A DNA stretch of 64,000 nucleotides. Origin: Leucoraja ocellata (Eukaryota). Within the stretch, counting starts at the first letter, position 1, and every line of letters starts with the position of its first letter. Location of the stretch: assembly GCA_036785375.1 (NCBI GenBank), contig JAWMAR010000710.1:186001-250000 (forward strand), in the 5' to 3' direction. The notes under the pieces are model-generated. The model was not told where the DNA came from. It searched no databases and worked only from the letters and a program-made list of their open reading frames with translations. Shown piece after piece: positions 1 to 64,000 of this stretch. The translations under genes and the position numbers were made by a program.

Positions 1-1175
1 AGTTTATAAAGGATATCTTTAACACAAGTTCTCCCAGGCCCAAGTACACGGACGTATGGGATATTGACTTTGTCTTAACACTACTTCAACAGGGGGCTCC
101 AGCTACATCCGCATCTTTGGCCCAGCTCTCTAAAGGTGGCGGCTATCCTCATGGTGCTGGTCTTAGCGCAACGGGTCCAGTCACTACATAAATTGCGACT
201 GGACAGGACGGTTACATCTGCAAATAATACAATATTTTATGTTTATGACTCAGTTAAGCAGAGCAGCCCAGGGGCGTCAGGTCTCGAACCAATTCTCATG
301 GCATACCCTATGGACCTACGGTTATGTGTGGTCACACATTTACTACAATATGTTAGGTCACCTAGAGCATTTGAGGCTTTGATACTAGCAGTATTTTTTA
401 GTTACAATAACCTAATAAGAAGGTATCAATTCAGACCATCTCCAGGTGGTTAAAAGGGAGTTTTGGCTCATGCAGGAGAGATTCTAATATTTTCTAATCT
501 CACTCCACCCGGGCTACTACAACATCAGCAGCAAGGGTTATGTACGTTCCGCTGGACCACATCCTAACGGCTGCAGGATAGTTTAATAAACGAACTCCAA
601 ACATTTTATAGTAACCCATTGCCAGACCAGGGGTATTTGCCAACTCTATCTTAGGTTCTATTTTATAGTTTCCTCCCAGAAGAGAGGGGTTGCTATAATT
701 ATTATTTATTCATTTCAAAAGCATCAGCATGTTTCAAATCTATGTCATGTCTGTATGCATTATGAATGTTCCCCTTATCTGTGGTCAACGGTTGCGGTTG
801 TGCTTGTGTCGACTCGTTTACATGGCATGAAATCACAGCTTTAAAATCTTCACGTAGTCACTCACGTGACTCCGAAGTAAAATAGTAAGATTAAACGAGC
901 TTACCAGTTTGAAGTTTGATCTTTATTTTATGCGGAGTTACGATGAGCGATTACGTGCCTACCGCTCCCACCCTCATATTATAAAGGTCATCTGGTAGGT
1001 TGTAGTTCTCTCCAATCTTACTATGTTCAGTTCAACTACTGTTATCTGTGATTTCACACCGCTGCTTTGAAAGTTGACGCGCATGCGTTCTGACGGCCTT
1101 CTTCACGTAATCGCTCATTGTCACTCCTCATAAAATAAAGATCAAACTGGTAAGTTCTCATTTCATCTTACTATT
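1..1175 (+). mobile_element. 3' part of a DIRS1-like tyrosine-recombinase retrotransposon (decayed YR remnant, ICR, right terminus)
   Basis: Degenerate YR-like ORF 136-453 (LVLAQRVQSL, LCVV) and an HSTR-like remnant near 500. 848-958 and 1100-1175 are inverted copies, and both match the ICR/termini of the element at 8531-13238 in opposite orientation. The right end abuts a CR1 that is cut at this point. Confidence 0.85.
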
Positions 1176-1177
1176 AT

Positions 1178-4100
1178 ATATGTTTCTATAAGAACCCCCT
1201 CATCCTTCTAAACTCCAGTGAGTACAAACCTAGCCTTTTCAATCTTTCCTCATATGACAGTCCCACCATCCCAGGGATCAATCTCGTGAACCTACGCTGC
1301 ACCGCCTCAATCACAAGGATGTCCTTCCTCAAATTAGGAGACCAAAACTGTACACAATACTCCAGATGTGGTCTCACCAGAGCCCTATACAAATGCAGAA
1401 GAACCTCTTTACTCCTATACTGGAATCCTCTTGTTATGAAGGCCTACATTCCATTAGCTTTGGTTACTGCCTGCTGTACCCGTCAGCCCACTTTCAGTGA
1501 CCGGTGTACAAGGACGCCCAGGTCTCGCTGCACCTCCCCCTTACCTAACCTAACCCCATTGAGATAATAATCTGCCCCCTTGTTTTTGCCACCAAAGTGG
1601 ATAACCTCACATTTATCTATATTATACTGCATCTGCCACACATCTGCCCACTCACTCAACCTGTCCAGGTCACCCTGCAACCTCCTAACATCCTCTGCAC
1701 AGTTCACACTGCCACCCAGCTTTGTGTCATCCACAAACTTGCTGGTGTTGCTCCTAATTCACTCTTCCAAATCATGAATATATTTGGTAAACAGTTGCGG
1801 CCCCATCACCGAGTCTTGCGGCACTCCACGCGCCACTGCCTGCCATTCTGAAAAGGACCCGTTCACTCCTATTCTTTGCTTCCGGTCTGCCAAACAATTT
1901 TCTATCCATGTCAACACCCTACATCCAATACCATATGCTCTAATGTTGGTCACCAGTCTCCCGTGCGGGACCTTATCAAAGGCTTTCTGAAAGTCTACAT
2001 ACGCTACATCCACTGGCACCCCTTCATCCGTTTTACTTGTCACAGCCTCAAAAAATTGCAAAAGATTAGTCAAGCATGATTTCCCTTTCATAAATCCATG
2101 TTGACTTGGACTAATCCTTTTACTGCTATCCAAATACCCCATTATTACCTCTTTAATAATTGACTTTCCCACCACCGAAAGCAGGCTAACTGGTCTGTAA
2201 TTCACCGTTTTCTCTCTTGCTCTTTTCATGAAAAGTGGGATAACATTAGCTATCCTCCAATCCATAGGAACTGATCATGAATTTATTGAACATTGGAAAA
2301 TGATCACCAATGCGTCCACTATTTCTAGAGCCACCTCCATGAGGACCCTGGGATGCAGACCATCAGACCACCAGGGGATTTATCATCCTTCAATCCCATT
2401 AGCCTACCCAATAATATTTCTCGCCCAATTAAAATTTATTTCAGTTCCTCTACCGCCTTAGATGCTCTGTCCTCCAGCACATCAGGGAGATTGTTTGTGT
2501 TTTCCTTAGTGAAGACAGATCCGAAGTATCTATTCAACTCTTCTGCCATTTCCTTGTTGCCCATAATAATTTCACCCATGTCTGCCTTCAAGGGACCCAC
2601 ATTTGACTTTGCTACTCTTTTTCCCTTAACATATCTAAAGAAGCTTTTACTGTCCTTCTTTATATTCTTGGCCAGCTTCTCCTCGTACGTCATCTTTTCA
2701 GCCGTTTTACCCGTTTAGTTTACTTCTGTTGTCCTATGAAAGTTTCCCAATCCTCTGGCTTCCGGCTACTCTTTGCTGCGTTATACATCTTTTCTTTTAG
2801 TTTTATTCTATTCCTAACTTCTCTTGTCAGCCATGATTGCCTCCTACTCCCCTTAGAATCTTTCTTCCTTTGTGGAATGAAATTATCCTGATTCTTCCGG
2901 AGTATACCCAGAAATTCCTGCCATTGCTGTTCCACCATCATTCCTGCTTGGATCCCTTTCCAGTCTACCTTGGCCAGCTTCCCTCTCATGCCTTCATAGT
3001 CCCCTTTGTTCAACTGCATTACTGACACTTCCGATTTAACCTTCTCCTTCTCAAATTGCAGATTAAAACTAATCATATTATGATCACTACCTCCAAGCGG
3101 TTCCTTTACCTCAAATTCTCTTATCATATCTGGTTCATTGTACAACATTAAATCCAGCATTGCCTTTTCTCTAGTCGGCTCCATTACAAGCTGCTCTAAG
3201 AATCCATCTCAGAGGCATTCTACAAACTCTCTTTCTTGGGGTCCTGAACCAACCTGATTTTCCCAGTCTACCTGCATATTGAAATCCCTCATCACCATAG
3301 TGGCATTACCTTTGTTACATGCCAGTTTTAACTCCTTACACCCTACATCCGGGCTACTATTTGGGGGTCTGTAGATAACACCAATTAGTGTCTTCTTGCC
3401 TTTACAATTCCTCAACTCAATCCACAGTGACTCTACCTCGTCAGTCCCTATGTCTTCCCTTGCACGGGACTGAATTCCAGCCCTCACCAGCAGAGTTACC
3501 CCTCCTCCTCTGCCCACCTGCCTGTCCATTCTATAGGATGTATAACCCTGAATATTAAGTTCCCAGGCCCGATCCTCCTGCAGCCACATCTCAGTAATCC
3601 CCACAATGTCATGTTTGCCAACCTCTAAATGAGCCCCAAGCTCATCTACTTCACTTCTTATACTTTGCGCATTCATATACAGTACTTTTAATTCCTTACG
3701 CATCTCACCATTCACATTGATCCCTATTACACTTGGCCATACACTCCTATCCCTTTGTGAGCTTCCTTTCCCGTTAATTCTAGGGGAATTAACTCTCCCT
3801 TTACTCTCTTTCCCTTTAACACCGTCCTTGACTATCCCATTTGACACCCCACCCCCCATATTCAATTTAAAACCACTCATGTAGCGGTGGCAAACCTGCC
3901 TGCCGGGATGCTGGTCCCCCACCTGTTAAGATGCAATCCGCCCCTTTTGTACAGTTCCCCTTTACTCCAAAACAGATCCCAGTGATCTAAGAATCTAAAT
4001 CCCTGCCCCCTGCACCAGTTTCTCAGCCACACTTTCTGGCCCCGTATCTCCCAGTTCCTGCTCTCGCCAGCACGAGGAACTGGAAGCAAACCGGAGATAA

Positions 4101-4620
4101 CACCATCTGGCAGGTCCTGCTTTTCAGCATTTTTTCCGAGCTCTCTAAAGTCACGCTGCAGAATATTCATCCCCTTCTTTATGACATCGTTTGTGCCGGA
4201 GTGCACTACAACTTCCAGCAGTTCACCTTCGCCCTTGAGGATTTTCTGCACTCCGTCCGTGACATCCTGGATCCTGGCACCAGGAAGGCAGCACACCATC
4301 CTCGAATCCCGGTTGTTCCCGCAGAAACCCCTGTCCATACCTCTCACAATGGAGTCTCCAACTACAATGGTGTTGCCTGACGTCGGCCTCTTTGGTTTTG
4401 GCTCAACAGCCCTTTTTGCTTCGTGGTTCTTGGTTTCTTGGTCCTCCAAATTATTCCAAATGGAATTTAAACTGCCACTCAGCCAGCCGCTCAGTGTGAT
4501 AACGTCTTCTGTCCTGACAGCTTCTAAGCGAGTGAACCTGTTCACAAGAGGTACAACACCCAGGGACCTTTGCATTCCATGTTTCCCTCCCTTTCTCACC
4601 GTCACCCACCTTCTCTCTTC
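1178..4620 (-). mobile_element. CR1-clade LINE, near full length, degenerate (ORF1 SGNH esterase-like; ORF2 APE+RT broken by stops/frameshifts)
   Basis: ORF1 motifs GDSIVR, CLPGA, HSGTND, GLHLN (3877-4758). APE motifs YMNAQS, GITEMW, GVIYRPPN, DFN, SDHNMI. RT motifs [44 protein letters not shown]. Confidence 0.95.
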
Positions 4621-5288
4621 CAGTACCTTAGGGGTATATAACACACAGTGGACCCAAGTTACAGACTTCTTGGATTTATATTGGGATTGGTAGTCTGCTT
4701 GGGCAAGCTTCAAAAATGTTTCTTCACAATTTAAAGGAATTGAGCAGGAAATAAGCAAATGATCAGCACCAAATGTAGGCGGGTTCCCTTTAATTTATTT
4801 AATTAGCGGTTCTCACTTGAGCCTCTCTGCTCCCCCTCACCCCCCCCCCCCCCCCCCACCTGGAGGAGGGTGGAGTGCAACCTCCACCCTCCTCCAGACC
4901 TCATCACTTTCACCCAATCAAGAACCCCACACACCCATCACACAACAGCCTCTCCACCCATTGATCACATGATCGGACAGTAAACATCCAACAATCAGTC
5001 GACACGACCCACTCCCACCAATCAAATAAAAGACAGACGACCAGTCCAAGACACCACACACTTCCCACCACCACGACTGTCGGCAGCGACCCTCACCCCG
5101 AGTCTACTTCCCATTAATGACCCAACCCCCAACGCATTGTGATGGTGCTTCAAACTCAGGGAATGCACAGGTGGAGGAGTGGCAAAGGGATTTTTTTTTT
5201 AAATTGTGAATTAACATGTGTTTTATCAGGGCAATTTTTTAATGAGTAAAATACAACTATATTTGAGTAACAGTTCTATTGAAATTAT

Positions 5289-5590
5289 AGCCCTGTCCAA
5301 CGGTGCAAGTTCATTCCACGAGCTCTCCCGAGTTTTAAAAAATCAAACTCGTGGTAAGCACGGAGAATGAACATAGCGGGTACGTCGGAGCTCGTCTCTT
5401 AGTGCTGACGGCAGGTACTCGGGAAGACTCGCTAATGGCAGGTAGCACGGGAAGACTCATGAAGATTTGTCAACATGGTGAAAAATGTCCATGAGAGCCC
5501 CGACTACTGACGAGTGGCCATTACCGTATATCTCCGAGTTCGATTGAAGGCAAACTAGGGAGAACTCTTGGAATGAACTTGTACAGGGGT
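5289..5590. mobile_element. Non-autonomous DNA transposon (MITE, Harbinger-like TIR AGCCCTGTCC...), copy 1
   Basis: Ends AGCCCTGTCCAACGGTGCAAGTTCATTCC / GGAATGAACTTGTACAGGGGT. The interior is the reverse complement of the copy at 21436-21751. Superfamily assignment is tentative. Confidence 0.75.
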
Positions 5591-5710
5591 TTAAATCTTT
5601 TTTCAGAGTAAAATTTTTGGAGAAACATGTGCTGAAATCAAAGTCTGCATGAAAGTGAGTACTTTAGCCCAATGACTTTACCATTCATATTCCAACATTC
5701 AGTCTCCTAC

Positions 5711-6049
5711 CTGTAACTGTGATTAGATCAATGGTGACATATTTATTTGATCCTATGTAGCATGTGTAGACTCCAGCATCTGCAAACTGCACGGGGACAA
5801 TCCTCACATGGAAATTCGTGCCATTCACATTTCCCTCTGTGGTTTTCAGTCGATTCCCAAAGTTACTCATGTCGACATGGATCGGCTCAGACCTGTGAGA
5901 AGAATCTATTTCCTTCTCTTGATTTTGGACACGTTGTGATCTCCAAGTCCATTTGGTTTCATTGAGCTCAAGAGAAGCTTTACAAATCAGGTCGAGTTCA
6001 CTGTGATCTGTGACGGAACGATAAACTGTGTACATCTTGTTATGTAAAT
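5711..6049 (-). CDS. Gene A exon D3: V-set Ig domain
   Basis: Acceptor CTCTCTTGCAG| and donor |GTAGGA; 339 bp, phase 1-1, no stop. LDLIC...WTW...FGNRL...DAGVYTC with the two Cys 74 residues apart. Confidence 0.9.
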
Positions 6050-6849
6050 CTGCAAGAGAGGAACAGGGAACAAAGAATTAGATTTCCACAGATAGTGAGA
6101 TACAGATAATCTGAATTTCCACAGGGACAAACCCCCAGCTCTGGAATGTCAGCTGGGAGGGCCGCACTGAGACAGGAAAGTCGGCTGGGAGCTGCAATAC
6201 GCTGGCTGCCGGCCCAGGTGCCCATTGTTCAAACGCCGGGCTGTGCACCAAAGTCCATCTTCCCCAGACACACACCCAGCAAAGTGATGCCAGTGGACTG
6301 GAGATAATAAACAATCTGTTACCCAGTCTCAGAAATCGATTACAGTGAAATATTTATCACACATTGAACTGGGCAACAGGTTGTTACACAAGGTGAGTCA
6401 TACAGTGAGAGGGACATGAAGGAACATTATTTGGAAGATGAGAGTGACACTGAATGTCAGACACTAAGATCACTGGAGTGAGTGACAAACAACACCCAAC
6501 CCAAGGAAATGGCTCAGCCAACAACTGAATTTTGGTGCAGCTGTACATTATCTTGAATAAGTTAATATTCCCATCTACTCTGGACAGAAGACAACTTGCT
6601 TCTCTCCATTGATTGATGTTATCCCCTTTGATTCATGCAGGTGAATTGAAATTAATCCCTTGGTTCTCCTGTGTAGCTCCATCAATTTTAATGCCACCGT
6701 TTTATATTTACACTGTGTCCCAGGTTAAAGGCAATGCCAATATCCTGCAGTGAAAGCCCACGGTGAAGTCAGAGCTCACTGTACAATATGTGCAACAGTT
6801 TGATATCAGGAACTATTTACTACCTGCTGCAAGGCAGCTTTGGACTCAC

Positions 6850-7122
6850 CCTGATCCACTTCAACATTGGTGTCTCCAGTGAGAACAATGGAGCCATTTT
6901 CCTGCACTTCCCATGTGTACAGATTGGGATTTCCTGCTCCAACATGTTGGATCATCAGATAGACGATGTTATTCAGATGGATCTGATCAGTGTTGTTCCT
7001 CCTGTTCTGCTGAGCTGAGCCTCTTGGTTTCCAGTGAAGACTGACGGTATCTGGGAGTCTGGAGATGGTACAGCTGAGGGTGATGTCACTGCCCATTACT
7101 GGCCTCGGTGAGTCTGCCTCAA
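6850..7122 (-). CDS. Gene A exon D2: C2-like Ig domain (F-strand Cys replaced by Trp)
   Basis: Acceptor ATTTCCACAG| and donor |GTGAGT; 273 bp, phase 1-1, no stop. GSDITLSC...LHW...YLMIQHV...LYTW; paralogous to the exons at 29361 and 42800. Confidence 0.88.
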
Positions 7123-8138
7123 CTGTGGAAATAGACACATGATGTGTGGTTCAGTCCAGCTTTCTGAACGACTGCGGGCAGAATTGTCTCTTTCCTGCAA
7201 ACAGACAGTCGGCCGAATGTTGAGCATCCGTGCTCAGTGATGTCATCCCCACTTCCTGGTAGTGACCACCTGCCCCCCTTGTCCCCCTCGTCTCCCATAT
7301 CTACCCGCTGCTCCCGAACAACATCATCCAAAGACATTGAGCAGCTTCCACAGGTAGGTTCCCAGCACCAGCTCTGCCTCCCGCCACCTCACGCAACCCT
7401 CCCATGGTCTCTGTGCTGTCGATGACTTGGCTAACAATGGCCTGGTGAAGCAAGGTCATTGCTGCTGACCTTGAGGAAGCTGCTACAGAGGTTGGGCCCT
7501 CTCTGTGGCCAGGACTTCACTTTCCCAGTGTCAGGGCCAGTTTATGGGAATATCTGTCCTAAACATGGCCATCATATTACCAGAGCTGACATTCATATTA
7601 AACCCTCCCCAGTGACGGAAAATGAAGAAGGGAAAACTGAAAGTTAATGTTAATATTTTAACAATTTACAGAATCCAATATGTTGGAACACAGATCTTAG
7701 ATATTGATGTAGCTAAAATATAAGCATTTTTGCCAACATGCTCCAAGAGCCACACTTCATCTTTGGTCTGGGCAAGTTGTTACCTTCTATTGTCAATATG
7801 GAACTTCCATCTACATAAGGATTATTACCGTCAGGCATCATTGTTTTCCGTTTCCTCTCTGTGTAGAGAGTGTGTCACAGTCGGCCAGAACCACATCATC
7901 AACAAATTACTTAGCTACAGTGACTTGATCTTATCCCACCTGCCACAGGTCTTCTCTCTATCAGGAGAAGTTCCCTGGTTTCACCACATTTCAATGCTGC
8001 GTGGGCTGCCGTCATCATCTAATTTCCCAGAAATCTCATCAAATAACTGACCTAATTCCAACAATCTGTCACAAATTTGTGGAAAAGATTTACAGAAAAA
8101 CACATTTGTCTACCCTTTCTGTTCCTTGTCCGACATAC

Positions 8139-8477
8139 CTTTGATCACAAATAGTTCCCACTGTCTCAGGATTTTCCCACTGGGCTGTGCTTGATTCCAG
8201 GTGAAGAGCCCTGCAAGTTCAAAGATGGGTTTCCTGATCCTCAGATTAAGGGTACCCCAGTCCATATGCATACTCTGGGAAATGCCTGGTATTTGATTGT
8301 ACTCATCACTCCATTTTACGCCCCACTGCTGATCTTCTCTGTGAAAAGTAGCCAATTGCTTTGTGGTTTGTTGCCCTGAGTGTGGCCTCCATTCCAAGTC
8401 AATGGGGCCATTTCCAGGACTGTCTGGTCCTTTCAACACATAGTTGCCTTCCTGGTGGAAAAAGTAAATAGTAGTTC
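8139..8477 (-). CDS. Gene A exon D1: cysteine-less V-like Ig domain
   Basis: Acceptor TTTTCTGGCAG| and donor |GTATGT; 339 bp, phase 1-1, no stop. GTTIYF..YVLKGP..LEWRPHSG..LNLRIRKPIFELAGLFTW..ILRQWELFVIK; homologous to the exons at 22991 and 51428. Confidence 0.85.
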
Positions 8478-11400
8478 CTGCCAGAAAAGCAAAATAGTGT
8501 TTTAATATCGGACGATAACTTCTCAGTCTGATAGTAAGATTAAACGAGAACTTACCAGTTTGAAGTTTGATCTGTATTTTATGAGGAGTTACGATGAGGG
8601 ATTACGTGAAGAAGCCCGCTTCCACGCATGCGTGTCATACTTCAAAGCAGCGGTGTGAGGTCACAGGAACCTATAATGATCTAACATAGTAAGATTACCA
8701 AAGAGATACCAGTTTTTGATATGATCATAAGAGGGTGGGAGCGGAGGGCACGTAATCCCTCATCGTAACTCCTCATAAAATACAGATCAAACTTCAAACT
8801 GGTAAGTTCTCGTTTAATCTTACTATTTTACTTCGGAGTCACGTGAGTGACTACGTGAAGATTTCAAAGCTCTGTGACCTCATGCCGTGGAACGAGTCCA
8901 TGCTTCACAAACTGCCTTGGGTATTGGGAGAGAGCATCATTAGTAATTTTAAACACAATTATACAAAGAGTTGTGTGGTATAACGAAAAAATATATAACA
9001 TTTTTTAAAAATTTGAGAATCATAGCCCTGTAACCTTTCGGGCAAATTATTTTGTTGAACATAAAATGTTTTCTTAATACAATGATATAGTTTGAGTCAT
9101 GACCCTTTCATGCGGTTTCTTGTAAGAGATAAACAACTCCATTCTCTGACCTCGAATGTTCTTAGTATATTCTATGTATTGTTAGATGTGTCTTGCTATA
9201 CAGTCGTTTGCCATATGGGTGTACCATAAATTCAAACACTTGACCCGAGGAACCCGATCTGTTTTCTTTTATTAAATCCTGTATGACAACACCAGTTTCT
9301 CGGTGAGATGATCAGGGAGTCCAGGCTCAGTTTGCTTAATGGCTGGACTTGTTGTGCGGTAAATAACACCATGAGCATAACCATCTTCCTGGACTGTTAC
9401 TGAAGTGACAACGCTGTTATGAGCTACAGGCTCCTCAGCATGTTGAGAAACGACACCCACGTCCCAGATTTCGGAGTACCTGGTTTTCTTACCAGGGGTG
9501 CGTTTCCACCGCGTGCCGCTCCGTTCCTTGTGATAGGTAATTGGAGAGCGCACTTGTGGCACTATTGAAGGCAATGTAGCTCCATCGATTATCCTAATGG
9601 AGGCTTGTAAAAATTCCAATACGGCCAGAATGTTCTTGGCCTTTTGGTCGAGATTGTTGTCCAAGCAGTATATGCCCCATTTCTTGATGTGTCCAAGGTA
9701 CTGCTTCCGTGTTGACAGTCTTAGTGCAGATGAGATGAGATTCATCGTCCTGTCTGACAGTGTAGTGGGTCTGTTAGACTCTACAAATCAATAAATCCAT
9801 AGTGTTATGGCATGGATGACTGCCTCCAGTCACTGGATAAATCAATAATTTTTTGGCAATGTTCATAGGGAACATGGTTCTAACACCATCCCCTGTAAGA
9901 CTGAAATACCATGATTGAGAAGGTCAGTCGGGTACTCTGAAAATTCCAGATGCCGAGTGTGGTTGAATTATCCCTAGTACCCCAATGATGGGTCCGAACG
10001 GGGGAAAACCTCACCCTATGGCTTATTTACATAACAATGCCAAGCTGGTTTACGAATTTTTGTACATAATAATGGGGCTAATGATTGCCCCTTATGTAAG
10101 CTCTATATTGCCAAAGTTCCTCTATTGAGTCAATGCCTGCCATATAGAAACCCACAACTGACACCAAGTCTATATCAATAATAAGAGCATCCATCTTAAA
10201 ATGAATATCTAAAACAAATGTGTTTAGGGTTAAAATCAATGATAATCCTGCAACCCTACTCTATCTTATATTTAATAATATGTTCAATCCCATCTTTTGT
10301 GTACAATTCTTGTAGCACCATGTGGGTTTTAGATTGTTTGGTTTATGTAAGGACAAAATGCCCTTCTGGTGTATGATGTACTGTGGTTAATGGGATGAGA
10401 AAAACCCTATCAGATAACCCTGAATACTGCTGAGATTATATGAATCTGTAGTGATTATATACCATACATAACTGTAGTGTTGCAACCACCCCTACCATCG
10501 TAGGTCCCTATTTTAACAGAAGAAAACCCCACCCACCTACCTCCCTGGTTACCGGTGGTTTTGTTATTTCCTTGGTTTTTTGAAAATAAGGTTCTGGTTT
10601 AATATTTCTTGTTCGGGGTTGTGTGGGAGGTTGAGGCTTCCGCATCTTCCAGGGTGGCCGCCCTGGCCATACCCTTAAACGGATCCTGCGGGTTATATTG
10701 ATTTCTGACACTGCTACTGGTATGAGCCACATTTTTTATGGCCTTGCCTGTGGATGGTATCATGCTCCAAAATAGGCCCTTGCGCTGGCCTTGATGAGCC
10801 CCAGTGTCTTGGCTTAGTCCACACACGGTTTTTATTTGCAAATGGTAGCATTTTTGGGGTCCTAGTGCTGGCTGAATGGCCGCCTTCCACGTGTAGTTCA
10901 GGTTATATTGCATATTATTAAACAGATCTAGTGCGTCTTGATGGTCTTTGGTTACCTACGTTTAGTCCAGGGTGCGGGTGTATGCTATGATGCCTTCCGT
11001 CAATCCCTTGAAGGTTCTCTGGATCTTGAGGTCCTGGTTCCTGATGTTCGTCCCCATATGCTGCCAAATGCATTGGATTACACTGGGCACCTGTAATGCC
11101 TCACCGTTGCCAGGTGGCAGATGTCTGGCCAGTGTTTGTAAATTTTTCTTGTTGGCGTTTGTGGCCAGACATATAGTAATACTATTGCCATCCTGGATCC
11201 AAGTCTACCCATGTTTGACTTGGCTAAAGTAATCGGCCACCATGTCCAGCAGAGTCCCTGCTGTGTTAGGATCATGGGACGCTGTATTACCAGGCTCTGG
11301 CCCATCAGGGTCCTGCCTACTCTTTTTTATAGAGTTAGAGATCTCTAGGGTCCCGCACGGGGTACCCATGTGGGGCTTAACTGCTGCCCACTTGTCTTTT

Positions 11401-11984
11401 GTTCTGCGGACCCCTCTTGCAGGTCAGCCCAGAACTGACCCACAGTGCTCCCCTCTGATGGGGTAGAAACATTGTGCAGCCCTCAAAGAGGTACTGCTGT
11501 GGTTTTATCACGTTGGAGCAAGGCTCCACACACCGCTACTTCCCGCTCCAGCCCTCTCGGGCACTGGTTGCCGGCGGTTTTATGCAAAGTCGGACCCTTC
11601 CGAGTCCACTACCTTGTTTTATTTGTGTCTAGCCTACCGCTCGGTCACATGGATCTGGCCGGTGCGGGGCCGACATCGGGCACAGCTGATCCCACTACGG
11701 TTGATCCAAGTGCCGCTGGCTGCTGCTGGCTGCCCGCTGTTCCATGGTCCTCCTTCTCCAGTGTTGTCCTTCCTTCCGTGGAGTGGATATGGCCGGTGTG
11801 GAGGATAACTGGCACAGCTGCTTCCATCTATTCCTTTAACCTGGCTTGAACGCTCTCAGCACTCCTGGCTGCTCCTTTATCTTAGACCCCTGGGACCCAC
11901 CCCCGTACTGACGGTACTGGTCCCTTATGGTCGTTGCAGCCGGTCAACCCCACTCTAATGCCCTCAATTCTGGGCACTCCTACT

Positions 11985-12042
11985 TATATGGTCCTTAGAT
12001 AAGGGACATATAAGACATTAAAACTGATGATAACAGCTACTA
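11985..12042 (-). pseudogene. Second, more diverged U2 fragment (nt ~34-90) in tandem with the first
   Basis: Minus strand TAGTAGCTGTTATCATCAGTTTTAATGTCTTATATGTCCCTTATCTAAGGACCATATA aligns to U2 nt 34-90 with several substitutions. Confidence 0.85.
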
Positions 12043-12054
12043 TAGTTTTTATAT

Positions 12055-12148
12055 AATATATATAGTCCCTAGATAAGGGGTGTATCAGATATTAAACTGA
12101 TAAGAACAGATACTACACTTGATCTTAGCCAAAAAGCCGAGAAGCGAT
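12055..12148 (-). ncRNA. RNU2: U2 snRNA 5' portion (nt 1 to ~90), 3'-truncated before the Sm site, inside the DIRS element
   Basis: Minus strand reads ATCGCTTCTCGGCTTTTTGGCTAAGATCAAGTGTAGTATCTGTTCTTATCAGTTTAATATCTGATAC: 66/67 identical to vertebrate U2 nt 1-67 as I recall it, followed by a stem IIb-like CCCT-TATCT-AGGG. No Sm site or 3' stems. Confidence 0.95.
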
Positions 12149-12359
12149 TATTGTAACTAAAACCCCGCTGGGACCGATCCTGGTACTCACATACTGGTCC
12201 CTTGTAGTAGATTGCAGCCAGTCAACTGCAAAGTCCTTTGCTGCCGAGAAATGAACTTTCTCACCGTGCTGGAGCGAAGTTGGGCACAGGTGTTTTTCCC
12301 CCTCCGGGAATCGATGTGCCCATGCTGCTCCTGCCGTTGCCAGCTCCTCACGAAGTGCC

Positions 12360-12470
12360 AGCTGCCACTGCTGCTGTCTGTGCTACTGCAAACTGCCGGC
12401 TGCCACTGCTGCTGCCGCTGCCGCTGCTGCTGCCGGCTGCCACTGCTGCTGCCGCTGCTGCTGCCGCTCC
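12360..12470. repeat. Imperfect (CTG/CCG)n trinucleotide repeat within the DIRS 5' region
   Basis: gctgccactgctgctgccgctgccgctgctgctgcc...; gives the Q/S-rich ORF 12187-12519 (-). Confidence 0.85.
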
Positions 12471-13629
12471 TCCGCGGTTCTCCCGCCGGCCTTCTGCACC
12501 TTACATGGACCTGGTCCATGTCTGCACCTAGAAAGGTAAGTTGAAGGAAACGCAGGGTCTCTTACCTGCTGTTCCCGACTTTCCTTCTCCCGCCGGTGAC
12601 CGTCGTTCCCTGTGTCGGGTTCGAGCCGCTTGGACCGACCCCGGTGTTCACGGGCCTGGTCCTTCGCGGCAGTTCCGCAGCCGGTAACCCCGGCTGTTCC
12701 TATAGATCCCCTGGACCCTGGTGCTTACCTTGTGAACAAGGTTTTCAGCCCGAACGTCCCGTTCCGACTCCATAAGTGCCGCTGCACTCGCTGAGCGTTT
12801 CGAGCCCCGGTACCGCTGGTCCGAGCTGTCTGTCCCGCAGCCTCTGTGCTGGCTGCTAGCGACTGGTCCCAAGCCAGTCTCGTTTGAGACTGGCATAGGG
12901 ACCTTTTTTACTTTGCTTCCCGCCCGGCCGAGAGGTGAATTTTGCCGGTGCGGGAGCAAAGTCGGGCTCAGGTTGTTCCCCTCCAGGGAAACTCGTGCTG
13001 TTGCTGCTGCTGGCTGCTCGCCCTCCACGGGTCTCCCCGCCAGCTTTCCGCAGCCTCCTAAAAGTAAGTAGTAAAAAGGAACGCAGAGTCTCTTACCTGC
13101 TGTTCCCGACTTTCAAATCTCCCGCTTGGGGAACGCCGTTCCCCCTGTGTGACTCGTTGCAATGCGTGTAGCGATATGACACGCATGCGTGGAAGCGGGC
13201 TTCTTCACGTAGTCACTCACGTGACTCCGAAGTAAAATCTATGTCGTACTGAATACTGTGAAATTGTTTTCTTTAAAAAGGTTGTTAGTTATAGTTTATA
13301 GAATGATAGAATTTTATAACAGTGAAACAGACCCTCTAACCCAGCCCAGCGATGTCGACCAGTGTACTCTTCCATATTTGTCCCATTTGTTTGGTCAATT
13401 GTCCGCAATGCCAATGTGATTCAAGTGTGATTTGCCCAGCAGTTTTAAATACAACTATATTTTACAACAAGCAGTGAAGTACATCCATAGAACAGCTTAC
13501 CATTGCATCACTAATGTAACAATACATCACAGTTAAGCTAGACGTTTTATAATTTGATAAGCACATGAGATTGGCATCAGAGGAGAGCAGAAATGGTACA
13601 CAGTTACCACAGGTAATGATGTTTGGTTT

Positions 13630-13900
13630 AGTTTTGTTTAGTTAGTTTCAAGATGCAGTGTGGAAACACGTCCTTTGTCCCACCGGGCGCATGATGGCCA
13701 CTGATCACCCCACACAATAGTTCTATCCTACACCCAAGAGATAATTTACAGAGACCGCTTAACCTACAATCCTGCAAATATTTGCAATGTGGGAGGAAAC
13801 CGGAGGGTCTGGAGAAAAGCCATACGATCACAGGGAGAACGTACAAACACCATACAGACAGCACCCTTGGTCAGGATTGAACCCAGGTCTCTGGCACTGT
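13630..13900 (-). mobile_element. tRNA-derived SINE
   Basis: B-box GGTTCAATCC on the minus strand, conserved core CTCCGGTTTCCTCCCACA and (CTAAA)-like tail; same type as 20788, 41135 and 61555. Confidence 0.8.
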
Positions 13901-14242
13901 TCACCAGCCCTTGTGAATGTGTGAATTCAGATTATTGAACATATGGTTTGGGGGAAGAGTTTGAGAGGAGCTGAGATACATGATGGTGTGGGGAGATTGT
14001 ACGGACATTACACAGTCTCCCAGTCTAATCAAGTCTTCTATGAGAAAAGTGGAGGGAGGGCTGGGTGACCCAACAATGACCAATGGAGATGGGGCAGAGG
14101 AGGGCAGGTTTTTTTGCAAACAGCCTGCAGCCATGTCCAATCATCGATGGCAACAGGAGACAGAAGGCGATGACAGAGAGTTGTTTTTACACCTGGATGC
14201 CTGTTACTAACGGTGACTAATGGTGTTCCACAAGGTTTGGTC

Positions 14243-14442
14243 NNNNNNNNNNNNNNNNNNNNNNNNNNNNNNNNNNNNNNNNNNNNNNNNNNNNNNNNNN
14301 NNNNNNNNNNNNNNNNNNNNNNNNNNNNNNNNNNNNNNNNNNNNNNNNNNNNNNNNNNNNNNNNNNNNNNNNNNNNNNNNNNNNNNNNNNNNNNNNNNNN
14401 NNNNNNNNNNNNNNNNNNNNNNNNNNNNNNNNNNNNNNNNNN
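14243..14442. other. Assembly gap (200 N)
   Basis: Run of N; true size unknown. Confidence 1.
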
Positions 14443-14962
14443 ATTAATATATTTGTTTCAAGCGATCCCAATATATACTCCAAAATATTTTTTTCAAAAA
14501 ACTAGATTCCACTATCACTAATTTTATATGGGACTACAGAACACATAGAATTCAACAAAAGCATTTGTGCAAATCTAAAGAAGTTGGGGGTTTATCATTA
14601 CCTAACTTTATGTATTACTACTGGGCAGTGCATATTAAGAACATAATGTACTGTCTAGATAGTTCCACTCAGCAGTTGGAGTGGATAAGAATGGAGAAAG
14701 AGGAGTGCTATCCGCATGATATAGGAATGATCCTGCTCTCAACGATAAAATTGAATAGTATAATATATAAGAAGAACCCAATTATTCACAATATAATAAG
14801 AATTTGGAAACAAATAAAAATATCCTTGAAATTAAATAATTTATCAGTACTAACCCCACTATTGAACAACCCCGCATTCAAACCTTCTCTCATCGACAAC
14901 ACATATCAACAATTGGATAGACTGGGGATTAGGAAAGTAGGGGATATGTATGAACTGGGCAT
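14443..14962 (+). mobile_element. L1-clade LINE ORF2 fragment
   Basis: LYLFQAIP..GGLSLPNFMYYYWA..IWKQI; homologous to ORF2 of the L1 at 31368-37822. Confidence 0.9.
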
Positions 14963-15630
14963 CCTAAAGAAGTCCCTTCTCTGTTTCCTGTCTGCCAAAT
15001 ACATTTCAATTCAAACCTGTTGCCTAATCCATATATTTTAACATTCAAAGACCTTCCGAAAATTCAACACATCCACTTGTTCTCCCTGAAACAAACAAAA
15101 ACTATCTGCTGGGGGGGGATTCAGTGGGTCAGGCAGCGTTCATCGAGGAAAATGTGCAGGTGACCCTGTATCGTGGCCCTTCTTTAGTTGCGAATGATCA
15201 TCTGTCCATTTACTTCCACAGATGATTCCTGATCCACAAATTCCCTCCAGCAGTTTGCTCTTTGCTCGTGTTTCCAGCATCTGCAAACTCTTCGGTCGCC
15301 ACACCTTCTCCCTTATCTATTCTACATGGTACATCACAATGATCTCCAATAGATTTGTTTGCCATGATTTTGCTTACATAAATTCAAAAAGACATTGTCT
15401 TATCGCATAAATTATTGTTAAATATCCAAACACTGTTTTGGAACCCGGAAACACCAAACCAGGTTTGAAGTTGAAATATTTTCATCCAGCAGGTATCACA
15501 CAGGAAATGTAATATGTCGAAAAGAATAAAGAGCAATCATTTAGTTGAAACACGGCTATTTTAATTTTTAATCAGTAGGAAGTAGCAAAAATATGAAAAC
15601 AACACAATTTTTGGTTAACACCAACAATGC
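14963..15630 (+). repeat. Segmental duplication block S1a (direct copy at ~54785-55467)
   Basis: Co-linear high similarity; near-identical small ORFs 15222-15410 and 55049-55237. Confidence 0.92.
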
Positions 15631-16199
15631 AAATGGAGAAGACATTTAAAAATAAAATTTGAAGAAGTACATCAATTTTGCAAACTCCATTTTCAATCAT
15701 TTAATCCTGTCCAATTAAACCACTTTAAAGCAATGAAGAATAATGTCTGAAGTTTACTGACCTTCTGCAGGGGGACTTGTGCGGAATTCCAGAGAAGCAG
15801 CAACGTGGCTTTGAGCCCAGCACACGACAAGCTGAGGTTCCCTCACTCTGCATAGTAACTGACGCTGCCTCTTGTGAAACTAAATGGCACTCCCCCTCCA
15901 GCTCAGGTTTCCTGCACCACTGGTGTTGTTCCAAAATGGGTTAAAATATAGAATTATACAACGAATAAAGATAGGGATGTTCAAAATGGGAATGTTTTGA
16001 GATCAAAGAGGTTTCACCTGGAATTGAACGCACATGTGGTTTTGATCATATCTGATGGATTTCTAATGGGAGAGCTCCAGGTGCTTTGCTGCATTCTGCT
16101 GGGTGTGTGAAGTAATGAGCAGCTGAGAGAGAGTACAAGCAGTCCAGGAAGGTCCTGCCACAATGATGAAAAACTCACACTGCCACATCCATAAGGGGT

Positions 16200-18781
16200 T
16201 ACATAGAAACATAGAAACATAGAAATTAGGTGCTGGAGTTGGCCATTCGGCCCTTGAGCCTGCACCGCCATTCAATATGATCATGGCTGATCATCCAACT
16301 AAGTATCCCGTACCTGCCTTCTCTCCATACCCCCTGATCCCCTTAGCCACAAGGGCCACATCTAACTCCCTCTTAAATATAGCCAATGAACTGGCCTCAA
16401 CTACACTCTGTGGCAGAGAGTTCCAGAGATTCACAACTCTCTGTGTGAAAAAAGTTCTTCTCATCTCGGTTTTAAAGGATTTCCCCGTTATCCTTAAGCT
16501 GTGACCCCTTGTCCTGGACTTCCCTAACATCGGGAACAATCTTCCTGCATCTAGCCTGTCCAACCCCTTAAGAATTTTGTAAGTTTCTATAAGATCCCCT
16601 CTCAATCTCCTAAATTCTAGAGAGTATAAACCAAGTCTATCCAGTCTTTCTTCATAAGACAGTCCTGACATCCCAGGAATCAGTCTGGTGAACCGTCTCT
16701 GCACTCCCTCTATGGCAATAATGTCTTTCCTCAGATTTGGAGACCAAAACTGTACGCAATACTCCAGGCGTGGTCTCTCCAAGACCCTGTACAACTGCAG
16801 TAGAACCTCCCTGCTCCTATACTCAAATCCTTTTGCAATGAAAGCTACCATACCATTTGCTTTCTTTACTGCCTGCTGCACCTGCATGCCTACCTTCAAT
16901 GACTGGTGTACCATGACACCCAGGTCTCGCTGCATCTCCCCCTTTAACAATCGGCCACCATTTAGATAATAGTCCGCTTTCCCGTTTTTGCCACCAAAAT
17001 GGAAAACCTCACATTTATCCACATTATACTGCATCTGCCAAACATTTGCCCACTCACCCAGCCTATCCAAGTCACCTTGCAGTCTCCTAGCGTCCTCCTC
17101 ATAGCTAACACTGCCCCCCAGCTTAGTGTCATCCGCAAACTTGGAGATATTGCCTTCAATTCCCTCATCCAGATCATTAATATATATTGTAAATAGCTGG
17201 GGTCCCAGCACTGAGCCTTGCGGTACCCCACTAGTCACTGCCTACCATTGTGAAAAGGACCCGTTTACTCCTACTCTTTGCTTCCTGTTTGCCAGCCAGT
17301 TCTCTATCCACATCAATACTGAACCCCCAATGCCTTGTGCCTTAAGTTTGTATACTAATCTCTTATGTGGGATCTTGTCGAAAGCCTTCTGGAAGTCCAG
17401 ATACACCACATCCACAGGTTCTCCCCTATCCATGCTAATAGTTACATCCTCGAAAAATTCTATAAGATTCGTCAGACATGATTTACCTTTCGTAAATCCA
17501 TTCTGACTTTGTCCAATGATTTCACCACTTTCCAAATGTGCTGCTATCCCATCTTTAATAACTGACTCTAGCAGTTTCCCCACTACCGATGTTAGACTAA
17601 CTGGTCTGTAATTCCCCATTTTCTCTCTCCCTCCCTTCTTAAAAGGTGGGGTTACGTTTTCTACCCGCCAATCTTCAGGAACTACTCCAGAATCTAAAGA
17701 GTTTTGAAAGATTATTACTAATGCATCCACTATTTCTGGAGCTACTTCCTTAAGTACTCTGGGATGCAGCCTATCTGGCCCTGGGGATTTATCGGCCTTT
17801 AATCCATTCAATTTACCCAATACCACTTCCCGGCTAACCTGGATTTCACTCAATTCCTCCAACTCCTTTGACAAGCGGTCCCCTGCTATTTCCGGCAAAT
17901 TATTTAAGTCTTCCATAGTGAAGACGGAACCAAAGTAGTTATTCAATTGGTCCGCCATATCCTTGTTCCCCATGATCAACTCACCTGTTTCTGACTGCAA
18001 GGGACCTACATTTGTTTTAACTAATCTCTTTCTTTTCACATATCTATAAAACATTTTACAGTCAGCTTTTATGTTCCCTGCCAGTTTTCTTTCATAATCT
18101 ATTTTCCCTTTCCTAATTAAGCCCTTTGTCCTCCTTTGTTGGTCTTTGAATTTCTCCCAGTCCTCCCGTATGCTGCTTTTTCTGGCTAATTTGTACGCAT
18201 CATCCTTCGCTTTGATACTATCCCTGATTTCCCTTGTTATCCATGGATGTACTACCTTCCCTGATTTATTCTTTTGCCAAACTGGTATGAACAATTTTTG
18301 TAGTTCATCCATGCAGTCTTTAAATGTCTTCCATTGCATATCCACCGTCAACCCTTTTAGAATTAATTGCCTGTCAATCTTGGCCAATTCACGTCTCATA
18401 CCCTCAAAGTTACCTTTCTTTAAGTTCAGAACCATTGTTTCTGAATTAACAATGTCACTCTCCATCCTAATGAAGAACTCAACCATATTATGGTCACTCT
18501 TGCCCAAGGGGGCACGTACAACAAGATTGCTAACTAACCCTTCCTCATTACTCAATACCCAGTCTAAAATAGCCTGCTCTCTCGTTGGTTCCTCTACATG
18601 TTGATTTAGATAACTGTCCCGCATACATTCCAAGAAATTCTCTTCCTCAGCACCCCTGCCAATTTGATTCACCCAATCTATATGTAGATTGAAGTCACCC
18701 ATTATAACTGTTTTGCCTTTGTCGCACGCATTTCTAATTTCCTGTTTGATATCATCTCCAACTTCACTACTACTGTTAGTG
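16200..18781 (-). mobile_element. CR1 LINE, 5'-truncated, ORF2 nearly intact (single TAG at 17242-17244)
   Basis: ORFs 17242-18702 and 16291-17238 are in the same frame, split by one stop. Motifs GVPQGSVLGP and FADDTK; (TTTCTATG)n tail at 16200-16224. Confidence 0.96.
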
Positions 18782-19025
18782 TTGTAGTGTTAGGGTTGTG
18801 TTCATTAACATGCTGGCGATTCCATCATACCCATTGGGACAAACTGAACCATTTCCAGAGAGGATTGGGGACACTGTGTGGGAGCACCTTCAACAAAAGG
18901 ATTGTAGAACATCAAGAAGGCAACTCACCATCACCTTTTCCAAGGCAGTTAGCGATGGATGATAATATATATCTGCCACAATTTATCCCAATCACCGACA
19001 ATGACACTTGAGCTGCTCTGTCTGT

Positions 19026-19599
19026 TAGTTACTATCCTTATAATAAATGCGTCCTCAGCACACATGCCCCATGATTTGTTCTCAAAGTATTTTTAAAAAC
19101 GACATAAATAAAATTATATGGAATTACTTTTTCCGAAAATATAAAGGGGAAATAGAGAAGTTGTTTCTGAAGATAGCATCTGCGTAAAAGAGGAAGGATC
19201 TGTGTTAAGCCCTGTTTACACTTATAACCATATAACCATATAACAATTACAGCACGGAAACAGGCCATCTCGGCCCTACAAGTCCGTGCCGAACAACTAT
19301 CTGCAAAACTCTGCTGCAAAACTCAGCATGTGCCCCACAGATACATTTGCACTAGATAAGACAGGGGGTAATCCCAGTGTTTAAAATGTGAGTTTGACGG
19401 ACAGTGTGGGTTGGAGGGGGAGATGAGATGAATTACGAAGAGAAAGATTCAGGAGCTGGGGGAAAAATATCAAAACAGAGGGTGAAGCAGCAATAAAAAT
19501 GAATTGTATTTCTCTGTAGAATTCACACAATATGGGGGAAATGAGTTGTTAACCCGGATTAATTAGATTTATTGTCACGATTAGGACGACACTAACTCC
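19026..19599 (+). repeat. Segmental duplication block S1b (direct copy at ~55473-55955)
   Basis: Co-linear match. This copy carries an extra CR1 3'-tail fragment (19224-19296) that the paralogue lacks. Confidence 0.9.
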
Positions 19600-20787
19600 T
19601 GAGCAGATGATGAGCTGCACTTGTGATTCCCTCCAACATTTTTGCTTATAAATCAATGTTTTTGGATGTGGGCCTCAGTTCTCAGGCTTCCATTTTTAAC
19701 CCATGAGGATGGGTACATCCTTATTTCACCACTGAGGTGTTTAGTAAATGATGTAAATGATAGGAGTAGGCCCCACAAATAACGAAGGACCAGCAATGTA
19801 TTTCCAAGTTATGATGGTGATTAACTGGGTCAACTTGTGCCACTCCGCTAATTTGACCAAGCAATTCTGGGCATGGATTGTGCTTGCGTATTGTAGATAT
19901 ATTTTCTAGCACCGATGCAGCCATCAATGTAATGGGGATAGAGTCCGGGGATAGGGCCAGTGTACACCTGGAACCCAATGTATCTCTCGTGTCTATATCT
20001 CTCAGCTGTGGAGATCTTGGTCCTACTCTGTGAGCTTAGGCTTGGAGAACACCAAATGACATAGCGAAAAATTTGTGATTGTGAAAATGTTTGCTGGAGG
20101 TTCTACATTGAGTGAAATTGAGAACTCAGGAGAAAATGCCTCTCAATATTGAACTTATTGTGAAAAAATGTAGTAGCTTGATGATCACATGCAGCTCATT
20201 GGTGACCTCCTCAGTCCAACCTCCACCACGATCTGATGCAATTGAATATAGGTTTGAACTATCGGACCAGCTACAGCATGAACAGGCAAGAATATTGACC
20301 GTTCACTTAATTACAAAACAACAGATTCTGTGATTGGCTATTATCATAGACATTTCAAGCCTCACACAGTCATTCACTTGAACATGTGTTACAAGAAACA
20401 ATTCTAACTTTAGTTGTGAATAGCATTAATTATAATTGTCTTTCCCCAGGCTGGTTAGCACTCAGCGAAAGCTTTTTTCTTTACCTCAGATACGTGCCAC
20501 TGAACTAAACTGAATTGAACTGGAAGGGACAGGATTTATTCCCAGAGGTTGTGAAGGTCTTGGTGTAAACTGTACGGTTTGATTTGGAGAACACTGAAAG
20601 TTGCAGAAGAAAATGGATGGAAATGAGAATGGTGGCTGGTGGGTTTACCTTGTGTGAAACTCAGGAGATAATTATACTCAATGTTGGAATAACTGAGAAA
20701 ATACAGCATTTTTATTATCACATCTGCTCGTTTGTGTTCTCCCCAATCCAAAACTTACATTGTTGTAAACTGCCAAACCATCCAAAT

Positions 20788-21100
20788 CACAGTGGAACAG
20801 ATGTTAGAGCTGCTGCCTCACAGTGCCGGAGACCAGGGTTCAATCCTGGCCTCGGGTGCTCTCTGGGTGGAGATGGCACGCTCCCTGTGGCCACGTGGAA
20901 TTCCTTCGGGTGCTCTGGTTTCTTACCACATCCCACGAATGAGCGGGTTGTAGGTTACTTGACCTCCATAAATTGCCTGGAGTTTGTAAGGAGTGGACGG
21001 GAAAGTGAGATAATAGAACTAGCGTGAAAGGGTGATCAGTGGTCGGCATGGACAGAGGGTTGAAGGACTTGTTTCCATGTTGTATCTCAAAACCAAACTC
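20788..21100 (+). mobile_element. tRNA-derived SINE
   Basis: A-box-like AGTGGAACAGATG, B-box GGTTCAATCC, and a core shared with the other SINE copies. Confidence 0.8.
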
Positions 21101-21435
21101 AATCAGAACCTCACTAAAGATGCAAAAAAAAAGACATGTAATCATCATTACAAAACAATAGATTCTTTCACTTCCCATTGCCGTTGACATTTGTTATCCT
21201 CCAATAACCTTTAGAAAAATGAGGTTCCATGTGTCAACGCATCCAATGCATGTTTGAGCTCAGTAAATTCCCATTTTGCTTTGCCAAAATAAGGTTTTAT
21301 AAGATGGTTTTTACTCTGATGCAAATGCTTTCAACAGAAGTGATGTCTGAACCCTGAGCAGCAGAGAAAGAGTAAGGTCCTGTAGTTTCATAAGTTAGTT
21401 ATTGTGTTAGTGTGTTAGTTATTGGGCAGAGTGAT

Positions 21436-21751
21436 AGCCCTGTCCCATGGTACGAGTTCATTCCAAGAATTCTCCCGAGTTTGCCCTGATTTGAACTTGG
21501 AGATTTACGGTAATGGCCACTCTTCGGTACTAGGGGTCGCTTGGACATTTTTCATCATGTTGAAAAATCTTCACGAGTCTTCCCGTGCTTACCTGCCGTT
21601 AGCGAGTCTTCCCGAGTACATGCCGTTAGTGCTTAAAGACTTCCCCGAGCTCCGACGAACCCGCTACGTTCATTCTCCGTGCTTAACACAAATTAGATTT
21701 TTTTAAACTCGGGAGAGCGCTTGGAATGAACTCGTACCGTGGGAAAGGGGT
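21436..21751. mobile_element. MITE, Harbinger-like, copy 2
   Basis: ~32-bp TIR CCCTGTCCCATGGTACGAGTTCATTCCAAG / CTTGGAATGAACTCGTACCGTGGGAAAGGG. Confidence 0.82.
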
Positions 21752-22421
21752 TTGAGATTGGGGAATTCAGTGTGTCGCCATGCTTAGAGCTTTGCTGCAC
21801 AGTCTCTGGACTCGTTCACCAGTCTCTTCCCAGAAAGCAGGCAACCTCACTGCAGTCTCACTACAGGTAAAGGAGTGGTTTAAACAGGGAGCTAGAAACG
21901 GAACTCCGTGTTAAATAATTTCTAACGTGTGATATTTCACTCCTACAATTGTTACAGTCTGTTATGCTTTAGATTTTACACAGTCATAGAAACTTAATTA
22001 ATAATGAAGCTAAATAACCAGCATCTGCCATTTTAGCCCTTTGGGCTTTCCTATTTGTTGCCTGGTCAATCTAATGTCTCCATGCCAATGAGGATTTTAT
22101 TTTTCCCATTTCTCCGGCAATCCTCTGGGACTGATTGAGGATGTTCAACGTCCTCGCCGTTCTGTTCCAGGCTCAATTAATTAATCAACCGATAGCAGTT
22201 GAATATGGTCGTGAAATCCCAGATTACAGAAGTAACAATATTCCAGCGACAGAGTACACCAAGCGAATGTATTTTCCCCGTGTAATTGTTTGCGGCTTAT
22301 TCTAAACTGCCCTGGGTCAGGAGTTTCAAATTGGCTGCACTCAATACAACATTTGCCAACTACCAATTTACTGATCCCTAGTCTAAAACTGCACATTATT
22401 TCTAAACAGATAATGCACAAA

Positions 22422-22506
22422 ATGAGGCCTAGTTTTCTCTGCAGCATTTGCCAGTTCGTTTGATGTTCGGTTTCTTTGTATTCCTGCTTCGAGCTGTTTC
22501 CACAGA
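22422..22506 (+). pseudogene. Gene B leader (signal-peptide) exon, frameshifted
   Basis: Inverted paralogue of 52661-52748: ATGAGGCC..., LMFGFFVFLLRAVST, donor GTAAGT. Small deletions give a TGA in the first-ATG frame. Confidence 0.75.
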
Positions 22507-22990
22507 GTAAGTGCTTTCTCTTCGCCGGTTACAATCACCTTGCATTACGTTATCATTGTCCGTGGAAACCCGCACCCCATTGTCAATCTCGCTTTCCTCT
22601 CCACGTCCCTGAATGTTCTGCTGCCTCACAAATCCACGCCATTCCTTGCTGGAGCTTCATTTCTGAGCCCATCCCATCAGCTCCCTCTCCTTCTCCTGCA
22701 CTGAAACAGTCCTTATCATGTCAGAAATGGCCTCATGTGAGCTTGTTGCAGAGTTAAACTCTCCCTCCCCATCCCGCTCAGCCTCTGCAGCCTTTGACAT
22801 GGTTGTTCACACCATCCTCCACCAACTCCTCCAAGCCAAGTTATTCCAGACAGACATCTCTTCACAAACCGTGTCTTCCTCACTGGGGTTTCCAAAGAAG
22901 ATCAAACTGTCTGGAATTAAATTAAGTTTAAAATGGGGTGGGGAAAATGTGTTTTAAATGTTAATACTTCATTGTTCGTATTTGTAACAG

Positions 22991-23326
22991 TAATAGAAGT
23001 CGAACGTATTTCTTGGATAATAGAGACGACATTGTGTTAAACGGACCGGACAATCCTGAGAAAGACACTGTTGTTGTCTGGGAATGGAAACCACACTCAG
23101 GAAAATCGAAAAATTAATGACTTTTAGAAGAATGAGGGGCTATTGGATCATAGAGAAGGCTGCTGGCGAGAGTAACGTGGACTTGTACCTAGAAGTGAAT
23201 GTTAATCCCTTTACCCTTGATCTGGCAATTTATAAACCCACATTTAAATGGGCATATTTTTCACTTTGGCTCAAACAGAACCGAGAAAGGAAATCCTGAA
23301 ACAATATGAGATATTTGGGATCAAAG
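22991..23326 (+). pseudogene. Gene B D1 exon (Cys-less V-like), two frameshifts
   Basis: RTYF..IVLNGPDNP..VWEWKPHSG / KLMTF..LDLAIYKPTFKWA / FTLAQTEPRKEILKQYEIFGIK|GTGAAT; aligns to gene A D1. Confidence 0.85.
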
Positions 23327-24001
23327 GTGAATGGGTGCAATAAGGATCAATAATGTTTAATTTATCTCTGTAAATATTGTCATATAATGATGAGAGATGG
23401 CAGGAATTATAAGACTTATTCCACCCGGTTAGAAGAGAATCTCACAGTAAAACAACTGGGGAAGTGTTTTTTCATTGATTCTGTAATGATCAGCAGGAGT
23501 GAAAATAGTTTGATGACTTCACCCTGACATGCAAACGCTCAGCATAGGAGCACCTCAAGGCTGCGTACTCTCTCCTCTACTCTCTCCACATCAACAACTG
23601 CACCTCCACAGACACCTCTGTCAAGCTTCTCAATTTTGCGGATGACACAACCCTGATTGGACTGATCCAGCATGGGGAGGAATCTGTCTACAGACAGGAA
23701 ATTCCACAACTGGCATCCTGGTGCCATCGCAACAACCTAGAGCTCAATGCTCTTAAGACAGTGGAATTGATTGTAGACTTTAGGAGACCTCCCCCTCCCC
23801 TCACCCCACTCACCATCAACAATACCACAGTCACATCTGTGGAATCTTTTTAGTTCCTGAGAACCATCATCTCCAAGGCCCTTAAGTGGGGGACTACCAT
23901 CGACTCCACAGTCAAAAAGGCACAACAGAGGATGTACTTCCTATGGCAGCTGAGGAAGCACAATCTGCCACAGACAATGATGGTCCAATTTTACACGGCC
24001 A

Positions 24002-27000
24002 AGTCAAGTCATGTCAAGTCAAGTTTATTTGTCACATACACATACGAGATGTGCAGTGAAATGAAAGTGGCAATGCTCGCGGAACAACAAAACAACCAAA
24101 CAAATTATAAACACAATCATAACACACATATTATTTTACATAATAAATAATAGAAGGAAAAACGTTCTGTACAGTTAGTCCCTGGTGAGAAAGGTGTTTA
24201 CAGTCCGAATTGCCTCTGGGAAGAAACTCCTTCTCAACCTCTCCGTTCTCACTGCATGGCAACGGAGGCGTTTGCCTGACCGTAGCGGCTGGAACAGTCT
24301 GTTGCAGGGGTGGAAGAGGTCTCTCATGATTTTGTTTGCTCTGGAGTTGCACCTCCTGTTGTATAGGTCCTGCAGGGGGGTGAGTGAAGTTCCCATAGTG
24401 CGTTCGGCCAAACGCACTACTCTCTGCAGAGCCTTCTTGTCCTTGGCAGAGCAATTCCCGAACCAGATGGTAATGTTCCCGGACAAGATGCTTTCCACCG
24501 CCGCAGCGTAGAAGCACTGGAGGATCCTCGGAGACACTCTGAATTTCCTCAATTGCCTGAGGTGGTAAAGGCGCTGCCTTGCCTTACTCACCAGTGCTGA
24601 GGCGTGTGATGACCATGTCATATCCTCAGAGATGTGGACTCCCAGATATTTAAAACAGTTCACCCTATCCACAGGATCCCCATTTATACTCAATGGAGTG
24701 TACGTCCTCGGATGATGTGCCCTCCTAAAGTCCATGATCAGCTCCTTCGTTTTTTTGATGTTCAAGAGGAGGCTGTTCTCCTGGCACCAGAGTGCTAGAT
24801 CAGCCACCTCCTCCCGGTAGGCCCTCTCATCATTGTCTGAGATCAGGCCCACCACCACAGTGTCATCAGCAAACTTAATTATTGAATTGGAGCTGAACCT
24901 AGCCACACAGTCATGTGTGTACAGGGAGTACAATAGGGGGCTGAGGACGCAACCCTGGGGCGATCCTGTGCTCAGGGTGAGGGACTTCGATGTATTCCCT
25001 CCCATCTTGACTACCTGGGGCCTGGCGGTGAGAAAGTCCAGGACCCAGGCACACAGGGAGGAGTTGAGCCCCAATTCCAGTAGCTTCCCGGCCAGTCTGG
25101 TGGGGACTATCGTGTTGAAGGCTGAACTGTAGTCTATGAACAGCATCCTCACGTAGCCCCCCTTCTGGCTGTCCAGATGGGAGAGAGCGGTGTGCAAGAC
25201 CTGGGAGACCGCATCGTCCGTGGACCTGTTCGGACGGTATGCAAACTGCAACGGGTCCATGTTCCGAGGGAGGAAGGCGCAGATGTGATTCTTCACCAGC
25301 CTCTCAAAGCATTTCATGACTACCGAGGTAAGGGCCACCGGACGGTAGTCATTCAGGCAGGCTGGGGAGGCATTTTTTGGTACCGGTACGATGATGGATT
25401 TTTTGAAGCAGGCAGGGACCACGGACTTGTCCAGGGAGAGGTTGAATAATGTAGTGAGCACTGGAGCTAGCTGCGTAGCACAGGACTTGAGTACTCGCCC
25501 CGGGATGCCATCGGGGCCTGCAGCTTTTCTTGTGTTCACCCGTGTCAGTGCCCTCCTCACATCGTGCTCGGACAGCGAGAATGTGTGCATATTCCTCCCT
25601 TCAGCTTCGGTAGCCAGCCCGCTGTCGGTATTGTCGATAGTCGGCAGACCTGGAGTGGTGTTGCCCCTCTCGAAACGAGCGTAGAAGGAGTTCAGGTCGT
25701 CAGCTAGGGAGGTGCCGGCACATGCGGATGAGGGAGCGGTGCTTCGGTAGTTGGTTACAATCCGTAGCCCCTGCCACAGGCTTCTGGTGTCCTGCTGCTC
25801 CATCTGTAACTCCATCTTGTCCCTGTACCTTCTCTTTGCATCCTTCACCGCCCTTCGCATTCGGTAGGACTCTGCCTTGTAGACGTCCATGTTTCCTGAT
25901 GCCAAGCCCGAGTTGTAGGCAGCGGTACGAGCATTCAAGGCCACACGAACAGATCTGTCTACCCAGGGTTTTTGGTTCGGGAAGGTGCTTACCCTTACCG
26001 TGGGGATGATGTTGTCGGTTAATGTTGCGATGAAGTCCATGACTGCTTCCGCGAACTCACTGACGTCACTGGAACTTGCTTCGAACATATTCCAGTCGAC
26101 ATTACTCAGTGCATCTTGCAGCATGGCCTCTGACTGGTCGGACCACCGCTTTACGTCCCTCGTCTCTACCGCTTCCCGAACTATCCTCTGTTTATACTCC
26201 GGCAACAGGAAAATAGCAGCGTGGTCAGATTTTCCTAGGGGAGGGAGTGAAACGGCCTTGTAGCCTTTCCTGAACGGTGTGTAGCAGTGGTCCAAAGTTC
26301 TCTCCCCCCTGGTGGCACACGTGATGTGTTGGTAGAAGTTCGGCATGACCTTCTTGAGATTTGATTTATTAAAATCTCCAGCCACCACCATAGCCGCTTC
26401 CGGGTACTTGTTTTGATGTCGACATAGCACATCGTGTAGGGCCGAAAGTGCCACGTCGGTGTCCGCCTGCGGTGGAATGTAGACGGCTGTGACGATCACT
26501 GAGCCGAACTCCCGGGGAAGGTAGAATGGGCGGCATGAGATCGTCAGGTGCTCCAGATCCGGCGAGCAGGAACGGGAAAGCATCTTGATATTTCCAGGGT
26601 TGCACCAGTTGTTATTGGTCATGAAGCAGGCTCCTCCACCCTTGGATTTCCCAGATGCTTCTGTTCTGTCAGCACGGTGGACAGTGAAGGACTCGGTTGG
26701 GCAGATTACCTGATCCGGAATCAGTGAGGTCAGCCATGTTTCAGTCAGGCAGAGGATGTTGCAGTTCCTTATGTCCCGCTGGAATCTGATCCTCGCCCTG
26801 AGGTCATCCAGCTTGTTTTCCAGGGACTGGACATTCGCCAGAAGAATGCTGGGCAGAGGGGGACGAAAGGCTTGGGCTCTCAGCCTATTCCGAATCCCCC
26901 CCCGCTTCCCTCGATGTTTTCTCCGGGTTTTCCTTGCAGCCGAGCTCCCTTTGTTGTTGCAGCAGCTTCTGCTGATCTCTGCTGGCCATGCTGGATCAGT

Positions 27001-27180
27001 AAGTAAAGAGTTTAAAAAGTCTCCGTTTGCCCTGGAGTTTAGATTTAAGAGGGTTTCCCTGTCATACTTTGTTAGTACTAGGGAGTTAGAACTTAGAAAT
27101 AAGTTAAAAAGGAACATAAAAGTTAAAAACACACACAATTTTCGCGGAGCTGCCACAACGGCGACTGGACTGGACAGGGC
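24002..27180 (-). mobile_element. Full-length Rex1/Babar-type LINE with 6-bp TSD CGGCCA
   Basis: TSD at 23996-24001 and 27181-27186; (TTGAC)n tail at 24002-24024; single long ORF. Confidence 0.93.
24175..27156 (-). CDS. Intact APE endonuclease-reverse transcriptase (993 aa) of the Rex-type LINE
   Basis: LANVQS, LTETW, GDFN, SDH (APE); DYRPVAL, DYSSAFN, PQGCVLSP, FADD (RT); no stops. The ORF opens at GTG; the first ATG is codon 14. Confidence 0.93.
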   Translation of the reverse strand: MAAPRKLCVFLTFMFLFNLFLSSNSLVLTKYDRETLLNLNSRANGDFLNSLLTDPAWPAEISRSCCNNKGSSAARKTRRKHRGKRGGIRNRLRAQAFRPPLPSILLANVQSLENKLDDLRARIRFQRDIRNCNILCLTETWLTSLIPDQVICPTESFTVHRADRTEASGKSKGGGACFMTNNNWCNPGNIKMLSRSCSPDLEHLTISCRPFYLPREFGSVIVTAVYIPPQADTDVALSALHDVLCRHQNKYPEAAMVVAGDFNKSNLKKVMPNFYQHITCATRGERTLDHCYTPFRKGYKAVSLPPLGKSDHAAIFLLPEYKQRIVREAVETRDVKRWSDQSEAMLQDALSNVDWNMFEASSSDVSEFAEAVMDFIATLTDNIIPTVRVSTFPNQKPWVDRSVRVALNARTAAYNSGLASGNMDVYKAESYRMRRAVKDAKRRYRDKMELQMEQQDTRSLWQGLRIVTNYRSTAPSSACAGTSLADDLNSFYARFERGNTTPGLPTIDNTDSGLATEAEGRNMHTFSLSEHDVRRALTRVNTRKAAGPDGIPGRVLKSCATQLAPVLTTLFNLSLDKSVVPACFKKSIIVPVPKNASPACLNDYRPVALTSVVMKCFERLVKNHICAFLPRNMDPLQFAYRPNRSTDDAVSQVLHTALSHLDSQKGGYVRMLFIDYSSAFNTIVPTRLAGKLLELGLNSSLCAWVLDFLTARPQVVKMGGNTSKSLTLSTGSPQGCVLSPLLYSLYTHDCVARFSSNSIIKFADDTVVVGLISDNDERAYREEVADLALWCQENSLLLNIKKTKELIMDFRRAHHPRTYTPLSINGDPVDRVNCFKYLGVHISEDMTWSSHASALVSKARQRLYHLRQLRKFRVSPRILQCFYAAAVESILSGNITIWFGNCSAKDKKALQRVVRLAERTMGTSLTPLQDLYNRRCNSRANKIMRDLFHPCNRLFQPLRSGKRLRCHAVRTERLRRSFFPEAIRTVNTFLTRD

Positions 27181-27704
27181 CGGCCATTGTAGAGCCTGTT
27201 CTCACCTTCTCCATCATGGTCTGGTTTGGCTCAGTCACCAAGCACGGCACCTGGAGGCTGCAGCGAATCATCCGATCAGCAGAGAAGGTTATTGGCTGCA
27301 ATCTTCCCTCCATTGATGAACTGTACACTGCAAGGGCCAGGAAGCGAGCGGGCAAGATCATCTCTGACCCCTCACAAACTCTTTGAATCACTTCCCTCTG
27401 GATGGCAACTCCGGATTGTCACAGCTGCCACAGCCAGACAGAAAAACAGTATTTATCCACGAGTAGTTGCTCTACTCAACAACCAAAAATCTGTAGCCTC
27501 CCTTTGATCTGGTATTTTGTTGGTTCACATGCTTAATCAATGGTGTTTTTACATTAATGTTTTATTATTATTAATGTTTAGTGTTTTCTGAGTCATTCGT
27601 AACTGTCACTATGTCATGTTGTTACTTGTGGGTGGAGCACCAAGGCAAATTCCTTGTATGTGAATACTTGAGCAATAAACTTACTTACTTACTGACTTAC
27701 TTAT

Positions 27705-28972
27705 ACCATGGTCTTCTCGTCGGCACACAGTAAGGTGATCGTGGCAAGGTGGAATGAAACCAATGTCTCCGTGCAGTGGCTCCGGATGACTCCGGGGTTT
27801 GTGAATATTTGAAACAGAGCATGTGTAAATACAACAACGCCTGAATGTTGCTGGTTCCAACAGCTGCCCCACGGTGAACAGCCGGCATTTCACTGCGTCA
27901 ATGTGACCAACCACGCGTGTCAGGAGTCTGAGAGCACTGGGGGAGAAGTTGTTCTAACTTTCAGCCAGGCTGTCAGCTTTAAGCCCGGTTATTAGATGAA
28001 CTATGAGATCCGCACTCTTCTGAAGTCTAGATCCCAGGCATTCAGGTCTGGAGATGCAGAGGTCTACAAGAAGTCCAGATACAACCTTGGTATGGCCATC
28101 AAAAAGGCCAAAAGGGACTTCTGCTCCAAGCTGGAGGATGAGACAGATGACAGGGTGTGACAGGTCAACTGTGACAGGGCTTGAATGCAATCACCTCTTA
28201 CAAGGCAAAATCAGGAAGCAACTCAAATGTCAGTGAATCATCATTCCCTGACGAGCTCAATGCATTTTACGCATGCTTTGATAGGGAGAACACTGATGCG
28301 CCTTCCCGAGCCCCCATTTGCCGTGCTGGTATTTTGGTCACAGTCACAGAGGCCAACGTCAGAATATCCTTCAGAGGGGTGAACCCTCGGAAAGCGCCTG
28401 GACCTGATGGTATACCCGGGCATGTTTTAAAAACCTGTGCGGACCAACTGGCTGCAGATTTTACGGACATTTTCAACAGTAGAGAGCATGCTGACCGGTT
28501 GCATCGTTGCTTGGTTCGGCAACTTGAACTTCCAGGAGCAGGAAAAGGCTGCAAAAAGTTGTGAACACTGCCCAGTCCATCATCGTGTCTGACCTCCCTA
28601 CCATCGAGGGGATCTATCGTAGTCGCTGACTCAAAAAGGCATCATCATCAAGGACCCACACCATCCTGGCCACATACTCATCTCTCCGCTGCAACATCCA
28701 GGTTCTGCAACATCCAGGTTCAGGAACAACTACTTGCCCACAGCCATCAGACTATTAAACACAACTTCAAACAAACTCTGAACTATAACAGCCTATTGCA
28801 CTTTATCTGTTTATTTATGTGGGTGTATGTGTATATATATTCTATAGTATATGGACACACTGACGTGTTCTGTATTTATGCCTACAATACTCTGTTGTGC
28901 TGCAGCAAGCAAGAATTTAATTCTCCTATCTGGGACATATGACAATAAACTCTCTTGACTTGACTTGACTTG
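27705..28972. mobile_element. Degenerate Rex-type LINE fragments (APE piece on -, internally deleted RT piece on + with (TTGAC)n tail)
   Basis: VYIP/GDF-like remnant on minus; KAPGPDGIPG..ADQLA..DIFN on plus, jumping directly to C-terminal sequence. Confidence 0.75.
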
Positions 28973-29009
28973 TACACACCTCTACTCACTCTGAATCTCA
29001 TTGTGGACC

Positions 29010-29347
29010 AGCTTTTCCCTTTGAGAATAGGGAAGATTCAAACAAGAGGACATGACTTCAGAATTAAGGGACAGAAGTTTAGGGGTAACATGAGGGGGAA
29101 CTTCTTTACTCAGAGAGTGGTAGCGGTGTAGAAAGAGCTTCCAGTGGAAGTGGTGGAGGCAGGTTCATTGGTATCATTTAAAAATAAATTGGATAGGCAT
29201 ATGGATGAGAAGGTAATGGAAGGTTATGGTATGAGTGCAGGCAGGTGGGACTAAGGGAAACAAGTTGTTCGGCACGGACTTGTAGGTCCGAGATGGCCTG
29301 TTTACGTGCTGTAATTGTTATTTGGTTATATAGTTATATGGTTATAT
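29010..29347 (+). mobile_element. CR1 3' fragment
   Basis: TRGH..FFTQRVV motif; (TTATATGG)-type tail ending just before the gene B D2 acceptor. Confidence 0.85.
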
Positions 29348-29360
29348 CTGTTTTTCACAG

Positions 29361-29625
29361 TTGATGCAAGTCCACAGCGCTCTCTGCTGGGGAATAACGT
29401 CACACTCAGCTGCACCATCTCCAGGCTCTCAGATACAGTCAGTCTTCATTGGAGACCAATGAACTCATCCCAGCAGAACACGAGCAACACTGATCAGATC
29501 CACCTGAATAACATGGTCTATCTGATGGTTCGACATGTTACAGTGGAGGATGGGAGGTATGTGTGTGAAGTGCAGGAATACGGAAACATTGTTCACACGT
29601 AACGCAGGTTTTACTGTAGAATGGA
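29361..29625 (+). pseudogene. Gene B D2 exon (C2-like Ig), frameshifted near its 3' end
   Basis: Acceptor TTTTTCACAG|; VDASPQR..VTLSCTISRL..W..YVCEV. A 2-nt deletion relative to the 42800 copy creates TAA at 29600-29602. Confidence 0.88.
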
Positions 29626-29814
29626 GTAAATGTGCACACCTCTCATTAGATATTAAGTAGACATTTGTATCATCGGTGCTTCTTGCAATGTCTAATGTGC
29701 AGCCTGTGAAGAACTGTGGACAGTGACCAACTGCTCTCATGCATAAAATGCTGAATGGTCAGAGAGAAGTTTCCAGAAAGTCTCTCTGTGGAGCAGCTGC
29801 CTGCTTGTCTTTGT

Positions 29815-30597
29815 GATCATGGCTGATCGGCCCCAATCAATAACCCGCGCCTGCCTTCTCCCCATATCCCTTGATTCCACTAGACCCTAGAGCTCTATCT
29901 AACTCTCTTAAATCCATCTGGTGATTTGGTCTCCACTGCCCTCTGTGGCAGGGAATTCCATAAATTCACAACTCTCTGGGTGAAAACGTTTTTTCTCACC
30001 TCAGTCTTAAATGGCCTCCCCTTTATTCTAAGACTGTGGCCCCTGGTTCTGGACTCGCACAACATTGGGAACATTTTTCCTGCATCTAGCTTGTCCAGTC
30101 ATTTTATATTTTTATATGTTTCAATAAGATTCCCCCTCATTCTTCTAAACTCTAGTGAACACAAACTAGTCTTTTCAATCAATCCTCATATGATAGTCCC
30201 GCCATCCCAGGGATCAATCTTGTGAACCTAGGCTGCACTGCTTTAATCACAAAGATGTCCTTCCTCAAATTAGGAGACCAGATGTGGTCTTACTGGAGCC
30301 CTATACAACTGCAGAAGAGCCTCTCTACTATACTGAAATCCTCTTGTTATGAAGGCCAACATTCCATTAGCTTTCTTCACTGCCTGCACGCCAACTTTCA
30401 GTGACCAGTGTACAAGGACACTGAGGTCTCGCTGTACCTCCCCCTTACCTAACCAAACCCCATTGAGATAATAATCTGCTCCCTTGTTTTTGCCACCAAA
30501 GTGGATAATCTCACATTGTCCAGGCCACCCTGCAACCTCCTAACATCCTCTTCACAGTTCACACTGCCACCCAGCTTTGTGTCATCCGCAAACTTGA
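29815..30597 (-). mobile_element. CR1 3' fragment, degenerate
   Basis: Homologous to the ORF2 C-terminus and 3' UTR of 16200-18781. Confidence 0.88.
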
Positions 30598-31169
30598 GCT
30601 GGGATAGTCCGGAACTCTGTCCAGGGTGCTGATGTTATTTGACAGGCCCCTGGCCTGTTTGCTGGTAACAAGGATCAGAGCGGCACTTGGGGATAATCTA
30701 TCATCACACCCTTTTAAATACTAATAATCAATTTGACTTCTCCTTAATCTTCTCTACCGAAGCTTTCTCAAGATGTCTTGTTGCCCTCCTGACTTCCTTC
30801 TTGTAAACCTATATTCTTCTACCAATTCACTCGATCCCATTTGCTTGCACATGACCTGACCTTGCCTCTTTATTTCTGACCAGAGGCCCAATATGTCTTG
30901 TCATCCAGGGTTTCATACGCATTCCTGCCTTGCTCTTCACTCTAACAGCAACCTGCAGAACTTGAACTATCACTAACTCACTTTTATAAACCTCCCACTT
31001 GCCAGGAGTCACTTTGCCTGCAGACAACCTTCTCCAATCAACTTTTGCAAAACCATCAACATTTGTAATCAAATCGAAGAATTTTCACTTCTTGCAAAGT
31101 GTATTGCCACTGAGAACTCAATCATATGTTCTGCCCTTTTTCCCCAAAGTTGATCAATATTGCCCTCTC

Positions 31170-34100
31170 TCTCGTGAGGCCCCCATTTGTGGCAGTGAAT
31201 TCCACAGATTCACAACTCTCTGGGTGAAGATGTTTTTCCTTATCTCAGCCCTAAATGGCTTGCCCCTTATTCTTAAACTTTGACCCCTGGTTCTGGACTT
31301 CCACACAATGGGAACATTTTTTTCTGCATTTAGCCTGTCCAATGCTTTAAGACATTAAATTATTTCTTTTTTTTTTAATTTTATTTTTATTAGCAGTACA
31401 GTAAATCACATTAATACATCGCATATATCTAATTACATTATGTTCTACCACTTCATTTTTTGACCTTTAAAAAAGATAGAAATGAAATAAGTAAGGAAAG
31501 TAAGCAAGAATTGTGAAGGTGCAGGAAAGTGTTGGGAGAAGAGAACCCCTTAGGGAAGGAATTAGTGAAGGAAGCAAAGAAAATAAATAAGACCCTAGAA
31601 AGAAAAGAAAAAAAAGGAAGAAAGGAAAATCAATCGCTCTATTGTAACACAAAACTCCGCAAAAAAGGATATACCAACCGTGTTTTTATTAAAAAATTAT
31701 TTTTATTTTATACCCCCCCCATTACCAGGTCCTGGTAGCCTTTATATTTTAACTTATTATTGCACCTTATGCTTGTAATATTTCCATAAATGCAGACCAC
31801 GTCTTTTGGAAGTGATCTGCTTTACCTGCTAGGAGAAGTCTCATCTCTTCCAAGTGTAGTGTTTCGAACATGTTTGAAATCCACATTTTTGTTGTTGGTA
31901 TTGGAGCATTTTTCCAAAATTTAATATAAGCTTTTTTCCGATTATTAGCCCATAATTAAGTAAGTTCTTGTGAAACATATTTAATTCTGGGTTACCTTCC
32001 GAAATTCTAAAAATGATCCATTCTACTCTGGGTAGTAGTTTTGTTTTAAATAATTTTGTGAAGATTTCAAATATTTTGTTCCAGAATTTTTGGATTTTTA
32101 TACAGAAAACAAAAGAGTGCGCTATGTTAGCTTCTTGTAACTGACATTTATCACAAATGGGTGAGACATTGGGGAAAAGTTTGTTTATTTTAGTTTTTGA
32201 ATAATATAGTCTGTGTAATGTTTTATATTGGATTAGAGTATGTCGTACGTTGATCGAGCATTTATGCACATATAATAAGTGTTTATCCCAGCACTCTTTT
32301 GAAATTTTTATAGCTAATTCTTGTTCCCAATCTCTTCTAATATTATCTGTTGTAGGTATTTCTATATTCAATATAATATTATATAAGTATGATATTAATT
32401 TGCTGATTCAGCCTTTATCTTCATGGCTTCATCTAATACGTCTGGGGGCATATTATAATAGTCTTTTGTATATTTTTTCAGATAATCACGGATTTGAAGA
32501 TATTTAAAATATTGATTATTTTTCAAGTTATATTTCAGTTGTAATTGTTGAAATAATTTCCCTAATTCATACAGGTCTCCGAGCGTTTTGATTCCCGTTC
32601 TTTCCCATTGTGTAAATGATTTATCTATAATTGAGGGTTTAAACGAAGGGTTATTGGCTATTGGCTTTAGCAGAGATTGATTTCTTAATTTTAAGTTCTG
32701 TTTTATTTGTTTCCAAGTTCTAATTGTACTATGTATCATTGGATTTTTATTATAATGTTTGTTATTCAAATTCGTTGGTGAGAGGAGAGTCGCTCCTGTA
32801 TTACCTGGAGCGCAGTCCTCTCTCTCCATTATAATCCAGTCCACCTGCTGGGCAGAGTTGTCCAGCAGGTGAATCATATTTTTAATATTTACCGCCCAAT
32901 TATAGTACATAAATTTAGGGAGCGCTAGACCACACATCTCTTTTGGTTTACTGAGGTGTGCTCTTTGTATTCTGTGGGATTTATAATCCCATATAAAGTT
33001 TGTGATGTCTGAGTCTAAATTTTTGAAAAAAAAATTTGGAAGATATATTGGAATTGATTGAAATAAATATAGGATTTGTGGTAAAAAGATCATTTTTATA
33101 GCATTTATTCGACCTATTAAAGACATCGGCAGCGTTTTCCAGAATTTAATTAGATTGTTTAATTTCTTAAGTAAGGGGCTATAATTAGCATTAAACATAC
33201 CGTGATAATTTCTAGTGATTTCAATTCCTAAGTATTTAAATTTTTCTGTAGCTATTTTAAAGGGGAATTTCAAAAGATGTGTTGAGTCTTTCAGTTTTAT
33301 TGACATAATTTCACTTTTGTTCCAGTTTATTCTGTATCCTGAGAAAGATCCGAAATCCTCGATTAGGTTTAATATGTTTGGTATACTGATTTGGGGTTTT
33401 GTGATATATAATAATACATCGTCTGCGTATAAGGATATTTTGTTATTTGAATGTTTTGTATTATACCCATAGATGTCAGGATGTGTTCTAATTTTTTCAG
33501 CTAAGGGTTCAATTACCAGAGCGAATAATAGTGGTGATAATGAACACCCTTGTCTATTGCCCCTTGTTAATTGGAATTTCGTAGATAGTATATTATTAGT
33601 TAATATTCTAGCCGTGGGTTTGTTATATAATAATTTTATCCATGCGATGAAGCTCTCTCCCATTTGAAATTTTTGCAATACTTTAAACATATAATCCCAT
33701 TCTACTTGATCAAACGCTTTTTCTGCGTCCAATGAAATGATAGATAACTCTTGTTCTTGAGATTTGTGAGAGTGCATTATGTTAAGCAGACATCTCAGGT
33801 TATTAAATGAGTGTCTCTTAGGTATAAATCCCGTCTGATCCTTATTTATTAATTTACTGACATATTGACTTAATCTTCTAGCTAGTATTTTCGCTAATAT
33901 TTTTTGATCAGTATTTAACAATGCAATAGCTCTTTATGATCCTGGTTCTTCTATATCTTTATCTTTTTTAAGTATTAGTGTGATCGTTGATTCTGCTAGT
34001 GTTTCAGGTAAGATTTGTTCTTTAAAAGCAAATGTATACATTTTCTGTAGACGTGGGGTCACTGTATCGTAAAAACATTTATAAAATTCATTACTGAATC

Positions 34101-37100
34101 CGTCTGGTCCTGGTGTTTTTCCGTTCTTAAGTGTGTTTATTGTGTCTTCTATTTCCTTAGCTGTAATTTGTGCTCCCAGTTCCTCTTGTTCTTTCAATTC
34201 TAATTTTGGGAGGTTACAATCGGTCAAAAATTCTGAAGCTTTGTTATTGTCTATTAGCGTTTTCGATGTATATAAGTTCTTATAATGTTGAGCAAATCTT
34301 TTATTGATATCATTAGGTAGTGTTAATAATTCCCCTCTATCTGATTTAATCTTTAAAATTGCATGATCTTTTTCCCGTATTTTCAATTGGCGTGCAAAAG
34401 TTTATGGGGTTTATCCCCAAATTCAAAACATTCTTGTTTGGTAATTTGGAATAATCTTATAATCTTCTCTTATAATAATTTATTTAGCTTAAATTTCAGA
34501 ATTAAAATTTTATTATGTTTATCCATAGTTGGATCTTTAGCATTATCTATATCTAGTTGTCTGATTTGTTCTTCTAATTGTCTTTGTTCATTTTTATTCT
34601 TTTTGTTTTGAAAAGCTTGATACGAGATAATGACTCCTCTAATAAATGCTTTGAAGGATTCCCATAATAAAGTAGGCAAAATACCTGGTGTATCATTTAT
34701 CTCAAAAAATAGATCAATTTGTTTTTTTAGATATTTACTCCATTGTGGGTCTTTCAAAATTTGCGAGTTAAACCTCCAGAACGATGTGTTCGTAGAGATT
34801 CCTTCCAATTTTAAAACAAAAGATAGCGGGGAATGATCTGAAATCGTATTAGTGTGGTATTTAGGGTTAAGAGTATAAAGGATTAGTTTTGAATCCACTA
34901 GGAAATAGTCTATACGTGAGCATGTTTTATGCACCATTGAATAAAACGAGTATTCCCTTCCAGTCGGGTTCGCGATCCTCCAAACGACTGCTATATTTGT
35001 ATTTTTTATATATGTATTTAAGAGTTCACTAGTTTTAGATTTCATATTATCTCTTTGTTTTTGCGTCGATTTATCTAAATACGGATCTAAAGCACAGTTG
35101 AATTCTCCTCCAATTATAACATTTTGGTAGTTAGATTCTACGATTTTACTCAGAATTTTATTAAAAAATTGAGGATCATCAAAATTGGGCGCATATATGT
35201 TTACCAAGGTGATTGGCGTAGCATAAATCTCTCCTGTGACTATAAGGTATCTCCCTTCCTTATCTGATATAATATTCTTTGATTTGAATGGTATTCCTTT
35301 GCGAATAATAATTGCGGTGCCTCTGGATTTCGATGTGTATGAGGAGTGAAATGTTTGGCCTATCCATTTCGCCCTCAATCTCATCTGGTCTTGATGTTTA
35401 AGGTGCGTTTCTTGAAGAAACGAAATGTCCGTGTTATATGATTTCAACTGAGCTAGTATTTTGCCCCTTTTACTTGGTTCATTAATACCCCTTATATTCC
35501 AGCTGCCCAGTGTGATTCCTCCCATTTTCTTTTGTTTGTCATCTTGCATTTTCTCTGATTTTAGTACCTTTATTTATTACGGTGCATCCGTAGCTCAGGA
35601 CTCTGGATAGTTTGGGGGCATTGATATTATTAACTTCCTTGGTAGATCCCTTTTGCGATTTTCCTTGAAAAAAACCCAGATAATAGTGACATATTGTGAT
35701 AAAAAAAAATATTTGACAGATAAAATTCCAGTGTCTGAAGTGTTCGACACTCTAATGTGTGTCCCACACGTCTGTGGGGTCCGACATTTATTCGACTTCC
35801 GAAATTGATGTTGTACTGTTAGCTCCGCTCTTTTTATTATTCTGTCCCTAAGAAGGAGGTGCCGTTTCAAATTCAGCTAAATTTCACCCATTACCTTATC
35901 TATATCTGTATATTTATATATATTTCATTAGCCAGTATCCGATCTATGTTCAGCTACTGTAAAATTTATTTATCTAACGCTTTCATCAACTATTTATTTA
36001 TAGTTAGTTATATATTTGATAAATGTAAGCTGTTAGCTGTAAGGGTTAACCAGAAACAGGCTTCTGGAATAATACCAGGTGCCTGAGTCTTCTCCCTTCT
36101 TCACACGAACTACGTATCTCTTATCATTTCAATGTTATCTACTTTAATTCTAAAATTAGTCATCTCTATATATGAACTAGTCTGTCTTAGAAGCAGATTA
36201 TTACATTTTACCCATTATATAGTTCAGGTTAGTTTCCATTTATATTTCTATATTAGTATCTGTTAGTTATTAGTAATTCCCTATATTTTGTAAAAGTGTT
36301 TAAAAATCTTGATCTGCCATTCGACCTTGGGGTGTTTTCCACATTCGGCTCTGGTGTTCATCTTTGGTTAGCTCATCAGTCTTTCATTCATTCTGAACAA
36401 AGGATGTCCTTGAGTTAAATTCCAGAGCGTCCAAAGGAGATAAGATGTCTAGACAAACGCACGTGGAAATTAGGTTCCATTTTAAACTTTTAGAGAGTGT
36501 TGTTTCTTTCCTTGTCTTCGGGTGTTCTCTGTGAGATAATAAAAGGCAAGAAAATGTCCACATCCTCCCGCTGGTGTGGTTAATCTTCTGTTTCTGCCTT
36601 TGCGACAATCTCTTCGGCATATTTATATGATGCATCCGAGTTAGTGAAGGTTTTCTCTTTTCCCTTGTAAGTAATGCGCATTCTGGACTGATAAAAAACA
36701 CCACATCTAACATCTTTGACTCCATAGAGAATCTGTCTTATCTGTTCAAACTTTCTTCTCTTTTGAACGATCTCAAAGGGATAATCCCGCAGGAGTTTGA
36801 TAGTGTCTTGTCCAAAGGTCATCTTCACTCCATATTTGATTTTTTTCATCAGGTCCTCAAGGGCTGAAATATCCCGAAGTTTAACTATGATCTGTCGTGG
36901 GTGGGCTGGATCTGCTTATGCTCTTGGCTTAAATCTCGGTACTCGATGTGCCACTTCAATTTCCGGTTCCACAGGAAGATTTAGTACTTGTTTGATTAGA
37001 TTGGCCGTGAACCCACGAGCGTTGTCCCCTTCTGCCCCTTCTGTTACTCCCAGTATTCGTAGATTTTGGCGTCGTGAGCGAGCTTCAAAATCAAGGCATT

Positions 37101-38478
37101 TATCTGAAACTTTCGCCAGTTGACTCTTGAGGCTGTCCACTTCTAGCTTCATTCCCTGCATATCTTCAGCCATTTGTTCAACCGCTGTTTCCATGTCTTT
37201 TATTTCAGTTCCATGTGAAGAAACAATTACGTTCACAGCCTCAAACTTCTTCTCAGTTTCTACTTCGCCTTTCTTAATTCTCACCACTAGCTCTTCATGC
37301 ACATCCTCAATTCGTTTTTGTATAATGCCAATGCAGTCAATAATTTTTTGATTACCAGCATTAATGTTTGCCATATTTTCCATTGATTTAACATTCATAT
37401 TTTCCATACTTTCCAACATTTTTGAGTTTTTAGCCTCAATATCCTTCTCAAATCTCTTACCGAGCTATTTATGTCCTCCATTTCATTTTTGTCCTTAGTA
37501 GCCATCTCAGTCTTGGATCTTGTAGCCATTCCAGAATCCACTTCAGAGGTCTGTTCTTCAGTTTTCTGTATTTTCAGCAGTTTTGTGATGTTTCTCTGAG
37601 GGCTCTGAGCTGGAGATGTTTTTTTTTCATTTAAACTGCTTTTCCCTCCGTTTTAAATTGCAGCCCTTACTGATGACGTCATCAGCGTGACGTCCCGGGG
37701 CTCCGGTGAGTTTTTGATCGGTCCCGACTTCCAAATACAATTTTAACGCGAAAAGTCGCGTTTCCACAGGAGTGGAGCTAAAAGTTGCGACTGCTAGCGT
37801 AGCATGGCGCAACCGGAAGTGCAGACATTAAAATATTTCTATAAGAACCCCCTCATCCTTCTAAATTCGTGGAAAAAACCCCAGTGGACTAATTCTTTCA
37901 TCATATGTTAGTCCCACCATCCTGGGAATTAATCACGTGAACCTACGCTGCACTCCCTCATTAGCAATAATGTCCTTCCTCAAATTAGGAGACCAAATTG
38001 CACACAATAGTCCAGGTGCGGTCTCACCAGGCCCCTGTACAACTGCAACTCCTTGCTCCTAATCTCAAATCCTCTCGCAATGAAGGCCAACATGCCATTA
38101 GCTTTCTTCACTGCCTGCTGTACCCGCATGTTTACTTTCAGTGACTGATGTACAAGCACACCCAGTCCTCCCATTTCCCTAATCTGACCACATTCAGATA
38201 ATATTCTGCCTTCCTGTTCTTGCCACCAAAGTGGATGGCCTCACATTTATCCACATTACACTGCATCTGCCATTCAGCTGACCACTCACCCAACCAATCC
38301 AAGTCATCATGCAGCCTCATAGCATCCTCATCGCAGCTCACACTCCCACCCAGCTTTGTGTCATCCACAAATCTGAAGGTGTCACATTTAATTCCCTTGT
38401 CTAAATCTTTATTATATATTGTAAATATCTGGGGTCCCAGCACCGAGCCTTGCGGCACCCCACTAGTCACTGCCCACC
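31170..38478 (-). mobile_element. CR1 fragment (31170-31349 + 37841-38478) interrupted by an L1
   Basis: CR1 ORF2 sequence is continuous across the L1 insertion (GVPQGSVLGP, LVRPHLDYC, FTQRVVNLWNSLP). Confidence 0.85.
31368..37822 (-). mobile_element. Full-length fish-type L1 LINE (ORF1, long inter-ORF spacer, ORF2 with several lesions), 18-bp TSD
   Basis: TSD AGACATTAAA(T/A)TATTTCT at 31350-31367 and 37823-37840; poly(A) remnant; 5' end ACTTCCGGTTGCGCCATG. ORF1 EARSRRQNLRILG; ORF2 SWNIRG, LQETH, YAPN, LDAEKAFD, RQGCSLSP, YADD, CDKC. Confidence 0.96.
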
Positions 38479-39020
38479 ACACTAGTCACAAGAAGGTCCG
38501 GGTCCACACGGGGCCACAGTCATTCGTGATCAGTGAGGGGGCACCGGCTATCCTGGATTTGATCCCAGCAGCTCACTCTGGCCTCAAGAGGAGGTGCAGG
38601 CGGTCTCAGTCTTCTTCATAGCCTGTGAAAGGCAGAGTTAATAGGGGGGTTTCCACTTTCCCTCCCTTTCTTCCTGCCCTGCTTCCTCCCTCTCTCTCCG
38701 CTCTGGCTGGAACTGCTTGGGTTTATAAGGAGGAGGCTGACGAGGTCCAGATGAGTTGATCCAATTCTGGGTATTTGGAAACAGCCGTGGCTGATGTGAC
38801 TGTGGCCACAGCTCAGTCCACGGTGCCGGTGTTTACCGGCAGCCAGGCGCTGTTTGTGGTGCTGATCGCTGGCTTCTGTCCTGGCTGCCGGTGACAGTGA
38901 TCGGAGCGGCCTAGAGGGAAAACATGTCATCACATTTCCTCCCCCTTAGTTGATGATCCCGGGATTTGTAACAGACCCGACCAGAGAGCATGGAAGCGGG
39001 AGAGGCCATCCGCATTCCTA

Positions 39021-39659
39021 TAGGGTGATTTCACCAAATGTCAAATGAGCGTAGATCCCCCCTCACGTGACCGAAAATTTTAACTGGAGGACATATGTCA
39101 CATCGGTACATGTTAGTGAATGGGGAAACACGCACTTTCCCACCCGTTAAAAACATGGAAAACGGACGATTTTTTAGCTGAAATTTTCTGTGCTAGTCGG
39201 GGTGACCGTGAAGCACAGCGACTTAAATTTTCAGGCAAAATAAAAGATAGAAAGTAAGGTAATTACAAGAGGGAACTGAGGTGGAAAACAGCGGAAGTGA
39301 ACAGCAAGTTAATAATGCCTTACTTTTGATGAATTTCAGCGAGCAAACGCGATAATTCCCGATATTTTGGATCTTTAGATCTCCACGGCAAATGTTTGCT
39401 GTTCACTTCCGCTGTTTTCCACCTCAGTTCCTTCTTGTAATTACCTTACTTTCTATCTTTTGTTTTGCCTGAAAATTTAGGTCGCTGTGCTTCATGGTCA
39501 CCCCGACTAGCACAGAAATTTTCAGCTCAAAAATCGGCCGTTTTCCATGTTTTTAACGGGTGGGAAAGTGCGTGTTTCCCCATTCACTAACATGTACCGA
39601 TGTGACATATGTCCTCCAGTTAAAATTTTCAGTCACGTGAGGGGGGATCTACGCTCATT
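39021..39659. mobile_element. Foldback non-autonomous DNA element: ~264-bp inverted arms, 88-bp spacer
   Basis: 39044-39307 is a near-perfect reverse complement of 39396-39659; same family as 57722-58290. Confidence 0.9.
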
Positions 39660-39669
39660 ATAGTCGCTC

Positions 39670-39868
39670 CATCTCTCCCGCCCTCTCTCTCCTTCTCTCT
39701 CTCCCTCTCACTATCTCCCTCGCCCACCCTTTCCATCTCTCTCGCACTCTTTCACTATATCGCCCTCTCTATCTCACTCGCCTTCTCTCTCGATCACTGT
39801 CGCACCCTCTATCTCCCTAACTTGCTCTCTCTCTCTCTAACTTGCTTTCTCTCTCTCTCTATCTCTCG
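39670..39868. repeat. CT-rich low-complexity / (CT)n microsatellite
   Basis: Read directly from the sequence. Confidence 0.85.
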
Positions 39869-40337
39869 CCACAGCTCATTCCAGGGCGCCTGTGTTTTCC
39901 AGCAGCCAGGCGCTGTTTGAGGTGCTGAAACGCACGATCCATGTTACAGCAAAATATGAAAGTGTAATATTAGGGAATTGATAGGTTTCTTCTTAGATTG
40001 AACGATACAGACAGAAGACGGGGCCAACAAGTGCTGGAATCGGATAAGTGATGATAGTGCTGATGGGAACCATTAAGGGAGAGATAAAGGGCAGATGGAA
40101 CCGGATGGGGGAGGGGATCCAGTGGTGAAGTGTGTGGGTGGAGAGGAGATGGAGCCGGGAGACAGAGGGAGAGGAGAAAGGGGGCTGGAGAGGGGAGATG
40201 GGAGAGGAAACAAAAATGTGAGTATTAGAGGTGGTTCAGAAAGAGGAGGAGAGTGCAACACAGAAGGTGTATGTTTCCTCAAATTAGAATATTCCATGTA
40301 CATACCATTGGTTGTAAACTTTCCGTGGTGGAATATA

Positions 40338-41830
40338 AGGTGGTATTCTTCTAAACGCCTGGCTATACTACAGTAGCCAGCAACCCAAAGGCACGAGTAT
40401 TGAATTTCCTAATTTCAAGTTGTCTCAGACCGATGATCCAGTTCCCTGCATTCTCCCCTTCCTCGGCTCTTCCTTTCCCTCCCACACTCTCCCCCAGCCA
40501 GATGATGCAGCTAACTCCATGTTGGTTCCCTCATTCCCTCAAGGCAATCAAGTCTTTTCTCTGAATTTCATTTCTCATTAAATTCCTCTCCGAGTGGATC
40601 CTCACAGCCTCCAGAGCTCCAAGCTCTTTACTGTAGCTCAGCTCTCTGTTTCCATCACTTTGCCATTTCTTCTTCAACACAGTGCCTCTGCTTTTCATCA
40701 GCCACTGACCCACTTCAGTTCCCTGTGGTGAACATGGCTCCTGCATCCATGACCTCTGCCACCCTACATTCAAAATAAAGGAAAAGTGATCACATTTGTT
40801 TTTATTGTGGTGACAATCCCTTAGTTGATATAGAAAGTTTACAATAACTGTACTGTAATGTCTGGCACTATGATATCCTCCCTCTCTACACTTCACATCA
40901 AAAGATAAACCCCAGTCTCACAACCATCTTGGTGGAAAGTCCACTGACAAAATGATGGGCACTGGCAGGAGTAGCCGCGGTAAGAATGATGGAAATTCAG
41001 CAACCAATCTCCACAGAGAATGTTCTCACAATGTGCTAATATTCAGATTAATAACTGTTGATTTGTGGATAAATAATGGTCAGGCCAATGGCAACAATTC
41101 ACCTATTGATATCTGTAGATTCACAAAATGCAGGTGAGTTTAGTTTAGAGATACAGCACAGAAAGAGGCCACTCGGCACACTGAGACCCAACAAACCAGC
41201 GAACCGCGCACACTTATATACATACTCTAGAGGCAATTCACATTTGTACCAAGCCAATTATCCTACACATCTGTACATTTTTGGAGTGTGGAAAGAAACC
41301 AAATATCTCAGAGAAAACCCAAGCGGTCAAGTGGAGAATGTACAAATTAGGTACAGACAGCAGCAGTAGTCAGGAGCTAACCTGGGTCTCTGGCACTGTA
41401 AGGCAGCAACTCTGCTACTGCACCACCGTGCCCCTCAGAGATAGCGGGCAACATATCAGTGATTATATAATCTTATAGATACAACCTCCAACAGTTTAGT
41501 TCTCCCTCACTTCTACACCTGAGTGAGAAATGAAATTTCATTTTTTAGTAAAATCATTATTGTTAGTTGTTATAATTCTGAAATACAAGCTGAAGGGACA
41601 GCAAATATCCCAGCAATGGTCATTGTTGTTGTTGTATCATTCATCTTCATTGTTTTTCCACAATATCTATGGAAGCTGAATACAGATGTTGAACCAGTGT
41701 GAAGAAAACTGATTCTCACTTTTAAGTAATGGCAGGAAATGCAGTGCATTTAAAAGCTTGATGTAACAATTATGTTAAGTCTGAGCAGGTATAAAGGTGG
41801 AAAGCTACAAATTAGTTTGAAAGTCAATTC
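40338..41830 (+). repeat. Segmental duplication block S2 (direct copy at 59169-59241 + 60966-62430)
   Basis: Co-linear match including a shared SINE (41135-41432 vs 61555-61846). The empty L1 site is at 40398-40411. Confidence 0.92.
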
Positions 41831-42799
41831 CTGAAAGCGGCCTTGGTGACATTGATGGGTTGAGAGAGTGTTGCTGATGCTATTACTTCCTGCTGGTCTT
41901 TTAGGCGACTAGATGTCCAGGTCCGGAACCAGGAAGACAATCGCAAACCAGCTGGACTTCACTGTGATCTGAGCTGGGGCAGTGAAGTGTGTGACATGTG
42001 CTGAAATGTCCATAGCAGCGAGACAAAATAATATAACTCCTTTCAGCATCACAGTTACTGAGGCACAAGGGGTAATCAGGTAAAAATTCCCCACCAGATT
42101 TTTATTAAAATTCTTTGATTTGTTCATCTGATGTTTCAAAATGTGACCTTGCATGAATTCCACAATAAAACACTTTAGGTTTTACACAATAATTAGCTGG
42201 TCTGGCACCCCAGTGACTCCCCCGTGGGAATGGTGAACGTCTCCTGACCCTCTCACTAACCCTCATACAGAACCAGCATGCTTCAAACTTCAGCCCTACC
42301 CCACTCTCTGTCACATTCCTCTGTCCACCAGCTGCCTCCTTCCTCTCTTTGCATCCAATTCCAACCTTCCCTTCATTCCCATTATTCCCACCATCCCTCT
42401 CCCATTCACACCCATTGGTTCCCAGCCCTTCCCTCTTCCTGGGTCCTGCTCCCAGCTGAATGCTGATCAGAAGCCCGAGTCCGGAGCAGCTTCAACCTGA
42501 AGAAGAGTTCTGACCCAAAACATCACATTAATCTTCTCCGGTAATGCCCCACTGAGTTACTCTTACTAAACATATTAAATTCATTCTTTCAGTATTGTGT
42601 ATCTGTCAAACAGAGATGAACAGGCAGCTGCTCCACAGGGAGACTTTCTTGAAGCTTCTCCTTGAACACTGAAGCATTTTGTACAAGAGAGATTTTTGCC
42701 ATGAACTACAATTCTTCACGGGGTGCACACAGGATGTTATAATAAGCACCAATGGTACAAGTGTATGTTCAATATCTAATATGAGGTATTGACACTTAC

Positions 42800-43069
42800 C
42801 CAAAATAACATTAAAATTGGCGTTACTTGTATGAACGATTTTTCCTTTTTCCCGCACTTCACACACATACAGCTTCCCATCCTCCACTGTAACATGTTGG
42901 GGCATCAGGTAGACCGTGTTATTCAGACGGATCTGATCAGTGTTGCTCCTGTTCTGCTGTGATTAGTCCATTGGTCTCCACTGAAGACTGACTGTATCTG
43001 AGAGTCTGGAGATGGTGCAGCTGAGTGTGACGTCACTGCCCAGCAGAGGGCGCTGTGGACTTGCCTCAA
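42800..43069 (-). pseudogene. Gene C D2 exon (C2-like Ig) with in-frame TAA
   Basis: Acceptor TTTTTCACAG| and donor |GTAAGT; 270 bp; VTLSC..W..YVC with Cys 52 apart; stop at 42963-42965 where gene B has TCA. Confidence 0.88.
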
Positions 43070-43099
43070 CTGTGAAAAACAGATCAACGAGAGTCAGAG

Positions 43100-43950
43100 C
43101 AAAGGTCTTAGAGCAGAGCGAGATGGGTTACTCTCACGCAAACGTGTAGTATGCTCATGGGCAGATTCATGGGTGATTATAGGACCCATTTTAGCGACCC
43201 GTCCCCGCCATCTTGTTCCGGCCAAAGATCGGATCTTTGTTTCCGCAGCAGGGAGAGGGGGTGTGCGGCCCGGGGAGAGGGAGTGAGCGGCCCGGGGCAG
43301 CAGGGAGAGGGGTAAAAGAGGGGGGGGGGACATTGTAGGGTGGGGGCATGTGAGGGAGTGCCGGGGGGAGAGAGTTGAGGGGTGGGATAAGGCCTAGTGT
43401 GTGAAGTTGTGGGGAGGTTTACAATGTTTCTTATTTAATGTCCCCTGTCTAGTCTGAAATAAACTTCATCATTGGATCAGAAGAACTATAATTGTGTGTG
43501 TTATATGATTATATATGTTTATATCACATTCATGTATGTGTGTTTATAAACATTTTATTCTTTAACAAGAAATAACAGAATTATGAACTAACAGAATTAT
43601 GAATCTAACCCTGTATCACACACAAAAACTTCCCCCGCAATGACAATTACACTGCTTGTGAGCCATTTAAAAAAAATGATTTAAAAAACATTAAAAAAGA
43701 CAATTACCAGGATCAAATTTTATTCTTGACAAGAAGTATGAACTGACAGAATTATGAATCTAACCCTATATCACACACACAAACTGTTGCCCCGCAACAT
43801 TGATTACACTGCGAGTCGGGTCGGGTCAGGTAGGCTCCGGTTACTAAAATGGGCGGTGAAAAATGCCCAGGATCCCCTCCGTAGCGTACTACACATCAGC
43901 CCATTGTATTTCGCAGGAGTGGCCTATCTTGCTCTGCTCTAAGATCTTTG
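43100..43950. mobile_element. Non-autonomous hAT-like DNA transposon
   Basis: TIR CAAAG(G/A)TCTTAGAGCAGAGC(G/A)AGAT; 8-bp flanks AGTCAGAG / ATTCAGAG (7/8 match); internal ~75-bp duplication. Confidence 0.75.
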
Positions 43951-44325
43951 ATTCAGAGTGAGTTGAGGTGTGGACAGTTGAATGACTGGGCTCAATCTCA
44001 CCTCAGCTGAAAACCTAGACATACAGATAGAAGAACAACTTTCCAAGTGGTTTCTGATTCTTGAACCAATCATCACCTTCCTGGTGGTGCGGTCACGTGT
44101 TCTTGCTATTATTGCAGTTTTATTTTGCATTCATTCAGACAGCTCTGTAAACTCTGCACTGTTCTGCTGTGTTGCATTTATTGTATTTATGGTTTTATCC
44201 ATCATTAAGTTTTACTCAATGAGCTTCATGTGAACAAAGAATGTATTTGCATCTTGGTGTTTATGTTAATCAACTCATCTGGACCTGTATCGGTCAACAC
44301 AGTTACATTGTTGCTGTTCGACACA

Positions 44326-44548
44326 TTTTAATTTTTTTTAATCAAAATTATTTATTCAAATATTAATATAATATTTACAAGACAATAAAACACAACACAA
44401 CCCACCACCATAACACAAGACAAACAATAAACTATTATACAACTATCTTACAGTCCTTGTCAAGGATGCAATCACCCCCTGCAGTGCCCAGCGGTCCCGG
44501 AAATCCCCCAGAGTGCCCATGGAGACTGCATGGTTCCTTTCCAAACCA
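44326..44548 (-). mobile_element. 3' end of a Tx1/L1-like LINE
   Basis: Poly(A) remnant with AATAAA; C-terminal GDFRDRW-like motif. Confidence 0.55.
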
Positions 44549-44846
44549 CGTGTGGCGCAAAATGGCGGCGGCGCGGGCACACCGCGACGCCCTGTGTCTC
44601 CCTAGAATGGGAAAAATAGCAACGATCCCCTTACCTGCTTCAAGGCTGCTCACTCGGAGCAGTCTTGTACTCATCTCGTACAGCCGACAGGAACTTCTGG
44701 ACTTCGGTTCCCGCGGCTGCAACAACTTTTTGGACGATCTCCCTCTTCCGACTGAGCTCATCAGAGCAACAGAGCACCCGACTGGAGACCGCCAGGTGAG
44801 TCGCGGGGTTGGAGACCGCCATCCGACCCGCGGAGCCCAACCGACC

Positions 44847-45152
44847 CTCGGCCCTCGCCCGACTCCCGGCCCTCGCTCGACTCCCGGCCCTCACCGGATC
44901 CCCGGTCCTCGCCCGACTCCCGGTTCTCGCCCGATCCCCGGCCTTGACCCGACCCCCGGCCCACGCCTGACGCCCGGCCCTCACCGGATCCCCGGTCCTC
45001 GCCCGACTCCCGACCCACGCCCGACCCCCGGTCCTCGCCCGACTCCCGGCCCACGCCCGACGCCCGGCCCTCACCGGATCCCCGGCCCTGACCCGACCCC
45101 CGGTCCTGGCCCGACTCCCGGTACTCACCCGATCCCCGGAGCCCAACCGTCC
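44847..45152 (+). repeat. 18-bp coding minisatellite (~17 units, PGPRPT-like) with 90-bp higher-order period
   Basis: The PGPHRI variant recurs at units 3, 8 and 13. Confidence 0.9.
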
Positions 45153-45200
45153 CGCGGAGCTGGAGAACGCCAGGTGAGTCCCGGAGCTGGAGAACGCCGC

Positions 45201-45713
45201 GGAGCTGGAGACCACCACCCGACCCGTGGAGCTGGAGACCACCACCCGACCCGTGGAGCTGGAGACCACCACCCGACCCGTGGAGCTGGAGACCACCACC
45301 CGACCCGTGGAGCTGGAGACCACCACCCGACCCGTGGAGCTGGAGACCACCACCCGACCCGTGGAGCTGGAGACCACCACCCGACCCGTGGAGCTGGAGA
45401 CCGCCACCCGACCCGTGGAGCTGGAGACCACCACCCGACCCGTGGAGCTGGAGACCACCACCTGACCCGTGGAGCTGGAGACCACCACCCGACCCGTGGA
45501 GCTGAAGAACGCCACCCGACCCGTGGAGCTGGAGACCACCACCCGACCCGTGGAGCTGGAGAACGCCACCCGACCCGTGGAGCTGGAGACCACCACCCGA
45601 CCCGTGGAGCTGGAGACCACCACCCGACCCGGGGAGCTGGAGACCACCACCCGACCCATGGAGCTGGAGAACGCCACCCGACCCGTGGAGCTGGAGACCA
45701 CCACCCGACCCGT
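45201..45713 (+). repeat. 27-bp coding minisatellite, 19 units GGAGCTGGAGACCACCACCCGACCCGT (GAGDHHPTR)
   Basis: Counted from the sequence and its translation. Confidence 0.95.
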
Positions 45714-48700
45714 GGAGCTGGAGAACGCCAGGTAAGCCCCGGGGCTGGAGACCATCAGCAGAGCCGCGGGGCTGAAGACCGCCTGCGGAGTAACGCAGAC
45801 GCGGAGCAACGGAGCGGCAGAACACCAGCGCGCACCAAGCCAGCTCGGCCCACCAGAAGCACCAACAGACGGCGACGGGTACGAAAACACCGCCGGGGAC
45901 GCAGAGGTGGGTTAAAGGCCAGGTTAGAGCTAGCCCCACACAGGGCAGCGATTCCTAGCCTTTTCCTCGCCAACGTGCGCTCACTGGCAAACAAAATGGA
46001 TGAACTCCGGCTAAGGATCACCTCCCACAACCGGATCAAGGACTGCAACATCTTGATCTTCACTGAAACTTGGCTCAACACTGACGTTCCTGACAGCGCC
46101 ATCCAGCTATCGGGGCGTCATTTACTCCGAGCGGACAGGACATCAGACTCTGGTAAGACCAGAGGGGGGGTCTGTGCATTTATGTAAACAAAGCATGGTG
46201 CACGGACTCCACCATCATCGAGAGTCACTGCTCAGCTAACCTTGAATTCCTCTTGGTTAGATGCAGACCGTTCTATCTGCCCAGAGAGTTCACCTCCACT
46301 GTTGTGACTGCAGCCTACATCCCTCCTGATGCTAATGCCAAGCTTGCAATGAAAGAGCTGCATACTGCCATCAGCAAACAACAGACTCACAACCCCGAGG
46401 CAGCCTTCATTGTTGCGGGTGACTTCAATCACTCCAACCTGAAGACTGTACTCCCCAAATTCCACCAACATGTATCCTTCCCCACTAGAGTAGACAAGAC
46501 ACTGGACAAAGTCTACACCAACATGGCTGAAGCTTACAAAGCCATCCCCCTCCCCCACCTTGGTCAGTCTGATCACGTCTCATTGTTCCTGCTCCCTAAG
46601 TACTCCCCACTCATCAGACGGGTTAAACCAACTGTAAAGACAGTTAAAGTCTGGTCAGAGGAAGCGGACTTCACACTTCAGCAGTGTTTTGGAAACACTG
46701 ACTGGAAGGCGTTTGCAGCCCAGGCCACCCTTGACTCTCACACGGACATTGATTCCTATACATCCTCTGTTCTGGACTTTATAAACTCCACCATCAATAG
46801 TGTCACCTCCCTCAAACAGGTGACCATATACCCGAATCAGAAGCAATGGATGAACAGCGAGGTCAGGCTACTGCTGAAAGCACGGGACACCGCTTTCAGG
46901 TCAGGCGATGCTCGAGCCTACAGTTCATCCAGGGCTAACCTGAAGAGGGGCATCAGGAAGGCCAAGCACTGCCATAAGCTCAGGATTGAGGAGCACTTCA
47001 ACAACAACTCCGACCCCCGACGCATGTGGCAAGGCATCCAGGCCATCACGGACTACAGACCCTCCAACATCACCCCCACATCCAGCGATGCCTCCTTCCT
47101 TGAGGAGCTTAACCACTTCTATGGCCGCTTTGACAGGGACAATCTAGAGACAGCCATCAAGGCTGTGCTACCTGCCGATCACCAACCCCTCACACTCACC
47201 CCCTACGACGTGTACGTGGCACTGAGTAGGACTAATGCACGTAAGGCTGCTGGCCCTGACGGCATCCCCGGGCGCGTGCTCAGTGCCTGTGCTGCGCAGC
47301 TGACAGACGTCTGGACTGACATCTTCAACCTGTCACTTGCCCAAGCAGTTGTCCCCACTTGCCTTAAAGCCACCTCCATCGTGCCAGTGCCAAAACACTC
47401 CACTGCGGCAAGCCTCAACGACTTCCGCCCAGTTGCACTTACCCCCATCATCACCAAGTGCTTCGAGAGGCTGGTCCTGGCACACCTCAAAAGCTGCCTA
47501 CCCCCCACACTGGATCCCTATCAGTTTGCCTACCGCAAGAACAGGAGTACGGAGGATGCCATCTCAACGGCACTTCACTCCGCCCTCTCCCACCTTGACA
47601 ACAGAGACACTTATGTAAGAATGCTGTTCATCGATTACAGCTCAGCATTCAACACCATTATTCCATCAAAACTGATCACCAAACTCGGTAACCTGGGCAT
47701 CGACCCCTCCCTCTGCAACTGGATACTGGACTTTCTAACCAACAGACCCCAGTCTGTGAGGTTAGACAAGCACACCTCTTCAACCCTCACCCTGAACACC
47801 GGCGTTCCTCAGGGCTGTGTGCTGAGCCCCCTCCTCTACTCCCTCTTCACCTATGACTGCACACCTGTACATGGTACTAACACCATCATCAAGTATGCAG
47901 ATGATACAACGGTGATTGGCCTCATCAGCAACAACGATGAGCTGGCCTACAGGGAGGAGGTCCAGCACTTAGCAGCATGGTGCGCTGACAACAACCTGGC
48001 CCTTAACTCCAAGAAGACCAAGGAGCTCATTGTAGACTTCAGGAAGTCCAGAGGTGGCACGCACACCCCCATCCACATTAACAGGACGGAGGTGGAACGT
48101 GTTTCTAGCTTCAGGTTCCTGGGAGTGAACATCTCCGATGACCTCTCTTGGACCCACAATACCTCTACTCTGATCAAGAAGGCTCATCAGCGTCTCTTCT
48201 TCCTGAGGAGACTGAAGAAGGTCCATCTGTCTCCTCAGATCCTGGTGAACTTCTACCACTGCACCATCGAGAGCATCCTTACCAACTGCATCACAGTATG
48301 GTATGGCAACTGCTCTGTCTCCGACCGGAAGGCACTGCAGAGGGTGGTGAAAATTGCCCAACGCATCACCGGTTCCACGCTCCCCTCCATTGAGTCTGTC
48401 CAAAGCAAGCGCTGTCTGCGGAGGGCGCTCAGCATCGCCAAGGACTGCTCTCACCCCAACCATGGACTGTTTACCCTCCTACCATCCGGGAGGCGCTACA
48501 GGTCTCTCCGTTGCCGAACCAGCAGGTCGAGGAACAGCTTCTTTCCGGCGGCTGTCACTCTACTAAACAACGTACCTCGGTGACTGCCAATCACCCCCCC
48601 CCCTCCCCCGGACACTTATTATTTATTTTTTATTCAAATCGTTTGCTATGTCGCTCTTCAAGGGAGATGATAAATGCATTTCGTTGTCTCTGTACTGTAC

Positions 48701-48839
48701 ACTGACAATGAGAATTAAAATTGAATCTGAATCTGAATCTGACTCGGGCACGGACGTAACCCCGGAAAAGGGGCAGGCAGCTGGCTCAGGCCTGGCATCG
48801 TAGCTTGGCTCGGCAACTTGAGCGCCAGAAGCGGAAAAG

Positions 48840-49292
48840 ACTATAAAAGTATTAAACACTGCCCAGTCCATCATCGACTCAGACCGCCCTTCCATCGAGG
48901 GGATCTATTGCAGTCACTGCCTCAAAAAGGCCGGCCGCATCATCAAGGGCACACACCAACCTTGCCACATACTCATCTCCCCGCTACCTTCAGGTTGAAG
49001 GTACAGGAGCCTGAAGACTGCAACATCCAGGTTCAGGAATAGCTATTTCCCCATAGCCATCAGGCTATTAAACTCAACTGGAACAAATCTCCGAACGTTA
49101 ATAGACCATTATCTGTTTATTTGCACTTTATCTGCTTAATTGTTGATGTGTGTATATATTTATATAATGGTATATGGACTCACTGATATGTTCTGTACTC
49201 ATGCCTATTATATTGTGCTGAAGTAAAGCAAGAATTTCATTGTCCCATCTGGGACACATGACAATAAACTCTCTTGACTTGACTCTTGACTT
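48840..49292 (+). mobile_element. Rex-type LINE 3' fragment
   Basis: Similar to 28560-28972; (TTGAC) tail. Confidence 0.75.
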
Positions 49293-49394
49293 GTGGATGG
49301 CCAGCTTGGCCTGGTCCTGGAGAGAAGGTAAAAACGGGCTATGCGGTGCAGGGAAACGATTGGGTTGCAGGTTGTGGAAGGCAGACAGTCAGAA

Positions 49395-50915
49395 GTGATG
49401 AAATCAATAATGGTGTTAGCGGAGCTGGTCCTCACCCTCAACAACTTCTCCTTTGACTCATCCCACTTCCTCCATGCTCCAGGCGTAGCTATGGGCATCC
49501 ATATTGACAGCTATGCCTGTATCTTTGTTCGGTACGTTGAACAATCCCTGTTCCAGGCATATACTGGCCATATACCCAAACTCTATCTCCATTACATTGG
49601 TGACTGCATCGGTGCTACCTCCTGCACCCATGCAGAACTCATGGACCATCATCGCCAATTTTCAGCAGGCATTCAAATTTTCTCCGAAGCCTCCCTCCCC
49701 TTTCTTGATATCACAGTCTCCATCAGAAGAAATAGACTATTAACTGACGTCAATTACAAACCCACTGACTCCCACAACTATCTCAACTACACTTCTTCCC
49801 ACCCTGCTTCCTGCAAAGACTCTATCTCCTACTCACAATTCCTCCATATAGTCTGCACCTGCCCCAAAGATGAGTTATTTCATGCTACATAATCCAAGAT
49901 GTCCTCATTCTATAGGCAATGGAGGTTCCCTTCACCCATCATTCTTGAGGCCTTCAATCATGCCTTCTTGGTACCCGGCACCTCCACCCTTGCTCCCCCT
50001 CCCCCTAGTGACAACAGAGACAGAGTCCCCCTAGTCCTTACCTTACACCCCATCAGCCATCGTATACAACACATAATCCTCCTACAGTTCCACCACCTAC
50101 ATCTGGATCCCACCACTAGCCACATTTCCCCATCTCCACAACTTTCCACCTTCCGCAGAGAATGTTCCCTCCACTACTCCCTGGTTAACTCATCCCTCCC
50201 CACCCAAACCACCCCCTCCCAAAATAACTTACCCTGCAACCGCAGAAGACGCAACACCAGTCGTTATACCTCCTTCCTTGACTCTGTCCAGGGACCCTGA
50301 CAGTCATTCAGGTGAGGTACAGGTTTACTTGCACCTCCTCCAACCTCATCTACTGTATCTGTTGTTCAAGATGTAGACTCTTTTACATTGGCGAGACCAA
50401 AGGCAGACTGGGCGATCGTTTCACGCAACACCTTCGTTCAACCCACGTGAACCAACCTGATCTTCCGGTTGCTGCACACTTCAATTGTCCTACCCATTCC
50501 TACACAGACCTTTCTCCTCGTTCTCGTTCCCCTCTATTGTTAGAGTGAGGGTAAATGCAAATTGGAGGAACAGCATCTCATATTTCACTTGGGCAGCATA
50601 CAGCCCAGTGGCATGAATATTGATTTCTCTCACTTCAGGTAGCCCCGCATTCCCTTGCTCTCCATCCCTCCCCCACCCAAATCACATTGTCTTCTTTCAC
50701 CCTACAAACAGCTTACAATGGCCTGTTTCCTTTATCATCATCACTTTTTTGTATATTTATCATACATTGTTCTTTATCTCTCCACATCACTGTCTATATC
50801 TCTCATTTCCCTTATTCCTAACCAGTCTGAAGAAGGATGTCAACCCGAAACGTCACCCATTCCTTCTCTCCAGAGATGCAGCCTGTCCCGTTGAGTTACT
50901 CCAGCTTTTTGTGTC
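49395..50915 (+). mobile_element. Penelope-like element (RT + GIY-YIG endonuclease), degenerate, with terminal repeat
   Basis: LTLNNFSF..GVAMG, YIGD (YIDD-like), LPFLD, YKPTDSH; CTSSNLIYCICC..FYIGETK..LGDRF..H. Confidence 0.92.
50827..50854 (+). ncRNA. Minimal hammerhead-ribozyme-like motif in the Penelope terminal repeat (degenerate stem II)
   Basis: CTGAAGA-aggatgtcaaccc-GAAAC-GTC matches the CUGANGA...GAAA..UH core. Confidence 0.6.
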
Positions 50916-51427
50916 AATTGCCAGTGCTGTGGCTTGTTGGTCACTGTTTAAATGAGGACATTTGTTTTTGCACCAAGGGAAGATTGTAATCTTAGTTGTA
51001 TTGTATTGCATTTATTTTTGAAATGTTTATTATATCAATGATAATACTATACAATATATTATTTCTATTGAAGTCATTATATGGCAACTAATGATATTAT
51101 AATTATTTCTATTGTTGTCATTATAAGGCTACGAATCATATTATAATTATTGTATAAGATATTTCTGAGTTAGTCTTCTCCCATTGATTTTGGTTCCTAC
51201 TGTTGTATTGTGGATTTATTATGTGGAACATATAAAAGTCCCCTGGTGGACATGTTGAGTCACCTGCTACTGCGATTGTCTGTGATCAAAGAAAAGTGAA
51301 GACACTAACTGTAGCCCCATTATTACACATAGCCCTGAGTGACTGGAGTATTCACATCAACACACAGGTTTACACGTGACATTATTAACAGAGAAACTCA
51401 TTATAGATCCATGTCTCACCCACTCAC

Positions 51428-51763
51428 CTTTGATACCATATATTTGATATTGTTTCAGGATTTGCTTCCTCGGCTGTGTTTTAGTCAAAGTGAAGCATCC
51501 CGCCCATTTAAATGCTTATTTTTAATGTCAGTTTACAAGTACTAGCATCAACATCCACCTCCTGGTTCTTGTCTCTGTCTCTCCAGCCATCGCCCCACTG
51601 GATGGCCCAATGCTTGTCCGCTCTGCTGCCAGTTAACACTGTCTGGATTCCCTGCCCTGAGTGTGGTTCCCATTCCCAAACAATGACGTTGCACCAGGAT
51701 TTTCCGGTCCTTTTAAATTAATGCTGCCTCCATTATCCACAAAATAAATCCGATTTCTCTTTT
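51428..51763 (-). pseudogene. Gene C D1 exon (V-like, lacking canonical Cys), two frameshifts
   Basis: Acceptor TTTCCCACAG| and donor |GTGAGT; RIYF..INLKGPENPG / VWEWEPHSG..W..W / FKWAGCFTLTKTQPRKQILKQYQIYGIK. Confidence 0.87.
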
Positions 51764-51877
51764 CTGTGGGAAAGAGGAGCAATGAAGGAATTTAGAACAC
51801 ATTTCCTCCACCCCATGTCAGCAATTTAAAATGTTGAATTCCATTTGTTTCCAGAAAGCTTTGACCTTCCTCTGAAA

Positions 51878-52068
51878 AGACATAAAGTGCTGGAGTAATC
51901 AGCGGGTCAGGCATCATCTCTGGGGAACATGGATAGGTTACAATTTGTGTCAGAACCCTTCATCGGACAACTGTGAATCTGAAGAAGGTTCCTTACCTGA
52001 AATGTCACTTATCCCTATTCACCAGAGGTGCTGACCGACCTGCTGAGTTACTACAGCACGTTGTTTTT
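51878..52068. mobile_element. Head-to-head pair of Penelope terminal-repeat remnants
   Basis: 51878-51965 (-) and 51977-52068 (+) both resemble 50825-50915. Confidence 0.7.
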
Positions 52069-52660
52069 TTCATTCCTTGTGAAGCATAGTCTGAGAAATA
52101 GATTGTCGGAGGTTGGATAAGGGAGTTCAGTATTCCGTCTGCCCATGCCCAGGTCATAGGTCACTAGCTATAAAGTCTCGGCAACAGTGGTGCTGCATTG
52201 TGTGCAGACTTGTGTTTCGTCCGTGGTCGGGGTCGGAGTGCTCTTGTTGCTGCTGCGCCATCCCATCCACGGTGTACCATCCAGGTCCGGAGGTTTCAGG
52301 GGTGGCCTTGGGCTGGCGGTGCGTCCCTGGACTTTCAGCCGTGTGGGTGGGTGGTGGGAGGGGGGGGAACCGTGGACGGTCCAGAAGCGGTTATGCAGTG
52401 CTTGTGGTTCGGCAGCGTTGGTGGTTGCGGGGACACGGGTTCAATCCTGACTGCAAACGAGATGCGGTTATCCGGATGAGAGCTGGTCCAGTCTTCCCCC
52501 CTCCCCCCCCCCCCCCCCCCCCCCCCCCCCACCACCCACCCATACAGCTGAAAGTCCAGGAACAGGGAGAGGAAAGCAAGATTGACAAAAGGGTGCAGGT
52601 TTACACGGACAATGATAAATAAAGCAAGGTGATTGTAACCGGTGAAGTGAAAGCACTTAC

Positions 52661-52748
52661 TCTGTGTGGAAACAGGTCGAAGCAGGAAAACAAAGACACT
52701 GAACATCAAACCATCTGGAAAACCGTTGCAGAGAAACTTCGGCCTCAT
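52661..52748 (-). pseudogene. Gene C leader (signal-peptide) exon, itself intact
   Basis: MRPKFLCNGFPDGLMFSVFVFLLRPVSTQ + 1 nt, then GTAAGT (phase 1), compatible with the D1 acceptor at 51763. Confidence 0.8.
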
Positions 52749-55700
52749 TTTGTGGATTCCCTGTGAGAAATAACGTGCAGTTTTAGACTGAGCCTATCTG
52801 AGACACATATCATCAGCACATTTGGACTACAAGTTGATCGGACACTGAAGGTGGCAGCACAAGTAGATAGGGTAGTAAAGAATGTGTATGGTATGCTTGC
52901 CTTCAATGCTAAGGCCATTGAACATCAGAGTCAGGAAGTCATGATGTAGCTCTATATGACTGGTAAAGAAAAAAAGTTGAACATTTCTCATTTTTAATGT
53001 TTCCATTAAATGTGGACATTTTCATGCCATCCTGAATTATCCTTCAACTGACCCAATTGTGAGCCACTCCAGAGTCACCCACATGATTGTGCCCCATGTC
53101 ATGTACAGAACACACTGTATAAGGATCGCAGGTTGTCTCTCCTTGAGGACGCTGGTGATACGGAGACAGCATTCTGTTTACTTGTTTCTAAAGACCAATC
53201 TTAAAATGCATTATTTTTGTTCTGGTGCTGCCCACTGGGTCAAAGGCTGGACAATGTGGACAGGACCATTGCCCCATGTCCCACACACTGTTACTGTGCT
53301 GAGGAATAAAACAACTATATGACAAAGAGAGGTCCATCTAGGAATGTGGCTGCCTGACCCACTGCAGACTTGGAGGACTGAGTCTGGTGGGTCACCCCTC
53401 ATACAATGGAAGGGATATCACCCCAGGGGGGGAGGGGGGGCAACTGACAGTCAAGGGTGTATTGTGTAAAGATAGTTGGAAACACTACTGAGTGTGACAC
53501 TATTGAATGTATAGACACAAAGAGCGTGTGTGTTAGTTTTGTATAGAAATATGGAACTGCAGATGCTATTTTACCAAGGAAAGACATAAAATACTGGGGT
53601 AACTCAGTATGTCAGGCAGCACTCCTGGAGAACAAGGAGAGTTTCGAGTTGGGACCCTTCAGACTAGTTTCGTATATATGTTTTATTCTGAAATAAAGTT
53701 TATTTTTGAATATAAAAAATGTGAGGTTTGAAGGGGGCTCGGATTCTGTCTTTCCCCATATCACATTCAGGACCTGATGCAAAATTCAGAGCAATGGTTA
53801 GGCTGCATGAAGAGCTGTCTTGCAATTTAACCACAATGATTCGTCTATTCTGACCTCTGGGCTGTTTCGCTTCCTGTTTTTTATCTCGACTAAATTGCAC
53901 AATAAACATCAGAAGTGTGAAGGACAAAGAAAACATCAAACCATCCCCAAACGTATTGAAACAAGCAAAAGAGAATTGGGGGTGAATTATTTGTCACTTT
54001 GAGCCTGTTAAATCATTCAAAACAATCCCATATCCCAATTCTCTCCCGATAAATTTTGATGCATTTTATGTCAAATAAATCTATCCCCTAGATTCAGTGA
54101 CCTGCCATCCAATATTTTCAGTGGGTTGAATTTCAATGGCTCACCATAATCACAATGAAGACGTTTCTCAGCCCTAAATGTTTCACCCCTTATCTTGAGT
54201 TCAAAACCCCTTGTTCCAGATCCTACAGTCACTGGAAATATCCTTACATATCGAGTCTGTCTAGTTCTGCTTTGAATTTTGTTTAACTTGTAGAGGTCCT
54301 GTTTAAGTCTTCCAAACTCCAGTAACTACTGGCTCAGTTAGCTTCTCCTCCTCTTACACATTAGTCCTGCCATTCCAGGAATCAGTCTGGTCAGCCTTGG
54401 CTGCATTACCTCTGTGGCTGAAAAACCCTGTAAGGAGAGCACAAAGACATGTTTGGAGAGACATGGGCCAGGCGCAGCCAATTGTGATGGGGTCAGTTGG
54501 ACATCTTGGTCAGCATGTGTGCGTTGGGTCAATGTGTCCATTTCCATGCTCTACAGCTCTATGACTCTCTGCTGCATCTGTGTATATTTGTCAAGTAACT
54601 CAACTGACTGAGATCGCCTGGAAACCTCTTTGCATCCTCTTTGCTTCTCCTATTTACTCTCAGTTTCATGTCATCAAACTTAGAAACATTAAATTTGTTT
54701 CCTTGTCAATACCATTGATGAACATTGAAAATAATGGACTCAAGAACTGGCTTGATTCTGGATCATTCATCACCACCTGCCACCCTAAATAAGTCTCCTC
54801 TCTGTTTCCTGACTGCCAAATAATTTTCAATTCATACCTGTTAAATATTGCCTAATCCACATATTTTAAAATTCAAAGACCTTCTGAAAATTCGACACAT
54901 CCACTTGTTCTCCCTGAAACAAACAAAAACTATCTGCTGGGGGACTCAGGGGGTCAGGCAGCGTGTGTCGAGGAAAATGTGCAAATGCCCCTGTGTATCG
55001 TGACCCTTCTTTAGTTGCGAATGGTCATCTGTTCATTTACTTCCACAGATGATTCCTGATCCACAAATTCCCTCCAGCAGTTTGCTCTTTGCTCGTGTTT
55101 CCAGCATCTGTAAACTCTTCGGTCACCACATCTTCTCCCTTATCTGTTCTACATGGTACATCACAATAATCTCCAGTAGATTTGTTTGCCATGATTTTGC
55201 TTACATAAATTCAAAAATACATTGTCTTGTCACATAAATTATTTTTAAATATCCAAACACTGTTTTGGAACCAGGAAACACCAAACCAGGTTGGTGATTG
55301 AAATATTTTCATCCAGCAGGTATCAAACAGGAATGTGGAATATGTGGAAAAGAATAAAGAGCTGTCATTTAGTAGAGAGAAACACCACTATTTTATTTTT
55401 TAATCAATGGGAAGTAGCAAATATATTTTTTTAAATTACGCTTTTTGGTCAAGCCACCAACAATGCAATAGTTAGTTACTATCGTTATAATAAATGCATC
55501 CTCAGCACACGTGCCCCATGTTCTGTTCTCAAAGTTTTTTTTTTAAATTACATAAATAGAATTATATGGAATTACATTTAAATGTAATGGGCAAATAGAG
55601 AAGTTGTTTCTGAAGATAACTTCAGCGTGAAAGAGGAATGATTTGTGTTAGGCCCTGTTTACACTTCGAACTCAGCAAGTGCCCCAACAGAGGCATTTGC

Positions 55701-55954
55701 ACCAGATAAGATGATCCCAGCGTTTAGAATGTGAGGGTGATGGACAGTGTGGGTTGGAGGGGGAGATGAGATGAATTACGAAGAGAATGATTCAGGAGTT
55801 GGGGAAAAATATCAAAACATAGGGTGAAGCAGCATAAAAATGAATTGTATTTCTCTGCAGAATTCACACAATATGGGGGAAATGAGTTGTTAACCCAGAT
55901 CAAGGAAGGAGCCTGATTAGATTTATTGTCACGATGAGGACAACACTAACTCCT

Positions 55955-57720
55955 GATTTCCGATGTGGCCATGTTGTGGTGAGGGCACAGCATTGAGCTT
56001 AGCTCCCCGTGAATTGCATAAAAAGCCTTTTAAAAATAGGGAAGATTTTAAAAAATACTCATCGAAGATTGCTTGGCGTTGTGGGAGTGACATCAGCATA
56101 AATCAACAAGAAAATCGTAGTTTAACGGGACCTTTAGATGAGAAAAGGAAAACTTACACGAGGACCCAGAAAAGCCACTATCAGACTTCAGGTTCAAGAA
56201 GATTTGTAAGATCTTCAATCAACAAAGCCTGTTTCATATCAAACAACGGAAAGCTCAGAAGAAGAGTCCATTCCTCAACAAGCACTATTTGAAATGGCTA
56301 CAAAATGAGAGGCCAAAGAAAAGGAGAAGGAGCTAAAACAGCTGGAACAAACGGTAAGAGCTAATCTTACTAAAGATCTTACCAAAGACTTCTCCGAAAT
56401 GTTTGCCAGTATTAATATTACACTCGAGAACAATCTCTGTAAACTGGAAGTTAATTTATCCAAAAAAATTGATGCTGCTTGAGAAGAATCAAGGGAAATG
56501 TATACATCTCTGAAGCAGAAACTCAGGGACTGTGACCAGAGAACAGCAATGGAATTTGAAAGACTAGAAAGTGAATATAAAAAGAAATTTGATATGTTGA
56601 TTGAAGAGATGAAACAGTCTGACATCGTGACAGAAGAGATTACAACTGAAATGAAGGGGGTGGCTCGTGAAATATCGATTCTGAAAAAGGAACAAAGTGA
56701 TAATCGGGAGCAATTGATTAAATTGACGGACAAATGTCAAGATTTGGAGGCGAGGTCAAGAAGACTGAATTTAAGGATTGTAGGAGTAAAGGAGGGATGA
56801 GAGCAAGGAATTGATATGCCGGAGCTTGTCTTTAAGCTGAAGGAAAATGTGAGGATTGATGTGGCTCAAAGAGTCGGTCCTTCCCGAAGAGAAACAAATG
56901 CTCCACCAAGACAAATTATTGCAAAGTTCTTAGATATTTCAACCCCGGAAAAACTCCTGAAGATGATACCACACGGTGAGAGGCTTATATTCGAGGGAGA
57001 GTCCGTGAGGTTCTATAGGGACTACCCTCGCGAAGTAATGGAGAAAAGGAATCAATTCAAAAAAGCAAGCAACACTTTGCAAGGACAACGAGGGATAAGA
57101 TACGGCGTGGTCTATCCGGCCAAAATGTTTATTTCTTACAAAACAACTCAACGTTCATTCAGGGATCCGGAGAAGGCACTTAAGTACGCACAAGAGATTG
57201 TACAGAAAATTGAGAAGGATGATGATTAAAACTTTCAATAAAAGTCTGTACTACAATTAAGATGACGGACCTGCTTCAGACATTAATCAGACAGCCTTAT
57301 CTCAATGGAATGTGTTTTCAATGACAGAGTTCAGATTTCACCTTGAACGAAAGGTTAGAAGATAAACAACTGAAGAAAAAATGACAGGCTGAAGAAAAAC
57401 AGCAGAACTGATATTATGAACTGAATTTAAAGCTTTAACTATTATAATGAAGATTAAATAGTAAAGAACCAACTAATTATATGAAGCTTATTAAATTACT
57501 AACAGTTAAATAATTCCAATAGATGAAATGTAAGGAAATATATCCTGGATGTATTCTAATACTCAATAACTAATGAAAATAGGTATAAGAAGATTATAAT
57601 ACTATAATACTGTGTTAAGGATTTGGAATAGTTCCAAAGGTTCCGACAGGAAGATGGTTAATATTAAGATAAGGAAAATTAACCCTTGGAACAGGCTGGT
57701 AATTAGGTGCATCTCTGAGT
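55955..57720 (+). mobile_element. L1 5' part (5' UTR, decayed ORF1, inter-ORF spacer)
   Basis: Begins GATTTCCGATGTGGCCATG exactly where S1b homology stops; DLEARSRRLNLRIVG, RDYP, YPAK motifs. Confidence 0.88.
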
Positions 57721-57721
57721 A

Positions 57722-58290
57722 TAGGGTGATTTCATGAAAGGTCACTGGAGCGTAGATCCGCACCCACGTGGCCGAAAATCTCAAGTGGAGTACATGCTAT
57801 ACATCCGGTACATGTTAGTGAATGGGAAAACACACACTTTCCCACCCGTTAAAAACATCGAAAACGGTCAGTTTTTGAGCTGCAATTTACTGTGCCAGTC
57901 GGGGTGACCGTGAGGCACAGCTACCTAGATTTACCGTCCAAAAAAAAGATAGAAACTAAGGTAAATTAAAGAGGGAGCTGAAGGTGCCAATCCAACGGAA
58001 GTGAACAGCGGACATTTGCCGTGGAGATTTAAAGGTCCAAAATATCGGGACTTATCGCGTTTGCTCGCTGAATTTCATCAAAAGCAAGGCATTATTGACT
58101 TTTTTTATCTTCATTCATTTGTTATATGAGAAGTTTTAAAAGTGAAAAATCCCTCAGTAAAATTGCAAAATCGCCCACGGTTCTCAGGTGGGTTTTAACA
58201 TGCAAAATGAAAACGCTTCTGAAGCTACATTTACCATTTAAATAATGGTAAACTATCAATGTATTTTGAAATAAATTTTACTCAGATGCA
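57722..58290 (+). mobile_element. One end of the DNA element family that forms the foldback at 39021
   Basis: TAGGGTGATTTCA... matches 39021-39307 directly, and 58009-58100 matches the foldback spacer in reverse. Confidence 0.85.
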
Positions 58291-58294
58291 AGCT

Positions 58295-58489
58295 AAGGAA
58301 TGGGATAATTGTCAGCTGTCGGTTGGACAAAATCAGGCTTGTCTGTTATTAGATGATAAAGAAATAAATAAATAAGTAGTTTGGGTGAATGTGCAGGCTT
58401 TAAACAAGAAACATTGAGAAATATATTTTGGCAAATAATAAAATGTCCTAATTTTGTCCAAATGACAGCTGACAATTATCCCATTCCTT
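58295..58489. mobile_element. Small MITE (195 bp, ~39-bp TIR)
   Basis: AAGGAATGGGATAATTGTCAGCTGTC..GGACAAAAT / ATTTTGTCC..GACAGCTGACAATTATCCCATTCCTT. Confidence 0.85.
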
Positions 58490-58499
58490 TTCTTTGTTG

Positions 58500-59166
58500 G
58501 GTCTCCGTTGTTGTTGGGGCTGGGCAACGTGGAGCGGCCTCCAGCGGGAATGACCTGGGGCTCCAGTCGTGGAGCTGCGGTCCTACTCACCTTCGTGGAG
58601 CTGGCCGAGTCCGAGCAGGTGAAGCTGTGGTGGCGCGCTGCTGCGACCCGACCCCCCGAGATTCGAGGCCGCAGCTGCGGGTCTGGCGGACGGCAACGCC
58701 GGGTACCCGCGAGTCCCTGGTGGGAGGCCGCTTTTCGGGGCTTCCGCAGCAGCGACTTCTCCCGACAGAGTTGCGGGGTTGAGGAGCGCCTGGAGTGGGG
58801 CCTTGCATCACCGCCCCGCGTGGCTTGGAATGGCCGCGGGACTTTGTGAGCACACGCCAGGGGCTCCAACAACAAGACCCAGTGAGCGGTCTTGCATCAC
58901 CCAGCGTGGCTTTAATGGACGCGGGACAATCACCATCGGCAGCGGGGGGGCTTTGACTTTGACTCTGACATCGGGGGGGAGTGCAGGGGAGAGATACGTT
59001 TTTTTTGCCTTCCATCACAGCGATGTGATGGATGTTTGTGTAAATTGTGTTGTGTCTCGGGTCTTTTTTGTTTTGCAATGTATGGCTGGAGAAACGACAT
59101 TTCGTTTGGACCTCAATGGGGTCCAAATGACAAATAAATTGTATTGTGATTGTGATTGTGATTGTG
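58500..59166 (+). mobile_element. GC-rich non-coding retroposon with Rex-like 3' stem-loop and (GATTGT)n tail
   Basis: Tail CATTTCGT-TTGGACC..GGTCCAA-ATGACAAATAAA; related truncated copy at 62193-62381 (-). Confidence 0.65.
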
Positions 59167-59241
59167 TGAGGTGGTATTCTTCTAAGCACCTGGCTATATT
59201 AGGGTAGCCAGCAACACAAAGGCACGAGTATTGAATTTTCT

Positions 59242-60965
59242 TTTTTTTGTTTTTTTTTTTTGTTTTTTGTTTATTTTATTAGAAGTTAATACAGCACAAA
59301 ACAGTACAGTGGAACCTAATTTTAGGTGCCAACTGTGTAATACCGTAATCCATTCTATGTACAACCTCTAGTTTTATGTTATAAGAAGGAAGTAAGCAAG
59401 ACAAGAAAAAGAAAGCAATAGAAAGAGGAAAAAGTGGAAAAATAGATGGTAGAGAGTAGAAAAACGTGAGGTGTGTATATAAAAAATAAAAAAGGAAGAG
59501 AGAAAGTGGAAAGTAGAAATAGAAGAGAGGGCCCATTAAAAGAGAATTTTTCAAATATGTATTCGGAGATGTAGATCTATCCACGTCATGAACTGAAATC
59601 AGCAATCTTTACGGTACCGCTGCATCACATGATTCCAAAAAGTCGATGAAAGGAGACCAACTCCTTAAGAATTGGTCATATTTATCTATTAGTCAGAGTC
59701 TCATTTCTTCAAGGCGTGCTATGTCCATCATATTCCTAATCCGCATTTTAACAGTTGGTGTGGTTGTATTTTTCCAAAATTTAAGTATCAATTTCTTTCC
59801 AATTATTAACCCATAATTAAAAAAAACATTTTGATCTTTATTTAAATTGGTATCTTCTCCTATTATGCCAAATATAAATGTATTGTAAATTTCTCCTGTG
59901 ACTATAACATATCTTCCCTCTTTATCAGATATGGAATTCTTTAATTTAAAAGGTATGCCCTTCCGAATTATAATGGCCGTGCCTCTTGCTTTAGAGGTGA
60001 ATGAGGAGTAATAGGTTTGACCTATCCAATTTGCCCTTAATCTGATCTGAGTTTGTTGTTTCAAATGTGTCTCTTGTAGGAAAGCAATATCCATATTTAA
60101 TGATTTTAATTGTGCCAGAATTTTACCTCTTTTAATTGGCTCATTCGCACCTCTGATGTTCCAACTACAGAAGGTGAGACCTCTGATATTTATTCGACTA
60201 TTATCTTGCATTGGCTATTATTATCAGACTGCATGATTCATGTGATGCAGCCAAGTACCTCAGAATCCCGTATCCAGAGTTGTCCTTCATAATTTCTACA
60301 GTAGTTCTACATCTCCTGACACTATTAAGCATAATTAAGGGAAAGAGAAAGACATAAAATAAAGTGTACATAAAAATGATTGAGTCATACAACACATAAT
60401 TGTGAATAAACAAAAAAAGTGAATGTAATTTATCAAAAAAGCGATAAATTACAAAAAAGCCACCTAAGGTAGCTAGATTTGTATTTAAATTGACCTCCGT
60501 CGATGAGATTATGCACTGGGCCTTATCCCCCTATTAGAATTTGACCCAACGTTAGTCGGTTCCCTCTAATTGTTACCAAAATTATCATATCAGGTCATCG
60601 CTGAACAGTTTAAAATAGAATAAAATAAAAGGGAGGGTAGAAGATTTGGATTAAAATAAAAGTAATTATGGGTTAAAATACCTCGTCAAAAATTACACAT
60701 TTTCATTTACCTGTATGTTAGTTAATTCATTATTAGTATTTAGTAATTAAAATATATGTCTAACCTCCCCCAACCTTCCTGCTATATAGTTAATCGTGTT
60801 AGTATAGGACATTACGCCTTTAACGTTGGTTGAGTATATTGCGCGTAATTGGTTAATTAGTTAGTTAGTTATATGTGTAAATAATAGGTCATATAGTGTG
60901 GAACAGATGCCTCATATCATGTCCATTTCAAAAGGAGACAGTCTCATAGTTCTTCGTGCTGAAGG
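59242..60965 (-). mobile_element. Internally deleted, 5'-truncated L1 with perfect 14-bp TSD
   Basis: TSD GTATTGAATTTTCT at 59228-59241 and 60966-60979; poly(A) tail; ORF 59693-60211 fuses the APE N-terminus to the ORF2 C-terminus. Confidence 0.92.
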
Positions 60966-62192
60966 GTATTGAATTTTCTAACTTCAAGTTGTCTCAGACC
61001 GATGATCCAGTTCCCTGCATTCTCCCCTTCCTCGTCTCTTCCTGTTCCTCCCACACTCTCCCTCAGCCAGATGATGCAGCTAACTCCATGTTGGTTCACT
61101 CAGTACCTCCCGGCACTCAAGTCCTTTCTCTGAATTTCATTTCTCATTAAATTCTTTCCCGAGTGGATCCCCACAGCCTCTAGAGCTCCCAGCTTTTTAC
61201 TGTCGCTCAGCTCTCTGTTTCCATCACTTTGCAATTTCTTCGTTAGTTGATATAGAAAGTTTACAATAACTGTAAATAATGTCTGGCACTATGATATCCT
61301 CCCTCTCTACACTTCTCATCAAAAGCTAAACCCCAGTACTCACAACCATCTCAGTGGAAAGTCCACTTACAAAATGATGGGCACTGGCAGGAGTAGCCCC
61401 GGTGAGAATGGAGAAAATTCAGCAACCAATCTCCACAGGGAATGTTCTCACAATGTGCTAATATTCAGATTAATAACTGCTGATTTGTGGATAAATAATG
61501 GTCAGGAGATGGCAACAATTCCCCTATTGATATCTGTAGATCCACGAAATGCAGGTGAGTTTAGTTTAGAGAGACAGCACAGAATCAGGCCACTAGGCAT
61601 ACCGAGACCACACCAACCAGCGACCCCCACACACTAACATCCACATTCTAGGGACAATTCACATTATACCAAGCCAATTATCCTACAAATCTGTACATTT
61701 TTGGAGTGTGGGAGGAAACCGAAGATCTTGGAGAAAACCCATGCGGTCAAGTGGAGAATGTCCAAATTAGGTACAGACAGCACCAGTAGTCAGGATCTAA
61801 CCTGGGTCTCTGGCACTGTTAAGGCAGCAACTCTACCGCTGCACCGCTCAGAGAATGCGGGCGACATACTGGTGATTATATAATCTTACAGATACAACCT
61901 CCAACAGTTCAGTTCTCCCTCATTTCTACACCTGAATGAGAACTGAAATTCATTTTTTTCAGTAAAACCATTATTGTCAGTTGTTATAATTCTGAAATAC
62001 AAGCTGAAGGGACAGCAAATTTCCCTGCAATGGTCATTTTTGATGTTGCATCATTCATCTTCATTATTTTTCTACAATATCTCTGGAAGCTGAATACAGA
62101 TGTTGAACAAGTGTGCAGAAAACCGATTCCAACTTTAAAGTAATCAGGCAGGAAATGCGATGCACTTAAAAGCTTGATGCAACGATTATGTT

Positions 62193-62381
62193 AAACCTTA
62201 GATTAGATTAGATTAGATTAGATTAGATTATTGTCATTCAGACCTTTCGGTCTGAACTAAATTATCTTGCCTGCAGTCATACACAGAACCAATAAAAACA
62301 AACGATACAATAAACACAAATTAAACATCCACCACAGTGAGTTCACCAAGCACATCCTCACTGTGATGGAGGCAAAGTCTT
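62193..62381 (-). mobile_element. 5'-truncated copy of the 58500 retroposon with (AATCT)n tail
   Basis: Absent from the paralogous site near 41778; shares TTTGCC(T)TCCATCACAG and the 3' stem-loop. Confidence 0.75.
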
Positions 62382-62773
62382 AGTCTGAGCAGGAACAAAG
62401 CAGGAAAGCGACAAATTAGTTTGAAAGTAAATAACACAATTCCCCAAAATGCTACATTCTGCATTTCCAACTCTTCTTTTGCATTCTCTGCAATTAATTC
62501 TTTTTTTTTTGTCAAAGATGACAAGTGAATAATTTTCACTTCAGGAGATGGTCTTTCGAAAGCAAAATCGCCCACACTGATACTGAGACTGAGACTGTTA
62601 ACATGTTCACCGTGGGATAGAACTGACTGGCAACGTACCAAACAAGCACAAAGCAAATGCACAATAAATCCGCAAATCTATTTCCAAAGTCTCCGTTTGG
62701 CTCAATATTTTTTCCAGAAACACAAATTGTCTTGGGCATGAGCCTGATGGGCTGTGTCATCTTCTGCGCTGGG

Positions 62774-62884
62774 TCATTCATTCTGATCTCTCAGATCAGG
62801 GTCAGAATTCAGGGTCTGCAATGCGACAGCTTCTCTTGAATTATTTCTGGTGTTTCCTGGAAATTCCTGTGAATATCTGCTGCT
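62774..62884 (-). CDS. Candidate terminal coding exon (SSRYSQEF...DQNE*) of an unseen upstream gene
   Basis: Good acceptor TTTCTCTTCTTTGATACAG| and a phase-0 open frame to TGA, in non-repeat sequence. No homology support. Confidence 0.2.
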   Translation of the reverse strand, partial: SSRYSQEFPGNTRNNSREAVALQTLNSDPDLRDQNE

Positions 62885-63119
62885 CTGTATCAAAGAAGAG
62901 AAACAAATATGCTTTAAATAAAGATAAACAATAATAAACAATAGACTGGAAGTGATAGGTAAGAGGTTGCAGACCAAGTTGGAAACATTTTCATGGTCAT
63001 TTAATTCAACCAAAAACACACCAATATCATTGTGAATATTGAATGTGTAATTTGTATTCAATTTGTGTTGATAAAGTGTTCTTTCAAATTTGATATCTTA
63101 CAAAATTACAAGGTTAGAG

Positions 63120-63740
63120 TGTAGAGAGGAATAGATATGTAAATGAACAAAGTCTTTACCCGGGTTGGGGTATCAAGAATCAGAGGACATGGGTTCAAAA
63201 TGAGAGGTGAAAGATTTAATAGGAACCTGAGGGGCAATTTTTTCAATCAGATGGTGATAGGTTTCTGGAATGAGCTGCCAGAGGAGATAGCTGAGGAAGA
63301 TTCTGTAACAGCATTTAAAAAACATTGGACAAGTAAATGGATAGGAAAAGTTTAAAGTTTCATGTCCATAGCTCTCTGAAAGTAACAACACAAGTAGATA
63401 AAATGGTAAAGAAGGCACAAAGTATGCTTGCCTTCATCGGTTGGGCCATTGAGTATAGGAGTTGGGAAGTCATGCTGCATGTTGAAAAAACTTTGATTAT
63501 TCACATTAGGAGTCCTAGTAGCCCCATTAAAGAAAGGACGGGAAGGCTTTTGAAATAACGCAGAAGAGGTTGACCAGGATGCTGCCTGGAATAGAGCAAA
63601 TAACATACATTTAACCTTTATGAAGTTTATCGAAGGTTTGTGATAGAAATAGTTATGATAGTGGCTTTTAAGAGGTTTTTAGATAGGCTAATTAATATGC
63701 TGGGAATGGAGAGATTTGGATCAAGAGCAGGCAAAAGGAA
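63120..63740 (+). mobile_element. Old CR1 3' fragments
   Basis: SRIRGHGFK..GNFF..WNELP; QVDKMVKKA..LAFI. Confidence 0.8.
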
Positions 63741-64000
63741 TAAGTTTAAATCATGTGTTTCTGTGTTGCACTGTTCTATCCCAAACACTAAAATACAGAT
63801 TGTCACCATTCTAATATGTTCTGTGAACATCCATTTCCTCAACGTCAGAGACAACCCGCCATTAGTTTCTGATATATTGAAAAGCTCATTAAATTCTCAC
63901 CCTGTTCATCCTCCATGAGCAGCAAATTAGTCCAAGAGCAACGGCCAGTTTAATCAACAAGTAGCCCAGAACTGTGATGATCCTAATGTCTGGAAGTGCT

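Follow-up and report, generated by a model that had tools for sequence, protein, structure and literature searches.

KIR, LILR/PIR, Siglec-5/14 and Siglec-11/16 are paired receptor families. The CD2/SLAM molecules are characterized by two disulfides in the C2 domain, by ITSM tails and by ligands within the family, and the first domains of 2B4, NTB-A and CD48 lack the canonical disulfide. Which molecules act as variable NK-type receptors in sharks and rays, and how CD4 and LAG-3 originated, are open questions. In a shark study, CD4 and LAG-3 are assigned to genes other than those described here, with a D1 without intron (PMC10768021, section 3.2), a CD4 tail defined by Cx(C/H) and a LAG-3 tail defined by a single-exon (F/Y)xxL(D/E) motif (PMC10768021). 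DICPs are described as paired receptors of the form D1-D2 or D1a-D2a-D1b-D2b, whose D1 and D2 have C23 and C104 and often two extra cysteines, and which lie inside the MHC in bowfin (bioRxiv 10.1101/2021.06.11.448072). Skates also possess MDIRs, which are described as multigene activating/inhibitory Ig receptors with CD300/TREM/pIgR-like V domains (PMC3031540).

Here we analyzed a 64,000-nucleotide stretch of the genome of the skate Leucoraja ocellata (the window), which contains exons of gene A, two pseudogenes (B and C) and the end of a further copy (Table 1). As a full explanation, we assign a probability of about 75% to the reading that a tandem gene cluster, part of which lies in the window, encodes an unnamed family of likely paired inhibitory/activating immune receptors, the likely immune role being suggested by motifs and evolution. 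A preliminary description had proposed a distinct, rapidly turning-over and possibly uncharacterized immune-type receptor family; the multiple copies, pseudogenes, ITIM and charged-helix forms, dN/dS values above 1 and exclusively automatic database names presented below support that proposal.

Gene A has three phase-1 exons of 339, 273 and 339 nt, which were found again in the sequence exactly as first reported and give 317 open codons. They had been taken for a leader-D1-D2-D3 gene; however, the window contains no leader for gene A, and the exons are D5, D6 and D7 of an eight-domain protein, matching P0006 at 97% (96% for D5). Gene A is D5-D7 of a receptor in which V-C2-V-C2 occurs twice, not a three-domain gene, and the domain formerly called D1 is the first domain of the second cassette. 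The leader-D1-D2 architecture ascribed to three paralogues holds for B and C, in which alone leader exons were found, but not for gene A, and D3 is not an addition of gene A alone because a remnant of it is present in gene C. In gene A, Trp stands in place of the F-strand Cys of D6 (YTW), and the WxC motif of D8 has decayed to HxC. With the exons outside the window included, gene A corresponds to the 3' portion, about half, of an eight-domain gene that its tail predicts to be of activating type.

Table 1. Features of the window and of the adjoining gene A exons (positions within the window unless contig C710 is given)
Feature	Position	Strand	Remarks
Gene A tail exon, outside window	C710, about 176,460-176,560		
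Gene A Lys membrane exon, outside window	C710, about 177,572-177,675		
Gene A D8 exon, outside window	C710:181,036-181,307		
Gene A D7 exon, canonical V-set	5711..6049	-	Pfam V-set E 2.6e-8
Gene A D6 exon, C2-type	6850..7122	-	273 nt, open, weak Pfam Ig matches
Gene A D5 exon, cysteine-less V-set	8139..8477	-	339 nt, phase 1, open
Insertion in gene A D4-D5 intron	8532..13237	.	4,706 bp, absent from both intact sisters
Rest of gene A D4-D5 intron	13238..14242	-	98% identical to intact sisters up to gap
Scaffold gap, 200 N	14243..14442	.	Stands for ~15.9 kb of sister gene (leader, D1-D4)
Pseudogene B leader exon	22422..22506	+	Frameshift, early stop
Pseudogene B D1 exon, cysteine-less V	22991..23326	+	Two frameshifts; 99.4% to sister copy, gap-free
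Pseudogene B D2 exon	29361..29626 (end approximate)	+	2-nt deletion near end, not in sister copy
Pseudogene C D3 remnant	41827..42005	-	Frameshifted, truncated
Pseudogene C D2 exon	42800..43069	-	In-frame stop common to sister copy
Pseudogene C D1 exon, cysteine-less V	51428..51763	-	Two frameshifts; 89% to intact sister gene
Pseudogene C leader exon	52661..52748	-	Open
X2 tail exon, short, without ITIM or ITAM	62774..62884	-	Acceptor picked by similarity to relatives
X2 membrane exon, central Lys	63901..64000 (exon 64004-63901)	-	

The 5' half of gene A is probably hidden in the assembly gap: in an alignment to the sister gene, the match stops at sister position 267,357 and restarts at 283,251, across the gap. 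The insertion downstream of the gap is separated by 54 nt from the D5 exon that follows it and has inverted and direct end repeats, and none of the five ORFs tested in it matched Pfam. A less probable reading, though one that deserves weight, is that gene A is a 5'-truncated pseudogene or that misassembly accounts for part of the three 70-kb units on the contig, the family being real in either case. No leader or D1-D4 is found upstream of D5, the insertion adjoins the D5 acceptor, the membrane helix has a Leu-to-Ser change, and contig C115 carries only one such gene. However, identity to the intact sister continues right up to the start of the N run and restarts beyond the leader, all five of the remaining coding exons checked are open, and the 70-kb units differ by 2-3%, which is above read error.

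B and C are true pseudogenes. Both are disrupted by frameshifts or stops, noted from the outset for the two D1 exons; the lesions of C, of the B leader and of B D1 are not sequencing errors, since they recur in sister copies that are 98-99% identical. The D1 of B resembles an expanded four-domain subfamily. The window also holds parts of a fourth gene, X2, which is the next copy in the row and contributes its membrane and tail exons (62774-64000). X2 is an intact eight-domain sister gene running from C710:276,462 down to 248,774, with 840 open codons from leader to D8.

Gene A and X2 show the joining of an ITIM-type ectodomain to a predicted activating Lys tail. The two genes are 97.7% alike and have one junction in common, upstream of which A and X2 match an ITIM-type gene on C115 at 97.5 and 99.6%, respectively, and downstream of which they match the Lys tail of X3 at 96.9 and 97.9%. 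The junctions lie at C710:178,939, C710:251,278 and C115:4,745,172. The Amblyraja protein P0162 has the same degenerate D8 but an ITIM tail. In the C115 gene, the stretch inspected did not contain the final ITIM exon, and read mapping at the C115 junction was dominated by a repeat, with no contig spanning the junction; one contig there held D8 and the membrane exon in an uninterpretable order. When 55 membrane-proximal domain pairs are placed on a quick tree, which leaves 24 of its 52 inner branches open, the Lys label requires 10 changes, at least six of them forced by well-supported branches. The long branch that unites P0004 and P0010 in this tree is probably an alignment artefact.

The family comprises type I membrane proteins with one or two V-C2-V-C2 cassettes and a disulfide-free first domain, and this genome gave 122 matches among 150 scored candidates. 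The tails of 133 protein models were ITIM-type in 54, Lys-type in 21, Arg-type in 5 and other in 13, with no helix called in 40, although these models are automatic and mis-joins in tandem clusters can inflate the mixing of tails. Ectodomain DNA that is 99.5% identical occurs with either an ITIM-type or a charged-helix end. The preliminary description missed the spread beyond skates: homologues with the same first domain occur in Callorhinchus, Polypterus, Erpetoichthys, Acipenser, Huso, Amia, Anguilla, Conger and Albula, the cysteine-less domain thus being conserved into ray-finned fishes, and a GYLxxK helix is found in sharks, rays, sturgeon and bowfin. Eight ray-finned fish and chimaera proteins were classified, with none ITIM-type, two Lys-type, five 'other' and one (P0118) without a called helix. 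Members from coelacanth, lungfish, tetrapods and clupeocephalans did not appear among the 20 named clusters of 61 matches, which is weak evidence of absence because the search profile is skate-biased. A bacterial match (P0050) and cyprinid multi-V matches were rejected as members, as they cover only part of the profile and have no C2 domains.

The same family is present in databases as nurse shark V9NJF3 ('obscurin-like'), Leucoraja LOC129701493-498 (of which LOC129701496 shares 97% identity with gene A D5) and Amblyraja LOC116978406-409 and LOC116978603-604. All the names are automatic (uncharacterized, obscurin-like, CD276 homolog, CEACAM5-like and VCAM1-like). Literature searches covering the main texts of mostly freely available papers found no published description of the family, and PMC3964593 and PMC11372145 contained no relevant passage; the supplements of PMC10768021 may list shark sequences of this kind.

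The first domain is distinguished by its lack of the canonical cysteines. The motif EW(R/K/E)PHSG occurs at positions 8394, 23082 and 51675 of the window, and alignment to the neighbouring V exon and the structural model place L(K/N)GP and FT(W/L) at the B- and F-strand Cys positions; as originally claimed, these motifs and the retained C-strand Trp are seen in all three paralogues. The B-F cysteine pair is present in 0 of 167 D1/D5 domains from 117 family proteins, the C-strand Trp is present in 165 of the 167, and the disulfide is missing in chimaera and elasmobranchs as well as in bichir, sturgeon, bowfin and eels. A Pfam search with D5 gave no match and the D1 profile had only one weak match in the PDB (E 0.43); the fold was assigned from an AlphaFold model of gene A D5 (pLDDT 89.5; V-set matches up to Z 12.7). 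By this model, the cysteine-less domain is an Ig V-set, which answers the question previously raised of whether D1 is an Ig fold.

Among skate paralogues, pooled pairwise dN/dS, in which pairs are non-independent and gene conversion is ignored, was 2.06 for D1 (1.41-3.07, n = 33), 2.65 for D3 (1.67-4.34, n = 21), 1.75 for D2 (1.01-3.22, n = 27), which is thus also above 1, and 1.37 for D4 (0.67-3.01, n = 19). The predicted introns of 1,016 and 800 nt, including that of the D5-D6 splice, were each skipped in six RNA reads. None of 50 RNA reads reached 99% identity, so the reads derive from a relative or paralogues; the supposition that gene A is transcribed and spliced is borne out for the splice pattern by these six reads per intron, but not by reads of gene A's own.

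The cluster sits between ARAP3 and a P4HA1/2-like gene, sequence comparison not separating P4HA1 from P4HA2. Eleven MHC class I matches fall on C563, C541, C392, C2088 and C588 and none on C115 or C710, in an assembly that is fragmented. Probes for FNIP and MLF, the latter a neighbour of CD4, match other contigs than the cluster.

Among immune receptors of solved structure, LAG-3 and CD4 rank first in sequence and fold searches, and the cassette and CD4/LAG-3 probably derive from a common ancestor. Against a deep family profile, LAG-3 scored E 5e-15 and CD4 E 1e-9, matches that cover D3-D4 only and are equalled by titin through summed repeats. The V-C2-V-C2 ectodomain is evident from the domain map, Pfam and models and is doubled in eight-domain members. 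WxC of the CD4/LAG-3 type is half present: it occurs in D4/D8 of 122 of 147 family proteins, whereas D2 has YxC and D6 YTW. Two arguments by which the preliminary description had set the family apart from CD4/LAG-3 lapse, namely the missing WxC and the split D1, since WxC does occur in D4/D8 and D1 is also intron-free in shark CD4/LAG-3 (PMC10768021). By these shared features, the genes could be viewed as belonging to the CD4/LAG-3 family itself, as diverged and amplified members that bind MHC class II, a view further favoured by LAG-3 being the best non-repeat sequence match and by CD4 giving the top target TM-score (0.49) with the eight-domain model. Opposed activating/inhibitory tails are likewise common to both (PMC10768021). 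We consider this view unlikely. The eight-domain model has a mean pLDDT of 59.9, shark CD4 and LAG-3 have been identified as other genes (PMC10768021), the family D1 never has the disulfide, and the cassette is often doubled. The family is set apart from CD4 and LAG-3 by its tails, copy number and locus: the tails are multi-exon and ITIM-type (IxYxxI/VxYxxI-type) or have a Lys/Arg helix and a short tail, with no Cx(C/H) or (F/Y)xxL(D/E) in those inspected by eye, the copies number more than 100, in contrast to one gene each for CD4 and LAG-3, and the multigene cluster lies beside ARAP3.

Somewhat less probable still is that the genes represent the DICP family in cartilaginous fishes. DICPs resemble them in gene clustering, tandem V and C2-like units and inhibitory and charged-helix forms (bioRxiv 10.1101/2021.06.11.448072); however, the family D1 has neither C23 and C104, which DICP D1 keeps, nor DICP-specific cysteines, bowfin DICPs are MHC-linked whereas this cluster adjoins ARAP3, and the bowfin homologue is labelled 'uncharacterized', with none of the 20 clusters looked up being named DICP. 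It is equally improbable that the genes are CD2/SLAM-like adhesion molecules that bind one another via the disulfide-free V domain, with signalling secondary: 2B4 (Foldseek rank 1, TM 0.73), NTB-A (Z 12.2) and CD48 are among the best D5 fold matches and cyprinid multi-V proteins align with the D1 profile over its second half, but many V domains score as well as these fold matches (Z 10.4-12.7, 5-16% identity), the family tails are ITIM-type or adaptor-type, the V domains are diversifying, and a disulfide-free N-terminal V domain is a common trait, not proof of kinship.

Hallmarks of paired receptors are present, that is, clustered, copy-variable genes with diversifying outer domains. As in the KIR, LILR/PIR and Siglec pairs, near-identical ectodomains have ITIM or charged-helix ends and the genes show birth-and-death and outer-domain selection, but the domain types and locus differ and no sequence evidence indicates membership. 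The family is also like MDIRs in being multigene activating/inhibitory Ig receptors of skates, but its cassette differs, and no homologue found was named MDIR (PMC3031540). Under the paired-receptor reading, members with an uncharged helix and ITIM-type tail would recruit SHP-type phosphatases upon ligand binding, while those with a Lys/Arg helix and short tail would, by analogy with known paired receptors, signal via DAP12, FcR-gamma or a similar ITAM adaptor. The V domains would be the likely binding surface under diversification, and new activating twins may arise when the ectodomain of an inhibitory gene is joined to an activating tail, as exemplified by the junction of A and X2.

The family genes are already in public annotations under meaningless names, and they provide concrete candidates for the questions of variable NK-type receptors and of CD4/LAG-3 origin, with a conserved ARAP3 locus, both signalling types and outer-domain selection. 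Their unusual first domain has been kept for ~450 million years. In KIR, Ly49 and the Siglec pairs, the activating-twin step is usually inferred afterwards; the window records, at base level, the making of an activating twin from an inhibitory receptor. More tentatively, and with the odds against it, the family may be a third branch of CD4/LAG-3 kin with a disulfide-free V domain, a ready-made activating/inhibitory pair in the last common ancestor of jawed vertebrates that cartilaginous and basal ray-finned fishes have retained and that has disappeared or become unrecognisable elsewhere, in which case the roughly one hundred diversifying skate genes would be candidates for the long-sought KIR-like, MHC- or pathogen-sensing receptors of killer cells in cartilaginous fishes.

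Gene A has the exon sizes claimed in the preliminary description (339, 273 and 339 nt), all in phase 1 and giving 317 open codons, and the EWxPHSG motif occurs three times in the window as described. The window spans positions 186,001–250,000 of contig C710. Domain mapping over 264 kb corrected the numbering: the supposed D1-D2-D3 of gene A correspond to D5-D6-D7 of an eight-domain gene. The first exon matched 49 proteins, which came exclusively from elasmobranchs and, apart from the nurse shark "obscurin-like" V9NJF3, had no name; most have 850–1,000 residues and eight Ig domains, i.e., a V-C2-V-C2 cassette present twice. The 264 kb contains three tandem units of approximately 70 kb, each composed of an eight-domain gene, a C-type pseudogene and a B-type pseudogene. 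D8, the membrane exon and the tail exon of gene A are located beyond the window start. Its D4-D5 intron is 98% identical to those of intact sisters as far as the first N of an assembly gap at 14,243, past which the match to the sister restarts 15.9 kb further up, beyond the sister's leader. Since the match is interrupted in this manner, the missing 5′ half coincides with the gap, and gene A appears to be half a gene in the assembly.

The 4.7-kb insertion near the D5 exon has inverted and direct end repeats, with related ends at 811–1174 of the window, and is presumably DIRS-like; no target-site duplication was seen around it, and none of its five ORFs tested gave a Pfam match. The lesions of pseudogene C, and those in the leader and D1 of pseudogene B, recur in 98–99% identical copies 70 kb away and are therefore real; a 2-nt deletion in D2 of pseudogene B is private to the window copy.

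Features of the receptor cluster in the window
Feature	Position	Strand	Remarks
Gene A, D5, D6 and D7 exons	8477–8139, 7122–6850, 6049–5711	-	
Insertion	8532–13237 (4,706 bp)		54 nt before gene A D5 exon; acceptor intact
Pseudogene B	22,422 to about 29,626	+	frameshifts and stops
Reverse-transcriptase ORF (RVT_1)	24175–27201	-	1,008 codons; inserted in intron of pseudogene B
Pseudogene C	52,748 to 41,827	-	frameshifts and stops
Reverse-transcriptase ORF (RVT_1)	44367–48583	+	808 codons; inserted in intron of pseudogene C
G+C-rich tandem repeat	~44.6–45.9 kb		precedes RVT_1 ORF in intron of pseudogene C

The D1-type domain is predicted to adopt a V-set fold, in line with the Ig fold expected of it: the AlphaFold model of gene A D5 (pLDDT 89.5, pTM 0.82) matched catfish NITR11 (Z 12.7, rmsd 2.2 over 102 residues) and NTB-A (Z 12.2, rmsd 2.1 over 98) in a fold search, with many V domains tied just below. 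The Gly of LKGP and the Trp of FTW align to the two cysteines of the neighboring V exon in a weak profile match (probability 7%) that gives the register only. Requiring a minimum of 85 aligned positions reduced the 223 domain hits in 147 family proteins to 167. None of these 167 D1/D5 domains had cysteines near both the B and F positions; the strand C Trp was retained in 165 and a Gly stood at the B position in 142.

Two arguments had been made for excluding the family from CD4/LAG-3, namely a D1 split over two exons and a WxC motif in those receptors. Both fail, because PMC10768021 describes shark CD4 and LAG-3 with unsplit D1 exons and the family has WxC in D4. The same paper defines the shark proteins by their tails, and tails do rule out membership: the ectodomains are built alike, whereas family tails are not CD4/LAG-3 tails. 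In the PDB, a deep family profile matched LAG-3 at E 5e-15, in an alignment that spans D3-D4 and takes in WxC, and CD4 at E 1e-9; titin ranked above both by its summed repeats. The best target of a low-confidence eight-domain model was CD4 (TM-score 0.49). The family probably has an ancestor in common with CD4/LAG-3. DICPs require C23/C104 in D1, according to bioRxiv 10.1101/2021.06.11.448072, in contrast to the family D1, which has no B/F cysteine pair. The matching proteins are nearly all unnamed and literature searches found no published account of the family, which supports the proposal of a distinct, uncharacterized receptor family.

A profile built from 19 skate D1/D5 exons, searched against 1.84 billion representatives, gave 61 hits, and 20 clusters were looked up by name. 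Among these, in addition to shark proteins, homologs from Callorhinchus, Polypterus, Erpetoichthys, Acipenser, Huso, Amia, Anguilla, Conger and Albula aligned over the cassette, with a Cys-less D1 and with WxC in D4 wherever D4 was present. Four of the 20 were partial matches outside the family (one bacterial-type repeat and three cyprinid or loach multi-V proteins). Very long models, reaching 2,139 residues and containing numerous repeated domains, were P0051 from Anguilla and P0001–P0005 from sharks and a ray, some of which may be merged gene models. Of 150 scored candidates in the 3.4-Gb skate genome, 122 matched D5. This figure is a minimum for matches rather than a gene count, and it includes apparent haplotype duplicates and 24 identically scored copies; many of the matches are four-domain genes. 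One D1 subfamily, in which the exon opens with a stop and the leader is damaged (L041 on C5110, L044 on C66 and the 24 equal-scoring matches), seems to have multiplied across numerous small contigs, perhaps as part of a larger repeat. Pooled pairwise dN/dS was calculated for four-domain paralogs from 35 genomic stretches, restricted to open sequences with at least 90% coverage and with identical sequences removed. Over these non-independent pairs it was 2.06 for D1, 1.75 for D2, 2.65 for D3 and 1.37 for D4. Column-bootstrap intervals excluded 1 clearly for D1 and D3 and barely for D2, and included it for D4.

Splicing was confirmed in RNA of a relative, where 39 reads fell on the three gene A-type exons only and the predicted introns of 1,016 and 800 nt were each skipped by 6 reads. 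A second run gave 11 reads, with no exon joint listed among them. The D5-D6 joint is also present in a contig of RNA run X4. No read in either run was at least 99% alike to gene A, so that the reads demonstrate splicing in the family and none is attributable to gene A itself.

Another contig bearing the same receptor cluster, C115, has a P4HA1/2-like gene and ARAP3 as neighbors of the receptors. ARAP3 and the receptors were on equal-sized contigs in 10 of 10 elasmobranch species with both from one assembly, an indirect sign of linkage; two further species were not comparable and were left out. MHC class I matches were on contigs other than those of the cluster. C115:4,720,001–4,820,000 has one copy of the gene and C710:26,001–290,000 has four or more, counting partial as well as whole copies, reflecting either a large haplotype copy-number difference or collapsed assembly. 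A second 200-N gap (C710:51,454–51,653) interrupts another copy after D4. The sequence past it matches DNA downstream of the C115 gene, which has an inhibitory (ITIM-type) end, and an inhibitory copy may therefore hide there.

The ends of 133 protein models comprised 54 ITIM-type uncharged helices, 21 Lys helices, 5 Arg helices and 13 others, with no called helix in 40. Of the 35 genomic stretches from which the dN/dS paralogs were drawn, 9 had a Lys helix and 4 had a tail exon of the inhibitory type; in the other 22, neither was seen within 10 kb. The GYLxxK Lys helix occurs in sharks and rays as well as in sturgeon and bowfin. In other receptors, SHP phosphatases are recruited by ITIMs, and charged helices of this kind associate with DAP12 or FcR-gamma; by analogy, the two kinds of family end would do likewise. 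Another type of charged helix, in which Arg lies close to the outer end (P0014, P0020, P0021, P0042 and P0054, from Mobula and Hemitrygon), suggests that relatives of stingrays have an activating form of independent origin. The Lys-helix genes L039, L098 and L108 (C738) are tail-less, with a stop directly after the helix, and Leucoraja P0165 has the same end point; the Lys-type P0078 (Amia) and P0084 (Huso) have lost the D3 cysteines as well.

The two kinds of end appear to have been exchanged. The C115 gene and X2, an intact eight-domain sister of gene A on C710, share 99.5% identity across 22 kb that start in intron 1 and run past D8. Thereafter, the C115 gene continues with an uncharged helix followed by an ITIM-type exon, whereas X2 has a Lys helix and a short tail. 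Gene A and X2 are 97.7% alike and have one common junction in the D8-helix intron, upstream of which they resemble the C115 gene and downstream of which they resemble X3, a third copy on C710 with a different, canonical D8. As read from the assembled sequence, one junction in two diverged copies argues against a one-off assembly error. Because Amblyraja P0162 has the same degenerate D8 joined to an ITIM tail, the inhibitory form is likely the older one. Lys and ITIM forms were intermingled on a quick tree built from 55 membrane-proximal domain pairs, all taken from models in which a helix was called (10 changes, 6 of them forced, compared with a mean of 13.3 after shuffling). Closely related pairs of one Lys and one ITIM form were present in Hypanus, Pristiophorus, Scyliorhinus and Mobula; part of the intermingling could stem from mis-joined gene models. 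The members of the family would probably serve in immunity, binding a ligand and signaling through adaptors. Taken together, the family is real, old and unnamed; its build resembles that of CD4/LAG-3, and it would function in the manner of the paired Ig receptors already known.

Follow-up and report, generated by a model that had tools for sequence, protein, structure and literature searches.

The U2 snRNA sequence carried by a retrotransposon in the window, by which we mean the whole 64,000-nucleotide stretch of Leucoraja ocellata DNA analysed here, is a real, inherited part of a multi-copy DIRS lineage. Comparison of copies shows that its site was originally empty, received a single U2 piece (nt 1-90) that then decayed, and was filled a second time with U2 nt 1-96, after which the double cassette came to occupy hundreds of loci. 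Across the 3.44 Gb assembly that contains the window we found 13 such events in DIRS elements, ten of U2 and one each of U4, U5 and U6, with eight of the U2 events lying outside the family that carries the window cassette. Judged from these sequence comparisons, the inserts probably arose by template switching onto co-packaged, 3'-trimmed snRNA and were then carried along by neutral hitch-hiking.

The cassette and its carrier element

The carrier, its parts and the evidence for each are listed below in element order.

8531..13238, minus strand: non-autonomous DIRS1-like (tyrosine-recombinase) retrotransposon, "family A", 4,708 nt (copies with common ends and differing flanks)
13175..13238, minus strand: left inverted terminal repeat, beginning ATT (inverted repeats and copy ends)
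12163..12241, minus strand: unit 1 of an old tandem repeat (58/74 identity to unit 2 in the window copy)
12051..12148, minus strand: younger U2 capture, U2 nt 1-96, with four substitutions over nt 1-91 and a small TA expansion at its end (Rfam, comparison with host U2)
12048..12050, minus strand: three A's, in neither U2 nor the older copy (alignment of copies)
11985..12047, minus strand: remnant of the older U2 capture, nt 29-90, originally nt 1-90 (derived changes and 3' junction common to single-U2 subfamilies)
11887..11963, minus strand: unit 2 of the tandem repeat (repeat comparison)
10857..11153, minus strand: gag remnant, 36% to an intact-looking relative, two stops (tblastn)
9780..10491, minus strand: pol remnants, 26% and 47%, with stops, the middle of pol mostly without match (tblastn)
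9062..9775, minus strand: tyrosine recombinase remnant, 31%, four stops (tblastn; the query's family confirmed by Pfam on a 98% relative)
8749..8861, minus strand: internal complementary region (ICR), matching both ends (inverted repeats)
8531..8639, minus strand: right inverted repeat and right extension (inverted repeats and copy ends)

The only Rfam match in the window is to U2 (12148-12041, minus strand, 103.7 bits), and it lacks model positions 100-185, that is, the Sm site and the 3' stem-loops. The host reference comes from 48 scored genome matches, of which the 12 fetched were all identical. Against it the first piece starts at U2 nt 1, agrees at 66/67 positions over nt 1-67, retains a stem IIb that can fold and ends before the Sm site, which bears out what the first-pass annotation had read from the letters; over nt 1-91 the agreement is 87/91. 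The cassette runs in sense with the element, its U2 starting 1,091 nt inside, and occupies the spacer between the two tandem-repeat units. DIRS sequence lies on both sides, no U2 3' half occurs anywhere in the window, and at 12/12 host U2 loci only the RNA part matches the cassette, with no host promoter or 3' flank around it, in agreement with the earlier statement that there is no recognisable snRNA promoter.

The second piece (12047-11985) corresponds to U2 nt 29-90 at ~86% identity (BLAST core 34-90). Its presence had been noticed correctly, but it starts nearer nt 29 than the nt 34 first given and is joined to the younger piece by three extra A's, possibly the oligo(A) tail of the captured RNA. 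Nor is it the tandem partial copy that it had been called: duplication of one U2 copy was rejected, as the second piece keeps host letters that are changed in the first and descends from single-U2 subfamilies, which makes it an older capture. U2 is indeed better preserved than the DIRS reading frames, as had been claimed, these being 26-47% remnants with stops, and the strong preservation in the window is explained by the second capture being recent.

Comparison of copies set the element ends at 13238 and 8531. The termini (13175-13219 and 8595-8639) form 45-nt arms that are 96% complementary, the ICR at 8749-8861 pairs with both, and a right extension is present, so the earlier placement of the cassette, in sense inside a DIRS element, holds. 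All 12 family A copies shown have ATT at both ends, unrelated flanks and no target-site duplication, as in DIRS1-like elements; the right end of the window copy reads ATC, not ATT. As described in PMC3266345, DIRS1-like elements have inverted termini, an ICR, a right extension, ATT ends, a gag-pol-recombinase order and no target-site duplication, and family A shares all of these, differing in being coding-dead and in carrying snRNA inserts; the text of that paper nowhere mentions snRNA.

The order gag, reverse transcriptase, tyrosine recombinase survives in the window element as broken remnants only. Its longest plus-strand frames are 154 and 171 aa, and no Pfam match was obtained in the five frames tried. 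Three young copies are nevertheless 98-99% identical to it over the whole length, which together with the dead frames implies that the lineage moves without proteins of its own. The terminal 30-mer has 16,126 matches genome-wide (up to two per element), and DIRS elements with the exact family A terminus make up at least about 1% of the genome. Some same-ended relatives keep frames of 453, 693 and 338 aa, and Pfam finds RVT_1 and Phage_integrase on a 98% relative; such same-ended elements with long frames are the likely helpers of family A.

Within the family the cassette is abundant. The point at which the two U2 pieces meet is matched 673 times in the genome, the window's 5' junction has 178 exact matches (the flank alone 177), and 40/40 scored matches of a 601-nt query span the cassette. 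Set against 1,349 matches of a family A marker lying 830 nt from the cassette and 42 of an empty-site pattern, the 673 double junctions place U2 carriers at more than half of family A. An exact U2 28-mer has 1,064 matches in the genome; among the first 100 listed, 45 fell in the junction list by list comparison and 55 were fetched, and 96 lie inside DIRS elements, an enrichment when set beside the genome share of about 1%, a lower bound, of elements with the exact family A terminus. Of the fetched loci, 43 belong to family A, three other DIRS families account for 8, and 4 lie at the 5' end of Tx1/Keno-like LINEs. The 178 and 673 junction copies bear out the proposals that the cassette is a fixed component of a non-autonomous DIRS family and that the family spreads U2 fragments.

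Elsewhere in the window are immunoglobulin-domain exons at 5688-6077, 6809-7150 and 8110-8601 (minus strand), the first two with Pfam V-set/Ig matches; the right end of the DIRS element lies just upstream of the third, putative one, on the same strand. A LINE with endonuclease and reverse transcriptase domains, which we take to be CR1-like, occupies 16291-18789 (minus strand). The 1-kb stretch around the cassette is present (share 0.5 or more) in 14 sequencing runs, which carry the label organism A, the label organism B or no label, and family A may be common to two species.

History of the U2 site and change in the U2 pieces

Copies used to reconstruct the site were chosen by a marker outside U2, since a U2-based choice biases the conservation test. 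Among the first 100 marker matches listed, 50 were without the exact U2 28-mer, and 40 of these were fetched. Twelve carry no U2 (one clean empty site, L157, the rest being deletions or truncations), 16 carry a single U2 nt 1-90 at identities from 98% down to 81%, and 12 carry two U2 pieces, four of these lacking U2 nt 1-24 through a shared deletion. The empty-site pattern adds its 42 matches, with the flanks directly joined in 10/10 fetched. The first-pass annotation had named relatives of the family that lack the U2 segment as a result that would speak against its reading, and both sets contain them. In the 10 empty-site copies the tandem-repeat units agree at 73-81 of 80-82 positions, compared with 58/74 in the window copy, and this better match marks the empty state as the older one. 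A tree built on a 1-kb core was set aside, since large indels in some copies and the apparently mosaic make-up of others had distorted it.

Alignment of copies shows that the first capture inserted U2 nt 1-90 without removing element sequence and without duplicating more than 1 nt of it; the empty and filled sites differ by the insert alone, overlapping by at most 1 nt, which upholds the earlier report of no target-site duplication. The decay that followed included the branch-point pairing letters. At the second capture a fresh nt 1-96 plus AAA took the place of old nt 1-28. The old remnant shares derived letters with single-copy subfamilies. The fresh piece, which in a sister subfamily agrees with host U2 at 96/96 positions, is without the nt 10 change of most single-copy subfamilies. 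The empty site itself falls within a variable tandem repeat of ~113 nt (L170-L179, G000:C3752:37096-37347). Loss of one such unit can remove the cassette, and overlapping anchors are seen in L094 (in part), L130, L143, L144 and L156.

It had been suggested that U2 acts in cis on the element RNA, and equally that divergence at the rate of the flanks would speak against this. Alignment and substitution counts agree on the latter: U2 diverges at least as fast as the flanks, and a cis function is not supported. Between the window copy and the least-changed single copy, old U2 differs at 12/63 sites, the upstream flank at 15/88 and the downstream flank at 16/146 (alignment distances exclude 12 copies without both anchors, and 16 further copies have no distance values). 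In a set of 33 double copies, which we grouped into 8 subfamilies, substitutions shared within subfamilies number 12/96 in new U2, 7/62 in old U2 and 131/1627 in the flanks; Fisher tests of the two U2 pieces give p 0.13 and 0.34. The core of the new copy, nt 15-65, has 2/51 changes, below the flanks but not significantly so (p 0.43), and most copies were chosen by exact match there, biasing the count low. An indication of selection from the 96/96 subfamily was dropped after sampling by the marker outside U2. Neither piece thus changes more slowly than the flanks among the 33 double copies, nor is U2 retained in all active subfamilies: those that had lost part or all of it still multiplied, including subfamilies whose old U2 is without the branch-point pairing sequence (five copies, 81-83%). 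The cassette is most likely non-functional. Cassandra TRIMs are likewise non-autonomous retroelements with a built-in housekeeping RNA, 5S rRNA, whose RNA part is reported to be conserved and functional; the U2 of family A decays at the flank rate instead.

snRNA inserts across DIRS families

Further captures were sought with three U2 5'-end patterns that exclude most host genes and double copies (275, 17 and 17 matches, of which 45, 17 and 17 were examined). Together with the earlier sets these yield ten U2 events with distinct junctions:

A-old: U2 nt 1-90, sense, family A
A-new: U2 nt 1-96, sense, family A
B: U2 nt 1-93, sense, 37 matches
C: U2 nt 1-95, sense, 3 loci, two of them a segmental duplicate
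D: U2 nt 1-185, sense, 4 loci
F: U2 nt 1-91, sense, 3 loci
G: U2 nt 1-186, sense, 4 loci
H: U2 nt 1-181, sense, 1 locus
I: U2 nt 1-174, sense, 1 locus
J: U2 nt 1-90, sense, 2 loci with common flanks

For event B, 28/37 matches have the filled-type junction; 12/12 filled-type copies were filled and 9/9 others empty. Events B and D lie in the same stretch of pol, and H and I occupy the same place in different families, right after element nt 61. These last (L307/L409:1290 and L313/L410:990) arose independently, each is nearly full-length U2, and both sit where the left inverted repeat ends, a place that may mark the 5' end of the element RNA. In L307, whose element otherwise looks intact, 3 nt separate the end of the insert from a motif resembling a splice donor.

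U5 lies inside family A relatives in 16/23 Rfam matches, through one junction and with empty relatives, so that DIRS-borne U5 copies outnumber true U5 genes among these matches. The copies are full-length, in sense and in U2-less relatives of the window family (L351-L355, L361-L364, L366-L372; L403:2834-2947). They sit directly upstream of a putative CR1/SINE 3' tail, judged by its likeness to the L257 repeat, that is already there in empty copies. U4 was found inside DIRS in 3/12 matches and U6 in 2/30 fetched of 43 matches. Leader inserts in further non-autonomous DIRS families comprise U4 (L395-L397), U2 1-90 (L393-L394) and U6 1-97 (L401-L402). U4 in a DIRS family ruled out the idea that only the RNAs of the activated spliceosome (U2/U5/U6) are taken. 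No U1 was seen beside DIRS at 50 loci (47 of 66 exact matches and 3 weaker ones), and among control RNAs DIRS flanks were found at 0/11 U3, 0/5 Y, 0/5 7SK and 0/7 7SL loci, these being best-scoring family matches, which favour full-length copies.

All 13 events are in sense (one-sided sign test 1.2e-4), and insertion orientation is therefore not independent of the host repeat. Every insert starts at nt 1 of its RNA. The U2 3' ends fall at nt 90-96, just before the Sm site, in six events and at nt 174-186 in four, with 3-5 extra A's in A-new, C, D, G and U5. No element sequence was replaced at A-old and U5, whereas B lost 2 nt, I ~7 nt, G 32 nt, H 71 nt and C ~125 nt. For five events (A-old, B, G, H, I) the displaced element sequence opens with A or AT. 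Wherever an empty or near-empty relative was found, no target-site duplication exceeds 1-2 nt; no close one was found for D, F and J. Sense orientation, bounds at RNA ends, microhomology, local deletion and absence of duplication are the hallmarks of template switching, and all are present here.

Probable template switching, its rivals and its meaning

The starts and ends of the inserts, the replacements and the microhomology suggest two template jumps by a reverse transcriptase. During minus-strand synthesis the DIRS enzyme would leave the element RNA and restart on the free 3' end of a co-packaged snRNA that had been cleaved immediately ahead of the Sm site or had lost only a little of its 3' terminus, and that often bore a few added A's. 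It would copy to the first nucleotide of that RNA and return to the element through 1-2 nt of microhomology, or, in the second capture, through the 5' end of the old U2. Helper elements with the same termini would integrate the cDNA, and the insert would thereafter travel as a neutral passenger. The available text of several papers offers precedents: retroviruses package pre-U2 from the cytoplasm together with ncRNAs, tailed or truncated, that stem from a decay pathway (PMC4378196), their template switching at chance microhomology brings patches of host RNA into the cDNA (PMC4997597), truncated snRNAs without an Sm site go to cytoplasmic P-bodies (PMC7293007), and for DIRS-1 the cDNA accumulates in the cytoplasm and the reverse transcriptase acts in trans (PMC7192593). 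The first-pass annotation had raised a one-off template-switch capture; the switching is likely, but with ten independent U2 events it was no one-off.

Some observations fit template switching less easily. U2 carriers form the majority of family A, an outcome that selection could equally produce, and the same site was refilled after decay; with only 2/51 changes in the new-copy core and 28/37 filled-type junctions in family B (12/12 fetched filled), one could suppose that the U2 5' half benefits the element RNA in cis, by U2 snRNP protein binding, export, packaging or escape from silencing, so that captures are kept and refreshed on decay. We regard this as unlikely, given U2 rates equal to those of the flanks, the loss of the branch-point pairing sequence from the old copy of multiplying subfamilies noted above, inserts at places as unrelated as the leader, the reverse transcriptase and the end of pol, and the capture of U4, U5 and U6 as well; moreover, none of 20 same-ended elements drawn at random from contig 1 carries U2 or any Rfam RNA, and homology to the old copy explains the refilling. 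The short A runs of C, D, G, A-new and U5 (4-5 A's in D and G, D also having an A-rich 5' flank) could equally come from LINE-mediated insertion, and LINE-type retrocopies of U2, U1, 7SL and 7SK do exist in the genome. That ordinary LINE-made retrocopies landed in DIRS copies and were then amplified is nonetheless very unlikely: LINE insertion would have to account for 13/13 sense orientations, the lack of duplications longer than 1-2 nt at sites with a known empty counterpart, and deletions of ~30, ~70 and ~125 nt at G, H and C. The 79 U2 5'-end loci examined, moreover, include only 2 free retrocopies, one of them (L257) with a 13-15 nt target-site duplication, against ten DIRS events in the sets examined, a comparison that favours amplified events, single retrocopies being harder to detect; the other non-DIRS loci are Keno-like elements or interrupted U2 genes.

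The dominance of U2 (10/13) and the absence of U1 from 50 loci are not what plain random co-packaging predicts. With only spliceosomal snRNAs found and the control RNAs empty, donor-like motifs in the leader, one of them 3 nt beyond the end of event H, and a DIRS primer that the consulted part of PMC7192593 states to be unknown, the snRNAs may instead have come from spliceosomes still on DIRS RNA, or U2 may be a regular primer or cofactor of reverse transcription, the inserts being accidents. This is improbable, in that U4 was captured too and the source was hence not solely the activated U2/U5/U6 set, the inserts are 3'-trimmed and A-tailed like decay intermediates rather than intact snRNPs, the insertion sites are scattered, and the controls were searched by best-scoring family matches only. 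The broader idea that U2 is a regularly recruited part of the DIRS reverse-transcription complex, whether as primer, template-jump splint or leftover spliceosome, with the inserts as its fossil trace, seems to us rather unlikely; if true, DIRS genomes would record how cDNA synthesis starts and finishes.

Template switching onto packaged snRNA resembles what the accessible text of PMC4378196 and PMC4997597 describes for retroviruses, with pre-U2, tailed or truncated ncRNAs and patch recombination, and a 7SL-patched recombinant cited. Here a tyrosine-recombinase element acts as carrier, hundreds of copies have inherited the inserts, packaging is deduced from genomic fossils only, and neither 7SL nor Y RNA was found captured in DIRS (0/7 and 0/5 family matches). 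The crocodilian SINEU, in the consulted part of PMC4494074, is like family A in having a U1/U2-derived part in a non-autonomous retroelement, with stepwise addition and template switching proposed; its snRNA, however, is a 5' head tied to non-LTR (Tx1) machinery, and family A, with an internal U2 piece and a DIRS carrier, shows neither a 5'-terminal snRNA nor a non-LTR 3' tail. U6/L1 chimeric retrogenes likewise join an snRNA in sense to a retroelement during reverse transcription, but are terminal, single, dead copies where the DIRS inserts are internal, with double junctions, and still mobile (PMC4476161, available part). Keno (Tx1 clade) and Utopia also place U2 5' fragments beside a retroelement, though by inserting into U2 genes (PMC4494074, PMC4640811, as excerpted), whereas here U2 RNA lies inside the element, with element on both sides and no U2 gene flank.

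A Keno-like Tx1 LINE of this genome has U2 nt 1-50/55 at its 5' end with degenerate repeats of U2 nt 38-52, and occurs in true U2 genes and dispersed (L076, L090, L096, L100, L208-L211, L277-L279, L286-L296, L309). Its 5' end is preceded by U1 nt 1-56 in many copies on small contigs (L413-L428, L329, L350), or by a U2/U1 (L265) or U5/U2 (L096) chimera, additions that resemble SINEU heads. Some U2 genes that have their promoter are broken at nt 31-34 by insertions of other kinds, at least two in number (L297, L299-L305), which we take to be possibly Utopia- or Dada-like. Our search of titles and abstract openings returned no report of snRNA inserts in DIRS, and Repbase may already list such elements.

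Most U2-like matches on the large contigs of this genome are transposon passengers, and they will inflate counts in snRNA annotation, in mapping by U2 FISH and in the assignment of small-RNA reads. The replication of DIRS elements, and their particles in particular, have received little study. Thirteen snRNA captures, with one site seen in three successive states, form a dated series that likely records a copying slip of the reverse transcriptase rather than useful cargo. The series provides indirect evidence that the DIRS enzyme operates close to precursors or breakdown forms of host snRNAs and, like its retroviral counterparts, changes templates.
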